The translations under genes were made by a program, and so were the position numbers. A DNA stretch of 64,000 nt, from NCBI GenBank assembly GCA_963701015.1, contig OY969556.1, positions 3,500,424 through 3,564,423 of the forward strand, read 5' to 3'. Within the stretch, counting starts at the first letter, position 1; the number at the start of each line of letters is the position of its first letter. Below the pieces are notes generated by a model. That model searched no databases. It was not told the origin of the DNA and saw nothing but the letters and a program-made list of their open reading frames with translations. The DNA is from an uncultured Bacteroidota bacterium. Its GTDB lineage: Bacteria > Bacteroidota > Bacteroidia > Bacteroidales > DTGW01. Shown here piece by piece: positions 1-64,000 of this stretch.

Positions 1-841
1 AAATTCTTATAAAGACAACCCTTCGGAACAAATTTTTGATGATTTTGAAGAAATGATTTTTCCGAATCATCCATTAGGCAGAAATATTCTTGGAACACCA
101 AAATCGTTAAAAAAATTCAACCGCGATTCAATTTTAAAATTCAGGCAAAACAATTATTTCACTGATGAAATTGTATTTTGTTTTGTTGGAAATATTGAAA
201 ATAGTCAATTAATAAAATTATTTGAAAAATATTTCGCCAATGTTGTGGGAAAACCAAGAATAGGCTCAACTATGGAAAGTCCAAGTTATACAAAAAATTT
301 TAAGGAAGAATCAAAAAGAACATTTCAAACTCATTGCGTGATAGGTTCACTGGCTTATAATTTTGCGAGTGAAAAACGTCTGACATTGCACTTACTGAGC
401 AATATTTTAGGAGGTCCGGGGTTAAATTCATTGCTAAGCTTATCACTACGCGACAGGCATGGTTGCTCATATACTACTGAATCGAGCTATACGCCATATT
501 CCGATTGCGGAATTTTTGAAGTATATTTCGGAACTGACAAGGAACATCTCGAGAAATGTCTCAAATTAGTTTATAAAGAGTTTGACGTTTTAAAATCACA
601 AAAATTAGGAATCATTAAATTCTCAAAAGCAAAAAAACAACTTATCGGACAAATGGCAATTGCCTCAGATCATAACGAAAACCTGATGATGAGCATCGGT
701 AAAAGTTATCTGGTATTTGACAAAGTAGAGAGTCTGGAAGAAATTAACCGTCAAATTGAAGCCATAACTGAAAGACAATTTTTGGATGTTGCCAATGAAA
801 TACTCGATTCCAATACGCTTTCAACATTAATATTTAAATAG
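1..841 (+). CDS. M16 (pitrilysin/insulinase) family peptidase, C-terminal portion; gene starts upstream of the window
   Basis: Frame 2 is open from base 2 to the stop at 839-841, so the listed ORF 53..841 is only the first in-frame Met. The translation resembles the non-catalytic C-terminal half of M16 peptidases. Confidence 0.6.
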   Translation, partial: NSYKDNPSEQIFDDFEEMIFPNHPLGRNILGTPKSLKKFNRDSILKFRQNNYFTDEIVFCFVGNIENSQLIKLFEKYFANVVGKPRIGSTMESPSYTKNFKEESKRTFQTHCVIGSLAYNFASEKRLTLHLLSNILGGPGLNSLLSLSLRDRHGCSYTTESSYTPYSDCGIFEVYFGTDKEHLEKCLKLVYKEFDVLKSQKLGIIKFSKAKKQLIGQMAIASDHNENLMMSIGKSYLVFDKVESLEEINRQIEAITERQFLDVANEILDSNTLSTLIFK

Positions 842-851
842 AAATCAAAAT

Positions 852-1493
852 ATGTCTGGATTAACAGAAATATTTAAATATGCTGAAGAACACAGTACAC
901 CCGAACTTCCAATTTTAAATAAAATTTATCGTGAAACAAATATACGTTATCTCAATCCAAGAATGGTTTCCGGTCATATTCAGGGTGCAATGCTTTCGAT
1001 GTTTAGTAAGATGGTTCAACCGACATATATTCTAGAAATTGGAACTTTTACAGGTTATTCAGCAATATGTTTGGCACAAGGCTTGCGAACCGGCGGAAAG
1101 GTTCATACTATTGAAATAAAAGACGAAATAGCTGAAGTTGCTAATCAATATTTTAATGAAGCAGGGTTAGCTGAAAAAATAATGCTTCATATCGGAAATG
1201 CAATAGAATTAGTACCTGCAATAAATTTAACATTTGATATCATTTACATTGACGGTGAAAAACGTGAATATATTGAATACTATAACAGTTGTATTAATTT
1301 TTTGAAAATCGGCGGTTATTTAATAGCCGATAATGTTTTGTGGAACGGTAAAGTTTTAAATATATCATCAAATAATGAAGCAACTACAAAGGCAGTCATG
1401 GAATTTAATGATTTAATAAATAATAATCCAAATCTTGAGAACTTGCTTTTACCAATTCGTGACGGTTTAATGATAGCCAGAAAACTTAACTAG
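852..1493 (+). CDS. class I SAM-dependent O-methyltransferase (caffeoyl-CoA OMT-like)
   Basis: 213-aa ORF with SAM-binding block ILEIGTFTGYS. The later IYIDGEK and ADNVLWNGKV blocks are typical of O-methyltransferase family 3. Confidence 0.8.
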   Translation: MSGLTEIFKYAEEHSTPELPILNKIYRETNIRYLNPRMVSGHIQGAMLSMFSKMVQPTYILEIGTFTGYSAICLAQGLRTGGKVHTIEIKDEIAEVANQYFNEAGLAEKIMLHIGNAIELVPAINLTFDIIYIDGEKREYIEYYNSCINFLKIGGYLIADNVLWNGKVLNISSNNEATTKAVMEFNDLINNNPNLENLLLPIRDGLMIARKLN

Positions 1494-1502
1494 TTATTCT
1501 GC

Positions 1503-2495
1503 CTACTTATCACCATAAATGTCGGCTTCGGTAAATATTCCGTCGGCAATAAGTGTACTTTTAATATTATTTTTATCTACCAAAACTGTTCCTATTAATT
1601 TAGATGGAACGTCAATTACTCCATTCCACATTTTATCATTCAAATCATTAATCTTATTCCTCTTTGAACAATTCATTGCCATTTCGGCAGCAGTGTATGC
1701 AAGTTGTTTAAATGATTTATATACAGTAACTGTTTGTTTGCCTTTAATAATATTTTTACACGCACCTAATTCAGCATCCATACCGGTAATAATAATATTT
1801 TTATTTATATTATTTTTTGCCAGGGCATTTAATATTCCGCCTGTTAATTTATCGCTCGATGAAATAATTACATCAGGAAGCACATCACTTAGCCTGAGAA
1901 AGTAATTCATCTCAATCATGGCATTATCAGCTCCCCATTCTTCAATAGAAACATTATATAAAAATTTTACTTTACCATCTTTTACAGGACCATCTAAAGC
2001 TTTCATCTGGCCTTTTGAAATTTGTACAGCATTAAAATCAGTCCGGTCACCTCCAATTACAACATAATTTCCTGTTGGTTGCAGCTTTAAAGCATATTCA
2101 GTCATATTATAACCAATATCCTGATATTTAAAAGATATATAATAGTCGGGTTTGGAATTCATTATTAATCTATCATATGCAATAATAATTGCATTATAAT
2201 CGTGAGCCTGTCGAACAATTTCGGCAGCGAGGTCAGCATTAACCGCATCAATTACTAAAATTTTGATCCCTTTTTGTAGGAAATCTAACGCTTGTTTATT
2301 TTGAATTTTTGCATCATTTTGGGCTTCTACAACTAAAGCTGTTCCTCCTAATTGACTTATTCGATCAGTAAAATATTGTTTTTCTTTTACATAGCGCTCG
2401 TTTTTTATATGCGGAAGCAAAAAAGCAACCTGCACTTTATTCTCAGAGCATGAACATGCTAAAATGACCAGTAAAAACCAAATCAAATTTTTCAT
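1503..2495 (-). CDS. periplasmic sugar-binding protein-like lipoprotein (type I PBP fold, xylose/ribose-binding-like)
   Basis: 330 aa with lipoprotein-type signal (LLVILACSCS). The body resembles D-xylose/ribose-binding proteins. No ABC permease or ATPase gene is adjacent. Confidence 0.6.
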   Translation of the reverse strand: MKNLIWFLLVILACSCSENKVQVAFLLPHIKNERYVKEKQYFTDRISQLGGTALVVEAQNDAKIQNKQALDFLQKGIKILVIDAVNADLAAEIVRQAHDYNAIIIAYDRLIMNSKPDYYISFKYQDIGYNMTEYALKLQPTGNYVVIGGDRTDFNAVQISKGQMKALDGPVKDGKVKFLYNVSIEEWGADNAMIEMNYFLRLSDVLPDVIISSSDKLTGGILNALAKNNINKNIIITGMDAELGACKNIIKGKQTVTVYKSFKQLAYTAAEMAMNCSKRNKINDLNDKMWNGVIDVPSKLIGTVLVDKNNIKSTLIADGIFTEADIYGDK

Positions 2496-2527
2496 AAGTC
2501 CAATATTAGATTATGTATTAAAGCCTG

Positions 2528-3136
2528 TTAACTCTTTTTGCTTCGTCGATTAATCTCATCACGAATCACTGAAGCTTTTTCATAATCTTCAGTTTTAATA
2601 GCCTCTTCCAAACTTGTTCTAAGTTCGTCAACCGAAAGTGATTTTAATTCTTCGTACTTATTTTTCTTAAGTTCATCTTGCGGTTTAATAATATTCGATT
2701 TTTGTGAAATCTTCGACTCCTTTTCAAATTCCAAAACAATGCCTGATCGTTCTAAAATATCTTCGGTTGTATAAATTGGGCATTTAAAACGCAATGCAAG
2801 TGCAATTGCATCAGATGTCCTTGAATCTATATTAATAGTGTTTTTCCCATCATAACAGGTAAGCCTGGAATAAAAAATTCCTTCTTCGAGTTTATAAATA
2901 TTTACTTCAAGTAAATCAATTTTAAAAGCAACTGCAAAATTGTAGAATAAATCGTGAGTAAGCGGACGTGGCGGATTTAAACCTTCTAATTGAATAGCAA
3001 TTGCCTGTGCCTCAAAACCTCCAACAATAATTGGAATTCTTCTATCCCCCATATCCTCAGTTAATACAAGTGCATATGCACCCGATTGTGTTTGGCTATA
3101 AGAAATTCCCAAAACATTAAGCTTCACCTTACTCAT
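2528..3136 (-). CDS. bifunctional nuclease family protein (DUF151) with C-terminal UVR motif
   Basis: 202 aa. RPLTHDLF block is typical of the BFN/DUF151 domain. C-terminal DELRTSLEEAIKTEDYEKASVIRDEINRR resembles the UvrB/UvrC UVR motif. Confidence 0.7.
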   Translation of the reverse strand: MSKVKLNVLGISYSQTQSGAYALVLTEDMGDRRIPIIVGGFEAQAIAIQLEGLNPPRPLTHDLFYNFAVAFKIDLLEVNIYKLEEGIFYSRLTCYDGKNTINIDSRTSDAIALALRFKCPIYTTEDILERSGIVLEFEKESKISQKSNIIKPQDELKKNKYEELKSLSVDELRTSLEEAIKTEDYEKASVIRDEINRRSKKS

Positions 3137-3228
3137 TTCATTTAAGGATAATCTCCGTATTCATACAAAGATAATTATTTAGGATTATTTTTAATTTGAA
3201 AATTACTGTTTTATAAACATACCTAATG

Positions 3229-4296
3229 TCATTCATCTTTTTCATTATCCAAATGCACTGCGGAAGCCATTGGTTTCAATTTATTCGACGACAATTCATT
3301 GTAATTAAAACGGTTCTTATATACATCACAAGCCATATAAATGGCGTTTCGGAATGAAGTAAAAGATGCTTCTCCTTTGCCTGCAATATCATAACCGGTG
3401 CCATGGGCAGGAGAAGTTCTTACAATTGGCAATCCGGCAGTAAAATTTACACCTTCGCCATTGGTCAGCGCCTTGAATGGTATTAATCCCTGATCGTGAT
3501 ACATTGCCAAAATAGCATCAAACTTTGTATAACTACCTGATCCATAAAATCCATCAGCAGAATATGGCCCTAAAGCCATTATGTTTTGTTCACGTGCAAT
3601 TTTAATTGCAGGAATAATAATATCGTTTTCTTCATTACCAATCAATCCGTTGTCTCCTGCATGTGGGTTTAAACCTAAAACAGCAATTCTGGGATTAGTA
3701 ACATTAAAATCTTCAATGAGCGATTGTTGCATTAATTTTAATTTGCTCAATATCCGTTCCTGAGTCACAAATACTGAAACCTTGCTCAGTTGAACATGCT
3801 CACAAACCAAACCGACCCGCATAATTTCACTAACCATAAACATTAATACGTCATTTGCATTTAGTTTACTTTGCAAATAGTCAGTATGTCCTTTGAAATT
3901 GAATTTTTCCGACTGAATATTAGCCTTATTGATTGGAGCTGTAACCAGTGCATCAATTTTACCTGCTTTTAAATCACCTGTAGCTGTTTCTAATGCAACA
4001 AAAGCAGCTTCCCCGGCCATTTGAGTTGATTTGCCTAATTCAACTTTTATATTCTCATCAACACAATTTATTAAGTTAGCTCTTTTGGTATTTATTTCAT
4101 CAAAATTTCTGACAGAATTAAGGTTAACATTATTTAAATTCAATGTTTTTTTGTGATACCCTGCTACCTTGGCCGAACCATATACAATTGGTGTACAAAG
4201 TTCCAAAATACGCGGATCGGATAATGTATTCAATATAATTTCGTAGCTTATTCCGTTTATGTCGCCATGCGTGATTCCTAATTTTATTTTTTTCAT
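3229..4296 (-). CDS. pdxA: 4-hydroxythreonine-4-phosphate dehydrogenase
   Basis: 355 aa. Conserved PdxA blocks GLNPHAGDNG and TSPAHGTGYDIAGKG. Confidence 0.85.
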   Translation of the reverse strand: MKKIKLGITHGDINGISYEIILNTLSDPRILELCTPIVYGSAKVAGYHKKTLNLNNVNLNSVRNFDEINTKRANLINCVDENIKVELGKSTQMAGEAAFVALETATGDLKAGKIDALVTAPINKANIQSEKFNFKGHTDYLQSKLNANDVLMFMVSEIMRVGLVCEHVQLSKVSVFVTQERILSKLKLMQQSLIEDFNVTNPRIAVLGLNPHAGDNGLIGNEENDIIIPAIKIAREQNIMALGPYSADGFYGSGSYTKFDAILAMYHDQGLIPFKALTNGEGVNFTAGLPIVRTSPAHGTGYDIAGKGEASFTSFRNAIYMACDVYKNRFNYNELSSNKLKPMASAVHLDNEKDE

Positions 4297-4354
4297 TTGT
4301 AATTATCTAAATGGCTAATTTGTTTTATTTAATTTTTAAGAAGTTGATTAGTTT

Positions 4355-5803
4355 TTATTTTGAGTTTTCAGCAATATTTTCAAAGAAATTATAAAGCAGG
4401 CGCATACTGTAACCGTTTCCTCCTTTACCTCTGTAGCTGTCGCATTTTTTATTAAATGCCACTCCGGCAATATCAAAATGGACCCAAGGATATTTTGTAA
4501 AATATTCAAGAAATTTTCCGGCTGTTATAGCACCGGCACTTTTTCCACCAACATTTTTTATCTCAGCAATATCTGATTTAATAAGTTCTGCATATTCTTC
4601 CCATAAAGGAAATTCTACGATTCTTTCGAAAACTTTTTCACCGCTTAATGCAAGTTGCTTTTTAATTTCATCCGAAGCTGTACCCATTGCAACCAACGCA
4701 AAAGAACCAATTGCTGCAGCAGCAGAACCTGTTAAGGTTGCAACATCTATTACCAATTGAGGATCATAGCGTTTGGCATATACCAGGGCATCGGCTAGTA
4801 TCATTCGGCCTTCTGCATCGCTATTCAACATTTCAACATTTGTTCCATCCATAATGGTAACTATATCACCAGGTGCGTATGCATTCCCTGATGGCCTGTT
4901 ATCGGTTGAAGGCACCAAAGCAATAACGTGTAAAGGAATTTTATTTGCTGCAATTGCAGTTATTGTCCCGCCAACTATTGCAGCACCCGACATATCACAT
5001 TTCATGTAATCCATGCTGTCGGAAGTAGGTTTTAAGCTTAAACCTCCGGTATCATAAACTACTCCTTTACCAACCAGAATATATGGTTTTGAATTTTTTG
5101 CATTTTGTGGCTTCCATTCAATTATTGTAAACGTTGGAGGATCAACCGATCCTTTATTTACAGCTATTAAACCGCCCATTTTAAGTGCTTCAATTTTACT
5201 TTTATTGAATATTTCAACATTGCAACCTGCTTCATTAGCCATATTATAAAGTTCGCTTGCTAATTGTTCAGCGTTTAATGAACTTACAGGCTCGTTTACT
5301 AAATCACGAACTTTAAATAATGATTTCCAAATATTTGTGTATGCTTCTATTTTTGAAGGTTCTAATGGTTTACAAATAAGTCCAATTTCTTTAACAGATG
5401 AAATTTTTTCTTCGGGTTTTGCAAAATACTTCACAAACTTATAGGAACTTAATACCAAACCTTCAGTAAAAGCCATAAGTAAATCTTCATTATTCGAAGC
5501 ATGATAGGTTGAAATTTTTTCTAAATTCAAATCACATAAAGCTGTATTTACTTTGTTTCCAGCTTTTCTGGCATCTTCCAATTGAATAAATAGGCTTTTT
5601 TGTGGATCGGAAATAATTATAAAAACCAAACGGTTATATTGATTTATAGTAATAAAATTGTCGTTTTTACGAATTCTTTGTTGAATAAAATTGAATTCAT
5701 TTTCAGTTAAAAACGATGCATCAAAAGCTGAATCCTTGGTAGCTAAAATAGCCACACTCGACTGGATATCAATACTATCTGTTTTATAAATTTTAATATT
5801 CAT
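4355..5803 (-). CDS. pepA: leucyl aminopeptidase (M17)
   Basis: 482 aa. VGKGVVYDTGGLSLKP block and the M17 signature variant NSDAEGRMILADAL. Confidence 0.85.
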   Translation of the reverse strand: MNIKIYKTDSIDIQSSVAILATKDSAFDASFLTENEFNFIQQRIRKNDNFITINQYNRLVFIIISDPQKSLFIQLEDARKAGNKVNTALCDLNLEKISTYHASNNEDLLMAFTEGLVLSSYKFVKYFAKPEEKISSVKEIGLICKPLEPSKIEAYTNIWKSLFKVRDLVNEPVSSLNAEQLASELYNMANEAGCNVEIFNKSKIEALKMGGLIAVNKGSVDPPTFTIIEWKPQNAKNSKPYILVGKGVVYDTGGLSLKPTSDSMDYMKCDMSGAAIVGGTITAIAANKIPLHVIALVPSTDNRPSGNAYAPGDIVTIMDGTNVEMLNSDAEGRMILADALVYAKRYDPQLVIDVATLTGSAAAAIGSFALVAMGTASDEIKKQLALSGEKVFERIVEFPLWEEYAELIKSDIAEIKNVGGKSAGAITAGKFLEYFTKYPWVHFDIAGVAFNKKCDSYRGKGGNGYSMRLLYNFFENIAENSK

Positions 5804-6075
5804 AATTATAAATTACATATTAAGAAATCTTTCAAAGTTAATAAAACCTTCCTCATCTAATAAGTTAGATGATTATTAACCCACTATTCCTAATTTTTAA
5901 AGATGTGAAAATAATAAATAATTGCAACCTTTTAATAAATTTAGGATACGGTTAATGAACTATTTACAAGGTTTAACAATTTAAAATTGATAATGGCATA
6001 AATTTCATAAATTTAAAATCATTTCTCAAATTATTAAATATTAAAAATTTGGCTAAATTTGCGTTCCCATTTTAG

Positions 6076-6157
6076 GCGGATGTGTCGTAATTGGTAGCCG
6101 AGCCAGACTTAGGATCTGGTGCCGTAAGGCGTGTGGGTTCGAGTCCCTTCATCCGCA
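6076..6157 (+). tRNA. tRNA-Leu (anticodon TAG)
   Basis: Hand-folded cloverleaf. Acceptor GCGGATG/CATCCGC, anticodon stem CCAGA/TCTGG with loop CTTAGGA (anticodon TAG), long variable arm, T-loop TTCGAGT (one T-stem mismatch). No encoded CCA. Confidence 0.85.
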
Positions 6158-6196
6158 CTTATTATTTATTAATATTTATTCCAAAATTAAATTTAA

Positions 6197-7555
6197 ATGA
6201 ACATCAGCAAACAAAACATCGACGAATTGAATGCTACGCTAACAATGAAAGTTAGCAAAGAAGATTATCAGGAACGTGTTGACAAAGTACTGGGCGATTA
6301 TCGAAAAAAAGCAAATTTACCTGGATTTAGGCCCGGAAAAGTTCCCGCTTCTTTAATCAGTAAAATGTACGGTAAAGCTGTTTTGGCTGATGAAATTAAC
6401 AAACTTGTTGGTGAAAAATTAAATGAATATATTAAAGCCGAAGATATTCATGTACTTGGTGACCCAATGCCAAACGAAAATCAAAATAAACAAATTGATT
6501 TTGAAAATGATACTGAATTTGAATTTGTGTTTGATATAGGATTATCGCCTGAATTAGATGTTAATCTTTCGAAAAAAGATAAAATCACTGCTTATGAAAT
6601 TAAGCTCGAAAACAGCATGATTGATAACTACGTTAACAATTATACACGTAGATATGGTAAATTTATTGAATGTGATGAAGTTGAAGAAAATGAAATGTTG
6701 AAAGGCGATTTTGCCGAAGTTGATGATGCCGGTAATATTGTTGAAAATGGCATTGCATCGCAAGATATTTCTGTTTATCTCGAAATTGCAAAAGATGAAA
6801 ATGAAAAGAAAGCATTTAAAGGTGCAAAAATTGGAGATATAGTTAAATTCGACGTAAAAAAGGCATTCCCCAACGATACTGAAATTGCCAACCTGCTTAA
6901 AGTCGATAAAGATAAAGTTGCCGATGCCCCTTCGAAATATCAATTTACAATTAAATCAATTTCTAAATTTCAAAGCGCTGATTTAAATACCGAACTATTC
7001 GACAAAATTTATGGCGAAGGAAAAGTAAATTCCGAAGAAGAATTCAAAAATAAAATTACGGATGAACTTAAAGAAAATCTGAAAAAAGATACCAATTATA
7101 AGTTCCAACTCGATTCAAGGAAATTTCTATTAAAGAAGAATAATGTTAAATTACCTGAAGAATTCCTAAAAAGGTGGTTGACATTTATGAATGAGGGTAA
7201 AATCACCCCGGAACAAATTGAAAAAGAATTCCCGGTATTTGTTGAAGATATGAAATGGCAGTTAATTAAAAATAAAATTGCCAAATTATCAAACATTGAA
7301 GTTAAAGAGGATGAAGTGGTTGAATATGCAAAAGAAGTTACCCGCATGCAATTTCGCCAATATGGACTATCAAACATCCCTGATGAACATATAGACAGTT
7401 ATGCTGTTAATTTATTGAAAAAAGAAGATGAAGTTCGTCGATTGGTTGACAAACTATTAGAAGACAAAGTTGTTAATTATGTTAAGGAAACTGTTACTCC
7501 TGACGTTAAAGAAATTAGCAACGAAGAATTTAGTAAGCTTTTTTCAGAAAACTAA
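6197..7555 (+). CDS. tig: trigger factor
   Basis: 452 aa. N-terminal GFRPGKVP ribosome-binding motif. Sits immediately upstream of clpP-clpX, the canonical tig-clpP-clpX arrangement. Confidence 0.85.
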
Positions 7556-7599
7556 AATATTGCGTACTTTTATTATCAATAAAATTCAAAAAGAAAGTT

Positions 7600-8301
7600 A
7601 TGGATATAAAAACCGAATTTGACAAATTTGCACGTGGCAAGCAAGGTATTAGCAGCCTTACAATGCACCGTTTTGAATCGATATACAACAATTATATATC
7701 GCCTACCATTATTGAAGAACGCCAGTTAAATATTGCCACTATGGACGTATTTTCACGATTAATGATGGATAGGATTATTTTCTTAGGCTTACCAATTGAC
7801 GATTATGTTGCCAATATTATTGAAGCACAGTTATTATTCCTCGATTCAGCCGATACTTCGAAAGATATACAAATATATTTCAATACTCCCGGAGGTTCTG
7901 TTCATGCTGGATTGGGAATATATGACACCATGCAATTTGTGATTAGTGATGTTGCTACAATTTGTACAGGTATGGCAGCATCAATGGGAGCAGTGCTTAT
8001 GACTGCCGGGACAAAAGGTAAACGTTCTGCCCTGCGACATTCCCGGATTATGATCCACCAACCTATGGGCGGAGCTCAGGGTCAGGCTTCAGATATTGAA
8101 ATTACCGCAAGGGAAATACAGAAAATGAAAAAGGAATTATATGAAATAATTGCTGAACATTCTGGTAATCCTTACAAAAAAATTGAAAAAGATTCAGATC
8201 GTGATTATTGGATGACAGCAATTGAAGCCAAAGAATACGGAATGATAGATGAAGTTTTAGATCGAAGGAAACCAGTAATAAAGAAGGATGAAGGATTCTG
8301 A
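7600..8301 (+). CDS. clpP: ATP-dependent Clp protease proteolytic subunit
   Basis: 233 aa. Catalytic Ser block GMAASMGA and His block IMIHQPMGG. Confidence 0.9.
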
Positions 8302-9526
8302 TAATAATTGTTCATTTTGTGGCCGGAATAAAAAGGAAGTTAATTTATTAATCAGCGGCCAAAATGCCCAAATATGTGACATGTGTGTGGCGCAAGCCAA
8401 TGATATAATTAATGAAGAATCAAAAGTTCATAAAAATGTCACGTTTGATTTTTCTAAAATTAAATTATTAAAGCCTTTTGAAATAAAGAAATTTCTTGAC
8501 CAATATGTTATTGGCCAGGATGAAGCAAAGAAATTTTTATCGGTTGCTGTTTATAATCATTATAAACGTTTACTTCATGTTAGCCGAAAAGGTGAATCGG
8601 AAGTTGATATTGAAAAATCAAATATACTTCTAGTTGGAGAAACTGGTACTGGCAAAACTCTTTTAGCACGTACAATCGCCAAGATGTTGCATGTGCCTTT
8701 TACCATTGTTGATGCTACAGTATTAACCGAAGCAGGGTATGTTGGTGAGGATGTTGAAAGCATTCTTACAAGGCTTTTACAAGCGGCTGATTATAATGTG
8801 GAATCGGCACAACGTGGAATAGTATTTATTGACGAAATAGATAAAATTTCACGTAAAAGCGATAATCCTTCTATAACACGCGATGTATCAGGCGAAGGAG
8901 TACAACAAGGAATGTTGAAACTGCTCGAAGGAAGCATTGTAAATGTACCACCACAAGGTGGTAGAAAACATCCAGAACAAAAAATGATTGCCGTTGATAC
9001 GACTAATATACTTTTCATTTGCGGTGGCGCATTCGAAGGAATTGAACGCAAAATAGCACTTCGATTGAACACTACTGTTGTAGGTTATGGCGCTAGTAAG
9101 AAAAAGGATAAAATTGATAAAAATAATTTGTTGCAATATATTTCTCCGGTTGATTTGCGTGCATACGGTTTAATTCCTGAAATTGTTGGACGCCTACCAA
9201 TCCTCACCTATCTTAATCCTTTGGATAAAGAAACTTTGCGAAGAATTATGACCGAACCCAAAGATTCCATTATTAAACAATATTCCAAACTTTTAGAACT
9301 TGATAAAATCAAACTTACTTTTGATGATGATGTTTTGGATTATATTGTTGAAAAAGCAATGGAATTTAAGCTTGGTGCCAGAGGATTACGTTCGATTTGT
9401 GAAGCTATTATGATTGATGCCATGTACGAACTTCCCTCACAAGATGTGCATGAACTCATAATTTCATTGGATTATGCACGTGAACAAATGGAAAAGGCCA
9501 ATATGAGCCGATTGAAAGCTGCTTAA
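8288..9526 (+). CDS. clpX: ATP-dependent Clp protease ATP-binding subunit ClpX
   Basis: 412 aa. N-terminal zinc ribbon CSFCGR...CDMC, Walker A GETGTGKT, Walker B VFIDEIDK. Overlaps the clpP stop by 14 nt. Confidence 0.95.
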
Positions 9527-9596
9527 GATTTCGATTAAATATTGTTGGTAAATATTGTTTTTTAGTACCTTTGACCTATTATTTTAAACATAAAAT

Positions 9597-9794
9597 ATGA
9601 ACTCACTAATTATTTTAGATTTTTTCAGCGGAGGCCATATAATTGTAATTGTACTGGTGCTAGTACTTTTATTTGGCGGGAAAAAAATACCTGAACTCAT
9701 GCGAGGCTTAGGTGAAGGGATTCATGAATTTAAAAAGGCCAGCAATAAAGGGACTGAAGCTGAAAAACCTGAAGAAAAATTGGATAAAAAATAA
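9597..9794 (+). CDS. tatA: twin-arginine translocase TatA/TatE family subunit
   Basis: 65 aa. Single TM helix followed by [22 protein letters not shown], the TatA amphipathic-helix signature. Confidence 0.75.
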
Positions 9795-9907
9795 TCTACT
9801 GATTTTTTTAGAGTCAAAAGTGCAAATTTAATTTTTGGAATTTTATAAATTTATAATAAATGCCTTTCTGCAATACAGACAGGCATTTAAATTTTATACC
9901 CTAGGTA

Positions 9908-11329
9908 ATGCGAATTCACTTTATCTTATTCATATACTTTTCATTTATTATTTGCGGGCAACTATTTTCACAAAAATATGATACTACTAAAATTCAAAAA
10001 ATAGACAAGTCAGTTCAGGATTTTTCAACTAAAAATTCCCAGACTGCATCTGATATAAACCATCCAAACGATAAAATAAAAACATTCCCGGATATATATT
10101 ATGAATATAAAATTGCTGAACTAAGCAAAACATCTCCAATTAAGCTCGATTATAATAAAGATGTACAAAAATATATTGATTTATATCTTGAAAAACGACC
10201 AGAAAAAGTATCAGAGTTTTTAGGGCTTGAAGATTTATATTTCCCGATTTTTGAAGAATATCTCGACAAATACAACCTCCCATTGGAGCTTAAATACTTG
10301 CCAATTGTTGAGTCAGGCCTCAACCCAATAGTGCAATCATCATCAGGAGCAATGGGCTTATGGCAATTGCTTTTAAATGCATCAAAATTATTGGGCCTTC
10401 AAGTTACTTCATATCGTGATGAACGCTGTGACCCTTATTTATCAACAGATGCAGCATGTCGGTACCTGAAATATTTATATGAAACTTTTAATGATTGGCA
10501 ACTCGCATTAGCTGCCTACAACGGAGGACCGGGCGAAGTTCGAAATGCAATTATCCGGTCGGGAGGGAAAACTGATTTCTGGCAGTTACAGCCCTATTTA
10601 TCAGACCAGACGAAAGGCTATGTTCCACTCTTTATTGCAATTGTTTACCTTGCAAATCATCCTCAGGAACATGGAATATACCCTAAACAACCTATTATTT
10701 CCTATAATTTTATTGATACAGTTCAAATTAATGGTTCTCTTGAATTTTCAAAACTTTCTGAAGAAATTAATGTACCAGTAGAGACTATTAAATTTTTAAA
10801 TCCTTGTTATCGAAGAGATGTTATACCTGAAGCCGGGAAACCTCAATCACTTGTATTGCCTTCAGATAAAATTTTAACATTTCTGAAACTCGAAAATCAA
10901 ATTTTTTCACGTACTAATGATACGGCCACTTATATAGATATTCTTGCTTCATCTGGCGATACGAGTGGTTTACAAAAATCAGTTTATATTGTTGCAAAAG
11001 GAGATTTTTTGCATAAAATAGCTTTGCAATATGGATGCACAATTGAAAGTCTAAGGGCATGGAATAAATTGAAAACCGATAACCTGAATGCTGGTCAGCT
11101 ACTCAATATTTGGACAAAAGCTAAAGAAGACAATTCCAATCCACAAGGCAATAATTCACATAAACAACCAAAGTATTTCTACTATATTGTTAAAAAGGGC
11201 GATACTATGTGGAGCATTTCAGAACGATTTAAATGCGATTCTGTAAATACAATAAAAGCCGCCAATAATATATCAAACGATCGTGATTTAAAACCAGGAC
11301 AAAAGCTTAAAATTATTGTTTCAAATTAG
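9908..11329 (+). CDS. lytic transglycosylase (SLT domain) with two C-terminal LysM domains (MltD-like)
   Basis: 473 aa with signal peptide. Catalytic block VESGLNP...GAMGLWQL and AAYNGGPG. Two LysM repeats (YIVAKGDFLHKIA..., YIVKKGDTMWSIS...). Confidence 0.8.
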   Translation: MRIHFILFIYFSFIICGQLFSQKYDTTKIQKIDKSVQDFSTKNSQTASDINHPNDKIKTFPDIYYEYKIAELSKTSPIKLDYNKDVQKYIDLYLEKRPEKVSEFLGLEDLYFPIFEEYLDKYNLPLELKYLPIVESGLNPIVQSSSGAMGLWQLLLNASKLLGLQVTSYRDERCDPYLSTDAACRYLKYLYETFNDWQLALAAYNGGPGEVRNAIIRSGGKTDFWQLQPYLSDQTKGYVPLFIAIVYLANHPQEHGIYPKQPIISYNFIDTVQINGSLEFSKLSEEINVPVETIKFLNPCYRRDVIPEAGKPQSLVLPSDKILTFLKLENQIFSRTNDTATYIDILASSGDTSGLQKSVYIVAKGDFLHKIALQYGCTIESLRAWNKLKTDNLNAGQLLNIWTKAKEDNSNPQGNNSHKQPKYFYYIVKKGDTMWSISERFKCDSVNTIKAANNISNDRDLKPGQKLKIIVSN

Positions 11330-11358
11330 TATATAAATGACAATAATTTAATCGGTTT

Positions 11359-13371
11359 TTATTTTGAATCATATACTGACTTAATGGTCTGCTTTCTTAA
11401 AACTAATCCACTTCTGGCAGGTAAATATAATGGAAGCCCCGCAGGTAATAGCTGCGCGAAATAAGTAATGCTTTTATCTATTCTTTCCTGACCACCAAAT
11501 TCAGCATCATCAGTAGTAAAAATTATTGAATATTTCCCTGAAACGGAAGGTATATTATAGCCTGGGAATGATGTTTCGGGATTAAAATTAAATACAAAAA
11601 GCCAGCCATTCCTTTCATAAGCCAATACCTGTGCATTTTCATTTGCATGAATTAAAACCGGAAATAAAATGGAATAACAATCTGATTTTTCAATCCAATT
11701 TAACATTGCCTTATCAAAATTTAGCAACCAATGAAACTTAAGACTTAAATCATCGGCCAGGTTCCATTGCCGGCGGGCATAATGATACGACCAGTTATTC
11801 CCTTCGCGCGGGAAATCTATCCATTCCGGATGTCCAAACTCATTACCCATAAAATTTAAATAACCAGCACCTGCAGTAGTAAGTGTAAATAACCGAAGCA
11901 TTTTATGTAATGCGATGCCTCTGTCTATCACAACACTTTGGTTACTCTTACTCATATTAAAGTAAAGCTCCTTTTTAGTCAGTCGAAAGAAAATAGTTTG
12001 ATCACCAACAAGTGCCTGATCATGCGATTCGGTATATGAAATGGCCTTTTCATCTTTTCGGTGGCTAATTAATTCATAATACATTTGGCTTACATTCCAC
12101 TTTTCATCAGGTAATTCTTTTATCAATTTAATCCAATAATCCGGTACTCCCATGGCAAGTCTGTAATCAAAGCCAAAGCCCCCATATTCAAGAGGAGCAG
12201 CCAATCCTGGCATTCCACTCATTTCTTCTGCAATTGTTATTGCTTCAGGGTGAGCTTCGTGAATTAATTTATTAGCAAGAATTAAATAAGAAATAGCATC
12301 CTCATCTTCGTCATTATCATAATACATTTCATAATTCGTGAAATTTTTATTTAAACCATGATCGAGATATAACATGCTGGTAACGCCATCAAATCGAAAT
12401 CCATCAAACCTGAACTCATCTAACCAATATTGGCAATTCGATAGCAAAAAATGAACAACTTCGGGCTTTGCGTAATTGAAACATAACGAATCCCATGCAA
12501 CATGAAGCCTGCGATATCCTGAATGAAAATATTGATACGGTGTGCCATCAAAAAGGCCTAAACCTTCCGATTCATTTTTTACTGAATGCGAATGCACCAA
12601 ATCCATAATAACAGCCAACCCCATTTGATGGGCAGTATCAATGAGCGATTTTAAATCGTCGGGTGTACCAAAACGAGAAGATACTGCAAAGAAATTCGAA
12701 ACATGATAACCAAAAGAGCCATAATAAGGATGCTCCTGAATGGCCATTAACTGAATAGTATTATAGCCGGTATTTTTTATGCGGGGTAAAACATTATCCC
12801 TGAATTCAATATAACTACCAACCTTTCCTTCCTGGGTTGCCATTCCAACATGAGCTTCATAAATTAAAAGGTTTTTATGCGAAGGTTTAAAATTATTGAA
12901 TTGCCATTGATATGGCTTATCCGGAATCCATATTTCCGCATCAAAACCTAATGTTTTTGTATCCTGTACCATTCTGTTTCCCCATGCCGGCAACCGAAAT
13001 CCCTGCCCATTTTCCCAACGAATAAATAACTTATAATGCTGTTTATGGCTAAGTTCATTCAGAGGTAATATTATTTCCCAATTCCCAAATTCAAGCTTTT
13101 TTAAAGCATATTTTGGAAGAATCTCCCAATTCGAAAAATCGCCAACCAAATAAACTTCGGTTGCATTTGGCGCCCATTCGCGAAAAGTCCAATGGTCTTT
13201 TTCTTTATGCAGTCCAAAATACAAGTGCCCGGTTGCAAAATCCTGCAATTTTCTGTTTTTGCAGTATTGACGTTCCTTTTCACTGGCATTTAGCAATCGG
13301 GCTTGAATAACATCTTTAAAAGGAGCTAACCATGAATCATTCTTGACAATTATAGGGACGTTGACAGACAT
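11359..13371 (-). CDS. glgB: 1,4-alpha-glucan branching enzyme (GH13)
   Basis: 670 aa. GH13 conserved regions DLVHSH, GFRFDGVTS, IAEEMSG, ESHDQ. Confidence 0.85.
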   Translation of the reverse strand: MSVNVPIIVKNDSWLAPFKDVIQARLLNASEKERQYCKNRKLQDFATGHLYFGLHKEKDHWTFREWAPNATEVYLVGDFSNWEILPKYALKKLEFGNWEIILPLNELSHKQHYKLFIRWENGQGFRLPAWGNRMVQDTKTLGFDAEIWIPDKPYQWQFNNFKPSHKNLLIYEAHVGMATQEGKVGSYIEFRDNVLPRIKNTGYNTIQLMAIQEHPYYGSFGYHVSNFFAVSSRFGTPDDLKSLIDTAHQMGLAVIMDLVHSHSVKNESEGLGLFDGTPYQYFHSGYRRLHVAWDSLCFNYAKPEVVHFLLSNCQYWLDEFRFDGFRFDGVTSMLYLDHGLNKNFTNYEMYYDNDEDEDAISYLILANKLIHEAHPEAITIAEEMSGMPGLAAPLEYGGFGFDYRLAMGVPDYWIKLIKELPDEKWNVSQMYYELISHRKDEKAISYTESHDQALVGDQTIFFRLTKKELYFNMSKSNQSVVIDRGIALHKMLRLFTLTTAGAGYLNFMGNEFGHPEWIDFPREGNNWSYHYARRQWNLADDLSLKFHWLLNFDKAMLNWIEKSDCYSILFPVLIHANENAQVLAYERNGWLFVFNFNPETSFPGYNIPSVSGKYSIIFTTDDAEFGGQERIDKSITYFAQLLPAGLPLYLPARSGLVLRKQTIKSVYDSK

Positions 13372-13576
13372 TGCTTATTTTTTATTTACGATGCAATTTA
13401 AAAAAGAATTAGTACATTTCTTATTAATTCAACATTAATTAGAAGTTATAAGAAATTAAATAAATTGGAGAGAAATATCAGATAATAATTGTACATCAAA
13501 AAATGAAGAAGTTTTATTATCTTAGCATTTTTCTGAATATATACAATAAACAATAATTTTATAAGGTTCCATAAAT

Positions 13577-14539
13577 ATGAGGCTGTATATAGTAATTGCA
13601 AGCTTAATTTTGTTCAAATCTTTGGCTTATTCGCAATCTGTCGAATTTATGGACAAGGATAGGATAAGCAAAAATAAAATCCGTACCCAGACGCTTTATG
13701 AATATGATTATAAAAATGGGAAACCCGAAAGTAAAGGAACTAAGGCGAGAATAGATAGTTTCGACATATTGGGAAACCGTGTTATGGAAGTGAATTACAG
13801 GGCTACCGGTACTATTCATTATATTATGTCTTATAAATACGATGGTTCGGGCAACAAAACTGAATATGCAAAATATTCCGGCAACGATCGTAAATTGAAT
13901 TATAAAGAAAGTATTAAATTCGATTCAAAGGGAAATAAACTCTATGAAAATGGTTTTAATGGTGTTGACACTTTTCGTATTACATATAATTACAATCGCT
14001 TTGAAAAGTTAGCCGAGGTTAACCAGTTTATTTTAAGAAATTTGAATGAAAAACGATCCTTTTCATATAAAGAAAATACTGCTGATATTAAAGTCACTGA
14101 TGGAGATGGAAAATTAAAATTTATCCAGAAAAACACGTACAGCCCAACCGGAAAAATTATTGAAGAATCACAAATTGAACCCGATAATACAGAATCAAGG
14201 AGAGTGTTTTATTCCTACGATTCAAATGATAATTTAACAAGTGAAACAAAATTTATTAAAGGAAAACAAATAGGTAAAATTACCAGAATATATAATAATA
14301 AAGGCTTGTTAAGCGAAGTGTACCAAGAAGGGGTGAATATGCCTAAATTTATGACCAATAAATATACTTATAACGATAAAAACTGGCTTATTGAAGAACT
14401 TTCACGATCCGAACCAAACGATGAGTTCTCAAAAAACACTTTCACTTATGACGATAATGGAATTTGCAAAACAATTGATAGTTATTATGCAAGTTTTAAA
14501 CAACAAGTTTTAAGTGTGTTTGTTTATACTACCTATTAA
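13577..14539 (+). CDS. secreted repeat protein of unknown function (YD/RHS-like short repeats)
   Basis: 320 aa with signal peptide. About nine degenerate repeats of the form Y-x-Y-D-x-x-G-N/K (YEYDYKNGK, YKYDGSGNK, YSYDSNDNL, FTYDDNGI). Confidence 0.4.
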   Translation: MRLYIVIASLILFKSLAYSQSVEFMDKDRISKNKIRTQTLYEYDYKNGKPESKGTKARIDSFDILGNRVMEVNYRATGTIHYIMSYKYDGSGNKTEYAKYSGNDRKLNYKESIKFDSKGNKLYENGFNGVDTFRITYNYNRFEKLAEVNQFILRNLNEKRSFSYKENTADIKVTDGDGKLKFIQKNTYSPTGKIIEESQIEPDNTESRRVFYSYDSNDNLTSETKFIKGKQIGKITRIYNNKGLLSEVYQEGVNMPKFMTNKYTYNDKNWLIEELSRSEPNDEFSKNTFTYDDNGICKTIDSYYASFKQQVLSVFVYTTY

Positions 14540-14570
14540 TTCAAATTTTTAAATAATTTTTAATTCTAAC

Positions 14571-15524
14571 TTGAAAGTACATAGTTTTCAGGATATCAAC
14601 AAATCGTTGTTTAAAAATGCAATTACAACTGTAGGCTTTTTTGATGGCATTCATAAAGGGCATTTACAAATTATTAATTCCCTGATTGAGAAAGCAAAAA
14701 AAACTAATGGTGAAACCGTAATTGTAACACTTTGGCCGCATCCGCGAACAATAGTGCATGATCAAAAAGATATAAAACTTCTCAGTACATTCAATGAAAA
14801 AATTGAACTCTTAAAACAAAGTGGTATTGATCATACGGTAATTATTCCTTTTTCAAAAGACATTGCTGAAACTTCAGCAGTAGAATTCTTTCATAAAATA
14901 TTAATTGATAAAATCGGTACCAAATCACTTATGATTGGATTCGATAATCATTTTGGGAAAAATAAAGAAGGCAATTATACAATTCTGAAAAATGAGGCAA
15001 ATAAAGCTGATTGTGAAATTACCCATTTGGAACCATTTTTTATTGGCGAAGAAAGGGTAAGTTCAACTGAAATACGCCTGTTTTTAGAATTGGGAAATAT
15101 TGAAAAAGCAAATAAATTTTTAGGTTACCAATATACCATTTCCGGAATTGTTGTAAAAGGCCAAATGCTTGGCCGAACAATCGGATTTCCAACAGCAAAT
15201 ATTGTTCCCGATAAATGGAAAATGATCCCGGGTATTGGTGTTTATGCTGTACTTGTTAAAGTTGAAAATAAAACCTACCAGGGAATGCTGAATATAGGTT
15301 TCAGGCCAACTGTTGACAAAACACTTTTACATAAAACCATTGAAGCAAACTTATTTAATTTTAACGACAATTTGTACGAAAAAGAAATTACGGTTACTTT
15401 TGTAGCCCGTATGCGAAACGAAATGAAATTCTCAGGAATTGAGGAACTAAAAAGCAGACTTGAAAAAGATAAAGTTGATGCCCAAAAAATATTGAACAGC
15501 ATCAATTTTAATTCTCAATTATAA
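14571..15524 (+). CDS. ribF: bifunctional riboflavin kinase / FAD synthetase
   Basis: 317 aa, TTG start in the ORF track. [10 protein letters not shown] nucleotidyltransferase motif. C-terminal riboflavin kinase blocks GFPTANI and NIGFRPT. Confidence 0.85.
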
Positions 15525-15543
15525 TAATTTAAATAACAAAAAA

Positions 15544-16968
15544 ATGAGCGTAAGTTCGAATTTAACGAAATCCCTTCCTTACAAAGTTAAGGATATGAGT
15601 CTTGCCGAATTCGGCAGGAAGGAAATTGACATTGCCGAAATGGAAATGCCTGGACTGATGGCTATTAGAAAAAAGTATGCAGGTCAAAAACCCTTAAAAG
15701 GAGCCCGGATAAGTGGTTCCTTGCACATGACTATCCAAACCGCTGTGTTAATTGAAACATTGGCTGACCTTGGCGCTGATGTACGGTGGGCAAGTTGTAA
15801 CATTTTTTCCACGCAGGATCATGCTGCTGCTGCAATTGCAGCTAAAGGCATTCCGGTATTTGCATGGAAAGGTGAAACTTTGGTAGAATATTGGTGGTGC
15901 ACCGATCAATGCCTGAGTTTCCCGAATGGACAAGGCCCAAACCTGATTGTAGATGATGGCGGCGATGCCACATTAATGGTTCATTGGGGTTACAAAGCCG
16001 AAAATGAACCTTCGTTTCTTGATAGAAAATCTTCAAATAATGAAGAACAGATTATTTTGGAACAATTACAAACTATTTATACTGAGGACAAAACCCGCTG
16101 GCATCGTACAGTAAAAAATTTAAAAGGTGTTTCGGAAGAAACTACAACTGGGGTTCATCGCTTATACCAAATGATGGAAAAGGGAGAATTGTTAATTCCT
16201 GCCATCAACGTTAATGATTCAGTTACAAAATCGAAATTCGATAATCTTTATGGATGTCATGAATCATTGGCCGACGGTATTAAACGTGCCACCGATGTAA
16301 TGATAGCTGGTAAAGTGGCTGTAATTCTGGGCTTTGGCGATGTTGGTAAAGGATGTGCCCGATCTATGAAATCATATGGAGCACGTGTTATTGTTACCGA
16401 AATTGATCCAATAAATGCTTTACAAGCCGTTATGGAAGGTTTTCAGGTAACAACAATTGAAGAGGCTCTTGCCGAAGGCAATATATATGTTACAACTACT
16501 GGAAATGCAGATGTTATAACAATTGAGCATCTTTCAAAAATGAAAGATCAGGCAATTGTTTGTAATATTGGCCATTTTGACAATGAAATTCAGGTCGAAA
16601 AACTTGTTACATTCAAAGGAATAAAGCATTTGAATATAAAACCTCAAGTTGATAAATATACATTTCCTGACGGTCATTCAATATTCTTATTGGCTGAAGG
16701 CCGCCTGGTAAATCTTGGTTGTGCAACCGGACATCCTTCGTTTGTAATGAGTAATTCATTTACAAATCAAACCCTTGCTCAGCTTGACTTATGGACAAAC
16801 AATTATAAAGTTGATGTTTACAGGCTTTCAAAGAAGCTTGACGAAGAAGTTGCACGTTTGCATCTTGATCAGTTAGGTGTTAAGCTTACCCGTTTAACAC
16901 AAAAACAAGCCGATTATATTGGCGTGCCAGTTGATGGGCCTTATAAGCCGGAACATTACAGATATTAA
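15544..16968 (+). CDS. ahcY: adenosylhomocysteinase
   Basis: 474 aa with highly conserved AhcY sequence throughout ([43 protein letters not shown]). Confidence 0.95.
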
Positions 16969-16975
16969 AATAATT

Positions 16976-17000
16976 GAACCCCGGAATTCCGGGGTTCTTT
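16976..17000. terminator. bidirectional intrinsic terminator between convergent genes
   Basis: Perfect 22-nt palindrome gaaccccggaattccggggttc (16976-16997), flanked by A/T runs on both sides, between the ahcY stop and the stop of 16999..17556(-). Confidence 0.6.
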
Positions 17001-17556
17001 ATTTCCAAATACTTAATACACCACGAATATCATCCAAGCTGGTATGGTATTGAACCAAAGGCATGGTTGCCATGCTTCCTTGTGCTGGAATTCCTTCATC
17101 ACTTATCATAAACACTGATTTACAACATGGACAAGTACAAGTAAATTCATAAACATTAACATTTACTCCACAATGATCAGTTAAACCATTATAAGTGCAT
17201 GTTCTATCATAAACTTCGTAAGTTGATACATCTTTTCTGTATAATATCAAACCATTACCATAGGTTCTTCCTAAAATAACAATATTCTTTAATTTTGAAT
17301 TGTGAAAATTTAATATGCTATACTCAGTTAAAGTTTCCGTACTGGCTGAATCAGGAGTAATAGTGATCATTTGACCAATCCCCAGGTTTACAAGGTCAGT
17401 ATTGGCATTTATTTGCAAGTTCACGGTAACATTAGGAATATTGGCATAATTTTCCTTTCCGCAACTCGTTAACAAATTTAGGAATAACATAATACCTAAA
17501 AAATTTCCTAATTTTGAATATAATGGATTAGGCATGGACAATTTATTTAGCTCCAA
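16999..17556 (-). CDS. hypothetical lipoprotein with Cys-rich Rieske-like C-terminal region
   Basis: 185 aa with lipoprotein signal (LLTSCGK). C-terminal CTYNGLTDHCG...CTCPCCKSVF laid out like a Rieske motif but with the His ligands replaced. Confidence 0.4.
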   Translation of the reverse strand: MELNKLSMPNPLYSKLGNFLGIMLFLNLLTSCGKENYANIPNVTVNLQINANTDLVNLGIGQMITITPDSASTETLTEYSILNFHNSKLKNIVILGRTYGNGLILYRKDVSTYEVYDRTCTYNGLTDHCGVNVNVYEFTCTCPCCKSVFMISDEGIPAQGSMATMPLVQYHTSLDDIRGVLSIWK

Positions 17557-17893
17557 AATTAGATTTTATAACGTGAAATTTGCGTTAAATGTTATCCTAT
17601 TATTAATTATTACACTTTCATCTCCCGCGCAAAAAAAATTTACAGATGCTGATGCTGAAAAAAAAAAGGAAGAAATTAAGGAAAAACAAGATGCAGAATA
17701 CGAACAGAAACGTCAGGATTTTTTAAAGCACCGGTTAGCTATACAATCAAAAGCAACCAAAAAAAGAATGATAGCCAATCAAAAACTTACGGAAAGATAT
17801 TATCGCAAATGTTCTTTCAAATCAATATTTCAAACAATTTTATTCAGAAAGCGAAATCAAAAAAAATTTCATTATAAATTAACTAATTTTTAA
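17534..17893 (+). CDS. hypothetical small Lys-rich protein (doubtful)
   Basis: 119-aa ORF overlapping the 5' end of the divergent gene by 23 nt. Has a possible signal peptide (internal GTG near 17573) and contains an A10 tract. No family recognised. Confidence 0.2.
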   Translation: MDNLFSSKIRFYNVKFALNVILLLIITLSSPAQKKFTDADAEKKKEEIKEKQDAEYEQKRQDFLKHRLAIQSKATKKRMIANQKLTERYYRKCSFKSIFQTILFRKRNQKKFHYKLTNF

Positions 17894-18033
17894 AATAAAT
17901 GTTCTACTTCAATTAAAATTTTATAATTTTAGTGCTTATCAAAATTTAAAATGAAAATAAAAATACATCCCAGAAAATATATCGTCTGGGTAAGCTCATC
18001 TGGATAATTTTGCAAATAGGATAGGTAAATTTA

Positions 18034-18041
18034 TATATTTG
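18034..18041 (+). promoter_or_regulatory. candidate Bacteroidota -7 promoter box (TAnnTTTG) upstream of greA
   Basis: tatatttg lies 70 nt upstream of the greA ATG. A second match, taattttg, is at 18005-18012. Confidence 0.35.
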
Positions 18042-18110
18042 CAAAAAGGGTTTCAGGATACTGAAATTCTTTTTTGTTTTTAATTAAGTTAATAACTAAG
18101 AGAATAAGAT

Positions 18111-18584
18111 ATGTCAAAAGTTTCGTACATAACCGAAGAAGGATTGCAAAGGCTTAAATCAGAACTAGATCACATGGTAAATGTTGAACGACCTTCTATA
18201 TCAAGGCAAATTGCTGAAGCTCGTGATAAGGGTGACTTGTCAGAAAATGCTGAATATGATGCTGCCAAAGATGCACAGGGAATGCTTGAAATGCGTATTG
18301 CAAAGCTCGAAGAAATTGTTGCCAATTCGCGAATAATTGATGAAACAAAAATTGATACATCAAAAGTTCAGATTTTAAATAAGGTTAAAATAAAAAATAA
18401 AAAGACGAATTCTGTACTTGAATATACAATTGTTTCGGAAAGCGAAGCAAATTTGAAGGAAGGAAAATTAGCCGTAAGCAGCCCTATTGCAAAATCGCTT
18501 TTAGGCAAAAAAGTTGGCGATGTGGTTGAAACTACAGTGCCTTCAGGGCAAGTTGCATTTGAGATTCTTAACATTTCAAGATAA
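18111..18584 (+). CDS. greA: transcription elongation factor GreA
   Basis: 157 aa. GDLSENAEYDAAK acidic-tip motif of Gre factors. Confidence 0.9.
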   Translation: MSKVSYITEEGLQRLKSELDHMVNVERPSISRQIAEARDKGDLSENAEYDAAKDAQGMLEMRIAKLEEIVANSRIIDETKIDTSKVQILNKVKIKNKKTNSVLEYTIVSESEANLKEGKLAVSSPIAKSLLGKKVGDVVETTVPSGQVAFEILNISR

Positions 18585-18589
18585 TCGAA

Positions 18590-18982
18590 ATGGCTTCAAT
18601 ATTTACAAAAATTGTGCTAGGTGAAATTCCTTGTTACAAAGTGGCAGAAGATGCCGATTTTCTTGCATTTCTCGATATTAACCCTTTGGCAAAAGGACAT
18701 AGTCTTGTAATTCCTAAAAAGGAAATAGATTATATTTTTGATGTAGATGATGCGTTGTTATCAAAAATGATTGTATTTGCTAAAAAAATAGCGAAAGCGA
18801 TTGATAAGAGTATCCCATGTAAAAGAGTTGCCGTTGTTGTTCTTGGATTAGACGTACCTCATGCCCATATTCATCTTATACCTATGAACAGCGCATCAGA
18901 TATCAATTTTTCGAACACGAAATTAAAACTTTCCAAAGAAGATTTTGAGCAAATCGCGCACAAAATAATTTCAGCCTATTAA
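18590..18982 (+). CDS. HIT family (histidine triad) protein
   Basis: 130 aa. Histidine triad HAHIHLIP. Confidence 0.85.
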   Translation: MASIFTKIVLGEIPCYKVAEDADFLAFLDINPLAKGHSLVIPKKEIDYIFDVDDALLSKMIVFAKKIAKAIDKSIPCKRVAVVVLGLDVPHAHIHLIPMNSASDINFSNTKLKLSKEDFEQIAHKIISAY

Positions 18983-19041
18983 TATCTATTTATTACTATA
19001 CATTGTATTTCGGCTTAATTACATTGTTTCAATGATTTTCA

Positions 19042-19719
19042 TTAAATTTCAGAGCTTTTTAAAGATGTATTAAAACCTTTTATAAAAAGCCATAGCGGAA
19101 ACACTATCAATTCCCATAAACCACCAGGAATATATAATGCTGAACCTAATCCATTTGTTGTATCTATAACGCCACATATATCGAGTACTGCACTTATTAG
19201 TAGAAAAAAGTATCCTATTCCTCCCAAAATTGACAAAAATCGCGGTACAAGCTGTGATATATAAAGTGAATAACACAGAAATAAACTTCCAAATCCTAAT
19301 ATTATCATGGCTATTTGAAATCCATAATATTTTATTTTTAGAGCCAAAGTAATTGCAATCGCATAATTGGAAACTGTCTCACTTGTATAATTTTTACCTA
19401 AAGCAATAATATACAGATAACAAATAGCGCCAACTATAAGCAGCAAACTTTCAATTGTTCTAAGTATCACATATGTAAGAGCAATGGTTTCACTATGTTT
19501 TTTAACAACAGGAAAGAAATTTATAGCAATAAAAACAATTCCAATTGACATAACCAAAACAGAAAATACACCCACCAATAATTTACTATCAATTTGTAAA
19601 ATATTCACGATTGGTTGTTTAAATTCTGGCGCAACAAAATAAGCATCAATCATACCAACAAGTGTTGTAAATATGAATAATGATCCAATAATTACCGCGT
19701 TTTTTTTGTATGTATTCAT
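19042..19719 (-). CDS. DUF4386-like integral membrane protein
   Basis: 225 aa with about 6 TM helices. The C-terminal pattern (S-x-LVPRFLSILGGIGY ... WELIVFPLWLFIKGF) matches my memory of DUF4386. Confidence 0.5.
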   Translation of the reverse strand: MNTYKKNAVIIGSLFIFTTLVGMIDAYFVAPEFKQPIVNILQIDSKLLVGVFSVLVMSIGIVFIAINFFPVVKKHSETIALTYVILRTIESLLLIVGAICYLYIIALGKNYTSETVSNYAIAITLALKIKYYGFQIAMIILGFGSLFLCYSLYISQLVPRFLSILGGIGYFFLLISAVLDICGVIDTTNGLGSALYIPGGLWELIVFPLWLFIKGFNTSLKSSEI

Positions 19720-19786
19720 AGTATAAACTTTATTTTTTTGATTGATTTTGTATAATGCCTATTTCAAGCTCTCTACAATTCTACCA

Positions 19787-20356
19787 TTATATATTTTTCT
19801 CAATATAATTAATCAGGCTGTGAATTGCTTTAATATGAATTTCCTGAACGCGATCGGAATATTTTGATTGTGGGGCACGTATCTCAACATCAGCAATTAA
19901 TGCCAGCTTTCCACCAGTCTTTCCTGTAAGTGCAACAATTTTCATTCCCTTTTGCTTGGCAACATTTGCTGCATTTAATATATTCTCGGAATTGCCACTG
20001 GTACTAATTGCCAGTAAAACATCGCCATTATTGCCTAATGCTTCAATATATCTTGAAAAAACTGCATTAAACCCATAATCATTGGCAACACAAGTAATAT
20101 GAGCAGCATCGGATATTGCTATTGCTGGCAGAGCCTTTCTGTCATCACGAAACCGACCACTCAACTCTTCGGCAAAATGCATTGCGTCGCACATACTTCC
20201 ACCATTTCCACACGAAAGTATTTTATTGCCGTTTTTTAAAGCATTCACCATTATGTTACCGGCGCTAACAAGCTTCTCAAAATTTTTAGGATCGGCAATA
20301 TATTTTGTAAGCACTTCATGCGCTTCTTTAAAATCCGACTCAAATATGTTTTCCAT
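19787..20356 (-). CDS. gmhA: D-sedoheptulose-7-phosphate isomerase (SIS domain)
   Basis: 189 aa. CGNGGSMCDAMHFAEEL and ISTSGNS blocks are typical of GmhA. Confidence 0.8.
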   Translation of the reverse strand: MENIFESDFKEAHEVLTKYIADPKNFEKLVSAGNIMVNALKNGNKILSCGNGGSMCDAMHFAEELSGRFRDDRKALPAIAISDAAHITCVANDYGFNAVFSRYIEALGNNGDVLLAISTSGNSENILNAANVAKQKGMKIVALTGKTGGKLALIADVEIRAPQSKYSDRVQEIHIKAIHSLINYIEKNI

Positions 20357-20519
20357 TTAAATAATTTATAAGAACAAAAATCGTAAAACAATCTATGAAA
20401 AAAAAATAATATAGTTTTAAACTAATTTTTTGAAAGAATTTTTAAACAAGCAGTCAAATGAATTGTTTCTATAATAAAATTGATTTGAAATTTACATATA
20501 GTAACTAAAAATCATTGCT

Positions 20520-21137
20520 TTGAAAACTAAATTTTACTTATCCATTATTTTAGTATTTGTTTTGGTAAATCATATTTTTGCCAAAACTGATACTATATCG
20601 AATGTTGGTTATACATTCTCCCCTTCAACTTTAACTATTAATGTTGGCGATATTGTTATATTTTCACTTGCTAATATTCATGATGCTGTTGAAGTTAACA
20701 AAGATGTTTGGGATGCCGAAGGAAACACATCCAATGGTGGGTTTAGTGTTGGTTACGGTGGAGGTACTGTGGTATTCAATACCGCTGGTACGTTCTATTA
20801 TGTATGTCAACCACATGCAAGTTTGGGAATGAGAGGTGAAATAATTGTAAATTCTACTACTTCAATAAATATTGAGAATAAATCTTTTGCACCCAATATT
20901 TATCCTAATCCGGCAAGTGAAGTTATTAATGCCGATTTGAAGAATTTCAGCGGAGATGTTCGAATAAATATTTATGATATTACAGGTAAACTGGTCTTAA
21001 ACAATGAATTGAAAGTATCGGATCAAATGTCATTGCAACAAATTGACATAAGTAAATTAAATGCTGGAAAATATTTAATTCAATTTATTTCAAACCAACA
21101 TACGTCAACTCTATCATTTGTTAAAGTACAGCGTTAA
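20520..21137 (+). CDS. plastocyanin/azurin-like cupredoxin with T9SS C-terminal sorting domain
   Basis: 205 aa, TTG start, signal peptide. Type-1 copper ligand pattern YYVCQPHASLGM (C-x2-H-x4-M). C-terminal 80 aa (IYPNPASE...KYLIQF...) resembles a Por/T9SS sorting domain. Confidence 0.7.
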   Translation: MKTKFYLSIILVFVLVNHIFAKTDTISNVGYTFSPSTLTINVGDIVIFSLANIHDAVEVNKDVWDAEGNTSNGGFSVGYGGGTVVFNTAGTFYYVCQPHASLGMRGEIIVNSTTSINIENKSFAPNIYPNPASEVINADLKNFSGDVRINIYDITGKLVLNNELKVSDQMSLQQIDISKLNAGKYLIQFISNQHTSTLSFVKVQR

Positions 21138-21468
21138 AGTGATTTTGAATTTTTAATTTTAGCTTTATTTTCATTTCAATTTTTATCCATGCAAGTTATC
21201 TTTTTTGCTGGAAAAATTGAAATTTACAATTTGTTGATTAAATTATTTCAAAAAAGGATTTGCAATAACCAGCATCTTACTGTATATTAGTTTTTTATAA
21301 CTAAATAAATAATGAGAAATTCTATAATATTATTGATGAAAAACTTGTATTTACCTTCAAATTATAGTACTTTAGATTCATAATTGGTACCAATGCGTAA
21401 ATGGTGTAGGCCATAAAACGCCGAAGAAAAGGGCTTCCTGTAAGTCCCAAAATTTTCAAAAAAATTAA

Positions 21469-21517
21469 AACCGCCTGACAGGAACAAAAATTATAAACCT
21501 CCAGGCGGTTATTTTTT
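21469..21517. terminator. hairpin with flanking A/T runs downstream of cysK (possibly bidirectional)
   Basis: aaccgcctg (21469-21477) pairs with caggcggtt (21502-21510). Followed by atttttt on the + strand and preceded by aaaaattaaa (T-run on the - strand). Confidence 0.45.
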
Positions 21518-21537
21518 AGTTACTATATACTGCTTTT

Positions 21538-22449
21538 TTAATATAAACCATCAACAGATAAGTATCTTTCCCCTGTATCATAATTAAATGTAAGAATTTT
21601 GGCCTTTGCAGGAAGCATTTCAATTTTCTTAGCAACAGCCGCTAACGATGCGCCCGTTGAAATACCAACAAAAATACCTTCCTCTTTTGCAATTCGTTGT
21701 GCATAATCAAATGCCTCTTCTTTCGTTACTTGAATAATTTCATCGAGAATATCTTTATGTAAATTGCCTGGTATAAATCCTGCTCCTATTCCCTGAAGCG
21801 GATGTGGACCTGGTTTACCTCCGCTTATAACCGAGGATAATACTGGTTCAACAGCAATCACTTTCAAATTCGGAAACTTTAATTTTAATTCTTCTCCAAC
21901 TCCAGTAATATGACCACCTGTGCCAACTCCGGTAATAAGAAAATCAAAACCATCCGGAAAATCATTTATAATTTCTTTAGCAGTAGTTTTTTTATGTATC
22001 TCAATATTGGCATTGTTTTCAAACTGATCCGGCACCCATGAATTTGGAGTTATTTGAGCAAGTTCCCTTGCCCTTTCACGAGCACCTGTCATGCCCTTTT
22101 CACGAGGCGTTAATTCAAAACCTGCACCATAAACTGACATTAACCTTCTCCGTTCAACACTAAACGATTCGGGCATAACCAATATTAATTTGTACTTTTT
22201 AACAGCAGCTACCATTGCCAAACCAATTCCGGTGTTCCCTGAAGTTGGTTCAATTATTACACTATTGGGTTTTAAAATGCCTTTACGTTCAGCATCTTCA
22301 ACCATTGCAAGTGCTATCCTATCTTTAATACTTGCTCCCGGATTTGATTTTTCAAGTTTTATCCAAACTTCAGCCTTATTGCCGAACAAATTGTTAATCC
22401 TCACGTGTGGTGTACTTCCAATGGTTTCAAGAATAGTATTTGCTTTCAT
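21538..22449 (-). CDS. cysK: cysteine synthase A (O-acetylserine sulfhydrylase)
   Basis: 303 aa. PLP-lysine block [11 protein letters not shown], plus [10 protein letters not shown] and [10 protein letters not shown]. Confidence 0.9.
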
Positions 22450-22612
22450 TTATTCAATATTTACTTTTAGTAAAAATAATCAATTATCCCAATAACAATA
22501 GTTCCAATGTACAATGGCAAAAGTAATTTTGATGTATTAATTTTTTTTCTACTTTTATACTTCTTAAATTTCAATGAGTAAAAACCTGTATTAAGATAAA
22601 AATTATATACTA

Positions 22613-25420
22613 ATGAAAAATAAAATCTTATTAAGTATTGCGGCAATAATTTTCATTTTCGCAATAAAAACTGTAGCTCAACCTTTTGATTACTCCAAAA
22701 AAATTCCTGTTGATTCTTCTATAAAATTCGGAAAGCTGGCCAATGGAATGGTTTATTATATTAAGAAGAATAAAAAACCCGAAAACAGGGCAGAACTTCG
22801 ATTAGCAGTAAATGCAGGTTCAGTGTTAGAAGATACTGATCAGTTAGGCTTAGCACACTTTACCGAACATATGGCATTTAACGGAACCACGCATTTTGCC
22901 AAAAACGAATTGGTAAGTTATTTACAATCGGTTGGAGTGAAGTTTGGTGCCGATTTAAATGCTTATACCAGTTTTGACCAAACAATTTATATGCTTACAA
23001 TACCAACTGATTCAGCAGCTGTTCTGGATAAAGGGTTCGATGTACTAAGCGATTGGGCTCATGAACAGACTTTCGACAGCACAGAAATTGAAAAAGAACG
23101 AGGTGTGGTAATTGAAGAATGGCGTTTGGGGCGAGGTGCTGAACAACGGATGCAAGATAAATATATACCCGTGCTTTTTCACGACTCACGTTACGCTATT
23201 CGTTTACCAATAGGTACAAAAAAATCATTAGAAACATTTCACCGAAATTCTATTGTACGGTTCTATAAAGATTGGTACCGTCCTGATTTAATGGCAATAA
23301 TCGCAGTTGGTGATTTTGATATGGCAAAAATTGAAAAAGAAATTATCGACAAATTTTCAAATATTCCGAACCCAAAAAATGAAAGGCCCAGAATTGTTTA
23401 CAATGTACCCGATCATAAAGAAATACTTGCAAGTGTTAATTCCGATAAAGAAGCTGCAGAAGCCGATGTTTCAATATTCTACCTTAATAATAAAGAACCT
23501 GATATAACTTATGCAAATTATCGCGACCATGCAAAAGAACTACTCTATTTTACAATGTTAAACCAGCGTTTGGATGAACTTTCACAATTACCAAATCCTC
23601 CATTTTTAGGAGGATATTCAACTGATGGGAATATTGGAGCCAGAACAAAATATGCTTACGTTTCAATGGCCGCTGTTACTGATACAGGAATTATGACTGG
23701 ATTGAAAACACTCTTGGATGAAAATGAAAAGGTGAAAAGATTTGGTTTCACGCAAAGTGAGTTCAACAGGGCCAAAAAGGATATTTTGAAAATGTATGAA
23801 AAATATTATAACGAAAGGGATAAAACAGAATCGTCAAGCTATGCCGATGAATTTATACGAAACTTTTTAAATGGTGAATCTATCCCAGGTATAGCATTTG
23901 AATATAATTTTATGCAAAAATATTTGCCTGGTGCAAAATTGGAGGAAATTAACCAACTAGCTACAAAATGGATCACAGATAGTAATCGCGTAGTTATTGT
24001 AACAGCACCACAGAAAGAAAGCGTAAAAATGCCTACGGATAAAGAAATTATTCAATTGGTTGAAAATGCTTCAAAAGCAAATGTAAGCGCTTATAAAGAT
24101 AAAATTACTGATTCAGAGCTACTAAGTCAAAAACCAAAGCCCGGCAAGGTTATTAAAGAAAATCAAATTAAAGATATTGCTGTTACTGAACTAACTTTAT
24201 CGAATGGTGTAAAAGTAATTTTGAAATCAACCGATTTTAAAAATGACGAAATAAAATTCTCCGCAATAAGTCCTGGTGGGCAATTCCTTTATCCCGATAA
24301 GGACAATTTTTCGGCAAATTTTGCAGCAAATATAATTGATGAAAGCGGTTTAGCTAAATTCTCAATTATAGATTTGCAAAAAATACTGGCAGGAAAATCT
24401 GTAAATGTTACTCCTTATATCAGTAGTTATACCGAAGGACTTAACGGAAATTGTGTGCCTAAAGATATGGAAACAATGTTTCAATTAATTTATCTGTATT
24501 TCATACAACCACGCTTAGATAGTGCTGCATTTACTTCATTTATTAATAAAGTGAAAGGGTATTTGGCCAATATCGAATCTGATCCGCAAATGTTTTACAG
24601 CGATACATTGAAACGAATATTATCGCAAAATCACCCGCGTGGTGGAGGAATCCCTAAAGTTTCAGATATTGATAAAATTGATTTGCAAAGAGTTTATCAG
24701 ATTTATAAAGACCGCTTTGCCGATGCCAGTGATTTTACTTTTACAATTGTCGGCAATTTCAATACTGATAGCATAAAACCATTGTTGGAAGAATATTTAG
24801 GCAGTTTGCCTTCAAATAACAGAAAGGAAAGCTGGAAAGACGTAGGTATAAGACCTCCAAAAGGTGAAGTTTTCAGAAATATATACAAAGGCACTGATCC
24901 AAAAAGTCGCGTGAACATGATTTTTACAGGAGAAACCAAATATTCACCTGAAGAAGCGTATTATTTAAAATCGTTGGCTGATATATTAGAAATTCGCTTA
25001 ATTGAAGTATTACGTGAAGAAAAGAGTGGAGTTTATGGCGTAGGTGCAATGGCCGCAATGGGCAGAATACCTTATCAAAATTACACAATAAAAATCCAAT
25101 TCCCTTGTGGACCTGAAAACGTTGATTCACTTGTAAGTGAAACCTGGCAAATAATTAAAGAAATTCAAAAAAATGGCATTTCTGATAAAAATTTGAATAA
25201 AATTAAAGAAACCCAGGAACGTGAATTGGAAGTGAGCCTAAAAACCAATGGCTATTGGATGAACTTCCTCGAAAACAGCAGTTTTTATAATGATAATATG
25301 TCGGAAATCCTAAAAAAGAAAGAAATGATAGAAAAGCTGACATCGAAGGATATTCAAAATGTAGCCAATAAATATTTTAATGAAAAATATATTAAAGTAG
25401 TTTTATACCCGCAGAAATAA
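22613..25420 (+). CDS. M16 family zinc metallopeptidase (insulinase-like, double-length)
   Basis: 935 aa with signal peptide. Inverted zinc motif HFTEHMAFNGT (HxxEH). Confidence 0.85.
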   Translation: MKNKILLSIAAIIFIFAIKTVAQPFDYSKKIPVDSSIKFGKLANGMVYYIKKNKKPENRAELRLAVNAGSVLEDTDQLGLAHFTEHMAFNGTTHFAKNELVSYLQSVGVKFGADLNAYTSFDQTIYMLTIPTDSAAVLDKGFDVLSDWAHEQTFDSTEIEKERGVVIEEWRLGRGAEQRMQDKYIPVLFHDSRYAIRLPIGTKKSLETFHRNSIVRFYKDWYRPDLMAIIAVGDFDMAKIEKEIIDKFSNIPNPKNERPRIVYNVPDHKEILASVNSDKEAAEADVSIFYLNNKEPDITYANYRDHAKELLYFTMLNQRLDELSQLPNPPFLGGYSTDGNIGARTKYAYVSMAAVTDTGIMTGLKTLLDENEKVKRFGFTQSEFNRAKKDILKMYEKYYNERDKTESSSYADEFIRNFLNGESIPGIAFEYNFMQKYLPGAKLEEINQLATKWITDSNRVVIVTAPQKESVKMPTDKEIIQLVENASKANVSAYKDKITDSELLSQKPKPGKVIKENQIKDIAVTELTLSNGVKVILKSTDFKNDEIKFSAISPGGQFLYPDKDNFSANFAANIIDESGLAKFSIIDLQKILAGKSVNVTPYISSYTEGLNGNCVPKDMETMFQLIYLYFIQPRLDSAAFTSFINKVKGYLANIESDPQMFYSDTLKRILSQNHPRGGGIPKVSDIDKIDLQRVYQIYKDRFADASDFTFTIVGNFNTDSIKPLLEEYLGSLPSNNRKESWKDVGIRPPKGEVFRNIYKGTDPKSRVNMIFTGETKYSPEEAYYLKSLADILEIRLIEVLREEKSGVYGVGAMAAMGRIPYQNYTIKIQFPCGPENVDSLVSETWQIIKEIQKNGISDKNLNKIKETQERELEVSLKTNGYWMNFLENSSFYNDNMSEILKKKEMIEKLTSKDIQNVANKYFNEKYIKVVLYPQK

Positions 25421-25440
25421 ATTCTTAAATACTAAACAAA

Positions 25441-25477
25441 AAAGCTCCGGAAATAAATAGTCCCGGAGCTTTTTTTA
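25441..25477. terminator. bidirectional intrinsic terminator
   Basis: agctccgg / ccggagct stem (25443-25470), flanked by an A-run and a T7 run, between convergent genes. Confidence 0.6.
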
Positions 25478-25495
25478 TTTCATTAAACCGTTAAA

Positions 25496-26272
25496 TTATA
25501 ACATAATATCAAAATTATTTTTCTTTAATTGTAAATATACTTCCTTATTAAACCAATACAATTGTGCCGGTTTGTGTGAAACCTTTTCCTGTTTTTCGTT
25601 TAATGGTGCAATAAATGGCATTTTCAACAATTTACGCCTGAAATTTCTTTTATCGAATTTAGCATTTAAAATTGTTTCAAAAATTTTTTGCAACAAACCC
25701 AATGAAAATTTATCAGGTAATAGTTCAAAAACCAAAGGATTATATTGAATATTATCACGTAAATAAGTCAAGGCATCCTGCATAATTTGTTTATGGTCAT
25801 AAGCCATATCTAAAGGCATATCTTCTAAATCGTACCAAGCCGGGTTGAATTTAAACATTTCGGGATGCTGTTTTTGGATAGTAACCGCCAAATTGTATTT
25901 ATTCACATCAATTAATGAATAGAAACCCACAGAAACGACACGTTCATATGGATCCTGACGGATTCCTTTCAGCCAGCGAATATCACGTTCTTGCTTCCTA
26001 ATACGATCAACATCGCCAAACGTTTTAAACTGGTGAAGTGCAATTTCTTCAATTCCCGTATATTCTATCATTACCCGATTTGCAGCATTTTCAATATTTT
26101 CATCGGCATTTACATGACTGCCTGGAAGTAATTTATCTGCAAATATTACTTCACGAGTTTTTGCATCAAGCATAACCCTATCAAGCAATAAAACCCTGAG
26201 CTTTTCAATATCATATCCAAAAATGACACAATCTACTGATACATAGTCACTGAAAGACATTTTGTTTTCCAA
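25496..26272 (-). CDS. NUDIX-family protein with C-terminal winged-helix domain (NrtR-like layout)
   Basis: 258 aa. N-terminal Nudix-fold-like region followed by a roughly 90-aa C-terminal domain as in NrtR-type regulators. The Nudix box looks degenerate. Confidence 0.55.
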   Translation of the reverse strand: MENKMSFSDYVSVDCVIFGYDIEKLRVLLLDRVMLDAKTREVIFADKLLPGSHVNADENIENAANRVMIEYTGIEEIALHQFKTFGDVDRIRKQERDIRWLKGIRQDPYERVVSVGFYSLIDVNKYNLAVTIQKQHPEMFKFNPAWYDLEDMPLDMAYDHKQIMQDALTYLRDNIQYNPLVFELLPDKFSLGLLQKIFETILNAKFDKRNFRRKLLKMPFIAPLNEKQEKVSHKPAQLYWFNKEVYLQLKKNNFDIML

Positions 26273-26309
26273 TTTATTATTAATTAAACAAATGTAATAA
26301 TTCTATTCC

Positions 26310-27059
26310 CTAATTTAATAATCCTTTAACTTTTTCTAAATCGTCAGGCGTATCAATTGCAATAGTCTCGAAATCAGTTGTTTCAACATATATCTTATAT
26401 CCATTTTCTAACCATCGGTTCTGTTCCAGCGATTCTGCTAATTCTAATGACGAAGAAGGTAAAGCGGTAATTTCTTTCAAAACAGGTACACGATAAGCAT
26501 AAATTCCAAGATGTTTTAAAAATTGAAATGAAACTGCCCAATTTTCATTTGGTTCATTTCGGACGAATGGTATTGGCGAACGGCTGAAATAAATAGCCAA
26601 TGCTTCTTTATTACGAATAACTTTCACAACATTGGGATTAAATATTTCATCCTTTTCAGTTATTTTTTTTGCCAATGTTGCAATCTGAACCGTTTCATCT
26701 TCGAAACAACTTTTCAATAACCTAATTTGTTCTGGTTTAATGAATGGTTCATCACCCTGAATGTTAATTACCACATCAAATTTTATATTTAATTCAGGAG
26801 AAATAATTTTACGAATGGCTTCGGAACATCTATCTGTCCCACTTTTATGATCTTTTGAGGTCATTATTACATTCCCGTTGAATGATTGTACATTAACTGC
26901 AATGCGTTCATCATCAGTAGCAACATATACTTGTTCCAATGCTTTGGATGCCTGCTCATACACCCGCTGTATCATTGTTTTTCCACCTATATCGGCTAAA
27001 GGTTTTCCCGGAAAACGTGTTGAAGCAAATCGGGCAGGAATAATTCCAACAAACTGCAT
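26310..27059 (-). CDS. kdsB: 3-deoxy-manno-octulosonate cytidylyltransferase
   Basis: 249 aa. IIPARFASTRFPGKPL N-terminus and NIQGDEP block. Confidence 0.9.
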   Translation of the reverse strand: MQFVGIIPARFASTRFPGKPLADIGGKTMIQRVYEQASKALEQVYVATDDERIAVNVQSFNGNVIMTSKDHKSGTDRCSEAIRKIISPELNIKFDVVINIQGDEPFIKPEQIRLLKSCFEDETVQIATLAKKITEKDEIFNPNVVKVIRNKEALAIYFSRSPIPFVRNEPNENWAVSFQFLKHLGIYAYRVPVLKEITALPSSSLELAESLEQNRWLENGYKIYVETTDFETIAIDTPDDLEKVKGLLN

Positions 27060-27295
27060 ATTTATTCGTATTAAAAACTAAATATACAAATTAACCGCAA
27101 AAAAATATAAAAAACATCACTGCCCAACATTAATAAAATTTAAAAACAAACCGCTTAATTGGACTTGTAATTTTTGAAAACAAATTAAGTTTATGAATGT
27201 GACAATTTAAAAATTACATAATATTTTATAAAATTTAAACAATTGCAAATTAGCAAAGAACAAGATTAATTGTAATTTTGTCAGGTTGAAATAAT

Positions 27296-28540
27296 TTGTG
27301 TCAGTTTTTAAAAATGGATATTCAGGGAATAAAGCAACGATTCGGAATTATAGGTAATTACAGTGGTTTGAACCGTGCCATTGATATTGCGCGTCAGGTA
27401 GCTCCTACAGATTTATCTGTTTTGATAACTGGTCCAAGTGGATCGGGCAAAGAAATATTCCCTCAAATTATACATCAGTTTAGTGCGCGAAAACATGGCC
27501 AGTATATTGCGGTTAACTGCGGAGCAATTCCAGAAGGTACAATTGATTCAGAACTTTTTGGTCACGAAAAAGGTTCATTTACAGGTGCTCACGAAAGTCG
27601 TAAAGGTTATTTTGAAGTAGCGGATGGCGGTACTATATTTTTGGATGAAGTAGCCGAATTGCCTTTATCTACCCAGGTTCGACTTTTACGCGTTTTAGAA
27701 GCCGGTGAATTTATCAGGGTTGGTTCTTCAAAAGTGCAGAAAACTAATGTTAGAGTTGTTGCTGCTACTAATGTTGATGTTACCAGGGCCATTCAAAATG
27801 CAAAATTTCGTGAAGACCTTTTTTACAGGTTAAATACGGTTCCTATTCAAGTTCCGCCATTGCGCGAAAGAATTGATGATATTTATCTTCTTTTTAAAAA
27901 ATTTGCCAATGACTTTGCCGAACGTTACCGAATGCCCGCAATTAACCTGGATGAAGAAGCTATTAAAGTGCTTGAATTATATGAATGGCCAGGTAATATA
28001 AGACAATTGAAAAATATAACAGAACAAATTTCGATAATTGAAAAACCTCGTATTATTGATGTTAATATTTTAAAACGTTATTTGCCCGATTTCCAGGAAG
28101 TGCGTTTGCCTGCATTATTAAAATCAGGTTCCACGGAACCTTCATTTGCATCTGAACGCGAAATTTTGTACAAAATTCTTTTCGATATGAAAAGTGATAT
28201 GAACGATTTGAAAAAATTAGTTCTTGGATATATGCAAACAGGAAAATCGTCTTCCGATCTGGGTTCAGACAGCCAAAATACTTTTAACCGTTTATTTAAT
28301 GACGTTGATATTCCAAATGGAAATACGGTTAAGCCTTTTGATATTAAAAAACAACACGAAGAAAATATTCAGGATACTGAAGAAATATTTGAAGAATCAC
28401 TTTCAATCGTCGATAAAGAGGTTGAACTCATAAAAAAAGCGCTTGATAAACACAATGGAAAAAGAAAATTAGCTGCAGATGAACTAGGAATTTCAGAACG
28501 AACGTTGTATAGAAAGATTAAAGAATATAATTTAGAGTAA
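27296..28540 (+). CDS. sigma-54-dependent transcriptional activator (AAA+ EBP with Fis-type HTH, no receiver domain)
   Basis: Walker A GPSGSGKE, ESELFGHEKGSFTGA (GAFTGA loop variant), Walker B IFLDEV, C-terminal HTH. The true start is probably the ATG at 27314 (MDIQG...). Confidence 0.85.
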   Translation: MCQFLKMDIQGIKQRFGIIGNYSGLNRAIDIARQVAPTDLSVLITGPSGSGKEIFPQIIHQFSARKHGQYIAVNCGAIPEGTIDSELFGHEKGSFTGAHESRKGYFEVADGGTIFLDEVAELPLSTQVRLLRVLEAGEFIRVGSSKVQKTNVRVVAATNVDVTRAIQNAKFREDLFYRLNTVPIQVPPLRERIDDIYLLFKKFANDFAERYRMPAINLDEEAIKVLELYEWPGNIRQLKNITEQISIIEKPRIIDVNILKRYLPDFQEVRLPALLKSGSTEPSFASEREILYKILFDMKSDMNDLKKLVLGYMQTGKSSSDLGSDSQNTFNRLFNDVDIPNGNTVKPFDIKKQHEENIQDTEEIFEESLSIVDKEVELIKKALDKHNGKRKLAADELGISERTLYRKIKEYNLE

Positions 28541-28548
28541 TTTTTTGA

Positions 28549-29079
28549 ATGATGATTTTATGTAATAAAAATATATATTTTAGAATTAGTGCCGTTGCAT
28601 TGTTAATTTCGATAGTATGTGTATCGTGCTTTACTGTCAGTTATTCAACAACCGGGGCATCAATTTCGCCCGATTTAAAAACTTTGTCAATAGTAACTTT
28701 TCAAAATCGTTCGGCAGCTCCACCTTCTTTCGCACAAGATTTTACCGATGCATTTGTATCAAAATGCCGTTCAAATACCAAATTAACAATTGTTACTGAA
28801 GGTGGCGAAGCAAACTTCGAAGGCGAAATTGTAGGTTACGATGCAAAACCCACAGCAATCCAGGGTAATGAAACTGCCGCACAAAACAGGTTAACTATTA
28901 CAGTGCATGTTAGATTTAACAATTCGGTTGATCCTAAGTTTAATTATGATTCTAATTTTTCGAGGTACAAAGATTATCCAAGTTCACAATCACTTGAACA
29001 AGCAGCAACTGCATATAGTGCCGATTTGATTGACCAATTAACAGAAGATATTTTTAATAAAGCTTTTGTAAACTGGTAA
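28549..29079 (+). CDS. LptE-like LPS-assembly lipoprotein
   Basis: 176 aa with signal/lipobox-like N-terminus. The sequence pattern and position after the sigma-54 activator match Bacteroidota LptE family proteins as I remember them. Confidence 0.55.
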   Translation: MMILCNKNIYFRISAVALLISIVCVSCFTVSYSTTGASISPDLKTLSIVTFQNRSAAPPSFAQDFTDAFVSKCRSNTKLTIVTEGGEANFEGEIVGYDAKPTAIQGNETAAQNRLTITVHVRFNNSVDPKFNYDSNFSRYKDYPSSQSLEQAATAYSADLIDQLTEDIFNKAFVNW

Positions 29080-29082
29080 ATT

Positions 29083-30354
29083 ATGGAAAAGAATGAATTG
29101 ATTAAATATTTACTAAAGCCTGAATTGCAAAGCGATAGCGACTACAGGACGATTAAACAGGAGGCTGAAAACTTTCCGTTTTTTCAACCTTTTCAATTCA
29201 TGTTACTGAAATATTATCAGGCGAATAATAAATTTGAATTCGATAAATTTATTAAAAAATCTTCTGTTCATGTTTTCGAACGACGTAGGCTTTATAATTT
29301 TATTCATTCCGATACTTTTTTGCGGGAAAATATTCTTGTCAATGAATCTGACAATTTAATTGAATTGCCATACTTGGTTGACGAAAGTGAACCTGAGGAA
29401 CCTCAACTTTTAACGCCTGAATTTACTGAACTACAAGAAAATTCAAATGCAATTATCAATAACGAAAGTGAAAATCAACCAATTCAACATTCCTTTGACA
29501 AAACGGAATCAATTACACAAGGTAATTCAAACCAAGCATTAACCAGAACTGAGGTTGAAGAAAATATTTCTTCCAGAAGGGAAGAAAAAGATACTTTGAA
29601 AGAATCAATAGCTGAAATTGTTGAATATCAGTCACAATCAAATAATTCTGATGTATCAGAAAATAATATTTTGCCAGAAATAACTTTTGAGCTTGATGAA
29701 AATATTGATATAATTAAGCCTTCAGTTTCTGATATTGAAGGAAATACTATTCCTGAAGCATTTATATTAAACCCGGAAAATGATAAATCGTTCCTTCAAA
29801 TTGATGAAGGTGAAAATAGTAATCTGTTAGAAAATAAAGAACTAATAAATTCTGAAGTTGAAACAGAAAATGATAGCAAAAAGAAAGGTGTTACTATAGA
29901 TATCTCTGAAGAAGTTCCTGATGATTCAACATTATTTCAAGACAGTTCTGAGAAGAATGAAGAATCGGGAAATGCTGAAAATAAGAAAGAAATTCATACG
30001 TTTACCGCTTGGTTTGACCATTTGGGTGAATCTGAAATTGAACAAATAAAAAGTAATTCGGAGAAAAAAAATAGTGGAAATGCTAATTTTGATTTAATTG
30101 ATAAATTTTTAACTGAGGAACCACGTATAAAACCTAAGCCAATAACGGCATCGGAACAGGAAGACATTTCAGTTGCAAGCGAAGAAGAGCATGAGGACTT
30201 TATGACTGAAACGCTTGCGAAAATTTATATAAAACAAGGCAATTATGCAAAGGCAATAAAAGCTTATGAAAAATTAAGTTTGAAATTTCCGGAAAAAAAC
30301 ATTTACTTTGCCACCCAAATCGAAGAAATTAAAAAAATTTTAGACAACCAATAA
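29083..30354 (+). CDS. acidic low-complexity protein with C-terminal TPR-like motif
   Basis: 423 aa, very E/D/N/S-rich in the middle. C-terminal LAKIYIKQGNYAKAIKAYEKLSLKFPEK is TPR-like. Confidence 0.4.
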   Translation: MEKNELIKYLLKPELQSDSDYRTIKQEAENFPFFQPFQFMLLKYYQANNKFEFDKFIKKSSVHVFERRRLYNFIHSDTFLRENILVNESDNLIELPYLVDESEPEEPQLLTPEFTELQENSNAIINNESENQPIQHSFDKTESITQGNSNQALTRTEVEENISSRREEKDTLKESIAEIVEYQSQSNNSDVSENNILPEITFELDENIDIIKPSVSDIEGNTIPEAFILNPENDKSFLQIDEGENSNLLENKELINSEVETENDSKKKGVTIDISEEVPDDSTLFQDSSEKNEESGNAENKKEIHTFTAWFDHLGESEIEQIKSNSEKKNSGNANFDLIDKFLTEEPRIKPKPITASEQEDISVASEEEHEDFMTETLAKIYIKQGNYAKAIKAYEKLSLKFPEKNIYFATQIEEIKKILDNQ

Positions 30355-30369
30355 AAAAATTATAAAACC

Positions 30370-30729
30370 ATGATGGCAGTTGCATACGTATTGATTTTCA
30401 TAATCAGTATATTACTAATTTTAATAGTTTTGGTACAAAACTCAAAAGGTGGCGGATTAGCTGCCAATTTCACAGGCAGTCAAATAATGGGCGTTCGTAA
30501 AACAGCCGATTTTCTTGAAAAAGCTACCTGGGGACTAGCAGGTGCAGTGCTGTTATTCAGTATTGTAACCAATCTTATGATCCCTCGTGGAACTGATAAC
30601 GTTCAAAAGTCAGTTATACAGGACGAAGTAAAAAATGCTATTGATCCTAATGCTGTACCAAAAATTCCTTCAGCTGCAAAAGCCGCAGATCAGAAAAATT
30701 ATCCTGCACCAGTACAGGAAAAGAAATAA
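30370..30729 (+). CDS. secG: preprotein translocase subunit SecG
   Basis: 119 aa. TM1 followed by LVQNSKGGGLAANF, the SecG signature, then a second TM. Confidence 0.75.
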   Translation: MMAVAYVLIFIISILLILIVLVQNSKGGGLAANFTGSQIMGVRKTADFLEKATWGLAGAVLLFSIVTNLMIPRGTDNVQKSVIQDEVKNAIDPNAVPKIPSAAKAADQKNYPAPVQEKK

Positions 30730-30751
30730 TTGGATTTATCAAAATTTAATA

Positions 30752-30788
30752 AAAAGTGTCAGCCTGTCATAAATCTGACACTTTTTTA
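30752..30788 (+). terminator. intrinsic terminator after secG
   Basis: aaaagtgtcag / ctgacactttt 11-bp stem (30752-30762 / 30775-30785) running into a T-run. Confidence 0.6.
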
Positions 30789-31067
30789 TTTAAAATGCTT
30801 TTCTAAGTTGGGTTACAAAATAATTCTTAATTCTTTAATCAGCTTAGACTGCATATTTTAATCCTTTCTAATGCTCATTCAATTCAACTTTTTCGATGGT
30901 AAGTGAATAATATTTTCTATAATATATAAATTTCAAAAATAGAGCTATGAAATTTTGTCATAGAAATTCAACGAATTGATGTGAAAAACGAATTGGCACA
31001 ATTTCTGATAAACCCTCACCAGATATTATAAACAAGTTTAATGTTTAACTTAAAATAATTATAAATT

Positions 31068-31346
31068 ATGGCCGAAGTAAAAATCAAACCATTAGCCGAC
31101 AGAGTTCTTGTTGAACCATTGGCAGCTGAACAAAAAACAGCAAGTGGAATTATTATTCCCGATACTGCAAAAGAAAAACCTCAAAGAGGCAAAGTTATTG
31201 CTGTAGGCAAAGGTACTAAAGATGATGCAATGGAGTTAAAGGTTGGTGATGAAGTTTTATATGGTAAATATGCCGGAACTGAAGTTACAGTTGAAGGTAA
31301 AGACTACTTAATTATGCGCCAAAGCGACGTATTCGCTGTTATTTAA
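31068..31346 (+). CDS. groES: co-chaperonin GroES
   Basis: 92 aa. [10 protein letters not shown]...[21 protein letters not shown]. Confidence 0.95.
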
Positions 31347-31370
31347 TTATACAAGAAAATCAAGAATTAA

Positions 31371-33026
<1,656 letters not shown>

Positions 33027-33050
33027 AATTTTTCACGCCATATCTCATAG

Positions 33051-33082
33051 AAAGGCAGCCATCGGGTTGCCTTTCTTTTTTT
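33051..33082 (+). terminator. intrinsic terminator after groEL
   Basis: aaaggcagcc-atcg-ggttgccttt hairpin (one G-U pair) followed by cttttttt. Confidence 0.65.
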
Positions 33083-33113
33083 ATTTTATCTTTGCCGCCT
33101 AAATTATTTAACC

Positions 33114-34217
33114 ATGGGTTTACAATGTGGTATAGTTGGTTTGCCTAATGTTGGGAAATCAACGCTTTTTAATTGTTTGTCGAATGCAAAGGCTCAAGCT
33201 GCAAACTTTCCTTTTTGTACTATTGAGCCAAACGTTGGTGTTATAACCGTTCCCGATGAAAGGTTAATAAAACTCACCGAAATTGACAAACCTTTAAAAG
33301 TAATTCCTGCAACCATTGAAATTGTTGATATCGCCGGTTTGGTAAAAGGAGCCAGTAAAGGCGAAGGATTGGGCAATAAATTTTTGGCCAATATTCGTGA
33401 AACTGACGCTATAATTCATGTCCTTCGTTGCTTCGATGACGATAATGTTACCCATGTAGACGGTTCGGTAAACCCATTGCGTGACAAAGAAATTATTGAT
33501 ACCGAATTGCAGTTTAAAGATTTAGAAACAGTCGAAAGCAGAATTTCAAAAGTACAAAAGCAGGCACAATCGGGTGGAGATAAATCATCTAAACGATTGC
33601 TTGATATTTTACTTCAATATAAAGCAGCATTAGACCAGGGTAAATCAGCCCGAACTGTAATACTTGACAATAAAGAAGATCAGAAACTGGCACATGAGTT
33701 ATTCCTGCTAACCGATAAACCTATATTATATGTTTGCAATGTAGACGAAAAATCGGCTGTAAAAGGAAATAAATATACCGAAGTTGTTCAAAAGGCAATA
33801 GAACAGGAAAATGCTGAAATGCTTATTATTGCAGCCAAAACTGAAGCTGAAATTTCTGAATTGGAAACTTTTGAAGAACGTCAAATGTTTTTGGAAGAAG
33901 CTGGTTTGAAGGAATCGGGAGTTGCCCGTTTAATTAAATCAGCCTATAAATTGCTGAACCTCGAAACGTATTTCACCACTGGGGCTGATGAATCGAGGGC
34001 TTGGACTTTTATTAAAGGAACAAAAGCTCCACAAGCTGCCGGAATTATTCATACCGATTTTGAAAAAGGATTTATAAGGGCTGAGGTTATTAAATATGCC
34101 GATTATATTAAATATAATTCAGATGCAGCTTGCAGAGATGCTGGTAAAATAGCAATTGAAGGAAAAGAATATACGGTTCAGGATGGTGATATAATGCACT
34201 TCAGGTTTAATGTGTAG
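33114..34217 (+). CDS. ychF: redox-regulated ATPase YchF
   Basis: 367 aa. [16 protein letters not shown]-loop and a conserved TGS-like C-terminus. Confidence 0.95.
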
Positions 34218-34322
34218 GTATTAGGCTTTAGGACTTAGACTTTTAGGATGTTCATATTAATTGGGAAGCCACAGTGTGAATTTTTTGTTTTCCTGAATGC
34301 CTTCAGTCTAAAGGCTATAAGT

Positions 34323-35327
34323 CTATTTTAGAAACATGTTCTTAATGCCATCGGTAGTATAAGTGCAGAATTCCCCCTTATCATTGCTATAAATCAAAAA
34401 TGCATCCAATTCCTTATGTTGCGCTAAATACACTTTACAATTTTCTAATCCCATAACCAAACAAGCTGTTGCATTGGCATCGGCCAAAGCACATTCTTTA
34501 GAAAATAGTGAAGCGCTTAATAAGCAATTTTGCGTAGGATAACCTGTATGCGGATCAATATGATGTGCGTATTTTTTCCCATTCAAAATATAATATTTAC
34601 GATAATTACCCGATGTTGATACAGATAAATTTTTTAGTGTTACAATTGCCTGAATTGGTTCTTCCGGTCCGTTGCTGCCGTCTATCGGTTTATCTATACC
34701 AACCCGCCAATATTCACCTTTAGCATTTGTGCCTTTTGCACGCACTTCACCGCCAATTTCTACAATATAATTCTTAATACCTTTCGATTCAATAAATTCA
34801 CTCACTACATCTACCGAAAACCCTTGAGCAATGGCATTTACATCAATATCAACCTGGGGATATTTTTTTATTATTTTATTCCCCACGAGCTGAACCTTAT
34901 CCATGCCAACATACTTCAGTAATGAATCGACCTGTGATTTACGTGCAGTTTTATGGCCTTTAGGACCAAAACCCCAGGCATCAACCAATGGCCCAACTGT
35001 AATATCAAATGCTCCACCCGAAGCTTTGTTCACCGAAGCAGCTTTTTCAAAAACCCTTCGGAACAAATCATCAATTCTAACGCTTGTATCGTTAGCATTA
35101 ATTCGTGAAATAATAGACTGCGGAATATAAGCTGATAAGGAAAGGTCAATTGCCTTCAAAACCGAATCAATGGGTTTTGATAAATCGTCATTTATTGAAT
35201 TTTCGTAAGTTATATGGTAAGTGCTACCCTGTGCATAACCACTTATTTTTTTATAAACTGGCTTAGGATGGTTGCAACTTACTAGTAATATTGAACTTAT
35301 TAAATATATAAAAATTCTGCGTGCCAT
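34323..35327 (-). CDS. apbE: FAD:protein FMN transferase (ApbE family) lipoprotein
   Basis: 334 aa with lipoprotein signal (LLVSCN). GGAFDITVGPLVDAWGFG, AIAQGFSVD and SVSTSGNYRKY blocks. Confidence 0.85.
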   Translation of the reverse strand: MARRIFIYLISSILLVSCNHPKPVYKKISGYAQGSTYHITYENSINDDLSKPIDSVLKAIDLSLSAYIPQSIISRINANDTSVRIDDLFRRVFEKAASVNKASGGAFDITVGPLVDAWGFGPKGHKTARKSQVDSLLKYVGMDKVQLVGNKIIKKYPQVDIDVNAIAQGFSVDVVSEFIESKGIKNYIVEIGGEVRAKGTNAKGEYWRVGIDKPIDGSNGPEEPIQAIVTLKNLSVSTSGNYRKYYILNGKKYAHHIDPHTGYPTQNCLLSASLFSKECALADANATACLVMGLENCKVYLAQHKELDAFLIYSNDKGEFCTYTTDGIKNMFLK

Positions 35328-35339
35328 TATTACAAATAA

Positions 35340-36341
35340 TTATGGCAGATAATGTGTTACACCCATTCCGGTAGCAAACCAAAAGCGTTTCCATTTATCA
35401 AAAACTACAGCATTTACAGTATTAAATGCTAATCCGTCGGATTTGGTATAAACAGTCCAATTTGGTTCCAAAAATATCCATAACCCAAGTCCATTAGTAC
35501 CTACCCATTTTTTATTGTACTTATCTACTACTATTGAACTAAAATAGTTATTTGATCGGGCATTTATAGTTGCATAATTCGTCCAGGTGGAGACTCCTCC
35601 GCTTAAGTTTAATTCAGATAAACCGGTTGCAGTTCCAAACCAAATATTATCATATAAATCAAAAGCAACGGAATAAACCGAATTATTCATAATTTTTGAA
35701 TTGGCTGTATCATATTTCACCCATGTTGAGCCATCAAATTTTGAAACTCCGGCTTGTGTTCCTATCCATTTATCATTGTATTTATCAACATAAATAGTAT
35801 AGATATAATTACTAGCCAGACCGTCATTGGTATTAACAGTATTATAAGTTATCCAGTTTGTACCATCAAATTTCGACAACCCATTTACTGTACCAACCCA
35901 TAAAACATTTGAAGAATCAGTGGCAAGCGCTGTAATAGTATTATTAACCAAACCATTATCGGTATTATAAACTGTCCAGTTTGAACCATCGAACTTTGAA
36001 ATTCCATTTCGTGTACCAAACCATTTATTGCCCTGGGCATCAATTGTAATAGCATTAACACAAACGTTAACAAGTTCCTTCACATAACTTCGCCATCTTA
36101 CTGTTTGCTTCAAAATGCTATCGTAATAAGGAATACTGTCGTAGTACGAAACTCCATTACTGGTGCCAAACCAAACATTATTATTCTTATCAACAGCAAT
36201 TGCATTAACCGAATTACAAATTAATGAATCTTTGGTGGTGTATGTTATCCAAGTTCCAGTATAAGTGCTGGCCTCTTTTGCACATGACAAAAATGAAACT
36301 ATCGCGATTACAATAAATCCAAGTTTATAAAACCTATTCAT
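35340..36341 (-). CDS. two-component-regulator propeller (Reg_prop) repeat protein
   Basis: 333 aa with signal/lipobox (FLSCAK). About seven repeats of N-x-WFGT-x-xG-[VL]-SK[FY]DG. Confidence 0.7.
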   Translation of the reverse strand: MNRFYKLGFIVIAIVSFLSCAKEASTYTGTWITYTTKDSLICNSVNAIAVDKNNNVWFGTSNGVSYYDSIPYYDSILKQTVRWRSYVKELVNVCVNAITIDAQGNKWFGTRNGISKFDGSNWTVYNTDNGLVNNTITALATDSSNVLWVGTVNGLSKFDGTNWITYNTVNTNDGLASNYIYTIYVDKYNDKWIGTQAGVSKFDGSTWVKYDTANSKIMNNSVYSVAFDLYDNIWFGTATGLSELNLSGGVSTWTNYATINARSNNYFSSIVVDKYNKKWVGTNGLGLWIFLEPNWTVYTKSDGLAFNTVNAVVFDKWKRFWFATGMGVTHYLP

Positions 36342-36430
36342 AAATCAATTTAAAATTTTAAATAAAAAAGCAATATTATCTAATTTAACTGTAATTCAGT
36401 GTTATTATTGCTTAATAATTTCGTGATAAT

Positions 36431-36462
36431 GAAAAATGGCCATCGAAATTACGAAAGCCATT
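36431..36462 (-). terminator. hairpin plus T-run downstream (minus strand) of the orphan tRNA-Ala 3' fragment; presumed original tRNA terminator
   Basis: aatggc (36435-36440) pairs with gccatt (36457-36462). The complement of gaaaa gives a T-run on the minus strand. Confidence 0.4.
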
Positions 36463-36470
36463 CATTTGCG

Positions 36471-36515
36471 TGGAGAATATCGGAGTCGAACCGATGACCT
36501 TTTGCATGCCATGCA
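36471..36515 (-). repeat. attL: orphan 45-nt 3' fragment of tRNA-Ala(GGC), direct repeat of 55277-55321
   Basis: 45/45 identity with the 3' part of the intact tRNA at 55277-55350. The sequences diverge at 36516 versus 55322, so there is no 5' half here. Confidence 0.9.
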
Positions 36516-36632
36516 TAAAAACTCCATTTTTCTCTATTTTCTTATTTTAAAATTTACTTCTAAATACATGAAAAACAGCACTTTTACTACAAAATAACTT
36601 TACTTTTCTTTCGTATATTTCCTTATATTTAC

Positions 36633-36640
36633 TATATTTG
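36633..36640 (+). promoter_or_regulatory. candidate -7 promoter box (TAnnTTTG) for the integrase operon
   Basis: tatatttg lies 40 nt upstream of the ATG at 36680 and overlaps the 17-bp subterminal repeat. Confidence 0.4.
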
Positions 36641-36654
36641 TGTGCAAATCGTGT
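36638..36654 (+). repeat. 17-bp subterminal direct repeat, copy 1 (ttgtgtgcaaatcgtgt)
   Basis: Identical 17-mer at 55206-55222 in the same orientation. Both copies lie just inside the att repeats. Confidence 0.8.
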
Positions 36655-36679
36655 CTCCAAAAACAAACTTGCACACCCT

Positions 36680-37927
36680 ATGAAAATATACTCAAATTCT
36701 GGTGTTACAGGTACATTGTACCTAGATATCCGCAGAGCAAAAAAGGACAATGTGTATCCTGTTAAGTATAAAGTTACCTTTCAAAGAGCTCGTGTTTATT
36801 ATTCAACTGGTATTAATCTTTCAGTTGAAGACTTTGCAAATATAGAGAAGTCGAAGAAAAAATCAACTATAAAAACATTCGAACAACTTCTATCATTCAA
36901 AGATAGAATTGAAGAACATTTGGACGCATTAATCAAGGTCGGTGCTTTTACTTTTGAAGACCTTAACAAGCGTTTAGGGCGGGGCGCTGATAATAATATC
37001 TTAACTTTTTTTAACAACAAAGTGCAGAATTTGATTGATTCCGGGCAGATTGGCACATCAGTTTGGTACAAATACTCTGCAAACAGTATTAAGTTATACA
37101 CCAGCAATCCTTTAAAGTTCTCTGATATTACAGTTGACTGGCTAAAAAAGTTTGAAAGCTGGTTATTATTGGAAGATGAAAAGCAAGAAAAAAAGGCCAA
37201 AAGTTATACAACTATTTCAATGTACATGCGTGCATTGCAGTCTATTGTTAACATTGGTAAAGAGCAAGGGTACATTACAGAGGCTCAATATCCTTTTGGC
37301 AAAGGCAAATATGAAATTCCTACAGGTGAAGGCCGTAATTTAGCTTTAACACTTTCTCAAATAGGTCAGTTAATGCGCTATGAAGTTAAAACCGAGAACG
37401 AAGCACGTTGCCGTGATTTATGGTTTTTCTCCTATTTATGCAATGGTATTAATATGGTGAGCCTTTTAAAATTGAAATTTTCCGATATTTCAAACGGTGA
37501 AATTTCTTTCTATCGTCAAAAAACCATTCGCAAAACAAAGAACAAAAAGAAAATTTCAGCCCCTTTATTGCCACAAATGGAGCAAATAATAATAAAATGG
37601 GGCAATCAAAACAACTCATCAAATAATTTCATTTTCCCATTTTTAAAAGATGGTTTAAGCCCAATTGATGAAAAACGTATTGTACAAAATGTTACTCATT
37701 TGGTAAATGACAAAATGCAATTGATAGCTAAAAATTTAAACCTTCCTAAAATTTCAACTTACACAGCCCGCCATAGTTTTGCCACAGTATTAAAGCGAAG
37801 CGGGGCAAATATTGCATTTATTTCTGAAAGTTTAGGACACACAAACCTTGATACTACGGAAAATTATTTAGCTTCGTTTGAGCAAGATGAAAGGCTTAAA
37901 AATGCAACCCTGTTAACTAACTTTTAA
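36680..37927 (+). CDS. tyrosine-type site-specific integrase (Bacteroidota phage-integrase family)
   Basis: C-terminal catalytic blocks YTARHSFATVLKRSG (R-H-x-x-R region) and SLGHTNLDTTENYL (His...Tyr nucleophile). The ORF track starts at TTG 36638, but ATG 36680 (MKIYSN...) is the more likely start. Confidence 0.9.
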   Translation: MKIYSNSGVTGTLYLDIRRAKKDNVYPVKYKVTFQRARVYYSTGINLSVEDFANIEKSKKKSTIKTFEQLLSFKDRIEEHLDALIKVGAFTFEDLNKRLGRGADNNILTFFNNKVQNLIDSGQIGTSVWYKYSANSIKLYTSNPLKFSDITVDWLKKFESWLLLEDEKQEKKAKSYTTISMYMRALQSIVNIGKEQGYITEAQYPFGKGKYEIPTGEGRNLALTLSQIGQLMRYEVKTENEARCRDLWFFSYLCNGINMVSLLKLKFSDISNGEISFYRQKTIRKTKNKKKISAPLLPQMEQIIIKWGNQNNSSNNFIFPFLKDGLSPIDEKRIVQNVTHLVNDKMQLIAKNLNLPKISTYTARHSFATVLKRSGANIAFISESLGHTNLDTTENYLASFEQDERLKNATLLTNF

Positions 37928-37935
37928 TTATACCC

Positions 37936-39429
37936 ATGCATTTATTCAATACTTTAATTGATAAGAAAGAAAGTCATGTTTTAGACTTATGGGCAGATTT
38001 TGTTTTGTTATTCAATTTCAATGAAGAAACGGCAGAAATTGATAAACTAACCAATGATTTTATACTGAAATTTAAAACCGAAATTCAGGAAAATATCAGC
38101 CAACTTAGTGAAAATCAACAGTATCTTTATTTAGACCAATTAAAAACAGTGTTTAATAAAGAACTCCCCGGCCTTAACAACTATTTACATGAACGCTGTG
38201 TTAAAAGTATTGTAGAAAAAGAATTTCCAACTGGTAATGAGTTCGAAGAAGAAGTTTTTAAAAGTAAAGTTTCCAGTTTTAATGCTAAATACAAATATGT
38301 AAAAGCCGACTTTTCAACCCTCACAATTAATACAAATGAATTATTCCCGTATGTTAAGTATTGGCAAAAAGTAAAAACCGACATTCTTGACTTTGTAACT
38401 TTTGCTTTAAATTCTGTTACTGCAAAAAATTCCAATATAATTTCACAACCTAAGCTGACAGGTTTTAAAAAGTTTTTGTTACCGAACCAAATTGAAAGCC
38501 TGTACAATCAATTTAATATAAACCCTTACAGGGCAGTTCTGGTTACACTCGATATTTTGTTGACTGAGATAGAAGAAATAACAGCAACCAAACAACTTAT
38601 AACTTATATCGGTAATATTCTAAACCCAACCAGCAACCTAAATACATTAGGAAAACTTGTATCTAAAATTGATATTACCGACCCGGAAACCCAAATATTT
38701 TTTAATGTTATCCGTGATGCAGTTAATAATTATACTGCCTTTAATTTCCTGATGGACGATTATACAGAAATTAGGGAGTTTTTTGAAGGAGCTTACGCAC
38801 CAGTAAGAACTTTATTGTTGGATGCAGTAAAGAAAAAGATAATTACTTTAGATGAAATGCGTAAAATAAAATTGTATTCTAATAGTAATTTGATAGACCT
38901 TGACAGGATTGCAGACAAAGACCCTGAATTATTAGAACATTTAAAAGAACACGTACAACTTTTATACAGGAATATAATTTTAGACACCTGTATATTTCCT
39001 TTAGACCCGCTTTTAAACGGCAATATCAAATATGAAAAGTTTAAAAGCCCCTCTCTGTTCCCAGGCAAAGAACGTTCTCTACTAACCATTAAAGAAAATA
39101 TTTTCGGTAAAAGCACCAAAAAGCAGGAATCAGACGAAGTTTGGTTAAGCCGCTTTATTAAGAATGATTCTAAACTTGAACCTATTTTTCCAAATAGCAA
39201 AGGCGCAGGTCGCAAAGGTGATGAATTTACAGAGGCCAAAATATGGCAGGCTGCATTATTTGATATTATAAAAGATAAACTCAAAGAGTCCGGCTGTATT
39301 GGTACTGCAAGTAGATTATATTTCCAAACAAAGTGGGGTTTGGATAAACACGATACTTTTATAACCAATCGTTCCAAAAAAGAATCTTTTGCTAAAGCAA
39401 AAATTCAATTTCTTTCACTTCTAAATTAA
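37936..39429 (+). CDS. hypothetical protein, 497 aa, no recognisable domain
   Basis: Long uninterrupted ORF starting 8 nt after the integrase stop on the same strand. No motif I can assign. Confidence 0.5.
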   Translation: MHLFNTLIDKKESHVLDLWADFVLLFNFNEETAEIDKLTNDFILKFKTEIQENISQLSENQQYLYLDQLKTVFNKELPGLNNYLHERCVKSIVEKEFPTGNEFEEEVFKSKVSSFNAKYKYVKADFSTLTINTNELFPYVKYWQKVKTDILDFVTFALNSVTAKNSNIISQPKLTGFKKFLLPNQIESLYNQFNINPYRAVLVTLDILLTEIEEITATKQLITYIGNILNPTSNLNTLGKLVSKIDITDPETQIFFNVIRDAVNNYTAFNFLMDDYTEIREFFEGAYAPVRTLLLDAVKKKIITLDEMRKIKLYSNSNLIDLDRIADKDPELLEHLKEHVQLLYRNIILDTCIFPLDPLLNGNIKYEKFKSPSLFPGKERSLLTIKENIFGKSTKKQESDEVWLSRFIKNDSKLEPIFPNSKGAGRKGDEFTEAKIWQAALFDIIKDKLKESGCIGTASRLYFQTKWGLDKHDTFITNRSKKESFAKAKIQFLSLLN

Positions 39430-39600
39430 AAAACGACAGAATATAAAATAGGTTCCCTAATTTCTCTAAAAAAAACCTATTTTGTCAATTTTTAAATATC
39501 TGATATTTAATATTATATATACTTTATTTTCTTTATAGGTTTTTTGGAATCCCTATTTTTCAGGTATTTACTTGCATCCATAATTTATAAATAAAAAATT

Positions 39601-39963
39601 ATGGACTTAATCATTACCACGCCTGAAATATTGGCGCAAAATATCGAAAGTGCAGTTTTTAACGCCCTTTCTCGTTTCGAGAAAGCACCAGCCCAACAAA
39701 TCGAGCAACCCGACCGCATTAATATTGAAGAAGTAGCCACAATAACAGGCCTCAAAAAATCAAATATCTATAAACACACCTGTTATAAAACCATTCCGTT
39801 TGAAAAGTTTGCCAAACGCCTTGTTTTTAGTCGCAAAACAATATTAGCCTGGATGCAATCCAATACTATAGCTCCGGTTAATACCTCAATTGAAATGTCT
39901 GCCAGATTAACCAAAGAGGCAAATAAGAAACTTCATAAAAGCTATAAAACATCTAATAAATAA
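39601..39963 (+). CDS. helix-turn-helix (excisionase/AlpA-like, HTH_17-type) DNA-binding protein
   Basis: 120 aa. INIEEVATITGLKKSNIYKHTCYKTIPFEKFAKRLVFSRKTILAWM matches the MerR-superfamily excisionase-type HTH common in Bacteroidota mobile elements. Confidence 0.55.
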   Translation: MDLIITTPEILAQNIESAVFNALSRFEKAPAQQIEQPDRINIEEVATITGLKKSNIYKHTCYKTIPFEKFAKRLVFSRKTILAWMQSNTIAPVNTSIEMSARLTKEANKKLHKSYKTSNK

Positions 39964-39972
39964 TAGTTCACA

Positions 39973-40254
39973 ATGGAAGAAATTAAAGAAACACTTATTT
40001 CTATATCCGAAGGAATAAAGGAAATTAAAGCCCAGCTTAACACATTGGTTCAAACACAACCTGTAAACACTCCTATTAAATGGCTCGATTCTCAGGACGT
40101 TATATTGATGCTTCATATAAGTAAAAGGAAACTTCAATACCTGCGGAATAAAAACACACTTCCCTATTCTCGAATAAATAACAAGTTTTATTATAAAGCC
40201 TCTGATATTGATGAATTTCTAATAGGAAAATACAACGGGGTTACCAATCATTAA
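39973..40254 (+). CDS. helix-turn-helix (excisionase-family, HTH_17-type) DNA-binding protein
   Basis: 93 aa. WLDSQDVILMLHISKRKLQYLRNKNTLPYSRINNKFYYKASDIDEFL shows the same HTH pattern. Confidence 0.6.
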   Translation: MEEIKETLISISEGIKEIKAQLNTLVQTQPVNTPIKWLDSQDVILMLHISKRKLQYLRNKNTLPYSRINNKFYYKASDIDEFLIGKYNGVTNH

Positions 40255-40261
40255 TATTTAC

Positions 40262-41023
40262 ATGTTGATGGATTATATGAATATCCCGGTCGCATTCTGC
40301 GTTTATATGCTCAAAACGCAAAAGGTTAAGCAATTTCGCTTGTTTATATACCTGAAAACCATTTGCAGTGGCCATTTTAAACTATCAGATAGCCTAATTA
40401 AAAAGACTTGTTCTGAATTAGGTTATAAGTCCGAAAAGACATTTTTCGTTCATTTAAAATATTTGGTGCAAAAGAAATGGATAACAGTCAATAGTAAATC
40501 CGGCAATTACAGGCTTATTGGGTATAAACAGGTAGCAAACAGATTAAAAGTACCAACATCAAAAGGAGGTATCTTTTACCCTGAATATTCTAAATGTTTT
40601 ACAGGTTATATAGCAGCGGTTGTAATAACATTTTATATAAAATATAGAAGCCATAATGAGAGGCGGTCGGCATTGAAAAAGTGGAGTGCCAGGAAGAGCC
40701 GCCTCTCGGCTTCTTTTATTTTGCCTCATACTTACTTAGCAAAGGTACTTAAAGTTTCTAAAACTACTGCACAACGATATAGGCAATGTGCGATTGATAC
40801 TGGTTTAATTATAGCAACAAAGTCATATTTTAAAACTTATATACCCATAACCGAAATCCATAATTATAAAAAATACTCAGGTGTTGACCCAAATACAGTT
40901 CGTAAAATAAAAAAGACCATTTACGTTCAACAGGCTGACAAGCTGAAATCCTTGATAACATTAAGAAAGAAAAGAAATATTAGGTTTGTCTCAAAGAAGT
41001 TCGGAAAAAAGTGGTACCGATAA
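40262..41023 (+). CDS. hypothetical basic protein, possible winged-helix DNA-binding / initiator-like
   Basis: 253 aa, Lys/Arg-rich, with two HTH-like segments (SDSLIKKTCSELGYKSEKTFFVHLKYLVQKKWI; HTYLAKVLKVSKTTAQRYRQCAIDTGLI). Third gene of the 39601-41023 operon. Confidence 0.4.
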   Translation: MLMDYMNIPVAFCVYMLKTQKVKQFRLFIYLKTICSGHFKLSDSLIKKTCSELGYKSEKTFFVHLKYLVQKKWITVNSKSGNYRLIGYKQVANRLKVPTSKGGIFYPEYSKCFTGYIAAVVITFYIKYRSHNERRSALKKWSARKSRLSASFILPHTYLAKVLKVSKTTAQRYRQCAIDTGLIIATKSYFKTYIPITEIHNYKKYSGVDPNTVRKIKKTIYVQQADKLKSLITLRKKRNIRFVSKKFGKKWYR

Positions 41024-41087
41024 TAAGTGGATACATAAGGAGAACTATTTTTATTTCTATTTGACTTCAAAAATTAGAATCAATTCT

Positions 41088-41095
41088 TAAATTTG
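41088..41095 (+). promoter_or_regulatory. candidate -7 promoter box (TAnnTTTG) for the type I R-M operon
   Basis: taaatttg lies 92 nt upstream of the hsdR ATG. Confidence 0.3.
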
Positions 41096-41186
41096 ATGTT
41101 TGCTCAAAAAAGTCGTTCAAGTCCTTATTTTTAATAAAATTAGCACTTAAAACTATTATATAATCTAAATATATTAAGATTTCATA

Positions 41187-44186
41187 ATGTCCGAAAACCA
41201 AATAGAAGAAAACCTTATCAAGCAACTAACTGAGTTGAAGTACAACTATCGACCTGATATAGTTGATAGAAAAACGCTTGAACAGAACTTCAAAAATAAG
41301 TTTGAAACACTGAATCGTGTTCATCTTACAGAAAGCGAATTTTTACGTTTGCGTGAAGAAATTATTAATCCTGATCTATTTGTAGCATCTAAGATGCTTC
41401 GTGAAAGAAACTACTTTCAACGTGAAGACGGCACTCCTTTACATTATACCTTAGTAAACATCAAGGATTGGTGCAAAAATGATTATGAAGTTATCAATCA
41501 ATTACGCATCAATACTGAAAATAGTAATCACCGGTACGACATTATTTTACTGATTAATGGATTGCCTGTTGTTCAAATTGAATTAAAAAAAATAGACATT
41601 TCGCCACGAAAAGCTATGCAGCAAATTGTGGACTATAAAAATGATTCTGGAAACGGATATAGCAATACATTGATGTGTTTCATGCAGTTGTTTATTGTAA
41701 GCAACAGCAACAAAACTTATTATTTTGCGAATAATAAAAACCAGCATTTCAGTTTCAATGCCGATGAACAGTTTTTACCTATTTACGAATTAGCAGACGA
41801 AAACAATAAGAAAATTAACTATTTGGAAGAGTTTGCTGAAAAGTTTCTTAAAAAATGCACCCTTGGCGAAATGATAAGCAAGTATATGGTTTTGGTCGAA
41901 AGCGAACAGAAATTACTTGTGATGCGACCGTATCAAATTTATGCGGTAAAAGCAATAGTTGATTGCATACAACAAAATCGGGGCAATGGCTATATATGGC
42001 ACACTACAGGTAGTGGCAAAACTCTCACTTCTTTCAAAGCTTCTACCCTGTTAAAAGACAATCCCGATATTGAAAAATGCCTTTTTGTGGTTGACCGTAA
42101 AGACCTTGACCGACAAACCCGTGAAGAGTTCAATAAATTTCAAGAGGGCAGCGTTGAAGAAAACACCAATACCGAAACATTGGTGAAGCGTTTACTATCT
42201 ACCGACTACGCCGACAAGGTTATTGTTACCACTATTCAAAAATTAGGGTTGGCTTTAGATGGCACTTATAAGAAAAACTACAAAGAACGCTTAGAGCCAT
42301 TGAGCAAAAAGCGTGTTGTTTTCATATTTGACGAGTGCCACCGTTCACAGTTTGGCGATAATCACAAAGCCATAAAAGAGTTTTTCCCGAATGCTCAATT
42401 ATTTGGTTTTACTGGTACACCTATATTTGATGAAAATGCTACTTATAAGATTAGAGAAGATGAATATGGTGCATATAATACTACTGAGGATATATTTCAA
42501 AAAAGATTACACGCATACACCATTACCCACGCCATAGACGATAGAACCGTTCTTAAATTTCATATTGATTATTTCAAAGGCAAAGGCACTCAAAACCCCA
42601 AGCCTGGCGAACCTATTGCTCAACAGGCAGTAGTTGAAGCCATTCTCGACAAGCACAATGCAGCTACCAATTCAAGACGTTTCAATGCAACACTTGCAAC
42701 GGCTTCTATCAATAATGCCATTGAATATTATCAGTTATTCAAAACCATCCAAAAACAGAAGCAAGTAGAAAACGAGGATTACATTTCACTTAATATTGCT
42801 TGTGTATTCTCCCCGCCATCTCAATTAATTGCTAAAGATGGCGACCAACAAAGTCAAAAGAATGCAGCAGACATAAAACAACTTCAAGAAGATTTAACGC
42901 AGGAGAAAGAAGACAACAAACAAAATCCTGAAGAAAAGAAAAATGCTTTAATAGAAATTATTGCCGACTACAATTTGCAGTTTGGAACGAATCACTCTAT
43001 AAATGAATTTGATTTGTACTATCAAGATGTGCAACGGCGCATCAAAGACCAAAAATATAGCAACAAAGACTATCCGCACAAAAACAAAATTGACATTACC
43101 ATAGTGGTAGATATGTTGCTCACAGGTTTTGACTCCAAATACCTCAATACTTTGTATGTGGACAAAAACCTGAAATACCACGGATTGATACAGGCATTTT
43201 CCCGCACCAACCGTGTACTGAATGACACCAAGCCCTACGGGAATATTTTGGATTTCCGTTCACAACAAGATGCCGTAAATCAAGCAATTGCACTATTTTC
43301 AGGTGAAGACAGTGGAAAAGCAAAAGAAATTTGGTTGGTTGACCCTGCACCTGTTGTGATTGATAAATACAAACAAGCAGTTGAAGCCTTGGGCGTTTTT
43401 ATGAAAGAACACGATTTGTCAAACGAACCACAAGAAGTGTATAACCTGCAAGGTGATGCTACTCGCATAGCGTTTGTAAAAAATTTTAAGGAAGTACAAC
43501 GGTTAAAAACCCAATTAGACCAATACACCGACTTAGACGAAACACAACAAGCCAAAATTGAAGCCATTTTGCCTAAGGAAGCCTTACAAGAGTTTAAAAG
43601 CTCATATATAGAAACTGCCAAGCAATTGAGACTAATACAGCAAAAAGATGGCGACCAGGCACCTCCCGAAGTGCAACAATTAGATTTTGAATTTGTGCTT
43701 TTTGCTTCTGCCATTATTGATTACGACTATATAATGAACCTGATAGCCGACAGTACGCAAAAGAAACCAGCAAAGCAAAAGATGACCAAAATACAGGTGA
43801 TTAGCATACTGAGTGCTAATGCCAACCTGATGGACGAGCAGGAAGATTTAACGGAATACATTAATGGGCTTGACTGGAATAGTGGACAAGATGTAAACAC
43901 TTTACGAAAAGGGTACGAAACTTTTAGAGTCGTGAAAAATGAAAAGGAATTAGCTACCATAGCCCACAAACACGGATTGCAAACGTCAGACTTAAAAACT
44001 TTTGTAGCTAAAATAATGAGCCGAATGATTTTTGACGGGGAAAAACTCACTGACTTATTAGAACCACTTGAACTAAGCTGGAAAGAACGCAGGGTAAAAG
44101 AACTGGCTTTAATGGAAGACTTAGTACCCCAATTAAAAAAAATAGCCCAAGGGCGTGACATATCAGGATTAGCAGCTTATGAGTAA
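41187..44186 (+). CDS. hsdR: type I restriction endonuclease subunit R (EcoR124-like, type IC-style)
   Basis: 999 aa. N-terminal nuclease block NRYDIILLINGLPVVQIELK, helicase motif I TTGSGKT, motif II FIFDECHRSQ. Confidence 0.9.
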   Translation: MSENQIEENLIKQLTELKYNYRPDIVDRKTLEQNFKNKFETLNRVHLTESEFLRLREEIINPDLFVASKMLRERNYFQREDGTPLHYTLVNIKDWCKNDYEVINQLRINTENSNHRYDIILLINGLPVVQIELKKIDISPRKAMQQIVDYKNDSGNGYSNTLMCFMQLFIVSNSNKTYYFANNKNQHFSFNADEQFLPIYELADENNKKINYLEEFAEKFLKKCTLGEMISKYMVLVESEQKLLVMRPYQIYAVKAIVDCIQQNRGNGYIWHTTGSGKTLTSFKASTLLKDNPDIEKCLFVVDRKDLDRQTREEFNKFQEGSVEENTNTETLVKRLLSTDYADKVIVTTIQKLGLALDGTYKKNYKERLEPLSKKRVVFIFDECHRSQFGDNHKAIKEFFPNAQLFGFTGTPIFDENATYKIREDEYGAYNTTEDIFQKRLHAYTITHAIDDRTVLKFHIDYFKGKGTQNPKPGEPIAQQAVVEAILDKHNAATNSRRFNATLATASINNAIEYYQLFKTIQKQKQVENEDYISLNIACVFSPPSQLIAKDGDQQSQKNAADIKQLQEDLTQEKEDNKQNPEEKKNALIEIIADYNLQFGTNHSINEFDLYYQDVQRRIKDQKYSNKDYPHKNKIDITIVVDMLLTGFDSKYLNTLYVDKNLKYHGLIQAFSRTNRVLNDTKPYGNILDFRSQQDAVNQAIALFSGEDSGKAKEIWLVDPAPVVIDKYKQAVEALGVFMKEHDLSNEPQEVYNLQGDATRIAFVKNFKEVQRLKTQLDQYTDLDETQQAKIEAILPKEALQEFKSSYIETAKQLRLIQQKDGDQAPPEVQQLDFEFVLFASAIIDYDYIMNLIADSTQKKPAKQKMTKIQVISILSANANLMDEQEDLTEYINGLDWNSGQDVNTLRKGYETFRVVKNEKELATIAHKHGLQTSDLKTFVAKIMSRMIFDGEKLTDLLEPLELSWKERRVKELALMEDLVPQLKKIAQGRDISGLAAYE

Positions 44187-45450
44187 AGAGATAAATAAAT
44201 TGATACCTGAATTGCGGTTTCCTGAATTTGAGAATGAGGGAGAATGGGAGGTAACGAAATTTGAAAAACTTTGCAAGTTTATTCGTGGCCCATTTGGAGG
44301 CGCTCTTAAAAAAGAAATTTTTGTCAAGGATGGTTATGCTGTTTATGAACAGTCACATGCTATCTACAATGACTTTAGCTCATTTAGATATTTCATAACA
44401 GAAGAGAAATTCAATGAGTTAAAACGCTTTTCAATACTTCCTTTTGATATTATAATGAGCTGTTCAGGTACTATGGGTAAGTTTGCTATAGTTCCAAAAG
44501 AGGCAAAAAAAGGAATTATAAACCAAGCTCTTTTAAAGTTAACTGTAAGAGAAGTCTATAATGTTAATTTCGTTAAAGAAATTTTGGAATTACCAGTTAA
44601 TCAGGATAAGTTGTTATCTCAATCTGCTGGTGGTGCAATAAAGAATGTGGTTGAAGTTGCACAAATTAAAGAGATTAAGTTATCAATTCCCAAACTCAAA
44701 GAACAACAAAAAATCGCCTCATGTCTTTCTTCCTTAGATGCTGTAATTGCAGCCCATAGCCAAAAATTAGAAGCCTTAAAAGACCAAAAAAAAGGCTTAT
44801 TGCAAAACCTTTTCCCACAAGAAGGTGAAACTGTGCCGAAATATCGTTTCCCTGAGTTTGTAAAAGATGAGGTGTGGGTGGAGAAAACTTTGGATGAAGT
44901 AGCAACATTTTTAAAAGGAAAAGGAATATCCAAAGCTGATATAGTTGAAAATGGGAGTTTACCATGTATCAGATATGGAGAACTTTATACCCACTACAAA
45001 GAAACTATTGGTATTATAAAATCTTATACGAATTTAAGTGCAGATGATTTAGTGTTAAGTCAAGCTAATGATGTAATTATTCCAGCATCAGGTGAAACCC
45101 AAATTGATATTGCCACAGCATCTTGTGTCTTAGAAAAAGGAATCGCCCTTGGAGGTGATTTAAATATTATTAGGTCAAAGATTAATGGTGTTTTTTTATC
45201 TTATTACCTGAATAATGTTAAGAGAATGGATATAGCGCAATTGGCTCAAGGTATTTCAGTAGTTCATCTTTATCCTAATCAATTAAAAACATTAATGATT
45301 AATATTCCGAAACCAAAGGAGCAAGAAAAAATCGCCAGTTGTCTTTCTTCTTTAGATGATTTATTCACGGCACAAATGGAGAAAATAGAGCAATTGAAGC
45401 TGCACAAAAAGGGTTTGATGCAGGGCTTGTTTCCAAAAGTAATTGATTAA
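44179..45450 (+). CDS. hsdS: type I restriction-modification specificity subunit
   Basis: 423 aa. Two target-recognition halves, each followed by the conserved helix IPK(L/P)KEQ(Q/E)KIASCLSSLD. The start overlaps the hsdR stop by 8 nt. Confidence 0.9.
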   Translation: MSKEINKLIPELRFPEFENEGEWEVTKFEKLCKFIRGPFGGALKKEIFVKDGYAVYEQSHAIYNDFSSFRYFITEEKFNELKRFSILPFDIIMSCSGTMGKFAIVPKEAKKGIINQALLKLTVREVYNVNFVKEILELPVNQDKLLSQSAGGAIKNVVEVAQIKEIKLSIPKLKEQQKIASCLSSLDAVIAAHSQKLEALKDQKKGLLQNLFPQEGETVPKYRFPEFVKDEVWVEKTLDEVATFLKGKGISKADIVENGSLPCIRYGELYTHYKETIGIIKSYTNLSADDLVLSQANDVIIPASGETQIDIATASCVLEKGIALGGDLNIIRSKINGVFLSYYLNNVKRMDIAQLAQGISVVHLYPNQLKTLMINIPKPKEQEKIASCLSSLDDLFTAQMEKIEQLKLHKKGLMQGLFPKVID

Positions 45451-45453
45451 AAT

Positions 45454-46575
45454 ATGAGCCCTAAAATCACAAATTATAAATACAAAACACTAACCAATGT
45501 AGCAGTTAGGTTAAGAGATGATTTAAACGACCATCACTTTGTATTATTATATGCATATAATGGTACAGGAAAAACCCGCCTTTCAATGGAATTTAAAGAT
45601 AGAAGCAAAAAGCGAAAGAAAAATCCTTTAACAGATACGCTTTATTATAATGCATACACAGAAGACCTTTTCCATTGGAACAATGACCTTGAAAATGATA
45701 CTGAGAGGCATTTGATAATCAATAAAAATTCAAGATTTTTTGAAGGGTTCAGGGAATTAGCACTTGAAGAAAAAATATTTAATTTTCTTGAACGATATGC
45801 TGATTTTAATTTTAATATAAATTACGATGATTGGCTCATTGTTTTTAGAAAGCAGGTTAAAAATCCAAAATACAAACCTGAAACAGAGGAATTAGAATAT
45901 ATAACCCAAAACAACATTAAGGTATCAAGAGGTGAAGAAAATATTTTTATTTGGTGTATTTTTCTTGCTATATGTGAGTTAGCCATTGACGGTGACGAAT
46001 CTTATAGTTGGGTAAAATATATTTATATTGATGATCCAATTTCTTCACTTGATGACAATAACGCCATTGCCGTAGCTAGTGATTTGGCTCAATTACTAAA
46101 AAGAGGAAAGGACAAAGTAAGAGTTGTTATCTCTTCGCACCATTCGTTATTTTTTAACGTAATGTATAACGAACTTAGGTCTATTGAGCATAAAAGCCAT
46201 TTTTTACATAAGAACAGTTCGGAAGGGTATATATTGAGAGCTACAGATGACACCCCGTTTTTTCATCACGTTGCTTTGTTGACCGAATTAAAAAAAGCAT
46301 CAGATACAGAAAAGATAAACACATATCATTTTAATATGTTACGTAGCGTCTTGGAAAAGACTTCAACTTTCTTTGGGTACGACGAATTTTCCAAATGTAT
46401 ATACGGTTTAGAAGATGAAGTGCTTTTTTCTCGTGCCTTAAATTTGTTAAGTCATGGAAAATATTCAATATACCAACCTACTGAAATGAATGAAGATAAC
46501 AAAGAGCTATTTAAAAGAATATTGAATGCGTTTTTGGAGAAACACAAATTTCAATTACCTGAAATATTTGCTTAA
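45454..46575 (+). CDS. AAA_13-type ATPase, PrrC-like anticodon nuclease candidate
   Basis: 373 aa. Walker A YNGTGKT, ABC-signature-like VSRGEEN, Walker B YIYIDDPISSLD, and a C-terminal R-x3-E...H pattern (LRSVLE, then SHG 33 residues after the Glu). Embedded between hsdS and hsdM. Confidence 0.6.
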   Translation: MSPKITNYKYKTLTNVAVRLRDDLNDHHFVLLYAYNGTGKTRLSMEFKDRSKKRKKNPLTDTLYYNAYTEDLFHWNNDLENDTERHLIINKNSRFFEGFRELALEEKIFNFLERYADFNFNINYDDWLIVFRKQVKNPKYKPETEELEYITQNNIKVSRGEENIFIWCIFLAICELAIDGDESYSWVKYIYIDDPISSLDDNNAIAVASDLAQLLKRGKDKVRVVISSHHSLFFNVMYNELRSIEHKSHFLHKNSSEGYILRATDDTPFFHHVALLTELKKASDTEKINTYHFNMLRSVLEKTSTFFGYDEFSKCIYGLEDEVLFSRALNLLSHGKYSIYQPTEMNEDNKELFKRILNAFLEKHKFQLPEIFA

Positions 46576-46586
46576 AAAAATTACAA

Positions 46587-48236
46587 ATGACACAAAAAGA
46601 ACAACAACAACTGGGTAAAACCCTTTGGAATATAGCCGATGAACTAAGAGGTGCAATGAATGCAGATGATTTTCGAGATTATATGCTTTCGTTTCTTTTC
46701 CTTCGGTATTTATCATACAACTACGAAGAATCAGCAAAAAAGGAATTAGGAAAAGATTACCCTGATGATACTCTAAAGGATGTTATGTCAAAACTTAAAG
46801 TTAAAACACCTTTGGAGATTTGGTATAAAGAAAACCCAAAGGAAGTTGAAGATTTTGAAAAGCAAATGAGGCGTAAAGTTCATTATGTTATCAAACCACA
46901 ACACCTATGGAGCAATATTACCGAATTGGCACGTACTCAAGATGGAGAGTTACTAAAAACTTTGGGGAAAGGTTTTAAATACATAGAAAATGAATCGTTT
47001 GAAGGTTCTTTTCAGGGTTTATTTTCTGAAATTAATTTGAACTCTGAAAAACTAGGAAAAACAGAAACGGAAAGAAATAAAAAACTCTGTACCATCATTC
47101 AAAAAATTGCTGAAGGTATAGCAGATTTTTCAACAGATTCCGACACCCTTGGCGATGCTTATGAGTATTTAATTGGACAGTTTGCCGCAGGTTCGGGTAA
47201 AAAAGCGGGCGAGTTTTATACGCCACAACAAATCTCAACCATCTTATCTGAAATCGTAACATTAGACAGTCAAGACCCAACAATGGGTAAGAAGAAAAAA
47301 TTTGATAAAGTGCTTGATTTTGCTTGCGGTTCAGGTTCTTTATTGCTGAATGTAAGAAAACGAATAAAAGATAATGACGGCACTATTGGCAAAATATATG
47401 GGCAGGAAAAGAACATAACTACTTACAACCTTGCCCGAATGAATATGCTTTTGCACGGTATGAAAGACACGGAGTTTGAGATATTTCACGGTGACACACT
47501 TCTCAATCAATGGGATATGCTCAACGAAATGAATCCATCTAAAAAAATTGAATTTGATGCTATTGTAGCTAATCCACCGTTTAGTTTACGTTGGGAACCA
47601 GACGATACGTTGGCAGAAGACTTTCGTTTTAAAAGCTATGGTTTAGCGCCAAAATCAGCAGCCGACTTTGCTTTTTTATTACATGGTTTTCACTTTCTTG
47701 GGAAAGAGGGTACAATGGCTATTATATTACCGCATGGTGTTTTATTCCGTGGCGGCGCAGAAGAAAAAATCCGTACCAAACTTTTAAAAGATAACAATAT
47801 TGATACGGTAATTGGGTTGCCTTCAAACTTATTCTATTCAACTGGTATTCCTGTTTGTATTTTGATATTGAAAAAATGCAAAAAGGAAGATGATGTACTT
47901 TTCATTAATGCCAGTGAACATTATGAAAAAGGCAAACGTCAAAACACCCTCAGAGAAGGCGAAGACGGTGAACCAAACGATATTCAAAAAATTGTTGAAA
48001 CATATCAATTCCGTCCTGAAAATGTTGAAAGATATGCTCGTAGAGTTTCAATGGAAGAAATCGAGAAGAACGGCTACAATCTTAACATTTCAAGATATGT
48101 AAGTACATCATTTGACGAAGTACAGATTGACTTAAAAAAAGTAAACACAAAATTGACAGCAATAAATGAAAGTATAAAAACGAACACAGTTAAACACAAT
48201 GAATTTTTGAAAGAGTTGGGATTACCCCCTATTTAA
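46587..48236 (+). CDS. hsdM: type I restriction-modification DNA methyltransferase subunit (N6-adenine)
   Basis: 549 aa. GEFYTPQQIS, SAM-binding DFACGSGSLL, catalytic IVANPPFS. Confidence 0.92.
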   Translation: MTQKEQQQLGKTLWNIADELRGAMNADDFRDYMLSFLFLRYLSYNYEESAKKELGKDYPDDTLKDVMSKLKVKTPLEIWYKENPKEVEDFEKQMRRKVHYVIKPQHLWSNITELARTQDGELLKTLGKGFKYIENESFEGSFQGLFSEINLNSEKLGKTETERNKKLCTIIQKIAEGIADFSTDSDTLGDAYEYLIGQFAAGSGKKAGEFYTPQQISTILSEIVTLDSQDPTMGKKKKFDKVLDFACGSGSLLLNVRKRIKDNDGTIGKIYGQEKNITTYNLARMNMLLHGMKDTEFEIFHGDTLLNQWDMLNEMNPSKKIEFDAIVANPPFSLRWEPDDTLAEDFRFKSYGLAPKSAADFAFLLHGFHFLGKEGTMAIILPHGVLFRGGAEEKIRTKLLKDNNIDTVIGLPSNLFYSTGIPVCILILKKCKKEDDVLFINASEHYEKGKRQNTLREGEDGEPNDIQKIVETYQFRPENVERYARRVSMEEIEKNGYNLNISRYVSTSFDEVQIDLKKVNTKLTAINESIKTNTVKHNEFLKELGLPPI

Positions 48237-48445
48237 TATTAAATTGGGTATGTTTTCTTTGCCCATAAAGTCCATTAGAATATATAATGTGGTTCCTTAT
48301 TACCATAAAGTTGATGTTGTTGTTGGTTAAGAATTTATGTCTTTATCAACTTTATTTTCTGTGGTATACTAATCATTTATTAACAAACTGCCTCTTTTTA
48401 TATGAATTTTTATTAACTTCATAGCTTCTTTTTCGTACAATTAAA

Positions 48446-48453
48446 TATATTTG
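48446..48453 (+). promoter_or_regulatory. candidate -7 promoter box (TAnnTTTG) for the 48504-49984 gene pair
   Basis: tatatttg lies 51 nt upstream of the ATG at 48504. Confidence 0.4.
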
Positions 48454-48503
48454 TACAGTTATAATTTACTCGCTTTTAAGTAAGTTTAATTAAATAAAAC
48501 AAA

Positions 48504-49019
48504 ATGACTGATTCACTTTATGCTGAAAATATTGACTTTTTAGCTGCAAATAAAAAGGATGAGGAATTTTTTAATTCAAGTGAAGCACACGCCCAAATAG
48601 TTTTATCATCTATGGTGAAATATTCCAATAAAGATGTTAATATCTATTGTGGGAACATGTGTACTGACGTTTCTAATGACCCTACGTATTTAAAAGAAAT
48701 CAAATCATTTTTAGATGACCGTAATGGCACTATTAATGTATTATTGTGTGATTATAACGATTCATTTAAAGAAAAAGAAATATATAAATTATTGTCTGCT
48801 TACATTCCTTTAAAGGTTAAAGTAAAAAAGACAAAAAAGGTACTCTTATTTAATAACAAACCTGTTCATTTTACTATATCAGACAGCTCAGCTTTTCGTT
48901 TAGAAACAGACATTGATGCTAAAATGGCTAGGGGTAATTTCAATGACCCTAACAGTGCAATTAAATTAAACGAGTATTTTTTTACTTTATTTAATCAACA
49001 GGCCAGCACTGAAGTTTAA
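48504..49019 (+). CDS. hypothetical soluble protein, 171 aa, unknown family
   Basis: Clean ORF with its own promoter-like box and no TM segment. The secondary-structure layout is only vaguely reminiscent of a single Nuc-type PLD domain, and there is no HxK(x)4D motif. Confidence 0.5.
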   Translation: MTDSLYAENIDFLAANKKDEEFFNSSEAHAQIVLSSMVKYSNKDVNIYCGNMCTDVSNDPTYLKEIKSFLDDRNGTINVLLCDYNDSFKEKEIYKLLSAYIPLKVKVKKTKKVLLFNNKPVHFTISDSSAFRLETDIDAKMARGNFNDPNSAIKLNEYFFTLFNQQASTEV

Positions 49020-49033
49020 ATTTAAAGCTTAAA

Positions 49034-49984
49034 ATGTCGTTACTTAACACAATCTCAGATTATACTGACATAATTGCTATTTCAATAGGTTTAAATCTTG
49101 CTTATGTTATTATAACTAACTACACATTAAAAGGTAATGATAATAAAGCAAGTTTTTTCGACATACTATCTCTATATGTTGATAGTGCTATAAGTCGTAT
49201 AGTTAAGAGAAAATCAAAAAAGTTAATTACATTAAAAAATCTACAACTTAAGCTTGAATATTATTTAGCTTCAAAATCTTCAAATAACAGTGAAAAAAAA
49301 GCTATTGTAAAGAATATTGATGATGAGCTCAAAAATATTGACACATCAGTAAATGATTTAATTGAGAATAAAAAAATAAAAGTTAAAAGAGCTATAAGAG
49401 CTAAATACTATTCTCATATTTCATTATTACTTGCAACTTATGGTATTTTTATTCTTTTCTTATCTCCTTTAGAAAAAAGAATTTTTCTAAGCTTTAACAG
49501 CATATTAGTTTATTTAAATTTTATCACTTTTTTTTGTGTCATACATTCAATTATTTGGGAATTTCAAACTCTTTATATAAAAATTAAGAAACTAAGTATA
49601 TTAAATACTATTATTTGTGATTTGAGTAATTTATTAGCTCCAAGATTTCGCAACATTATATATTCTCAATTTATTTTTATTATAGCTTTAATAATTGCTA
49701 TTTATTGTAAATATTTTAATACTTATGTTGCCTTGAAATTTCCATTTTTTTATAGAAATGCTTTAGTATTTGCAACGGTTTTACTTTTTTCAAATTTTAT
49801 ATTTTATACAATTTTTTGTTTTATTCGTGTTGAAATTGTTGTAAGTCGCTTTAAACGAAAATTAAAAGCTCTTGATATTTCAAATAAAGTAATAACTTAC
49901 AATGGCCTGTTAGCTCCTATATTAAAGGATTTAGAAAATGACCCATTAGTTGTTGTTTCAGAAATTGTTTTAACACAGAAATAG
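49034..49984 (+). CDS. hypothetical integral membrane protein, 316 aa (1 N-terminal TM, charged linker, about 4 C-terminal TMs)
   Basis: Hydrophobic stretches IIAISIGLNLAYVIITNY, ISLLLATYGIFILFLSPL, ILVYLNFITFFCVIHSIIW, IIYSQFIFIIALIIAIYC, LVFATVLLFSNFIFYTIFCFI. Starts 14 nt after the preceding ORF. Confidence 0.5.
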   Translation: MSLLNTISDYTDIIAISIGLNLAYVIITNYTLKGNDNKASFFDILSLYVDSAISRIVKRKSKKLITLKNLQLKLEYYLASKSSNNSEKKAIVKNIDDELKNIDTSVNDLIENKKIKVKRAIRAKYYSHISLLLATYGIFILFLSPLEKRIFLSFNSILVYLNFITFFCVIHSIIWEFQTLYIKIKKLSILNTIICDLSNLLAPRFRNIIYSQFIFIIALIIAIYCKYFNTYVALKFPFFYRNALVFATVLLFSNFIFYTIFCFIRVEIVVSRFKRKLKALDISNKVITYNGLLAPILKDLENDPLVVVSEIVLTQK

Positions 49985-50218
49985 TAAGTGGCTTAACATT
50001 TAGTTGCATGTAATCCATGTCAAATAGAAAATTTTCTAATTTTCCAAATCAAATATTCCTCACCGCACTAGCAGGTTACATTGGCTTTAATATTGGCAAA
50101 GCCTAATCCAATTATAAGTTGTGGCAAAACAGGTATTTTCACGGCAAACAATACTAAATTTTGAATTATACTGTTATAAGTTGTTATTTTATGGTTGTAA
50201 TAAATTCTTTAAAACTCC

Positions 50219-50932
50219 ATGAAATCTATAATTTCACTTTTGCTTTTAATATATCCCTTTGCTTTATTTGGTCAGTTTAACATCAATTCCGTATTACCTC
50301 AGAAAGTAAAAAATGCAAAACTTATAAAATATTCCAGTTACGAAGTAATGTTCGATACAATTGAATGTGCGCCTGTTTATTCAGCTTATATAATAACAAA
50401 ATCTGAAATTTCGCACCATTCAATTAAAAGGGCAAAAGAAAGATTCAAAAATGATAAGTCAGTGTCATGTGTAAAAGTAAAAAATTATACAAACTCAGGC
50501 TATGACAAAGGCCATTTAACCCCGGCTGCCGATATGGAATATTCTCAGCAAAGCATGGACGATTGTTTTTATATCACAAATATTTGCCCTCAGTTACATG
50601 ATTTCAATGCTGGTATTTGGGAACATTTAGAAATGAAAGTAAGAGATTGGGCAGAAAAATACGATAGTTTGTTAATCATCAGCGCACCAGTATTAGAAAC
50701 TTGCATAAAAAAAGGAAATCTCACAGTCCCAACCCAATTTTACAAAATAATTTACTCCATTCAGCAAAACACAGCCACCGCCTTTTTAATGGATGCCAAC
50801 CTGATCGAAGGTTCAATATTCAATTATCAAACCACAGTCTCAAAAATTGATAGCATTACAAAGCTCAATTATTTCAAAGTAAATGGTAGTTCAAACAGGT
50901 TAAATTTTATGGATACTAATTTTTTGAAATGA
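50219..50932 (+). CDS. secreted DNA/RNA non-specific endonuclease (Endonuclease_NS / NucA family)
   Basis: 237 aa with signal peptide. Active-site block SGYDKGHLTPAAD (DRGH-type) followed by NICPQ...FNAGIWEHLE. Confidence 0.8.
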   Translation: MKSIISLLLLIYPFALFGQFNINSVLPQKVKNAKLIKYSSYEVMFDTIECAPVYSAYIITKSEISHHSIKRAKERFKNDKSVSCVKVKNYTNSGYDKGHLTPAADMEYSQQSMDDCFYITNICPQLHDFNAGIWEHLEMKVRDWAEKYDSLLIISAPVLETCIKKGNLTVPTQFYKIIYSIQQNTATAFLMDANLIEGSIFNYQTTVSKIDSITKLNYFKVNGSSNRLNFMDTNFLK

Positions 50933-51127
50933 ATTTTGATAATTATATACAAGTAATATATTAAAAGCGAAAATAATGTTAAAAATTAAATGGTTTTCTA
51001 AGGGTAACTCTTATAAAGGCGGTTGGGAGTTAAATATTATGACAAGTACATACCAATTACGTATAGCGCAGTATCAATTTGCGTTATGGAAAAATTATAA
51101 TGCTATATTTAATCTTTTAAATTTTGC

Positions 51128-51415
51128 TTAACTACATTCAGGAAGACTAAGAAGATTATCCACAGTTGTATCGTCTGATGTAGTTCTAAGATATTTACGC
51201 CCATTATGTGTAGATATAAAGACATTTACATCTCTATTGCCTACCTTAACATGATAATTATAAATTCCTTGCTCGATGTGTCTTATACCCTCTTCTTCTG
51301 TTATTTTAATACGGTTGCCATAAGTTCCCCAATCACCTCCTATGTGTGTTATTCTTTGGTGTGAGTCCTGTCTTAAAGGTTTGTTGATACATTTAATCTG
51401 TCTAGAAGTTGCCAT
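51128..51415 (-). CDS. DUF3892 domain protein
   Basis: 95 aa. The pattern ITHIGG...W...I...I......Y.V......V.V......KYLRT..D....DNLLSLPEC matches DUF3892 as I remember it. Confidence 0.65.
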   Translation of the reverse strand: MATSRQIKCINKPLRQDSHQRITHIGGDWGTYGNRIKITEEEGIRHIEQGIYNYHVKVGNRDVNVFISTHNGRKYLRTTSDDTTVDNLLSLPECS

Positions 51416-51461
51416 AATATTAGATTTAAAGTTAATAAATAAAAATTAAGGTTTCAATTAC

Positions 51462-51614
51462 TTATTTAGATTTAGTTTTTTTACCTGGCCTTGTTTGCGC
51501 TAAGTCTGAGCCTGCAACAGATTTTTCTCTTTTTGTTGAATGAGGGTCTTTCAATATTTTAGCTGCTATGCTTGCAACTTTTTTTGAGGTCTGCTTTGAA
51601 TTTTTTTGTACCAT
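51462..51614 (-). CDS. possible small basic protein (50 aa), below the ORF-track cutoff
   Basis: Hand translation gives MVQKNSKQTSKKVASIAAKILKDPHSTKREKSVAGSDLAQTRPGKKTKSK. It lies 46 nt upstream of, and co-oriented with, the DUF3892 gene. Confidence 0.3.
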   Translation of the reverse strand: MVQKNSKQTSKKVASIAAKILKDPHSTKREKSVAGSDLAQTRPGKKTKSK

Positions 51615-51914
51615 AATTTTAAGTTTTAGTTAATTTAAAACGTTATTAAAATTAAATAATTATTACAGATTTAACAGCAATAATTAATCTAGTTTATGAA
51701 GTTAAAGAATAATTGTATTGTATATTTTATTAAATATTGTCCTAATAGTTTATCAAAAATTAAGCAATGATATCATGTAAGTGTCTATAATACAAATGTT
51801 TGAATTATTAACTTAAATTATTATAATATTTCATATAATATTTGTTTCTTTACATTGTGGTAAAACAATTTATTAACAATCTGCAAAGTCATCTTTTTAA
51901 AACAAAAAGAATAT

Positions 51915-51922
51915 TAATTTTG
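51915..51922 (+). promoter_or_regulatory. candidate -7 promoter box (TAnnTTTG) for the DUF4065 operon
   Basis: taattttg lies 50 nt upstream of the ATG at 51972. Confidence 0.4.
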
Positions 51923-51971
51923 CACATTTTTTGCAGTGTTCTCTTAAATTAATAAAGTAATATTTTTAATT

Positions 51972-52589
51972 ATGTTTAGAATATTACAAAATAATATTAT
52001 CGGGAATATCTTAATTTCTTTCGCTGAAAAAATTCCTTATCTTTCTTTAACAAAGGCTTTAAAACTTTTATATTTATTAGATGAGCATTCTGTTAAGGAA
52101 ATTGGCGTTCCTGTAACTTGGCTTGAATATAAAGTTTGGGAATTAGGTCCAGTTGCAGAAGATATCTATAATGAAATTAAATACAGCGAAAAAATTAGTA
52201 TTTATGGTAAAGTAACATCTTTAGATGAATTCATTACAATAAAGAAAGGGGCAAATAATGCTAAAAAAACCGAAGAGACTTATATTTTAGCTAAAAAAAC
52301 ATTTGATGAATCCGAATTTACAGAATATGAGTTAGAGTTAATAAACAGTATTATAGAAAAATATGGTAAACTTAATGCTAAAGAACTTGTAGATTTATTG
52401 CATAAAGAAAATACACTTTGGTCTAAAATTGTTAAAGAAAATAATCTGACAGAGCACTTCAAAAAATTTAATAGTAAATCAAATTATACAATTCCTTTTA
52501 GTAATTTAATTGATAATGAACTAAAGGAGATGGCTTATAATGCTGCTTTCGAATCGCTTGATTTTGAAAAAGAGTTAACTGCTAATTAA
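51972..52589 (+). CDS. Panacea (DUF4065) domain protein, SocA/PanA-type antitoxin candidate
   Basis: 205 aa. LTKALKLLYLLDEHSVKEIGVPVTWLEYKVWELGPVAEDIY fits the DUF4065 core (KLxYLxD...G.P....Y.aW..GPV). Confidence 0.7.
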   Translation: MFRILQNNIIGNILISFAEKIPYLSLTKALKLLYLLDEHSVKEIGVPVTWLEYKVWELGPVAEDIYNEIKYSEKISIYGKVTSLDEFITIKKGANNAKKTEETYILAKKTFDESEFTEYELELINSIIEKYGKLNAKELVDLLHKENTLWSKIVKENNLTEHFKKFNSKSNYTIPFSNLIDNELKEMAYNAAFESLDFEKELTAN

Positions 52590-52601
52590 AAGTATTTTAA
52601 A

Positions 52602-53075
52602 GTGCCTTCTCTATTTAAATTTGAGCCTGCTTCCATTTATAAAGTCAATAATTACGTATTTGATGATGATAATTCTGTTAGAGATAAATATCTGATTGTT
52701 TTACACATTAATCAAGATGAACTATATCTAATTAATACATTAACCACTACAAATAAAAGAACAGGAAAACAAGATGTATTTAATGGCTGTAATTCTCTGG
52801 ATGGTTTTCATTTTTATTTCTTTCAAGAAAAGCATGAAATAGGGAAAGAGAAATTCTTTTTTGATAAAGATACTTATATATTCTTCTATAAAAACATAAG
52901 AAAACAACCTATTAGTAAATATGATGAGCATATAAAAAATAGCAGTATAATGAAATTGGACTCATTAACTGATTATGAATATGGTAGATTATTGAAGTGT
53001 ATTTTAAAAACCAAACATATTACTCCCGATATAAAAAAAGAGTTGACAACAGTTAAGGAAGGTATTTCAAATTAG
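52602..53075 (+). CDS. hypothetical protein, candidate toxin partner of the DUF4065 protein
   Basis: 157 aa, GTG start 12 nt after the upstream stop. The N-terminal pattern (IYKVNNYVF...RDKYLIVLH...LINTLTT) is loosely MazF/PemK-barrel-like. No firm family. Confidence 0.4.
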   Translation: MPSLFKFEPASIYKVNNYVFDDDNSVRDKYLIVLHINQDELYLINTLTTTNKRTGKQDVFNGCNSLDGFHFYFFQEKHEIGKEKFFFDKDTYIFFYKNIRKQPISKYDEHIKNSSIMKLDSLTDYEYGRLLKCILKTKHITPDIKKELTTVKEGISN

Positions 53076-53953
53076 CATTACAAACTAAATTCATTCTATT
53101 TCTTATTCAAAACGATTAATTGGTATTTCTCATTATTCTATGTCAAGCATTACACCTGCCCTTATGTCTAATAAAATATAAAACAAAATTTATGGAAAAC
53201 ATCCCACAGGGCAAAAAACCCAGATGTTTGGCAAAATAAATTGTTAATATTTTAAAGGTATTTTACCAAACACCCCCTGTCTTTTTTGCCCCTCCACTCA
53301 GCCGTCCCTTCTGTAATTTTTTCTGTCATGCTTTTTGTATCAGCCCACATGCAGCACATTGCTTTTTCTCTAATTGTTTTAAAGCGGTATTAAAAAGCAA
53401 AGAGCTGCCCAACCCCACAAACAAAAAGACCCGCCAAAAAAAATTACCCCAAGCTATGTTTACATAATGTGCATTATATAACTGCCTATTTAAGCGGTAT
53501 AAATAACATGTTTTCGGCATTCATATAATGAACATTATGTACAAGGGCGTTGCCAAATAGCCACACGCCGACCCACGCCAGACACACACAGCCGGCACAT
53601 TGTATTTTGTTTTTTATCATGTTTATTTTTTAAGGTAAAAACAAAATCCAAAGAGCCGCCTGTCAGCCATTCCAATGGTGCAAGAGCTGTAAAAAAGCCA
53701 GCCACCACTCTAAATCCAACCTAAAATGTCTTTTTTTCAGCACTTGCATTCTCTTTAATCCACCAACAAACCCCGACCACCACCCCTATTAAAGTGGTGT
53801 AAACATCTATTTAAGCTATTGAAACGAGAATAACCCCGACAAGCTCCCTGCAAACTCGCAAACCCAGAGCCGGGGTTATTTCCCGTTCCAACAGCACATC
53901 ATTATCAACATTATAGTAAATTAGCCATCACTCAAACTAAGCGGCCACTATCT

Positions 53954-54025
53954 CGTTGCACACTTCACAAACTCTCCGTTGCACTTCGTTGTTTGCTTGT
54001 GTTCACTTCGTTACTGTCCACTTAC
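53954..54025 (+). repeat. iteron-like array: four CACTT(C/A) cores, two embedded in CGTTGCAC(AC)TTC and two in CACTTCGTT
   Basis: Cores at 53961-53966, 53982-53987, 54004-54009 and 54019-54024, spaced 21, 22 and 15 nt. Confidence 0.6.
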
Positions 54026-54227
54026 TTTTTACCCAATGCACAATGAATTAGGGTTACGCACATTAAGAAATAAGCGGTATTTACATATTAAAAAATAAAA
54101 AAGGGCAGCAAATTTAGGCTGGCTCACACATGCCCTCACTAAACAAAAAAGCAAGGAATTTCCGGCATAAACACAAGCCACTGCTTAAAAGCCCTCATTT
54201 ATTCCGTTCCTCCTTGCTTTTTTCCTA

Positions 54228-54268
54228 AAGCCAGCCAGTTCAATGGCTTTCTTTTTCTTTTTTTCTCG
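54228..54268 (+). terminator. intrinsic terminator at the end of the ORF-free block
   Basis: aaagcca (54228-54234) pairs with tggcttt (54244-54250) across a 9-nt loop, followed by ctttttctttttttctcgtttttt. Confidence 0.5.
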
Positions 54269-54379
54269 TTTTTTCTTTCTCTTTTGAAAAATGTATTTTA
54301 ATAATGAAGATATAAAGGTGCATTTTGAAGCAAATCTCAGCATAAGAACCATTTATATATAACTATAATATCATTAAAG

Positions 54380-54387
54380 TAATTTTG
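54380..54387 (+). promoter_or_regulatory. candidate -7 promoter box (TAnnTTTG) upstream of the DUF6266-like gene
   Basis: taattttg lies 115 nt upstream of the ATG at 54502. The 14-nt direct repeats at 54424-54459 lie between the box and the start codon. Confidence 0.3.
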
Positions 54388-54423
54388 ATAAGGATTTGAT
54401 AAACTGATGTATTAGGACTAAAA

Positions 54424-54459
54424 TATTACCAAGTCTATACCAAAGTATTACCAAATCTA
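54424..54459 (+). promoter_or_regulatory. two 14-nt direct repeats (TATTACCAA[G/A]TCTA) spaced 22 nt; candidate operator
   Basis: Copies at 54424-54437 and 54446-54459 with 13/14 identity, about 45 nt upstream of the ATG at 54502. Confidence 0.4.
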
Positions 54460-54501
54460 AGTTGTTTTAAAATAAAGTATAAACCTCAAAAATTTAAAAA
54501 G

Positions 54502-55143
54502 ATGGGTATAATAAAACAAGGTATTTTAGGTGGTGTTTCCGGCGGAGTCGGAACAGTCATTGGTGGTTCATGGAAAGGAATTGATTATGTTAGGTCACGT
54601 CCAAGCTCTGTTACAAATCCAAATTCAGACAAGCAACAAAGCCAGCGATCTAAATTCTCAACTGTAATAAGCTTTTTAAAGCCACTTACTGGCTTAGTAA
54701 CAGTCACTTTTAGAAACTATGCGATAGGTATGTCAGGCTTTAATGTGGCAATGTCTTATAATATCAAGAATGCAATAACCGGAACCTCTCCTGACTTCAC
54801 AATTGATTATACATTAGCCTTACTTAGTCAGGGCGATCTTTCAAAAGCCTTTAATCCTAAAGTTGCAGTTTCGGGAAGTAATACTATTGCATACACATGG
54901 GTAAACAATAGTGATGAAGGAAACGCCAATGAAGATGACCAGGCAATATTAATGGCATATTTTGAAAGCAATGGCCAAGCAGTCTATCAGTTTACAACCG
55001 TAAAAAGAACCGCTGCAACCGCTAATTTAAGCATTCCTGCAAGTTATACGGGATTAGTTGCAAAATGCTGGATAGCATTTCAAACAGCTGATGGTCTAGA
55101 CTTTTCAAATAGTATTTATGTTGGAGAAGTTACTATGGCTTAA
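54502..55143 (+). CDS. DUF6266-like protein
   Basis: 213 aa. The Gly-rich N-terminus GILGGVSGGVGTVIGGSWKGIDYVRSRP...NPNSDKQQSQRSKF resembles Bacteroidota DUF6266 family proteins from memory. Confidence 0.45.
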   Translation: MGIIKQGILGGVSGGVGTVIGGSWKGIDYVRSRPSSVTNPNSDKQQSQRSKFSTVISFLKPLTGLVTVTFRNYAIGMSGFNVAMSYNIKNAITGTSPDFTIDYTLALLSQGDLSKAFNPKVAVSGSNTIAYTWVNNSDEGNANEDDQAILMAYFESNGQAVYQFTTVKRTAATANLSIPASYTGLVAKCWIAFQTADGLDFSNSIYVGEVTMA

Positions 55144-55205
55144 TTAATTCGATTAGTTTATTATATTAAAATGCCATTCTTTAGGATGGTATTTTTTTTA
55201 TAATG

Positions 55206-55222
55206 TTGTGTGCAAATCGTGT
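55206..55222 (+). repeat. 17-bp subterminal direct repeat, copy 2 (ttgtgtgcaaatcgtgt)
   Basis: Identical to 36638-36654. Lies 54 nt inside attR. Confidence 0.8.
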
Positions 55223-55230
55223 GTAAATTT

Positions 55231-55267
55231 AAATAAAAGAGGGCTCCCATTTATGTGAAAGCCCTTT
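55231..55267 (-). terminator. hairpin plus T-run downstream (minus strand) of tRNA-Ala, on island-derived DNA
   Basis: agggct (55240-55245) pairs with agccct (55260-55265). The complement of aaataaaa gives a T-rich run on the minus strand. Confidence 0.4.
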
Positions 55268-55276
55268 ATTTGCGGG

Positions 55277-55321
55277 TGGAGAATATCGGAGTCGAACCGA
55301 TGACCTTTTGCATGCCATGCA
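55277..55321 (-). repeat. attR: 45-bp direct repeat forming the 3' part of the intact tRNA-Ala
   Basis: Identical to 36471-36515. Confidence 0.9.
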
Positions 55322-55350
55322 AACGCTCTAGCCAGCTGAGCTAATCCCCC
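55277..55350 (-). tRNA. tRNA-Ala (anticodon GGC)
   Basis: Hand-folded from the reverse complement. Acceptor GGGGGAT/ATTCTCC with the G3:U70 Ala identity pair, D stem GCTC/GAGC, anticodon stem TTTGC/GCAAA with loop ATGGCAT, T stem ATCGG/CCGAT with loop TTCGACT. 74 nt, no encoded CCA. Confidence 0.9.
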
Positions 55351-55547
55351 GTGAATTTTCAATGCGTCTGCAAAAATATAAAAAAACTTATATCATTTCT
55401 GATTTTGATAAAGAATTCCGCATATTTCTTAATAATTCTTAAATCCAAAGATTATTACAGCATTATACATATCAATCTGTATGGAATTTGTGTTTATCAT
55501 TGGAATAAATTATTCATTCAAAATTTTATAAATCTAATATCCATATC

Positions 55548-57884
55548 ATGCAAAAATTCCTGATACTAATCCTGCTCGGGTTTGGTTTTATTGAATCGTA
55601 TTCACAAGAAAAATACACAGTTAGCGGGTATGTAACAGATGCGAAAACAGGGGAAGCATTAATTGGAGCAACTGTTTTTATTAATGAATTAAAAGGTATT
55701 GGAATTACTTCCAATGATTATGGTTTCTATTCCATAACGGTTGCAAAAGGTAATTATACAATTACAGCCCAGTTTGTAGGATATGCGCCTTTATCACAAC
55801 CTTTAAAATTATCGCAAAATAGTAAAATAAATTTTGAACTTGGCGAAAATGTTACTGAATTAAATGAAGTGGTGGTTTCATCGGAGCGGCAAAAGCAGAA
55901 TGTTGAGAAACCTGAAATGGGTGTAAATAATTTAAGTATCAAGGAAATTAAAAGCATTCCGGCATTGTTTGGCGAAAGGGATGTTCTGAAGTCAATACAA
56001 TTATTACCGGGTGTATTGCCGGCCGGTGAAGGTAACAGTGGGTTTTTCGTCCGCGGTGGAAGTGCTGATCAGAACCTCATTCTATTGGATGAAGCTACAG
56101 TTTACAATGCATCGCATTTATTAGGTTTCTTTTCAGTTTTCAATCCCGATGCCGTTAAAGATGTTACTTTATACAAAGGTTCCATGCCTGCAGAATATGG
56201 CGGGCGTTTATCTTCGGTGCTTGCTATGACAATGAATGATGGCAATAGCAAAGAGTTTCACATAAATGGCGGAATTGGATTAATAGCTTCGCGTCTTACC
56301 GTTGAAGGTCCGATTGGGAAAGACGAAAAAGGCTCTTTCATAATTTCAGGTCGAAGGACTTATGCCGATATTGTAGCTCATGGTTTATATGATATTCATG
56401 TTATAAGGGATTCTTCAGTTAAATCAGCTACTTTGTATTTTTACGATTTAAATGCCAAAGCCAATTATAAAATTTCCGATAAGGATCATATTTACATGTC
56501 GGGTTATTTTGGCCAAGACGATTTAGGAATATACAATGGAGGAATAAATTGGGGAAACACAACTGGTACATTACGCTGGAATCATTTGTTTACCGATAAG
56601 TTATTTTCGAATACATCGTTAATATACAGCAACTATAATTATACAGTTAATAATGGCGATTCAAAGAATTCAATAAATATAGTTTCGCAAATTCAGGACT
56701 GGAACCTGAAAGAAGATTTTCAATTTTTCCCGAATAGTAAAAACCAGGTGAAATTTGGTTTCAATTCAATTTACCATACTTTTATACCAGGAACTGTAAA
56801 AGATACCAGTTCAAATATAACCAGGCCTACACTTCCTCATAAATATGCATGGGAAAATGCTGTATATTTTTCACATGAAATAAAAATGACACCCAAAATT
56901 AACTTCATATATGGGCTTCGGCTTTCTATGTTTACCTTAATGGGCCCCGGAACCTTCTATAAATATGATAACGAACAAAATATTATTGATTCAGCTAAAT
57001 ATGGTTCCGGGCAGGTTGTGAAAAATTATTTTGAACCCGAACCCCGTGCAGCATTAACCTATATATTGAATGATGTAAGCTCGGTAAAAGCTTCGTATGC
57101 AAGGAATACACAATACTTGCACTTGCTATCAAATTCAACTGTTGGTATGCCAACCGATTTATGGATTCCCAGCAGTAACAACGTTAAGCCGGAATTGGCC
57201 GACCAATATTCTGTTGGTTATTTTCGAAATTTTAGTGACAATGCTTTTGAATTTTCTACCGAGTTATATTATAAAAATATGTACAATCAAATTGATTATG
57301 TGAATGGTGCTATTTTAAACTTCAATTCCAATGTTGAATCGCAGTTAATTTATGGCAGCGGTCGCGCATATGGAATGGAATTATTTTTAAACAAAAAAGT
57401 AGGGAAGTTAACAGGTTGGGTGAGTTATACCTTATCAAAGTCCGAACGCAGTTTCACGGAAGTTAACAATGGTAGTTGGTATCCTGCAAAACAAGATAGG
57501 ACAAACGATATTTCAATTGTTGCTATATACGACATTTCGAAAAAATGGAATGTAGCTGCTACATGGGTTTATTATACAGGCAATGCAGTTACTTTCCCCA
57601 GCGGAAAATATGAAGTGGGCGGGATTGTTGCCAATTATTACACAAGCCGCAACGGATATAGGATGCCAGCATATCAAAGGCTCGATTTGGCAGCAACCTA
57701 TACCAACGAAAAGAAAGGTCGATACGAATCGAGCTGGACATTTTCGGTTTATAATGCCTATAATTACGACAATCCTTACATGATTACCTTTGGCCCAAGC
57801 AAAACCGACCCAAACAAAACGGTTGCCACCGAAACAACCTTGTTCAGGTTCATACCATCGGTAACGTATAACTTTAAATTTTAA
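55548..57884 (+). CDS. TonB-dependent receptor with N-terminal carboxypeptidase-regulatory-like domain
   Basis: 778 aa with signal peptide. CarboxypepD_reg-like start (YTVSGYVTDAKTGEALIGATV), plug region, and C-terminal beta-barrel ending in ...TYNFKF. Confidence 0.85.
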   Translation: MQKFLILILLGFGFIESYSQEKYTVSGYVTDAKTGEALIGATVFINELKGIGITSNDYGFYSITVAKGNYTITAQFVGYAPLSQPLKLSQNSKINFELGENVTELNEVVVSSERQKQNVEKPEMGVNNLSIKEIKSIPALFGERDVLKSIQLLPGVLPAGEGNSGFFVRGGSADQNLILLDEATVYNASHLLGFFSVFNPDAVKDVTLYKGSMPAEYGGRLSSVLAMTMNDGNSKEFHINGGIGLIASRLTVEGPIGKDEKGSFIISGRRTYADIVAHGLYDIHVIRDSSVKSATLYFYDLNAKANYKISDKDHIYMSGYFGQDDLGIYNGGINWGNTTGTLRWNHLFTDKLFSNTSLIYSNYNYTVNNGDSKNSINIVSQIQDWNLKEDFQFFPNSKNQVKFGFNSIYHTFIPGTVKDTSSNITRPTLPHKYAWENAVYFSHEIKMTPKINFIYGLRLSMFTLMGPGTFYKYDNEQNIIDSAKYGSGQVVKNYFEPEPRAALTYILNDVSSVKASYARNTQYLHLLSNSTVGMPTDLWIPSSNNVKPELADQYSVGYFRNFSDNAFEFSTELYYKNMYNQIDYVNGAILNFNSNVESQLIYGSGRAYGMELFLNKKVGKLTGWVSYTLSKSERSFTEVNNGSWYPAKQDRTNDISIVAIYDISKKWNVAATWVYYTGNAVTFPSGKYEVGGIVANYYTSRNGYRMPAYQRLDLAATYTNEKKGRYESSWTFSVYNAYNYDNPYMITFGPSKTDPNKTVATETTLFRFIPSVTYNFKF

Positions 57885-57893
57885 AATGTAATT

Positions 57894-58766
57894 TTGAAAA
57901 TGAATCATATGAAAACATCAAATATTTCAATAGTTCTATTATTAACAATACTTGCCATAATGGCAAGTTCGTGCCAGAAAGAAATTCAAATTAGTTTGAA
58001 TTCTGCATCACCCCAGATTGTTATTGAGGCTTCATTATCCGATTTGCCAAATGGAAATTATGTGAAACTTTCCCAAACAGTGAATTATTATAATTCTGAT
58101 AGCTTCCCACCTGTAAATGGTGCAATTGTAAAAATTACCGACAACCTGGGAGATACTGCAAAATTGCCCGAAGTTGACTCCATTCATGGTATATATGCTG
58201 CAAATTTTATTTCAGGAATACCTGGCAGAACTTATACTTTAACGGTATTGTCAAAAGGAATTACATACACTTCGGTTTCAACCATGCCTAACCCTGTTAA
58301 AATAGACTATTTGAATGATACAATTATCAAATCTGGCGGATTTGGTGGTGGCGGTGGTGGTGGAGCGTCACAAAACCCAACCGATACAACTTACAGAATA
58401 GTGCTTGACTTTCAGGATCCTGCCGGCATAAGCAATTATTACCGCTTTGTTGAAATTATAGATGGAATTACTTATAATTCAGCTTCTGTAACCAGCGACA
58501 GGTTTCGCGACGGAAAAGTAATTGAGCGAACCATGAGAATTGATACAAGTTTAACATTAGTCCGCGGTAATGTTGTTACTATGGAACTTCAAAGCATTGA
58601 TGTTGGAGCATATAATTTTTTCCGCACATTTGGTCAGGCTGCGGGCCGTGGAGGGCTGTCGTTCCTTTCTGCTTCACCCGGAAACCCCATTAGTAATATT
58701 AGCAACGGAGCAATGGGTTATTTCAGTGCTTATTCAACTGATAGGGAAAGTATAATAATTCATTAA
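57894..58766 (+). CDS. DUF4249-like lipoprotein (usual partner of this TonB-receptor subclass)
   Basis: 290 aa with lipoprotein signal (IMASSCQ). Sits directly downstream of the TonB-dependent receptor, the gene pairing typical of DUF4249. Confidence 0.65.
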   Translation: MKMNHMKTSNISIVLLLTILAIMASSCQKEIQISLNSASPQIVIEASLSDLPNGNYVKLSQTVNYYNSDSFPPVNGAIVKITDNLGDTAKLPEVDSIHGIYAANFISGIPGRTYTLTVLSKGITYTSVSTMPNPVKIDYLNDTIIKSGGFGGGGGGGASQNPTDTTYRIVLDFQDPAGISNYYRFVEIIDGITYNSASVTSDRFRDGKVIERTMRIDTSLTLVRGNVVTMELQSIDVGAYNFFRTFGQAAGRGGLSFLSASPGNPISNISNGAMGYFSAYSTDRESIIIH

Positions 58767-58792
58767 ATTTGTAGGAATATGGTTTTAATAAA

Positions 58793-60361
58793 GTGGCCAA
58801 AAGTAATTTATTTAAATTGTATGCTTCAAAGCTAAGTTTTCTAATTTCCCTATCTATTTTGGGAATTGGAGCAAAAGCACAGCGCCCTGATGAAAATAAA
58901 GATTTCCGTTTCGAAAATGTTAAGTTTTCAATTATTCTCGATAGTATAAGTAAAACCTGTAAAATCAATTTTTCCTATAATGCCGATTTGCCGGAAATAA
59001 AAAAGAATAAATCATTTTGCTTTACCGGTACCTGCACCGATGCTATAAATCAACTGGTGGTTGACCAGGACTTATCGGTAAAAATGTTAAACAATCAGAT
59101 TGTATTATATAAATCATTAAAAAATGATTCAATCCCGATTGGTATAGTTTCGCAACCCATTGAAAAATTCAAATTTATAAAGGGAACTATTTTCGATAAA
59201 AAAGAAAAATTACCACTTTCATTTGCCAGTGTTGCTATTTTAGGAAAAAACATTGGTACGGTTGCAAACACAAAAGGTGAATTTATAATTAGAATTCCAT
59301 CGCAATCGGTTAATGATTCGCTTGTTTTTTCATATATCGGTTATAAGCGAAAATATATACCCATTGATAGTATAAATAGCAATGATTTAAAGGTTGAATT
59401 GGAAGAAAAGCCAACACCCTTGAAAACTGTTTTTATTAAACCTGTCAATCCGTTGGGAGTAATTAAGGATTTATTAAATAATGTTGAAAAGAACTATATT
59501 CAAAAGAATGCTTTATGTACAGGATTTTATCGCGAAACAATTAAGCAGGATAATGATTATATTTCAATATCAGAAGCAGTGGTAGATGTTTCAAAATCTC
59601 CCTATTCGGGTTACAGCAACGATCAGGCACGCTTGTATAAATGCCGTAAAAGTGAAAATAGTAAAAAAGTAAAACGACTTGCATATAAACTGGAAGGAGG
59701 TATTTACAACTGTCTGCAATTGGATATAGTAAAGGAAAGAATATCATTTATATCTCCAGAATCATTTGATTTATATGATTATACCTATTTAAAAACAGTG
59801 TCGTATAACGGCATGAATTTATTTGTAATTAATTTTGACCAACGTGCAAATATTGAATTGCCTTTGTTTAAAGGTTCATTATATATTGATGCAGACAGCA
59901 AAGCGCTGGTTGCTGCAAAATTTGAATTAAGCCCAAGAGGAATAAAGTACGCCCAGGATGTATTGGTAAAAAAACAACCCCGTAAATATTCCGTTGAACC
60001 TAAAAGTGCAAAATACCTGGTATATTATAAGCTCTTAAATGACAAATGGATTCTCGATTATACCAGGGCTGAACTTAATATAAAAGCCAAAAGCGACAGG
60101 TTATTTTTTAATTCGGTATTTAATTCAGTTTCCGAAATGGTAATTACCGCTATTGATACTACTACAAAAGTGAGGTTCCGTACAAAAGAAACAGTAAAAT
60201 TAAAAGATGCCATTGAAGATTATAATGGAGTATATGACGACAATTTTTGGGGAAATTATAATATCATTGAACCAGAAGAGTCAATTATAGATGCTATAAA
60301 GAGATTAAACCTGGGAAAGGATGAATATGAATCTAAATCGTTTTTACAGAAACTTTTTTAA
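58793..60361 (+). CDS. carboxypeptidase-regulatory-like domain protein with STN-like N-terminus
   Basis: 522 aa, GTG start. KGTIFDKKEKLPLSFASVAILGKNIGTVANTKGEFIIRIP is CarboxypepD_reg-like. The N-terminal FENVKFSIILDSISKTCKINFSY is STN-like. Confidence 0.5.
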   Translation: MAKSNLFKLYASKLSFLISLSILGIGAKAQRPDENKDFRFENVKFSIILDSISKTCKINFSYNADLPEIKKNKSFCFTGTCTDAINQLVVDQDLSVKMLNNQIVLYKSLKNDSIPIGIVSQPIEKFKFIKGTIFDKKEKLPLSFASVAILGKNIGTVANTKGEFIIRIPSQSVNDSLVFSYIGYKRKYIPIDSINSNDLKVELEEKPTPLKTVFIKPVNPLGVIKDLLNNVEKNYIQKNALCTGFYRETIKQDNDYISISEAVVDVSKSPYSGYSNDQARLYKCRKSENSKKVKRLAYKLEGGIYNCLQLDIVKERISFISPESFDLYDYTYLKTVSYNGMNLFVINFDQRANIELPLFKGSLYIDADSKALVAAKFELSPRGIKYAQDVLVKKQPRKYSVEPKSAKYLVYYKLLNDKWILDYTRAELNIKAKSDRLFFNSVFNSVSEMVITAIDTTTKVRFRTKETVKLKDAIEDYNGVYDDNFWGNYNIIEPEESIIDAIKRLNLGKDEYESKSFLQKLF

Positions 60362-60362
60362 T

Positions 60363-62390
60363 CTACCAAATTTTAATTCTTAAGCTATCAGGTCGATACA
60401 TCGCATCGCCGGGCTTTACATGAAATGCTTTATAAAAAGCCGGTAAGTTAGATAAAGGGGCATTTACCCTTAAAAAATCAGGAGCATGAAAGTCAGTCAT
60501 AACCTTTCGGGCAATTAACTCTTTTCGCATATTCACAACCCAGGCATTTGCATAACCCAGGAAGAACCTTTGCTCCGGTGAAAATCCGTTTATAAAATTA
60601 CCCGAAACTGCTTCCGGTGTTTTTTCAAATGCATCAAATGCGAGCGTAAGCCCGCCAAGGTCGGCAATATTTTCTCCAAGCGTAGCTTTTCCGTTTACAT
60701 GAACGGTATCATATGCTATATAATTGTCGAACTCCTTTACAACTGCTTTTGTTAGTTTAGTAAATTTATTTTCATCCTCTTTGGTCCACCAGTTCGAAAG
60801 GTTGCCATTGGCATCAAATTTGCGACCTTCGTCGTCGAAGCCGTGAGTTATTTCATGCCCTATAATTGTTCCGTTGTGCGAATAGGCCAGTGCATCATCG
60901 GCCAGGGAATCAGGCAAACCTGGTATTAAAAATATTGCAGCTGGTAATACAATTTCGTTATTGCTTACATTATAATATGCATTATAGGTTTGTGGGTTCA
61001 TTTCCCATTCATTTTTGTCCACTGGTTTTCCCAGTTTTTGAATCTGAAAATTAAATGCCCATTTATTTATATTTATTTCATTCTGAACATAGGAAGTACG
61101 TGAAATTTCAAGAGCATAGTAATCTTTCCAATGATCGGGATAGCCAACTTTTTTAACTACTTTTGATAATTTATATATGGCCTTTTTCTTTGTTGTATCC
61201 GACATCCAATCTAATGTTTCAATTCTTGATTTATATATATCAAATATTTCATCAATCATTCGTATATAACGCTTTTTTGCGGTAGCCGAAAAATATTTCT
61301 CAACATATATTTTACCAACCATTTCTCCAATAGCGCCATTTTCATGATCGACTATTCTTTTCCAGCGTTCGCGTTGTATATTCCTGCCATTTAAAATTCT
61401 ACCATAAAAATCGAAATTTTCATCGTCAATTGACTTATTTAAATCAGCAGCAAAAACATCAACCAGTTTCCATTTAAGAAATGCTTTCCAATCGTCAATG
61501 TTTATTTTAATTATTAATTGCTCCAATTCAGCAATATATTCGGGTTGGCCAACTATTACTGAATCGATGGAAATAATGCCCATTTTTTCTAACATATTTT
61601 CCCATTGAATATCTGGTGTAATTAAATCGAGTTGATTTAATTTCATTTTGTTATAATTCTTATAAGGATCGCGTAGTTCATGCAATTTTCGCGATTTCAA
61701 TGCAAGGCTGGTTTCAAGGGCCATAATTTGAATACTTTGCTGCTTGGCTTTATCAGTATCTTCGCCAATTAAACGAAGCATTGTGGCAATATGTTGAATA
61801 TATTTCTTTCGAATAGTATTCGTGCGCGTATCAGTGTTTATATAATAGTCCCTGTTGGGTAAACCAAGCCCTCCCTGTGATATATAAAGGGCTGATAATT
61901 CACTATTCTTTTTATCGGCAGCAGTGTATATATTAAATAATGTGGAAACACGCCAGGTTTGAAGTAATGCTATTTCATCAATTAATTCTTTCTTATTCTT
62001 TAAATTTTCTATCTTAGCCAATTCAGGCTTTAAAGCATCTATACCAAATTTTTCAATACTAATTGTATCCATTCCGGAGTAATAAAAATCGCCAATTTTT
62101 TGGTCAATACTTCCTTTTACTGCATTCGAATGATAGGCTGCATCATTGCATATTTTATAAATGCGGTTATAAATTTCGTCCTGAACAAGGTTTGTAATAC
62201 CCCATTCGCTTTCCGAGGCAGGAATAGGATTATTTTTTAGCCATAAACCGTTTACATACTTGAAAAAATCTTCCGAAGGTTTAACAGTTGTATCAATATT
62301 CAATGAAAGAAAATCATTCCCAATTGATTTTCCGCCACATAATATTGGGAAACAAGTAAAAATAACAACTACTATAAAAGGGTGTTTCAT
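60363..62390 (-). CDS. pepO: M13 family metallopeptidase (PepO / endothelin-converting-enzyme-like)
   Basis: 675 aa with signal peptide. Zinc motif HEITHGFD and downstream GENIADLGG. Confidence 0.9.
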   Translation of the reverse strand: MKHPFIVVVIFTCFPILCGGKSIGNDFLSLNIDTTVKPSEDFFKYVNGLWLKNNPIPASESEWGITNLVQDEIYNRIYKICNDAAYHSNAVKGSIDQKIGDFYYSGMDTISIEKFGIDALKPELAKIENLKNKKELIDEIALLQTWRVSTLFNIYTAADKKNSELSALYISQGGLGLPNRDYYINTDTRTNTIRKKYIQHIATMLRLIGEDTDKAKQQSIQIMALETSLALKSRKLHELRDPYKNYNKMKLNQLDLITPDIQWENMLEKMGIISIDSVIVGQPEYIAELEQLIIKINIDDWKAFLKWKLVDVFAADLNKSIDDENFDFYGRILNGRNIQRERWKRIVDHENGAIGEMVGKIYVEKYFSATAKKRYIRMIDEIFDIYKSRIETLDWMSDTTKKKAIYKLSKVVKKVGYPDHWKDYYALEISRTSYVQNEININKWAFNFQIQKLGKPVDKNEWEMNPQTYNAYYNVSNNEIVLPAAIFLIPGLPDSLADDALAYSHNGTIIGHEITHGFDDEGRKFDANGNLSNWWTKEDENKFTKLTKAVVKEFDNYIAYDTVHVNGKATLGENIADLGGLTLAFDAFEKTPEAVSGNFINGFSPEQRFFLGYANAWVVNMRKELIARKVMTDFHAPDFLRVNAPLSNLPAFYKAFHVKPGDAMYRPDSLRIKIW

Positions 62391-62486
62391 TGTTTTAGGT
62401 TTAGGTAAAATATAACCAGGGTCTAGTTATTTTTTTACATTTATAAAATTAGAAATAAAATTTTGTAAATAAAAATTTTAAGCAAA

Positions 62487-63458
62487 TCAATACCTGTTTA
62501 GCCATTTATATCTTCGAGCTGAGTCGCCAAATTTAAGTGATAAGTTTAATTCATGAGTTCCATAATAACTTCTGTCTAATGATGATAATCCATAATCGAA
62601 TGAATATCCAATATACACACGATTTTTTCGAAACCCCACAAAGGCAATAAAAGCATTTCCGGTACGGTATGATAATCCGCCCCAGATATCATCTCTGTAA
62701 GTTATTTTAAAAGATAAGTCAACTTGAGGTTGCAACAGCTCGGTAGTTTTAAACAATAAGGTTGGTTCGTAAGTAAAATAAGCATCCGGTGAATATTTAT
62801 ATCCGGCTATTAGATAATAATTTCTTGATACCTGATAAGCAACAATATCAGATGTCCCAAACTTTACCGATGACTGGAATAATTCAGCTGCTGATACCCC
62901 GCCATAAAAGTTACCATCGGTATAAAACATCCCAATATTGGCATCGGGAACATATAAAGGTGCAGATATTAAGCTCTGACGTGGATCGGGCAAACGGAAA
63001 AAACCCGGTTCAATGTTTAACCGCATTTGAGTCATTGAACCTGCCACTCCGAAGGATAATTGTGAATTGGTAAATGATATATGATAGGCATATGACATGG
63101 AAACTCCTGTTTGACCCAGGTAGCCATTCCTGTCATTAAATATACTTAAGCCAAGCCCAACCTTCCCGGTACGTGAAGGCGTAATTCTATTTCCCCTTAT
63201 ACCTCTGTTTCGGATAATATAACTTCTTTTTAAAATTCGGGTTTGAAAGGTAAGTGTAAAGGTTTGAGGGGCATTCTCAAAACCCAGCCATTGTTGACGT
63301 GACGTAAGGTTAAGGGTAGTATAACCATCATAACCTGCCATGGCTGAGTTTAATGTAAAACCGTTGAGCATATACTGGCTGAATAATGGCAATAACTCCG
63401 AATTCGCTTTTGTAATAAAGGAAAGAAATACTATTGCTATTGATAATCGCTTTAACAT
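62487..63458 (-). CDS. PorP/SprF family type IX secretion system membrane protein
   Basis: 323 aa with signal peptide. FSQYMLN start and beta-barrel-like sequence typical of PorP/SprF. Located downstream of a gene ending in a T9SS type-B C-terminal domain. Confidence 0.85.
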   Translation of the reverse strand: MLKRLSIAIVFLSFITKANSELLPLFSQYMLNGFTLNSAMAGYDGYTTLNLTSRQQWLGFENAPQTFTLTFQTRILKRSYIIRNRGIRGNRITPSRTGKVGLGLSIFNDRNGYLGQTGVSMSYAYHISFTNSQLSFGVAGSMTQMRLNIEPGFFRLPDPRQSLISAPLYVPDANIGMFYTDGNFYGGVSAAELFQSSVKFGTSDIVAYQVSRNYYLIAGYKYSPDAYFTYEPTLLFKTTELLQPQVDLSFKITYRDDIWGGLSYRTGNAFIAFVGFRKNRVYIGYSFDYGLSSLDRSYYGTHELNLSLKFGDSARRYKWLNRY

Positions 63459-63504
63459 TCAGGGTTTAACTTAAATCATTTTACCATTCATAAACAAAAT
63501 ACCA

Positions 63505-64000
63505 TTACTTATATCGCACTATTGCAACTGTACCAGTAAATCTATCGGAGCCATTGTTCAAATCAATTGAATAATAATATGAATCAACGGGTAAAGGTTT
63601 ACCATTCGATGTGCCATTCCATTCAACCGGATATCCGGGTTCCGACCGATAAACCAATTCTCCCCAACGGTTATAAATTTCAACTACTGCCCTGCTATAT
63701 AACAAATTTAAAGGCAATGGACTCGAAACCGTAGGATTACCTACAACAATATTCCATGTATCGTTGATACCTGCACCGGGTGAAAATGCCTTTGGTGCAT
63801 CGAGACATGCTTTGTGCGTTGCTTTTACCAAAAGAGTATCCAGTTTTATACATTTATTTGAATCAATTACAGTTAATACATAATTACCAACAAATAAATT
63901 ATTTACAGATGAACCTGCCGGTAAACTATTTGACCAGTTGTATTCGTATGGTTCTATTCCTCCATTTGCAATTACTCCCAATTCGCCGTTACTCATATCA
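63505..64000 (-). CDS. C-terminal end of a large gliding-motility-associated / T9SS type-B sorting-domain protein (5' end outside the window)
   Basis: The ORF is open to the window edge. Its C-terminus AFSPGAGINDTW...EIYNRWGELVYRS...WNGTSNGKPLPVDSYYYSIDL...GTVAIVR matches the gliding-motility C-terminal domain. Confidence 0.75.
   Translation of the reverse strand, partial: DMSNGELGVIANGGIEPYEYNWSNSLPAGSSVNNLFVGNYVLTVIDSNKCIKLDTLLVKATHKACLDAPKAFSPGAGINDTWNIVVGNPTVSSPLPLNLLYSRAVVEIYNRWGELVYRSEPGYPVEWNGTSNGKPLPVDSYYYSIDLNNGSDRFTGTVAIVRYK

Follow-up and report, generated by a model that had tools for sequence, protein, structure and literature searches.

How did a run of accessory genes come to lie between a fragment of tRNA-Ala and a complete tRNA-Ala gene in the chromosome of an uncultured Bacteroidota bacterium? 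The window analysed here is the whole 64,000-nt stretch, and positions are counted from its first letter. The interval is very probably an 18.8-kb genomic island that its own tyrosine integrase inserted into the chromosomal tRNA-Ala(GGC). The initial annotation had read the locus as the attL/attR signature of tRNA integration, and the components of this reading are all present: a regenerated tRNA, a displaced fragment in direct orientation, an integrase, HTH_17 genes, and defence cargo. Its division of the genes is likewise borne out, with housekeeping genes outside the repeats (on the left GroEL, YchF, ApbE, and a Reg_prop protein; on the right a TonB receptor, an M13 peptidase, and PorP/SprF) and accessory genes inside them (type I R-M with PrrC, a nuclease, a putative Panacea pair, DUF6266, and two HTH_17 genes). 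The GC content of the island overall is not distinct. Its two ends comprise the following features.

36431-36462, minus strand: chromosomal hairpin with T-run, adjoining the displaced tRNA fragment on its 3' side (read by eye)
36470-36515, no strand: attL, displaced copy (46 bp) of the 3' part of tRNA-Ala (perfect repeat)
55240-55265, minus strand: island-borne terminator-like hairpin, now serving the regenerated tRNA-Ala (terminator scan)
55276-55321, no strand: attR, 46-bp copy forming the 3' part of the functional tRNA (perfect repeat)
55275-55350, minus strand: intact tRNA-Ala(GGC), regenerated by island sequence (ARAGORN)

The 45-mers reported at both ends (36471-36515 and 55277-55321) are identical and occur exactly twice in the window; one more base is identical on the left side, so the perfect direct repeat measures 46 bp. 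As had been proposed, the right copy is the 3' part of a complete minus-strand tRNA-Ala, which is supported by the ARAGORN call and by the Rfam tRNA model (62 bits at 55277-55350) and which folds with the G3:U70 pair present. This copy spans tRNA nt 29 to one base beyond the discriminator. The left copy is an orphan fragment, at which ARAGORN finds no tRNA and where the sequence leaves the tRNA right after CATGCA. The recurrence of ATTTGCG at both ends with a 2-nt indel also holds, with ATTTGCG followed by TGGAG on the left and ATTTGCGGG followed by TGGAG on the right. The left hairpin with its T-run can be seen by eye on the minus strand (stem AATGGC/GCCATT, 16-nt loop, then TTTT), but the terminator scan made no call there, because the scan permits only loops of 3-8 and the loop of this hairpin is 16 nt. 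It is probably the original terminator of tRNA-Ala.

It is extremely improbable that the repeat arose through misassembly, by chance, or by a local duplication that has nothing to do with mobile DNA. Nothing speaks for such an origin beyond the general possibility, whereas none of 100 dinucleotide-preserving shuffles matched the repeat, sister elements with the same architecture occur at other tRNAs, and the two junction sequences also appear in a separate assembly of short reads (Logan), which breaks exactly at the edges of the repeat. At the left repeat, Logan contig L002 stops 30 nt into the repeat, at 36499, and contig L107 begins 30 nt before the inner edge, at 36486. A generic repeat had been named beforehand as grounds for rejecting the tRNA reading. 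The 45/46-mer is no such repeat: it occurs only twice in the window, with no match in IMG/VR or in the 89 loci compared.

Work by Williams in 2002 is reportedly a further source on Islander-type tDNA islands. A regenerated tDNA accompanied by a displaced fragment is a marker of island ends, and the anticodon-centred attP class, class A, is common among tDNA islands (Hudson et al., 2015; PMC4383910). The repeat of the present island begins at tRNA nt 29, within the 5' strand of the anticodon stem, and thus matches the anticodon-centred class of Islander (PMC4383910). The island shares with this class an intact regenerated tRNA that closes one end, a directly oriented 3' tDNA fragment that is displaced to the other, an internal non-Xer tyrosine integrase beside the fragment, and an identity block that starts in the anticodon stem, and it shows no essential difference from the class. 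It is a class-A (anticodon-centred) tDNA genomic island, of an ordinary and very common kind, though cleanly bounded. The circular form would have carried an attP in which the tRNA sequence from nt 29 through the 3' end was duplicated, together with a trailer and terminator. Recombination would have occurred inside the 46-bp identity, with the anticodon stem-loop as its most likely place, so that the island copy now completes the tRNA (attR) and the original 3' part lies 18.8 kb away (attL), beside the integrase gene.

The integrase opens a conserved left module, listed here with the candidate arm-type motif copy of the opposite end.

36516-36679, plus strand: P arm and integrase upstream region (motif copies, conservation in relatives)
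36680-37927, plus strand: tyrosine integrase, 415 aa from ATG (Pfam, PHROG)
37936-39429, plus strand: 497-aa backbone protein, specific to the element family (homologue searches)
39601-39963, plus strand: HTH_17 protein, candidate excisionase or regulator (Pfam HTH_17, PHROG)
39973-40254, plus strand: second HTH_17 protein, candidate excisionase or regulator (Pfam, PHROG)
40262-41023, plus strand: 253-aa backbone protein, last gene of the conserved left module (weak HTH signal)
55207-55222, plus strand: second TGTGTGCAAATCGTGT copy (P' arm), candidate arm-type site (exact motif match)

The tyrosine integrase annotated inside the left repeat has its ATG 165 nt past 36515, and an alternative upstream TTG at 36638 would give 429 aa. 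It contains Arm-DNA-bind_5 (PF17293), Phage_int_SAM_5 (PF13102), and Phage_integrase (PF00589) domains, is matched as integrase in PHROGs, and ends in ARHSFAT...GHTNLDTTENY. An Xer or integron type was considered and rejected, the NCBIfam models giving 18-57 bits against cut-offs of 220-435. The motif TGTGTGCAAATCGTGT lies at 36639-36654, and an inverted half-site, TTGCACAC, lies at 36669-36676 in the P arm; judging from the sequence, the two are candidate arm-type or operator sites. The upstream region is conserved in the related loci L090, L091, L092, L097, and L093, and L099 carries a TGTGTGCAAATCGTGT variant at the place of the second copy, the motif being conserved at both arms. Its repetition near both ends suggests that it is likely an arm-type site for the N-terminal domain of the integrase.

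The 497-aa gene directly follows the integrase gene in loci whose integrase end is covered. Its product has no match in Pfam, PHROGs, NCBIfam, or PADLOC, and its AF2 model is poor (pLDDT 51); a word-indexed search gave only seven homologues, and eight representatives were found among 1.84 billion proteins. A role as excision or directionality factors is likely for the two HTH_17 proteins, the first of which carries the PHROG label 'excisionase and transcriptional regulator'. The 253-aa protein matches HTH_36 and HTH_17 only sub-threshold in Pfam and has no match in a PDB search. From the integrase to the 253-aa gene, the backbone (36558-41111) has about 80-82% nucleotide identity in L091, L092, L097, and L098.

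The mobilizable transposons NBU1 and NBU2 of Bacteroides insert into tRNA-Leu and tRNA-Ser genes at their 3' ends, with a short core at the extreme 3' end of the tRNA. The present island resembles them as an integrative element of Bacteroidota of similar size, with a Bacteroidetes-type tyrosine integrase, a tRNA target, and small accessory excision genes. In contrast to the NBU elements, no Mob relaxase or primase was detected in it, its identity block is 46 bp long and starts from the anticodon stem, and its cargo consists of defence genes.

Relatives of the island adjoin other tRNAs. The sister element formed by L091/L092 and L099, of which L091 and L099 come from one assembly, has an integrase that is 82% identical, a backbone of about 82% nucleotide identity, and a DUF6266 protein that is 92% identical. 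It shows the same architecture: a tRNA-Val(TAC) fragment is displaced from an intact tRNA-Val, and the 46-bp repeat that the two have in common spans the same positions of the tRNA, which gives independent support for the tDNA-island reading. L090 (integrase 86% identical) adjoins a tRNA-Ala fragment with the same inner boundary, and L093 (integrase 59% identical) adjoins a tRNA-Pro(GGG) fragment in which the cut falls at the same position. A family combining the orphan 497-aa protein with DUF6266 was not described in the literature searched, where the term 'DUF6266' was unmatched.

No island-free allele, attB junction, or circular attP junction was found in the accessible data searched. The searches also turned up no close relative of this chromosome. 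In GTDB, matches to the flank receptor reached at most 56% identity and lacked synteny, the search with the flank propeller protein gave relatives only at ≤ 47% identity, the exact attB pattern had 0 matches in JGI metagenomes, and no joints were seen in soil-metagenome contigs, which were too fragmentary. The single run with identical flanks also contains the island. Because neither an empty site nor a circular junction was found, present-day mobility is something that we infer. The same lack of an excision product and of an empty site, together with the lack of transfer genes, would fit a fixed, immobile remnant of a single integration, retained solely for its defence genes, and relatives show signs of decay: in L090, where decay is visible, an IS21 immediately follows the integrase, and the DUF6266 gene of L099 is frameshifted. 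Against this, no backbone ORF of the tRNA-Ala island is disrupted, nor are the integrase or the two HTH_17 genes, and the orphan repeat is still identical at 46 of 46 positions though it is under no tRNA selection. We regard the remnant as a minority possibility that retains some weight.

The right end consists of a noncoding region and a single conserved gene.

53076-54501, no strand: 1.4-kb noncoding region, C-rich on the plus strand (ORF scan, GC skew)
54502-55143, plus strand: DUF6266 protein, conserved right-end gene (Pfam, E = 8e-66)
55168-55195, plus strand: terminator-like hairpin after DUF6266 (terminator scan; conserved in L099)

The longest ORF in the noncoding region is ≤ 64 aa, and the GC skew is -0.30. 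The region contains a conserved long hairpin at 53462-53540 and further conserved blocks, which are common to the DNA upstream of DUF6266 in L099, L100-L103, and L105/L106; an Rfam search of the region gave no match. As a minor observation, this conserved 1.4-kb region sits upstream of DUF6266, a protein with 417 homologues in Bacteroidota and an AF2 model (pLDDT 84) whose beta-sandwich part matches FN3-like domains. The hairpin is a long imperfect inverted repeat with conserved base sequences and compensatory arm changes, and among the 108 sequences compared (1.16 Mb) it occurs only beside DUF6266 genes. These properties could be taken to indicate an oriT, in which case the island would be a mobilizable element (an IME without relaxase) that excises by its own integrase and depends on a co-resident conjugative element for transfer. 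Such a route might also suit a family that lacks a relaxase and a T4SS yet has spread over Bacteroidota hosts and tRNA targets. However, the hairpin features also fit an RNA or a regulatory region, the Panacibacter DUF6266 locus L104 lacks the hairpin, neither a nick-site consensus nor a relaxase partner could be identified, and no conjugative element is seen in the window. The island ORFs match no relaxase family in Pfam, NCBIfam, or PHROGs, and no oriT was definable. We consider mobilization of this kind rather unlikely.

The integrase and excisionase-type genes would also suit the remnant of a prophage, or a phage satellite that relies on a helper phage for packaging. Primase-helicase genes are found in many phage satellites, and one relative encodes a PriCT_2/DUF3987 primase-helicase; FN3 domains are common in phage tail proteins, and the beta-sandwich part of DUF6266 resembles them. 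The FN3 fold is generic, however, and no capsid, terminase, portal, or tail gene came up in PHROGs, where the integrase, the HTH proteins, and DUF3892 (annotated there as of unknown function) account for all matches. Across Pfam, NCBIfam, and PHROGs, no transfer, replication, packaging, helper-interaction, or virion genes were detected in the island, and IMG/VR scans with the integrase, DUF6266, and the 45-mer gave no match. A prophage remnant or satellite is very unlikely. The following genes lie between the two conserved ends of the island.

41187-44186, plus strand: HsdR, type I restriction subunit (Pfam HSDR_N, SWI2_SNF2, T1R_D3-like, EcoR124_C)
44179-45450, plus strand: HsdS, type I specificity subunit (Pfam Methylase_S, two stretches)
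45454-46575, plus strand: predicted PrrC-type anticodon nuclease (PADLOC PrrC, Pfam AAA_13)
46587-48236, plus strand: HsdM, type I methyltransferase subunit (Pfam HsdM_N, N6_Mtase)
48504-49984, plus strand: two genes, 171 aa (48504-49019) and 316 aa (49034-49984) (low-GC stretch)
50219-50932, plus strand: DNA/RNA non-specific endonuclease (Pfam Endonuclease_NS, E = 6e-44)
51128-51415, minus strand: DUF3892 protein (Pfam, E = 8e-18)
51972-52589, plus strand: SocA/Panacea-domain antitoxin (Pfam SocA_Panacea, E = 1.5e-22)
52602-53075, plus strand: 157-aa protein, presumed toxin partner of the Panacea antitoxin (adjacency)

The cargo varies between copies on the same backbone. The island forms a two-part chassis around exchangeable defence cargo, in which the left part comprises the integrase, the 497-aa protein, the two HTH_17 genes, and the 253-aa protein, the right part comprises the noncoding region and DUF6266, and the cargo here is the type I R-M with PrrC, the nuclease, and the putative Panacea toxin-antitoxin pair. 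P4-like satellites and the mobilizable islands of SXT/R391 systems carry a conserved integrase chassis with R-M or defence cargo varying between strains. The tRNA-Ala island shares this integrase-bearing conserved chassis with variable R-M/defence cargo but has no chassis-gene homology to them and, unlike them, contains no recognisable phage-derived or oriT/mobI genes.

Within the cargo, the Panacea-domain protein scores below the cut-off of the NCBIfam SocA model, and its 157-aa neighbour has no recognisable toxin domain in Pfam or PADLOC. The 171-aa and 316-aa genes, in a stretch with a GC content of 0.23-0.28, have no match in Pfam, PADLOC, NCBIfam, PHROGs, or PDB. A type I R-M system with PrrC would be expected to cleave the anticodon of tRNA-Lys once phage anti-restriction releases this activity. 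The PrrC match in PADLOC (E = 8.7e-137) covers residues 9-367 of 373, and the translation contains GTGKT, IDDP, and R-x3-E...H. In the E. coli prr locus, the gene order is hsdM-hsdS-prrC-hsdR. The island and this locus (EcoprrI) share the position of prrC among the hsd genes, the N-terminal NTPase motif, and the C-terminal R..E..H motif of PrrC, whereas the island has the order hsdR-hsdS-prrC-hsdM, a Bacteroidota host, and an operon borne on a tRNA-integrated island. prrC is always linked to an R-M locus (PMC3458546), and here hsdR, hsdM, and hsdS form a single cluster with prrC embedded between hsdS and hsdM.

The direct repeats at the two ends of the island were confirmed. The 45-mer reported in the initial annotation occurs in exactly two copies in the 64-kb window (36471–36515 and 55277–55321) and was matched in none of 100 dinucleotide-preserving shuffles, and the repeat finder extended the identity by one base to 46 bp (36470–36515 and 55276–55321), with no further long repeats spanning the island interval in the window. 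ARAGORN predicted a complete tRNA-Ala(GGC) on the minus strand (55275–55350) that encloses the right copy and gave no call at the left copy, in agreement with the description of the latter as an orphan fragment. The Rfam tRNA model matched 55277–55350 with 62 bits, and the sequence contains the G3:U70 pair typical of alanine tRNAs. In the tRNA sense, the 46-bp repeat runs from nucleotide 29, the third base on the 5′ strand of the anticodon stem, to one base beyond the discriminator. Beyond the inner edge of the repeat, the right copy is followed by the 5′ half of the tRNA and the left copy by unrelated AT-rich DNA. ATTTGCG, outside the tRNA 3′ end, is common to both ends with a 2-nt indel, as had been noted. 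A terminator-like hairpin on the island side was called by the scan (55240–55265, minus strand). As for the chromosomal hairpin with T-run claimed at 36431–36462, the hairpin itself is visible and has a 16-nt loop, and the terminator scan gave no call for it.

It is reported that integration splits the tRNA gene and that island sequence restores it, the regenerated gene and the displaced fragment marking the island ends; an anticodon-centred attP was found in 2083 of the 3919 islands of the database (PMC4383910). The anatomy described here supports a site-specifically integrated tDNA island, which is of the same kind as the tDNA islands in Islander, a very common class with thousands of entries. 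The original attL/attR reading, integration of the anticodon-loop type, is supported both by this anatomy and by sister elements at other tRNA genes. Exact boundaries are thereby available for 18.8 kb of DNA that this little-sampled soil Bacteroidota genome gained by horizontal transfer.

Gene annotation of the flanks and the interior agreed with the proposed division into housekeeping genes outside the repeats and accessory genes inside. The flanking genes are a Bacteroidota chromosomal context, and nearly all genes between the repeats lie on the plus strand.

Features of the island and its flanks (window coordinates)
Left flank: GroEL, YchF, ApbE and a Reg_prop beta-propeller protein
36470–36515: attL, the displaced tRNA-Ala fragment
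36680–37927: tyrosine integrase with Arm-DNA-bind_5, SAM-like and catalytic domains
37936–39429: 497-aa protein without family match
Two HTH_17 proteins matching phage "excisionase and transcriptional regulator" families
253-aa protein with weak HTH signals only
hsdR, hsdS, PrrC anticodon nuclease (PADLOC, E = 8.7e-137) and hsdM
Two genes without family assignment, in a stretch of 23–28% GC
Endonuclease_NS nuclease, between the low-GC gene pair and the DUF3892 gene
DUF3892 gene, minus strand
SocA/Panacea antitoxin and a downstream partner without family assignment
53076–54501: ORF-free region of 1.4 kb, followed by DUF6266
55276–55321: attR, within the intact tRNA-Ala(GGC) on the minus strand
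Right flank: TonB-dependent receptor, DUF4249, M13 peptidase and PorP/SprF

The integrase ATG (36680) lies 165 nt from the left repeat, the distance first estimated, and by NCBIfam cut-offs the protein is neither Xer nor integron-like. By eye, it reads ...LCNGINMVSL... at the place where the first catalytic arginine of tyrosine recombinases is usually found; the IntDOT/NBU integrases of Bacteroides presumably have a similar substitution. None of the profile libraries used detected a relaxase, coupling protein, replication protein or virion gene in the island, and PDB sequence searches with five island proteins returned nothing significant. The translation of PrrC contains the NTPase motifs and an R-x3-E...H motif, which probably corresponds to the catalytic triad of E. 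coli PrrC. The type I R-M/PrrC system of this genome arrived on a site-specific element. A passage of PMC3458546 describes prrC as always linked to an R-M locus, and the location of prrC inside the type I operon of the island agrees with the rule as worded there. The distal cargo (48000–53000), comprising the two unassigned genes, the nuclease, DUF3892 and the Panacea pair, has 23–30% GC vs ~33% in the rest of the island and the flanks, which suggests mosaic acquisition.

Homologues of the integrase number in the thousands in Bacteroidota, in Rufibacter, Pontibacter and Bacteroidales. In two homologous loci, L091 and L092, the integrase is 82% identical to that of the window, and the backbone is conserved at ~82% nucleotide identity over window positions 36558–41111. 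The cargo that follows differs and consists of a PRTase-CE protein and a different type I system. Upstream of these integrases lies a displaced 3′ fragment of tRNA-Val(TAC) that ends at the same tRNA position. The two ends of this Val element sit on separate contigs. The second, L099, carries a frameshifted DUF6266 gene (92% identical to that of the window), hairpins and motif laid out as in the window, and an intact tRNA-Val(TAC), beyond which lie RecG and further housekeeping genes. We infer that L091 and L099 are linked because they come from the same assembly and are homologous to the window; the Val fragment and the intact tRNA-Val share 46 bp of identity (L091:260–305 = L099:1524–1569). 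The integrase of L090 (86% identical) adjoins a tRNA-Ala fragment with a different T-arm and the identical inner boundary ...CATGCA|TAAAAAC, and that of L093–L095 (59% identical) adjoins a fragment of tRNA-Pro(GGG) with the same cut position.

The Ala and Val trailers are unlike in sequence, yet each forms a hairpin and T-run; every attP has a tRNA segment, trailer and terminator of its own. The sister elements show that the family is mobile or was so recently, and that its target tRNA has changed with the sublocation kept. Closely related integrases (59–86% identical) that use different tRNA genes at the same sublocation offer a clean case, and the family would be useful for studying the switching of attachment-site specificity.

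The shared backbone is followed by a BT4734-like protein, a PriCT_2/DUF3987 protein and a type I R-M system in L096, and by hsdM, DUF3800, hsdS and a Macro-domain protein in L097. The island is a carrier of exchangeable defence cargo. A 41-bp segment (41172–41212) just before hsdR, at the start codon, is 90% identical to its counterpart in L097/L098, which precedes the first cargo gene there, hsdM, the cargo genes themselves being different; it may be a shared promoter/leader or a cargo-exchange junction. The L090 element is cut short by IS21. The insertion sequence (IstA/IstB, L090:11301–13597) directly follows the integrase, and the other backbone genes begin a different contig of the same assembly (L096:1–60); either the IS inserted into the element and split it, or the assembly broke there.

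The motif TGTGTGCAAATCGTGT was found ~25 nt upstream of the integrase ATG in the window and all sister loci compared, and also between DUF6266 and the tRNA in the window and L099. Because direct copies are present on both arms and the integrase has an arm-binding domain, TGTGTGCAAATCGTGT is a reasonable candidate for an arm-type site.

Searches for the empty site covered genomes and metagenomes. A scan of GTDB species representatives with the TonB receptor gave ≤ 56% identity and no synteny, and a tRNA-Ala beside the receptor gene was found in none of the GTDB loci scanned; the GTDB representatives include no close relative of the host species. The exact predicted attB pattern had no matches in JGI metagenomes, the propeller protein gave only paralogue-level metagenomic matches (≤ 47% identity), and none of the short contigs of the low-depth soil metagenomes in which the sequence occurs contained the junction joints. 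An island-free strain in the Logan assembly ERR11718638, suspected from identical flank proteins, was rejected, as the same run contains a 16.75-kb island contig. Its contig breaks all fall at repeat/tRNA edges (L002 ends at 36499, L107 extends from 36486 to ~53235, and L001 starts at 55321), and it confirms the same junction sequences in a second assembly, excision being outside its reach. Since these searches yielded neither an island-free allele nor an excision junction, current mobility is an inference, as are the position of the crossover and the route by which the island is transferred.

The 497-aa gene lies directly 3′ of the integrase at every locus whose integrase end was covered. A word-indexed search returned seven homologues of its product, eight representatives were obtained at an E-value ≤ 0.001 among 1.84 billion proteins, and no family library gave a match; the protein is close to an orphan. 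Its AF2 model was unusable (pLDDT 51). A relationship of the 253-aa protein to the proteins encoded at the corresponding place in other elements was rejected, as no similarity was detected.

DUF6266 is widespread in Bacteroidota (417 matches), and a literature search on the name found no paper. Its model is confident (pLDDT 84), with an N-terminal part of glycine-rich strands and a helix and a C-terminal FN3-like sandwich. Assignment of a function from the fold was abandoned, the sole match being an FN3-like beta-sandwich, a generic fold. In Croceibacter atlanticus, an identical DUF6266 protein follows two different cargo sets, one with MmeI, a helicase, T5orf172 and an SDH protease and the other with a type I R-M system and a Panacea pair (L105:1–10642 and L106:1–10463). 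This suggests that, across Bacteroidota, DUF6266 is the marker of a cargo-exchange hotspot at its fixed end. A tRNA-Arg(TCT) is located 2.9 kb beyond DUF6266 in L105. In a metagenomic island (L100:81–8775), DUF6266 and the same noncoding blocks accompany Piwi (pAgo), McrBC and an MmeI-type enzyme, with DUF6266 following pAgo and McrBC.

The ORF-free region (53076–54501) is C-rich on the plus strand (skew −0.30), and a series of its blocks recurs in order upstream of the DUF6266 genes of distant Bacteroidota (L099, L100–L103 and L105/L106).

Conserved blocks upstream of DUF6266
Block 1: CCCAAGCTATGTT, then ACATAAT, a 65–75-nt imperfect hairpin interior and ATTATGT
53462–53540: the long imperfect hairpin, ACATAAT...ATTATGT
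Block 2: CCACCACCC
Block 3: A-rich, with a Bacteroidetes-type −7 box on the minus strand
Block 4: long polypyrimidine tract
Block 5: DUF6266 promoter-like TAATTTTG

Changes in the hairpin arms between loci keep the pairing (TGCC/GGCA vs AGCC/GGCT and TTATAT/ATATAA vs TTATAGG/CCTATAA; n = 3 independent sequences), and the pattern was found beside DUF6266 genes only (108 sequences compared, 1.16 Mb). The noncoding blocks are 77–78% identical to those of L100, and the DUF6266 genes of the two loci share 74% nucleotide identity. Rfam gave no match to the noncoding region, its folding z-scores are modest (−3.2 on the minus strand and −2.7 on the plus strand), and an HTH_17 pseudogene was sought there by tblastn and none was found. 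The region may function as a transfer origin, in regulation or as an RNA.

A broader proposal, which we put forward tentatively and consider rather doubtful as a whole, is that these elements represent a Bacteroidota family not described before, integrative elements whose defence cargo is carried on a fixed chassis of two parts. The left one would comprise the integrase, the orphan 497-aa protein, the two HTH_17 genes and the 253-aa protein, and the right one the conserved ~1.4-kb noncoding element with its long, putatively covarying hairpin (n = 3 independent sequences) and DUF6266. Retargeting between Ala-GGC, Val-TAC and Pro-GGG would proceed by attP swapping the 46-bp tRNA segment and trailer, with the crossover position kept, and the noncoding element would serve as the transfer origin of the family or as a structured RNA needed for mobility or cargo control. 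The island alone is ordinary, and only the family-level chassis and the noncoding element might repay more work; being recognisable, the chassis offers a handle for finding variable defence cargo in Bacteroidota. In L100, an inserted 419-aa gene and a probably spurious 129-aa ORF separate two of these noncoding blocks, which are otherwise conserved.

Follow-up and report, generated by a model that had tools for sequence, protein, structure and literature searches.

Two adjacent genes beside a type I R-M operon in the window (the whole stretch of 64,000 nt that was analysed) form a conserved, co-inherited and mobile pair. The first gene, A, encodes a soluble protein with a predicted PLD-type fold; the second, B, encodes a membrane protein. 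Related pairs occur in other islands and in the genomes of prophages and uncultured phages, and one phage lineage shows an exchange of A's partner. We consider the pair a credible candidate for a new phage-exclusion module.

The Island and the A/B Locus

In the window, the A/B pair is carried on an 18.8-kb island that has integrated in a tRNA-Ala gene (Table 1), the second of the two direct repeats being the 3′ half of tRNA-Ala(GGC). GC content falls to 23-30% at 48-53 kb, compared to 31-39% on either side. An Rfam scan of the island returned the tRNA only.

Table 1. Features of the island and of the A/B locus, in window coordinates.
Feature	Position	Strand	Remarks
Integrative genomic island	36470..55321		~18.8 kb; 46-bp direct repeats, tRNA and integrase
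46-bp direct repeats	36470-36515 and 55276-55321		bound the island
Tyrosine integrase	36638-37927		island cargo
HTH_17 genes (n = 2)			island cargo
Type I R-M and PrrC	41187-48236		island cargo
Intergenic region hsdM/A	48237..48503	+	AT-rich; sequence read
Perfect inverted repeat, 11 nt	48305-48315 / 48345-48355		in hsdM/A intergenic region
Bacteroidota-type -7 box TATATTTG	48446-48453	+	50 nt upstream of the ATG of A
Gene A	48504-49019	+	171 aa
Gene B	49034-49984	+	316 aa
Secreted non-specific endonuclease	50219-50932		island cargo
DUF3892 gene			island cargo
SocA/Panacea pair	51972-53075		island cargo; Panacea TA pair

The layout of the locus is as originally described: both ORFs are where they were placed on the plus strand, they are separated by 14 nt, and 267 nt lie between the hsdM stop (48236) and the first ATG of A. 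The neighbouring operon, situated upstream, is a type I R-M system: its HsdR resembles that of EcoR124I (E 4e-107), its HsdS resembles PDB entry 1yf2 (E 4e-15), and its HsdM has HsdM_N and N6_Mtase domains. A PrrC homologue is embedded within it (PADLOC, E 9e-137).

A -7 box had also been pointed out before A. The box itself is there, but its value as promoter evidence does not stand: TAnnTTTG is not enriched across the window (101 occurrences in a motif scan, 115 expected), so that the box is compatible with a promoter without being evidence for one. A terminator scan found no intrinsic terminators.

Conservation and Distribution of the Pair

In 12 of 13 independent non-viral loci, the ORF that directly follows A on its strand is of the B type, as recognised by a local B-family HMM; in the 13th (L026) the ORF in that place is a distant B-like one (hhalign 95.7% over the N-terminal half). 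B-type ORFs share a weak N-terminal helix, a charged helical linker of ~100 aa, and four TM helices. Most viral lineages likewise have one after A, while one lineage (L037) has A without a partner; a further locus, L012, is uninformative on this point because it ends 96 nt after A. The co-occurrence on which the original prediction hung is thus borne out, A and B being found together in essentially every locus with room for a partner.

The two genes are closely spaced throughout, with gaps of -10 to +67 nt. Pairwise identities among the A proteins covary with those among the B proteins (r = 0.85; Mantel, 0/5000), and the GC content of the pair is below that of its locus in all 13 loci.

A hand-made degenerate DNA motif recovered 21 IMG/VR contigs with true A-family members; peptide-pattern scans of the same database with A2, P0020, and P0016 gave no match. 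The single match to A among the GTDB representative genomes is in a Paludibacter MAG. No A homologues were found by tblastn in cultured phages (INPHARED) or plasmids (PLSDB), using as queries the window A, two phage-borne relatives, and the family consensus.

Gene A: a PLD Fold with Altered Motifs

The pair had been called an orphan, a description that has to be given up: A has B as its conserved partner and is itself one of a large family, the uncharacterised Pfam DUF7931 (2081 clusters at 50% identity; members are stand-alone in all of the best 150 of these clusters). The window A does not itself match DUF7931 (PF25559) at E<=1. With 29.3 bits, its homologue P0002 (67% identical) exceeds the Pfam gathering cut-off (27 bits); P0004, P0005, P0006, P0009, and P0010 score 19.5-26.1 bits, and P0020 has a weak precomputed match. 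Since homologues pass or approach the cut-off while the window protein does not match, the latter is taken to be a divergent DUF7931 member by transitivity.

A is predicted to be cytoplasmic and to consist of a single domain with a PLD/Nuc-type fold (AlphaFold2, pLDDT 94.4, pTM 0.89). A Foldseek search of the PDB with this model gave 70 matches at E<=1e-3, and the best 50 of the 70 are all PLD-superfamily proteins. Among those listed, the fold is shared with Nuc of pKM101 (1byr), NucT (6ehi), the DUF1669 domain of FAM83, the TrmB/TrmBL2 sensor domain, and F13 (Foldseek probability 1.00, E 2e-7 to 1e-4, TMq 0.55-0.66), and PLD3 and PssA are also present. The corresponding search of BFVD gave six matches at E<=1e-3, all PLD-type. 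Structure prediction and fold search confirm what had been read from the sequence as a layout vaguely like PLD/Nuc, without the HKD motif. A has the same size and the same order of secondary-structure elements as the Nuc-type nucleases, and, judging by strand order, a His at the start of the strand that in Nuc bears the HKD motif.

At the level of sequence the relationship disappears. PLDc-type Pfam models do not match A at E<=1, the A-family profile matches no PDB sequence at E<=10, and a residue-level hhalign comparison with Nuc is not significant (probability 1.5%). In place of the canonical H-x-K-x4-D, A has H-x-[TCAS]-x2-D. The window protein reads H122-F-T124-I-S-D127, without an HxK(x)4D motif, and position 124 is T, C, A, or S, never K, in 159 family members. 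His122 is placed as the HKD His by strand order alone, because the hhalign comparison is not significant; it is kept in 87% of the family, with Asn in its place in 21 of the 159 members (13%). R132 and E134, by comparison, are 100% conserved over the same set, N24 98%, and D127 97%; canonical PLDs lack this invariant R132-x-E134. There is no clear GSxN in A, which carries A142-x-[GC]-[NS]-F-N147 and the invariant E134; the equivalence of these to the GSxN and Glu of Nuc is not fixed by an alignment of such low probability.

In these respects A stands nearer to PLD-fold proteins that are variant or non-catalytic. A PLD fold in which position 124 is never Lys, His122 is variable, and R132 and E134 are invariant looks more like a binder or regulator than a canonical hydrolase.

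Gene B: a Membrane Protein Evolving Faster than A

Hydropathy confirms the layout originally given for B, with one N-terminal TM, a charged linker, and four C-terminal TM helices. There are four strong segments (128-146, 156-174, 207-225, and 244-262) and a weaker hydrophobic N-terminal helix (10-28). The linker (30-128) is helical and predicted to be cytoplasmic, with 22 K/R and a net charge of +11; a C-terminal tail of ~50 aa follows the last helix. An AF2 model made from a two-sequence alignment is all-helical and unreliable, and at a pLDDT of only 45 it leaves pore formation by B purely conjectural.

None of the libraries has a family for B, and neither Pfam nor PADLOC gave a match. Word-index searches with the single sequence or with a five-sequence profile recovered only B and one short-form relative; such searches are insensitive here because the composition of B is low-complexity and AT-biased. 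The homologues used were instead gathered from the neighbourhoods of A homologues. Their invariant positions are N21, L141, and P145, and the family has no conserved charged or catalytic residues. Mean identity is 22% for B and 40% for A, B being the faster to evolve. A pore-forming or structural effector role would fit B on both counts, the faster evolution and the lack of conserved charged or catalytic residues.

The arrangement of TM1, long cytoplasmic helices, and TM2-TM3 brought to mind a stator of the MotA/ExbB/TolQ type. This was rejected: hhalign of the B alignment against E. coli ExbB gave a probability of 0.25%, and none of 12 B members has a MotA_ExbB Pfam match.

Exchange of the Partner in a Phage Lineage

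A has exchanged its partner within one phage lineage. Between L027 and L028 the A proteins share 93% identity (96% at the nucleotide level), and homology between the two loci stops exactly at the end of A. What follows is a B-type ORF with five TM helices in L028, and an unrelated ORF encoding a soluble protein of 236 aa in L027. Where defence and TA systems are modular, it is generally the sensor or antitoxin that stays constant and the effector that is exchanged.

The soluble partner had no match in the PDB. It was considered as a B protein without TM helices (hhalign to B, 0.1%) and as a Panacea antitoxin (no Pfam match; BLASTP to the SocA of the window, E 0.49), and neither was retained. 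Beside it in L027 is a convergent ORF of 156 aa that is Panacea-like by eye, with a BLASTP match of only E 0.017.

Genomic Contexts

The independent loci that are informative about context are few. Three metagenomic loci, together with the 21 IMG/VR contigs, have a phage or prophage context; four loci, the window included, are R-M or other defence islands; two are capsule operons; and two have housekeeping flanks.

The defence genes concerned are type I R-M, PrrC, and the Panacea TA pair in the window; type III R-M, HerA, HipAB, and Fic in L001; type I R-M in L005; and Septu and PDC-M62, within 9 kb, in L023, where a defence island lies just downstream of the pair. The phage genomes (L018, L021, and L026) are marked by terminase, CI repressor, capsid, tape measure, and tail fibre genes. 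In L021 the pair is a few genes from the CI-type repressor; in L026 the tape-measure/virion genes flank it on one side and the tail fibre on the other. The ORFs that come after it in L044 and L045 have 1106-1327 aa.

In the capsule/polysaccharide operon of L020 the pair is flanked by glycosyltransferase genes on the same strand, and in L023 it lies, also on the same strand, between epimerase genes and Glycos_transf_4, with A and B overlapping by 4 nt and the next gene 13 nt away. The pair has a lower GC content than the capsule genes around it, which suggests that it has been inserted in these operons rather than being a member of them.

The original proposal of an Abi system stands in part. 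The co-occurrence of A and B speaks for it, as does the frequent position of their relatives near defence genes (R-M in the window, L001, and L005; Septu in L023) or in phages, and none of the profiles searched (Pfam, NCBIfam, PHROGs, PADLOC) assigns either protein a non-defence function; the two capsule and two housekeeping loci speak against it. The pair had been said to match no named system, in agreement with PADLOC-DB v2.0.0, where no family matched A or B at E<=1. A literature search on DUF7931 and on PLD plus TM defence pairs found nothing relevant.

Possible Functions

Our preferred reading, held tentatively, is that A and B make up an operon of two genes that is self-contained and moves horizontally, and that belongs to the toxin-antitoxin, Abi, or superinfection-exclusion type, with A as the sensor and B as the membrane effector. 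The architecture and neighbourhood of the pair suggest an anti-phage or Abi function. A would probably be dimeric, like Nuc, and would have lost canonical HKD chemistry while keeping an invariant polar site (N24, D127, R132, and E134, with His122 in 87%); it may bind a phosphodiester-type ligand or nucleic acid, as the constant sensing or regulatory subunit. B would be the exchangeable membrane effector, its charged linker and C-terminal tail facing the cytoplasm and able to contact A. On a signal of infection from A, or on loss of A, the four-helix TM bundle of B might compromise the membrane or block DNA entry. We infer that A and B make contact, and likewise which of the two is toxic.

As a second possibility, the roles might be reversed, which seems unlikely on balance. 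The effector would then be A, as an atypical nuclease, phosphodiesterase, or phospholipase of PLD fold, with B as an anchor or sensor that places or activates it where phage DNA enters or the membrane is perturbed. There are parallels for this: SNIPE is a membrane-tethered nuclease, and Kiwa and Zorya combine sensing at the membrane with action in the cytoplasm. This reading would suit the phage and defence contexts equally well. The fully conserved polar residues of A (R132 and E134, with N24, D127, and His122 highly conserved) suggest an active site, and the invariant R/E/D/N constellation could equally be a catalytic one in an effector. The PLD/Nuc fold points the same way, as PLD-family nucleases are common defence effectors, e.g., DrmC of DISARM (PMC13276650). 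However, the HKD lysine is missing from 159 of 159 A members, Asn replaces the putative nucleophile His in 13%, and the PLD Pfam models and PDB sequences do not match A or its profile (at E<=1 and E<=10, respectively). The exchange between L027 and L028 would also be of a sensor or anchor instead of an effector, which is less common.

A third possibility, which we regard as quite unlikely, is a plain addiction (TA) module that stabilises mobile elements and has no dedicated anti-phage role, with B as a membrane toxin and A as its antitoxin. The cassette is tightly linked, co-inherited, and mobile, as type II-like TA modules are, and has the soluble gene first; its GC content is low, and it occurs on an integrative island, in prophages, and between unrelated genes. 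Other TA pairs often adjoin it (SocA/Panacea in the window, HipAB in L001, and, by eye, the Panacea-like ORF in L027), and the change of partner resembles TA promiscuity. No DNA-binding or other antitoxin domain is recognisable in A, however, which is both larger and more conserved than antitoxins typically are. A module may also have TA and Abi functions at once, so that this explanation is in part a sub-case of the sensor-effector operon preferred here.

The least probable explanation, to which we give little credence, is envelope modification, with A as a PLD-type phosphatidyl or phosphoryl transferase that acts with B at the membrane on lipid or surface polysaccharide. Such a transferase would require the HKD lysine that A lacks, and a partner of a transferase or flippase would be expected to have conserved charged residues, of which B has none. 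The explanation would account for the two independent lineages within capsule/polysaccharide operons (L020 and L023) and for the membrane-associated PLD enzymes among the fold matches of A (poxvirus F13, phosphatidylserine synthase, PLD3), but most contexts are not envelope loci, the pair is lower in GC than the capsule genes around it, and in L023 Septu and PDC-M62 are just downstream. Temperate phages do carry envelope-modifying cassettes, and a phage-borne pair of this kind would be a lysogenic-conversion (seroconversion) cassette with a new mechanism of conversion.

If the sensor-effector reading were extended to the whole family, DUF7931 would be a new class of non-HKD PLD-fold sensors of phage nucleic acid or a phosphodiester ligand, controlling interchangeable effectors of which the commonest is a new five-helix membrane family, in a widespread modular anti-phage or exclusion system whose main carriers would be phages and islands of Bacteroidota and of uncultured bacteria related to them; this generalisation is doubtful. 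A defence or exclusion role for the pair would assign a function to a Pfam DUF of >2000 sequence clusters, define a new family of membrane effectors, and provide a case in which the PLD fold serves, probably in sensing, without HKD chemistry. Because it is common in uncultured phages and Bacteroidota-like islands, the pair could affect phage-host dynamics in gut and environmental settings. The natural swap, with A beside a TM partner in one locus and a soluble partner in the other, is a ready-made test of which subunit senses and which kills.

Comparison with Known Systems

RexA/RexB of lambda and gp30/gp31 of the mycobacteriophage Sbash are soluble plus multi-TM prophage pairs of temperate phages. 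The A/B pair resembles RexA/RexB in its soluble-then-multi-TM operon, its four core TM helices, and its carriage by prophages and defence islands, as well as in its moron-like low GC content and, in L021, a CI-type repressor nearby. It differs in the PLD fold of A and in the much larger size of B compared to RexB, with an additional N-terminal helix and the ~100-aa charged helical linker; by sequence, compared through PADLOC only, it has no similarity to any model.

Kiwa (KwaA and KwaB) is also a two-gene system of defence islands in which a four-TM membrane protein has a soluble partner. Gene order and both protein families are different in A/B, which gave no PADLOC match at E<=1.

A third comparison is with gp15 of HK97, a superinfection-exclusion moron in the tail-gene region. 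This is a single small membrane protein, where A/B has two components, and there is no homology between them; the resemblance is in the insertion of the A/B pair in phage late/tail regions (L026), its deviating GC content, and its inclusion of a membrane protein.

The gene pair and the island that carries it

The two genes of the pair, A (soluble) and B (membrane protein), lie exactly where the original prediction had put them, on the forward strand with 14 nt between them, and 267 nt separate A from the stop codon of the preceding gene. The −7 box claimed upstream of A, TATATTTG, is present and is compatible with a Bacteroidota promoter, but it carries no statistical weight, since a motif scan of the window counted 101 TAnnTTTG sites where 115 would be expected by chance. 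No intrinsic terminators are predicted around the pair. A perfect 11-nt inverted repeat in the hsdM-A intergenic region (48305-48315 and 48345-48355, ATAAAGTTGAT ... ATCAACTTTAT, with a 29-nt loop) might serve to end hsdM transcription or act as an operator.

Perfect direct repeats, the second of which is the 3′ half of a tRNA-Ala(GGC) gene (55275-55350, minus strand), and a tyrosine integrase delimit an integrative island that contains all of the defence-type genes of the region. Besides the A/B pair, a non-specific endonuclease gene and a SocA/Panacea gene, it carries two HTH_17 genes, DUF3892 and the type I R-M/PrrC operon. In that operon the PrrC homologue sits between hsdS and hsdM, as in a classical prr locus, and does so here in an AT-rich genome. 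A 497-aa ORF directly after the integrase (37936-39429, plus strand) has no Pfam match. GC content drops to 23-30% across 48-53 kb of the window. The putatively secreted non-specific endonuclease, 234 nt downstream of B and with a signal-peptide-like N terminus, was not found beside the pair at other loci, and is therefore probably independent cargo. Further on, a 157-aa ORF beginning 12 nt after the SocA/Panacea gene matches no family in any library and is likely an uncharacterised Panacea-associated toxin. The next 1.4 kb or so (53076-54500) has only ORFs of 50-64 aa, a strongly negative GC skew (−0.30), GC above its surroundings, and no Rfam match; it may represent a degenerated gene or a non-coding element within the island.

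Features of the island and of the A/B gene pair in the window
Feature	Position	Strand	Details
Direct repeats of integrative island	36470-36515 and 55276-55321		46 bp, perfect; island ~18.8 kb
Tyrosine integrase	36638-37927		Island
Type I R-M operon	41187-48236		Precedes A
HsdR	41187-44186		EcoR124I HsdR match, E 4e-107
HsdS	44179-45450		PDB 1yf2 match, E 4e-15
PrrC-type anticodon-nuclease homologue	45454-46575	+	373 aa; PADLOC PrrC, E 9e-137; Pfam AAA_13
HsdM	46587-48236		Domains HsdM_N and N6_Mtase
TATATTTG box	48446-48453		Upstream of A
Gene A	48504-49019	+	171 aa
Gene B	49034-49984	+	316 aa
DNA/RNA non-specific endonuclease	50219-50932	+	Pfam Endonuclease_NS, E 6e-44
SocA/Panacea-domain antitoxin gene and partner ORF	51972-53075	+	Pfam E 1.5e-22

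Protein A

Profile searches assign neither protein to a known non-defence function: A matches no Pfam, NCBIfam, PHROGs or PADLOC family at E ≤ 0.01, B and 12 B homologues match none in any library (Pfam, PADLOC, PHROGs, NCBIfam), and neither A nor B matches any of 5027 PADLOC models. A word-index search recovered nine A homologues (42-67% identity), one of which, P0002, scores 29.3 bits against Pfam DUF7931 (PF25559; cut-off 27); the other matching homologues fall below the cut-off, at 19.5-26.1 bits. Through these homologues A can be placed, as a divergent member, in this catalogued, uncharacterised DUF, of which no mention was found in the literature searched. Searched exhaustively with HMMER against 1.84 billion cluster representatives, the A profile finds 2081 clusters at E ≤ 1e-3, of which 871 reach E ≤ 1e-10 and 55 reach E ≤ 1e-30. 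Among the best 150, which are 106-232 aa long, every protein stands alone and none is fused to another domain. With a family of this size, and with B recurring as the downstream neighbour of A, the pair is not the orphan it had been taken for.

The first ORF had been described as vaguely like PLD/Nuc but lacking the HxK(x)4D (HKD) motif of canonical PLD enzymes, and structure prediction bears this out. The AlphaFold2 model of A (10-sequence alignment) is confident, with pLDDT 94.4 and pTM 0.89, and Foldseek gives 70 PDB matches at E ≤ 1e-3, the best 50 of which all belong to the PLD superfamily (TMq 0.55-0.66, probability 1.00). The PLD matches are to vaccinia F13, FAM83/BJ-TSA-9, NucT, Nuc, TrmB/TrmBL2, PLD3 and phosphatidylserine synthase; a viral structure library again gave PLD-type matches. 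At the sequence level this kinship is undetectable: the A profile has no match among PDB sequences at E ≤ 10, and hhalign against the pKM101 nuclease Nuc gives a probability of 1.5%.

Across 159 family members, R132 and E134 are 100% conserved, N24 and A142 98%, D127 97%, and H29, D136 and N147 86%; His122 is conserved in 87%, the remainder having Asn. The family motif is [HN]-F-[TCAS]-x2-D-x3-[YF]-R-x-E-x-D ... A-x-[GC]-[NS]-F-N. By strand order, His122 would occupy the place of the HKD His of Nuc. Position 124 is T, C, A or S and never Lys, so the HKD Lys has been lost and A is not a canonical HKD phosphodiesterase; it is a PLD-fold protein with a strongly constrained polar site. Neither a signal peptide nor a TM segment was found in it.

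Protein B

Hydropathy agrees with the layout first proposed for B (N-terminal TM, charged linker, four C-terminal TM helices), giving four strong TM segments (128-146, 156-174, 207-225, and 244-262) and, at the N terminus, a weaker hydrophobic helix (10-28). The linker (30-128) has 22 K/R and a net charge of +11, and the C-terminal tail (264-316) contains 9 K/R; applied to both, the positive-inside rule would place them in the cytoplasm. An AlphaFold2 model from a two-sequence alignment is all-helical and unreliable (pLDDT 45). Only N21, L141 and P145 are invariant across the 12 homologues, and no charged residues are conserved. B is outside every catalogued family; a topological likeness to ExbB/MotA was tested and rejected (hhalign probability to ExbB 0.25%).

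Conservation of the pair and a partner swap

Word-index searches with B missed its relatives, which were recovered as ORFs directly downstream of A homologues, in L001 (39% identity, E 8e-62), L003 (E 4e-26), L013 (a Paludibacter MAG; E 5e-20), L020 (hhalign 99.7%), L021 (98.4%), L018 (97.6%) and L026 (95.7%, N-terminal half). Local HMMs confirm that the two genes co-occur: a same-strand B-family ORF lies immediately 3′ of A at all fetched loci except L012, where the contig stops 96 nt past A, and L026, where the partner is too diverged for the B HMM. Over 13 independent pairs, the A-B spacing ranges from −10 to +67 nt, and pairwise identities of A and B correlate (r = 0.85; Mantel 0/5000 permutations), with B evolving faster (mean identity 22%, against 40% for A). 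GC content of the pair is below that of its locus in 13 of 13 cases (e.g., 0.26 vs. 0.44 in L003, 0.40 vs. 0.53 in L021, and 0.25 vs. 0.33 in the window). The evidence that the pair is a real, widespread and mobile unit is strong.

The partner of A can be replaced. Two groups of IMG/VR phages from one sample (L027/33/40/43 and L028/38/47) have A proteins 93% identical (96.3% at the nucleotide level over 564 nt). In the stretches compared (L027 1797-3696 and the reverse complement of L028 4110-5658), DNA homology ends exactly at the A stop codon and returns downstream as a 40-bp block. The L028 partner is a B-type ORF (304 aa, five TM), while that of L027 is an unrelated soluble 236-aa ORF overlapping A by 4 nt, with no Pfam or PDB match and an hhalign probability to B of 0.1%. 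Since near-identical A genes have unrelated partners, A is the constant module and the gene downstream is exchangeable. Beyond the L027 ORF lies a 156-aa ORF in convergent orientation, Panacea-like by eye, for which BLASTP gives no better than E 0.017.

Genomic contexts

The pair often has defence or phage neighbourhoods: it occurs in R-M or other defence loci (the window, L001, L005, and L023) and in phages. Capsule operons (L020, L023-25) and housekeeping flanks (L013, L003) are also represented. In L001 and L002 a type III R-M system (Res, E 1e-45) and a HerA-like ATPase precede the pair, and HipAB and Fic follow it; L005 has a divergently oriented type I R-M system. In L001 (1-5682), Res and Mod are followed by the HerA/DUF87 ATPase and a 445-aa protein without a family, and a HerA-associated defence module may lie directly upstream of the pair. 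In L023-25 a polysaccharide operon surrounds the pair, and an MTase-S fusion, Septu (PtuA 1e-48, PtuB 8e-37) and PDC-M62 are at most 9 kb away; in L023, the methyltransferase-specificity fusion forms a defence island (12973-19859) with PtuA/PtuB and PDC-M62 A/B, a candidate system, ~1.5 kb downstream of the pair, inside the polysaccharide-biosynthesis locus or at its end. The L020 pair is within a capsule operon rich in glycosyltransferases. L018/19 are phage (terminase large and small subunits, replication initiator) and L021/22 prophage (S24 CI-type repressor, RecT, YqaJ, terminase, SU10 capsid, tail); in L026 the pair is in a phage tail region, between tape-measure/virion proteins and a tail fibre. 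It is flanked by priA and sppA in L013, and adjoins pirin and succinate dehydrogenase in L003. The neighbourhoods of L006, L008-11, L012, L014 and L017 are uninformative.

A degenerate DNA pattern written for the A motif found 21 IMG/VR contigs (12 clusters at 90% identity), all with true family members (E 1e-31 to 1e-61). Most contigs that extend far enough past A carry a B-type partner, clear in L028, L031, L032, L034/39, L041/45, L044 and L046, and weaker in L035 and L036; in L037, A has none. The family was not found in cultured-phage or plasmid records, and matched one of 185,579 GTDB species representatives.

Possible functions

With its foreign GC and its occurrence in an integrative island, as a phage accessory, at R-M/defence and variable capsule loci and occasionally by itself among housekeeping genes, the pair looks like a small cassette that is either selfish or accessory. 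Phage-defence, superinfection-exclusion, and toxin-antitoxin modules are typically distributed in this way. The case for any particular function is circumstantial. The pair is of a known kind, the soluble-plus-membrane exclusion or Abi pairs of phages and islands; A and B are new as components, and no description of a soluble PLD-fold protein with such a membrane partner was found in the literature searched.

The reading tentatively preferred here is that A might sense or regulate (or serve as an antitoxin-like subunit), with B as an effector that acts on the membrane. It is favoured by the order of the genes (soluble first, multi-TM second), the lack of catalytic residues in B and its quick divergence, the constrained non-HKD polar site of A, and the exchangeable partner. 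RexA/RexB is proposed as a functional analogue, with no homology to the pair.

An atypical PLD effector function for A, with B serving to place it, is an unlikely second possibility, and a pure addiction module seems somewhat less likely still. An envelope- or capsule-modifying (lysogenic-conversion) cassette, an idea suggested by the occurrence of the pair in two capsule operons and by the membrane-associated proteins among the PLD fold matches, is the least probable of these.

Follow-up and report, generated by a model that had tools for sequence, protein, structure and literature searches.

A mosaic of separately conserved hairpin modules at the tRNA end of a Bacteroidota island, with a candidate single-strand promoter upstream of a DUF6266 gene

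Single-strand promoters of the enterobacterial type time the expression of anti-defence genes during conjugation. To our knowledge they have so far come only from enterobacterial-type plasmids, and we know of nothing comparable described for Bacteroidota, a phylum with promoters of a different kind, whose mobile elements are the main carriers of gene flow in gut and environmental communities. The Frpo/ssi elements of F, ColIb-P9 and related conjugative plasmids (Masai and Arai, 1997; Samuel et al., 2024, PMC11541004) are hairpins of a few hundred nucleotides folded from one strand, with promoter boxes in the stem and the −10-equivalent region unpaired; they face a downstream establishment-type gene, occur in several co-oriented copies per element and point the wrong way in duplex DNA. 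Frpo promoters precede establishment genes in other phyla (PMC11541004). The element described here, called element B, resembles Frpo/ssi in these respects. It differs in having no sequence similarity to them, in its candidate boxes, a TTG −33 and a TAnnTTTG −7 of the Bacteroidota sigma-A type rather than TTGACA/TATAAT, in its branched distal part (stems P2 and P3), and in its occurrence on a tRNA-integrated island without recognised transfer genes and in tailed-phage contigs.

Other described systems resemble element B in part. In the ssoA and ssoU single-strand origins of plasmids that replicate by rolling circle, and in the minus-strand origin of filamentous phages, single-stranded DNA folds in an orientation-dependent way, and a promoter-like duplex within the fold allows RNA polymerase to make a primer; their structure is kept more than their sequence. 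They prime DNA synthesis and have other conserved loops (RSB, CS-6), whereas element B is directed by its geometry towards a downstream gene and is not accompanied by a rolling-circle Rep gene. The early-gene hairpin promoters of phage N4 are template-strand DNA hairpins with a three-base loop that provide a promoter element in a duplex phage genome, a likeness that would make the phage occurrences of element B understandable; their stems, however, are only 5–7 bp long, and they are extruded by supercoiling and SSB and used by a virion-carried polymerase, whereas element B spans 200–300 nt and carries host sigma-A boxes. Bidirectional intrinsic terminators share with element B the succession of A tract, stem and T tract (54090–54286 here) between cargo genes and the next gene, but element B has five covarying helices and an invariant asymmetric bubble, places 8–10 nt between its G+C stem and the T tract, and includes members without a T tract. 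Finally, Flavo-1 RNA (RF01705) and other Bacteroidota Rfam motifs share their phylum and their mobile-element neighbourhoods with element B, and at locus L129 a Flavo-1 copy adjoins a copy of element B; in contrast to these motifs, neither element B nor the block around it matches an Rfam model, a search of the block at E up to 10 giving only chance miRNA-type matches far below threshold.

The window (the whole stretch of DNA analysed, 64,000 nt) contains an 18.8-kb island integrated in a tRNA-Ala gene, and the gene-free block considered here (53076–54501) sits at the tRNA-proximal end of that island. The island is framed by the following features.

36470–36515: attL, the left island boundary, a 46-nt direct repeat that matches the 3' part of tRNA-Ala exactly
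36638–37927, plus strand: tyrosine integrase of the island (Pfam Arm-DNA-bind_5, Phage_int_SAM_5 and Phage_integrase)
54502–55143, plus strand: DUF6266 gene, the last of the island (PF19781, E 8e-66)
55275–55350, minus strand: tRNA-Ala(GGC) (ARAGORN and Rfam), whose 3' part, 55276–55321, is attR

The attL match was obtained by blastn of 55150–55450 against the window (100% over 46 nt, E 4.7e-21). No relaxase, mobilisation gene, T4CP, Rep or primase gene was recognised on the island, and Pfam and NCBIfam searches with its unassigned proteins and with the ORFs of the block returned nothing useful. The island also encodes two HTH_17 proteins. The AF2 model of the DUF6266 protein (pLDDT 84.7) combines N-terminal helices with a C-terminal Fn3/Ig-like sandwich, for which a fold search gave generic Fn3/Ig-like matches only and no nucleic-acid function; no literature on DUF6266 was found, and none of the viral contigs searched encodes such a protein. 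A tRNA gene on the opposite strand lies 130–180 nt beyond DUF6266 in the window (Ala) and in the related loci L004 (Val), L016 and L070 (both Met), and L091 also has a tRNA-Met, about 1.5 kb downstream. Genes of about 200 aa upstream of DUF6266 at several loci were considered as a common partner and discarded, as they are unrelated to one another (TetR, methyltransferase, ECF sigma factor, cytochrome c).

The block lacks plausible genes, as an earlier note made from the sequence alone had stated: its single ORF of at least 60 aa (53326–53520, minus strand, 64 aa) is implausible, the remaining ORFs are of 44–57 aa, and Pfam gave nothing above noise for any of them. The composition reported in that note also holds. 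Its hand tally for 53521–53820 is exact (80 C, 42 G, GC 40.7%); in 300-nt windows over 53100–54299 the GC content is 0.34–0.43 against about 0.24–0.27 just upstream, which makes the block less AT-rich than its surroundings, and the GC skew of −0.20 to −0.415 bears out the C-over-G excess on the plus strand. The stretch from 53201 has the most negative skew (−0.292) of all 1.1-kb stretches in the window. The copy numbers given for the recurring C-rich motifs are correct within the block, but only two of the motifs are confined to it: AACCCCGAC occurs twice and AAGCGGTAT three times, all in the block and nowhere else in the window, whereas AAGCCAGCCA has a third copy at 11599 in addition to two in the block, and CCGTTCC has three others (3754 and 33247 on the plus strand, 1342 on the minus strand) besides its two. 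Because of these outside copies, the numbers for AAGCCAGCCA and CCGTTCC are near chance. Direct repeats are present at 54417–54437/54439–54459 and, of a GTTGCAC..TTCG type, at about 53955–54010. Where at least four substantial inverted repeats had been claimed, six were located.

53209–53223/53277–53291: inverted repeat I10
53351–53367/53392–53408: inverted repeat
53461–53486/53516–53541: inverted repeat of 26 nt
53588–53614/53637–53663: inverted repeat I2, 27 nt
53829–53838/53871–53880: inverted repeat
54145–54157/54211–54223: inverted repeat I12, 13 nt, perfect

In a scan of 120-nt windows against dinucleotide shuffles, the fold z on the plus and minus strands was −3.3 and −4.3 at 53180–53299, −4.5 and −7.3 at 53780–53899, and −6.4 and −5.8 at 54140–54259, and it was near 0 in the flanking coding sequence. 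The hairpin with a T-run noted earlier at 54228–54268 is present as well, and forms the right arm of element B.

A decayed foreign gene had been offered as one explanation of this composition, and a gene missed by ORF calling would be a variant of it. The raised GC, the purine-poor plus strand and three overlapping short minus-strand ORFs at 53326–53708 would fit such an origin. Nevertheless, this explanation can practically be dismissed: Pfam has no family for the ORFs of the block, a blastx comparison of the block with every ORF of 24 related loci found nothing inside the block and only the start of DUF6266, and no match to the whole block was obtained by blastn in phage and plasmid collections. 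Moreover, relatives differ in the conserved parts by indels whose lengths, 1–2 nt among them, are not divisible by three, and the stems there show compensatory changes.

Comparison with related loci shows that the block is a mosaic of separately conserved hairpin-forming modules, followed by the probable promoter and the leader of the DUF6266 gene.

53209–53291: long imperfect hairpin at the left edge of element A (inverted repeat I10)
53276–53580: element A, a conserved non-coding module with hairpin domains A-H1 (53330–53429) and A-H2 (53452–53561)
53588–53663: window-specific hairpin (I2) inserted in the 3' part of element A
53700–53925: variable middle, or cargo slot, a 225-nt remnant in the window
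53925–54045: module C, conserved, with the GTTGCAC..TTCG-type repeats
54085–54297, minus strand: element B, a long imperfect hairpin of a conserved family (profile match E 2.5e-34)
54380–54387, plus strand: TAATTTTG, candidate −7 box of the ordinary (double-stranded) type for DUF6266, whose ATG follows after about 115 nt
54417–54459, plus strand: two 21-nt direct repeats (D2) with a TATTACCAA core and 22-nt spacing, in the DUF6266 leader

Elements A and B match relatives separately, and one or two protein genes lie between them in L112, L118 and L070. Element A was found by nhmmer in L119 (E 9e-16), L112 (5e-14) and L118 (2e-9); RNAalifold on five sequences gave 56 pairs, 8 of them compensatory (for example GCAGC/GCTGC, GCTGC/GCAGC and GTAGC/GCTAC), with few wobble pairs, all on the plus strand. 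Both hairpin loops of element A contain AAGCGGTAT. L112 and L119 retain the outer stem GCAAAAAA/TTTTTTGC of the hairpin at its left edge but enclose another inner stem in it (alignment A3), and the I2 hairpin is absent from the other A copies (alignments A3 and A9). A search of element A for the −7 box geometry described below for element B found none, and a scan of viral contigs with the element A pattern gave 0 matches. The cargo slot is occupied by genes of 129 and 419 aa in L112 and by a 311-aa gene in L118; the remnant in the window includes a very stable hairpin (53821–53890, −53 kcal/mol on the minus strand). Module C, which in L112 comes after the cargo genes, appears about 90% identical between that locus and the window (by eye, alignment A4), above the 61% identity of the two DUF6266 proteins; block positions 850–1215, which cover it, match L112 5352–5727 with nhmmer E 1e-28, and the other relatives have a different module in its place. 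Downstream, a TAnnTTTG-like box is kept at the TAATTTTG column in most of 10 loci, and the TACCAAG..TA.CAA of the leader repeats is partly kept in relatives (both alignment A4). The best explanation of this arrangement is that the block constitutes the non-coding control end of the tRNA-Ala island, in which element A, an emptied cargo slot, module C and element B stand in a chain.

The earlier note would have been refuted by the lack or non-conservation of the region in homologous islands; the modules are in fact kept in homologous loci. Of the non-coding plus-strand RNA that the earlier note had envisaged, the description as composite stands, but not as a single unit, since the modules occur separately in relatives; nor was the plus strand well chosen as the folding strand, because in the best-defined module, element B, the minus strand folds better. 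The remaining candidate, a cis-acting replication or transfer origin of the excised island, comes closest, in that the evidence points to an element of mobile DNA that would act in cis as folded DNA. As an oriT or oriV, however, with the hairpins as relaxase or Rep sites, the repeats as iterons and the AAGCGGTAT loops as a nick or binding site, it is very unlikely. The dense inverted and direct repeats, the A+T tracts and a loop motif present three times and only in the block are what an origin might contain; a 4.9-kb MOBP plasmid of Marivirga has a B-type blastn match, not reported by the covariance model, in its rep–mobC intergenic region, the place expected of an oriT or oriV; and a single-strand initiation site would itself be functionally part of an origin. 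Against these points stand the absence of a recognised relaxase, mobilisation, Rep or primase gene on the island and of a known nick-site consensus in the block, the separation of the modules by cargo genes in relatives, and the presence of three copies of element B on one B. ovatus plasmid, about 50 kb from its mobC/relaxase genes.

Element B represents a new family that is absent from Rfam. Rfam models detect only two tRNAs in the whole window and, at gathering and permissive thresholds, nothing at the block or the element in 12 + 8 related loci. From its base inward, the element is composed of an outer stem, a bubble with the −7 box, stem P0 and stem P1.

54090–54108: A tract, pairing with the pyrimidine tract from 54245 to form the outer stem
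54109–54116, minus strand: TAAATTTG, which fits the Bacteroidota sigma-A −7 box (TAnnTTTG) exactly and lies in the internal loop that separates P0 from the outer stem
54116–54124: left strand of P0, AGGCTGGC, pairing with 54229–54236, AGCCAGCC
54145–54223: stem P1, 54145–54157 with 54211–54223, 13 bp, perfect, with an invariant CAAGG/CCTTG
54246–54286, plus strand: pyrimidine tract, right strand of the outer stem and predicted first transcribed stretch

The window copy is without the distal hairpins P2 and P3 of the family and has a different hairpin instead (about 54158–54210); P2 and P3 are the most conserved part of the family, and this copy may be decayed. The covariance model R1 finds it all the same (38 bits, E 8.5e-6, 54110–54244), together with copies that are not linked to DUF6266. 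RNAalifold on 11 loci gave 33 pairs, 19 of them compensatory. In a 10-sequence seed, 92.6% of cells pair, compared with 77.9% after shuffling and 38–55% with partners slid; 17 of the 34 pairs are changed on both sides, one-sided changes are almost absent, and none of 500 shuffles reaches any of these measures, although the members are related (the effective number of seed sequences is 3). In P0 (helix 1), 4 of 7 pairs have changes on both sides, and relatives read AGGCGGG/CCCGCCT, AGGCGGTTT/AAACCGCCT or AGGCAGT/ACTGCCT. Beyond the bubble, every member of the family has an outer stem of 15–27 pairs, made of unrelated sequences, with z of −4 to −6.3 in the members that are not of low complexity; the L112 copy, folded as single-stranded DNA, has z −5.6. 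The pyrimidine tract is the only one in the window and recurs upstream of DUF6266 in L004, L016 and L005, and all 42 matches to its pattern in viral contigs are in unrelated coding sequence.

The −7 consensus of Bacteroidota is TAnnTTTG (PMC9723704). This box, or the known one-base-shorter TAnnTTGY, stands at the same minus-strand place in 15 of 17 members of the family, with one mismatch in the other two; its n positions vary freely and nothing is conserved opposite. The TTG of the invariant CCTTG in P1 is a candidate −33 element. In the window copy, 20 nt lead from CCTTG up to the base that faces the −7 box, a distance found in 8 of the 11 DUF6266-linked copies (range 15–20) and close to that of L127 (about 18), and the other arm carries a bulge of 0–22 nt. 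Read from the loop to the base on the non-template arm, the order is −33 then −7, towards the downstream gene. When the same boxes are read in duplex DNA, the distance from TTG to box is 25–36 nt in the DUF6266-linked copies, or no TTG fits, and 21–23 nt, near a working spacer, in the other members. A sigma-70-type reading with CCTTGACA as the −35 and a −10 at 17 nt was rejected, as it yields no consistent −10 and is the wrong sigma for the phylum.

Copies of element B are found upstream of DUF6266 in related loci and also in Bacteroidota plasmids, phages and other elements, and all of the 20-plus copies have one orientation relative to the downstream gene. The genes that follow encode, among others, an ArdC-N-like protein, a MutS_I fragment and a DnaJ-domain protein; one copy precedes a 315-aa protein and then a methylase-helicase fusion, and another is on pMMCAT. 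A conjugative B. ovatus plasmid has three co-oriented copies of about 330 nt, each before small-gene operons with an orphan N6 methylase, and no further copies outside these three; TT replaces TA in the box of two of them, and a near-consensus plus-strand box, TATCTTTA, ends 2 nt before the element. Two members are located in tailed-phage contigs with terminase and portal genes. Invertons were discarded as an interpretation of the family, given the single orientation of all copies and nested internal helices that are foreign to invertons. Integron attC sites were discarded likewise: GTTAGGC is present only in L112-type copies, the others having GATAGGC, AATAGGC or TTTAGGC, and the island integrase is of the Bacteroidota tRNA-targeting type.

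We favour, with a probability of roughly 0.45, the view that element B works on single-stranded DNA as a hairpin promoter or priming site, comparable to Frpo of the F plasmid. The single-stranded minus strand, which is the template of DUF6266 and could be exposed, for example, after transfer or rolling-circle replication, would fold into a rod of about 200–300 nt. Stem P1 would then present the −33 TTG as duplex, TAnnTTTG would lie unpaired in the bubble on the non-template arm, 18–20 nt onward along the template arm, and the duplex further downstream would be provided by the 15–27-bp outer stem. Transcription by RNA polymerase would begin some 5 nt beyond the −7 box and leave the hairpin at its base to enter DUF6266, and the transcript could double as a primer for the complementary strand. 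As in Frpo/ssi, one strand forms a long imperfect hairpin that is conserved as structure and, at the level of sequence, carries host-sigma boxes in the correct order, spacing and direction with a mismatched −10-equivalent. In duplex DNA the box points the opposite way, and in most DUF6266-linked copies its spacer there is wrong (25–36 nt), so that element B would drive the downstream gene only when single-stranded.

The folding energies point to the same strand. With DNA parameters the minus strand is the more stable in 17 of 18 members (mean difference 5.5 kcal/mol; Wilcoxon p 0.0003, a value that overstates independence because the members are related), and RNA parameters give this order in 16 of 18, although the asymmetry could come partly from base composition. 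One invariant position aside, the mismatches in the DUF6266-linked set are A.C on the plus strand, which correspond to G.T on the minus strand (8–9 versus 0). Stem P2 of the family has an invariant G.T on the plus strand (A.C on the minus strand), and its loop reads T-N-C on the plus strand and G-N-A on the minus strand, closed by C-G; the latter we take to be the very stable type of DNA triloop of Hirao and co-workers. The C-over-G excess of the plus strand would be the mirror of a G-rich, G.T-tolerant folding strand.

Several observations count against a single-strand promoter. The island has no recognised relaxase, T4CP or Rep gene, the window copy is without P2 and P3, and the DNA of tailed phages enters as duplex. 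On the B. ovatus plasmid, where two of the three copies have TT in the box and all lie about 50 kb from mobC/relaxase, a relaxase that enters last would imply transfer of the wrong strand. Furthermore, TATCTTTA just upstream on the plus strand could make the B. ovatus copies an RNA leader, and the invariant G.T of P2 and a U-N-C-G loop pattern would also be expected of a plus-strand RNA hairpin. Element B might thus be a structured plus-strand RNA, a leader or intergenic regulator of mobile-element operons such as a protein-controlled or processive-antitermination-type terminator, in which long-range helices would surround a small intrinsic terminator made of P2 and a U run; the entire rod of the DUF6266 subfamily, together with its U-rich tract, would act as insulation between the cargo genes and DUF6266. 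We regard this as unlikely. It would accommodate the fixed orientation to the downstream gene in all members, the multi-stem junction architecture with strong covariation, the invariant G.U and a loop in which all four N are seen, the A tract, stem and U tract that surround the element in the DUF6266 subfamily, and the tailed-phage occurrences. It is harder to reconcile with the lack of a conserved plus-strand promoter at a fixed distance in members other than the B. ovatus copies, with the near absence of one-sided G.U changes outside one position while A.C mismatches occur, with the better folding of the opposite strand in 16 of 18 members even under RNA parameters, and with the lack of an Rfam family match. 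As a UNCG tetraloop, moreover, P2 would keep just two G-C pairs beside a C.U mismatch, and the exact opposite-strand TAnnTTTG with its free n positions would be left without a reason. Examined as terminators, 54227–54250 is a hairpin with a T-rich tract and 54145–54223 a stem followed by TTTTTT, but the U tract is 8–10 nt from P0, which makes a canonical terminator improbable, and the members not linked to DUF6266 are without a T tract.

The −7 box could also belong to an ordinary double-stranded control region, in which TAnnTTTG would be a normal leftward promoter. The inverted repeats would then be bidirectional terminators, insulators, or pairs of sites that co-evolve with the protein binding them. 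In the window, such a promoter would produce a G-rich minus-strand transcript running through module C to the hairpin at 53890–53821; the block is C-rich on the plus strand, as a G-rich leftward transcript implies, and on the minus strand this hairpin is followed by a U-rich run. The exactness of the box agrees with this interpretation, as do the near-working duplex spacer of 21–23 nt in the members not linked to DUF6266, the divergent intergenic position of element B in phage contig L131, with a second CAAAGGTA box 135 nt further left and an operon that runs leftward, and the Flavo-1 RNA of L129, which lies on the minus-box strand about 100 nt away. We nevertheless judge it quite unlikely, as it does not explain four nested helices and an outer stem that covary over 130–250 nt, or the constant orientation towards a gene located downstream on the other side. 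Duplex spacers measure 25–36 nt in the DUF6266-linked copies, or no TTG fits, and the leftward transcript would open with a run of 6+6 U. To the left of B. ovatus copies 2 and 3 and of the copy in L126, the genes are on the same strand as element B, and a leftward promoter would therefore make only antisense RNA there.

If element B is a single-strand promoter, a wider picture becomes possible, which we offer tentatively. Conjugative and mobilisable plasmids of Bacteroidota, tRNA-integrated islands and some phages may share undescribed DNA hairpins of 200–300 nt that act as single-strand-specific promoters in the −33/−7 grammar peculiar to the phylum, the −7 box being pre-melted in a bubble. 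Before the incoming DNA has become double-stranded, these hairpins would activate the genes that are expressed first (DUF6266, ArdC-like proteins, orphan methylases). On this view DUF6266 would serve establishment or anti-defence, and DUF6266-ended tRNA islands would be transferred as single strands without a recognisable relaxase. An element defined by its sequence and open to covariance searches would mark establishment genes, including the uncharacterised DUF6266 family, and would indicate which strand is transferred; it also offers a simple in-vitro test, with a folded single strand and RNA polymerase. Even if the mechanism turned out to be RNA-based, the family is a new and widespread structured element absent from Rfam, and the block is an example of a cargo slot bordered by conserved non-coding modules in defence-gene islands.

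The ORF-free block extends from the stop codon of a 157-aa gene at 53075 to the start of a DUF6266 gene at 54502 and is a real feature, beyond ordinary intergenic DNA. The near-absence of ORFs described in the earlier note holds: the single ORF of at least 60 aa is 53326-53520 on the minus strand, and no family matches were found for it or for the shorter ORFs of the block. A recount of 53521-53820 reproduced the C-over-G tally (80 C, 42 G, GC 40.7%). Across 53100-54299 the GC skew ranges from -0.20 to -0.415 at a GC content of 0.34-0.43 (about 0.25 in the genes directly upstream), and the 1.1-kb stretch beginning at 53201 has the lowest GC skew in the 64-kb window. The reported inverted repeats are present as well, with three 120-nt stretches that fold well beyond shuffles on both strands. 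All of the short motifs recur, but only AAGCGGTAT (three copies) and AACCCCGAC (two copies) are limited to the block within the window, AAGCCAGCCA and CCGTTCC being found outside it too. We give next to no credence to the proposal that the block is a decayed foreign gene, which is contradicted by blastx against all ORFs of the related loci (matching only the start of DUF6266), by indels of 1-2 nt relative to relatives in the conserved stretches, and by compensatory variation inside stems.

The 3' part of a tRNA-Ala gene (55276-55321) recurs as an exact 46-nt copy at 36470-36515, adjoining a tyrosine integrase at 36638-37927; on these grounds, 36516-55275 is an integrated island. It resembles a defence island without recognisable transfer genes, and no relaxase or replication gene was recognised on it.

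Features of the island carrying the block
36470-55321, including repeats: island of 18.8 kb, bounded by the 46-nt exact tRNA-Ala repeat
Cargo: integrase; two HTH_17/excisionase-like genes; 497-aa and 253-aa proteins of no assigned family
Cargo: type I R-M system whose hsdS and hsdM are separated by an inserted AAA_13 gene
Cargo: non-specific (NS) endonuclease, DUF3892 gene, SocA/Panacea pair, the block, and DUF6266 last

Relatives of DUF6266 were gathered from genomes, metagenomes and assemblies (related loci carry L numbers). Loci with upstream sequence in common with the window have an opposite-strand tRNA about 130-180 nt from DUF6266 (tRNA-Val in L004, tRNA-Met in L016 and L070; in L091, tRNA-Met lies ~1.5 kb downstream), and in other loci DUF6266 has defence-type genes to one side of it and core genes to the opposite side; these islands thus form a family that ends with DUF6266. 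Defence cargo of such islands (L112 1-3221, L116/L117, L123, L124) includes a Piwi-domain protein, McrBC, HEPN, an MmeI-like methylase, HIRAN plus WYL, AbiEii and SNF2, and some of these variants differ solely in the cargo left of element A, the leftmost module of the block. DUF6266 (54502-55143 in the window) is present in several copies per genome, for example at four loci in one MAG, and as tandem paralogues in L013, L018 and L022. Its AF2 model, from which no functional clue was obtained, shows a glycine-rich pair of strands at the N terminus, two long helices and an Fn3/Ig-like sandwich at the C terminus. A conserved TAnnTTTG-like box at 54380-54387 is a candidate for the gene's own promoter. 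Located 3' of this candidate -7 box, the leader holds a 21-nt direct repeat in two copies at a 22-nt spacing (54417-54459), each with a TATTACCAA core; they are conserved in part among relatives and could be a regulator binding site.

When the block was used as an nhmmer query against the related loci, two of its parts matched relatives independently: element A (~53182-53580) in L119, L112-L117 and L118, and block positions 850-1424 (53925-54499) in L112, L004, L069, L118, L119, L068, L072 and L016. The two parts are separated by two genes in L112 (129 and 419 aa) and by one in L118 (311 aa), and L119, like the window, has no gene between them; similarly, a 287-aa ORF in L070 splits pieces that are contiguous in L069. 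Modules have been swapped between close relatives, because L004 pairs a DUF6266 93% identical to that of the window with an L069-type upstream module unlike the window's. Module C (53925-54045) is ~90% identical to L112, judged by eye, with DUF6266 proteins 61% identical. The 1.45-kb counterpart in L069 is also ORF-poor, GC-rich and C-skewed, and its left kilobase is unalignable. A single + strand RNA spanning the whole block is unsupported by this mosaic of independently matching modules; the suggestion of a composite, cis-acting region was right in spirit. The place of the cargo genes is occupied in the window by 53700-53925, whose content is a single very stable hairpin at 53821-53890. This ~70-nt hairpin (-53 kcal/mol on the minus strand, -35 on the plus; z -7.3) sits at the relatives' cargo-gene position and is followed on the minus strand by a U-rich run, and it could be a terminator of a leftward transcript from the box in element B.

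Element A was aligned from five sequences of four distinct types. RNAalifold predicts two hairpin domains with 56 pairs, of which 8 show double changes. The stem around 53351-53408 reads GCAGC/GCTGC in the window, GCTGC/GCAGC in L112, L116 and L118, and GTAGC/GCTAC in L119, and in its interior TTGCTTTTT/AAAAAGCAA, TAGCCA/TGGCTA and TTGCAA/TTGCAA interchange. The window copy has an additional hairpin inserted at 53588-53663. Wobble pairs are few and lie on the + strand, and a -7 box in the geometry of element B was looked for in element A and is absent. The copies of AAGCGGTAT lie at 53382, 53492 and 54072: each of the two element A hairpins has one in its loop, and the third is just left of element B. 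The loop sequence is identical in L118, with GCGGT or GTGGT variants in L112 and L119, and may be a protein-binding or nick site.

Element B gave one profile match per locus, 270-500 nt upstream of DUF6266, at 11 distinct loci. From the left, its alignment comprises an A tract, CAGCAAnnTAGGCGG, a variable stretch, TCAAGGTCAAGCCCTNCGGGTT and an A/T-rich hairpin, followed by AAAAACCTTGAC, CCGCCT and a 40-nt pyrimidine tract, the only one in the window. RNAalifold predicts 33 pairs, 19 with compensatory changes. With the structure of a 10-sequence seed written out, 92.6% of cells pair; the figure for shuffles is 77.9% and for slid partners 38-55%. Both partners have changed in 17 of the 34 pairs, and no shuffle of the seed attains any observed measure. 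The stems are termed P0 to P3 from the base inward. The seed covariance model recovers the window copy at 54110-54244 (38 bits, E 8.5e-6), which retains P0, P1 and the flanks and has another hairpin in place of P2 and P3; it is a divergent, possibly decayed member. Past a bubble lies an outer stem of 15-27 bp, the sequences of which are unrelated between members (z -4 to -6.3 in members without low-complexity sequence); in the DUF6266 subfamily it is formed by the A tract paired with the pyrimidine tract.

Directly left of P0, nearly all members carry CAAAnnTA on the + strand, which reads on the minus strand as TAnnTTTG, known as the -7 box for the primary sigma factor of Bacteroidota (PMC9723704). 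In 15 of 17 members the box is exact or has the known TAnnTTGY form, one base shorter; in the other two it is one base off. Its n positions are AC, TC, TT, AA, CC or AT, and the right-arm sequence facing it lacks both conservation and complementarity. The invariant CCTTG of P1 contains TTG, a candidate -33 element. Along the right arm, the spacing from this TTG to the base opposite the first T of the box is 20 nt in 8 of 11 DUF6266-linked copies, including that of the window (range 15-20), and ~18 nt in L127; the left arm has a bulge of 0-22 extra nt. The optimal flavobacterial spacing from -33 TTG to -7 is reportedly ~19 bp.

The pairs of element B are 89-93% Watson-Crick. In the well-aligned set, mismatches that are A.C on the + strand, and hence G.T on the minus strand, number 8-9 versus 0 of the converse, one invariant P2 G.T aside, where composition alone predicts ~2.4 to 1. 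G.T pairs are likewise commoner on the minus strand in the folds of the element. With DNA parameters the minus strand of the full element is the stabler in 17 of 18 members (mean 5.5 kcal/mol, p 0.0003, an optimistic value as members are related), and with RNA parameters in 16 of 18. On the + strand the P2 loop reads T-N-C, with every base found at N, and it is thus G-N-A closed by C-G on the minus strand, an unusually stable type of DNA triloop.

The family extends beyond DUF6266. A search of IMG/VR contigs with the P1/P2 pattern returned seven with the same architecture and without DUF6266, two of them tailed phages (terminase and portal genes) and one a small integrative element. The next genes encode an ArdC-N-like protein, a MutS domain I fragment, a DnaJ-domain protein, a 77-aa membrane protein, and a 315-aa protein behind which lies a methylase-SNF2 helicase fusion. 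In L129, a Flavo-1 RNA (RF01705, 45.2 bits; 2089-2182, minus strand) lies ~100 nt left of the element at 2281-2407, which precedes an ArdC-N-like gene and whose leftward TAnnTTTG box aims at the RNA; Flavo-1 may be tied to mobile-element establishment regions. Plasmid copies were sought with blastn and found in Bacteroides, Parabacteroides and Phocaeicola. A shorter match, not reported by the covariance model, lies in the rep-mobC intergenic region of a 4.9-kb MOBP plasmid of Marivirga tractuosa, pFTRAC01 (L132). About 40-150 nt right of this match and upstream of mobC, GCATCCTGT (~4785-4800) resembles the MOBP nick-region consensus (ATCCTG); were it a nick site, the transferred strand relative to the match would be fixed. 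A conjugative B. ovatus plasmid carries three co-oriented copies, each within a ~330-nt near-identical repeat before a small-gene operon, one of which encodes DUF2958 and an orphan N6 methylase; the rest of its 117 kb is free of copies. The repeat is absent from a divergent neighbouring operon with a cytosine methyltransferase.

Repeats with the element B core on the B. ovatus plasmid (L134; NZ_CP041396.1, record 87.3-93.0 kb)
4740-4990
5910-6220
10375-10700

We tentatively propose, at a probability of roughly 45%, that element B is a single-strand promoter. The minus strand is the template for DUF6266 and for each downstream gene of the family. When this strand is folded, its left arm would serve as the non-template strand, presenting from loop to base the TTG, the spacer, TAnnTTTG in the bubble, and duplex; polymerase bound there would proceed out of the hairpin base along the right arm into the downstream gene. 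Direct observations cover the fold, the boxes and their geometry, the bias towards one strand and the gene contexts; the mechanism would add that the DNA is single-stranded at some time and that polymerase uses the fold. Frpo, which acts as a single-strand promoter in F and its related plasmids, has the same layout; it lies ahead of establishment and anti-defence genes and is also a priming site for synthesis of the complementary strand (PMC11541004). That article does not mention Bacteroidota, and a literature search found no description of a single-strand promoter for Bacteroidota. Several observations argue against the proposal: no transfer genes are recognisable on the island, tailed phages contain two members of the family, and the B. 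ovatus copies are ~50 kb from mobC-relaxase, where the usual polarity puts them on the wrong strand. Moreover, the box has TT for TA in two of these copies.

The B. ovatus plasmid also bears on a rather unlikely alternative, in which element B acts as an RNA on the + strand: a TATCTTTA box lies on that strand directly upstream of the element, which would make it an RNA leader there. The invariant G.T in P2 and a UNCG-like loop would fit such an RNA, although with a UNCG loop the P2 stem is left with only two G-C pairs. That the element is an ordinary divergent promoter-terminator region we consider improbable. In phage L131 it does lie in a divergent region, where the box could be a plain leftward promoter, and the Flavo-1 RNA of L129 is on the side that the box faces; in duplex DNA the box is directed left, and the spacer is then unsuitable in most DUF6266-linked copies. 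An origin, also raised in the earlier note, seems very improbable.

Element B stands for a covarying family that is widespread in the mobile DNA of Bacteroidota and missing from Rfam, no match having been found for it among the related loci. The interest of the block lies in this family, reached through the window copy, with its exact host promoter box held in a bubble and its fold on the template side.
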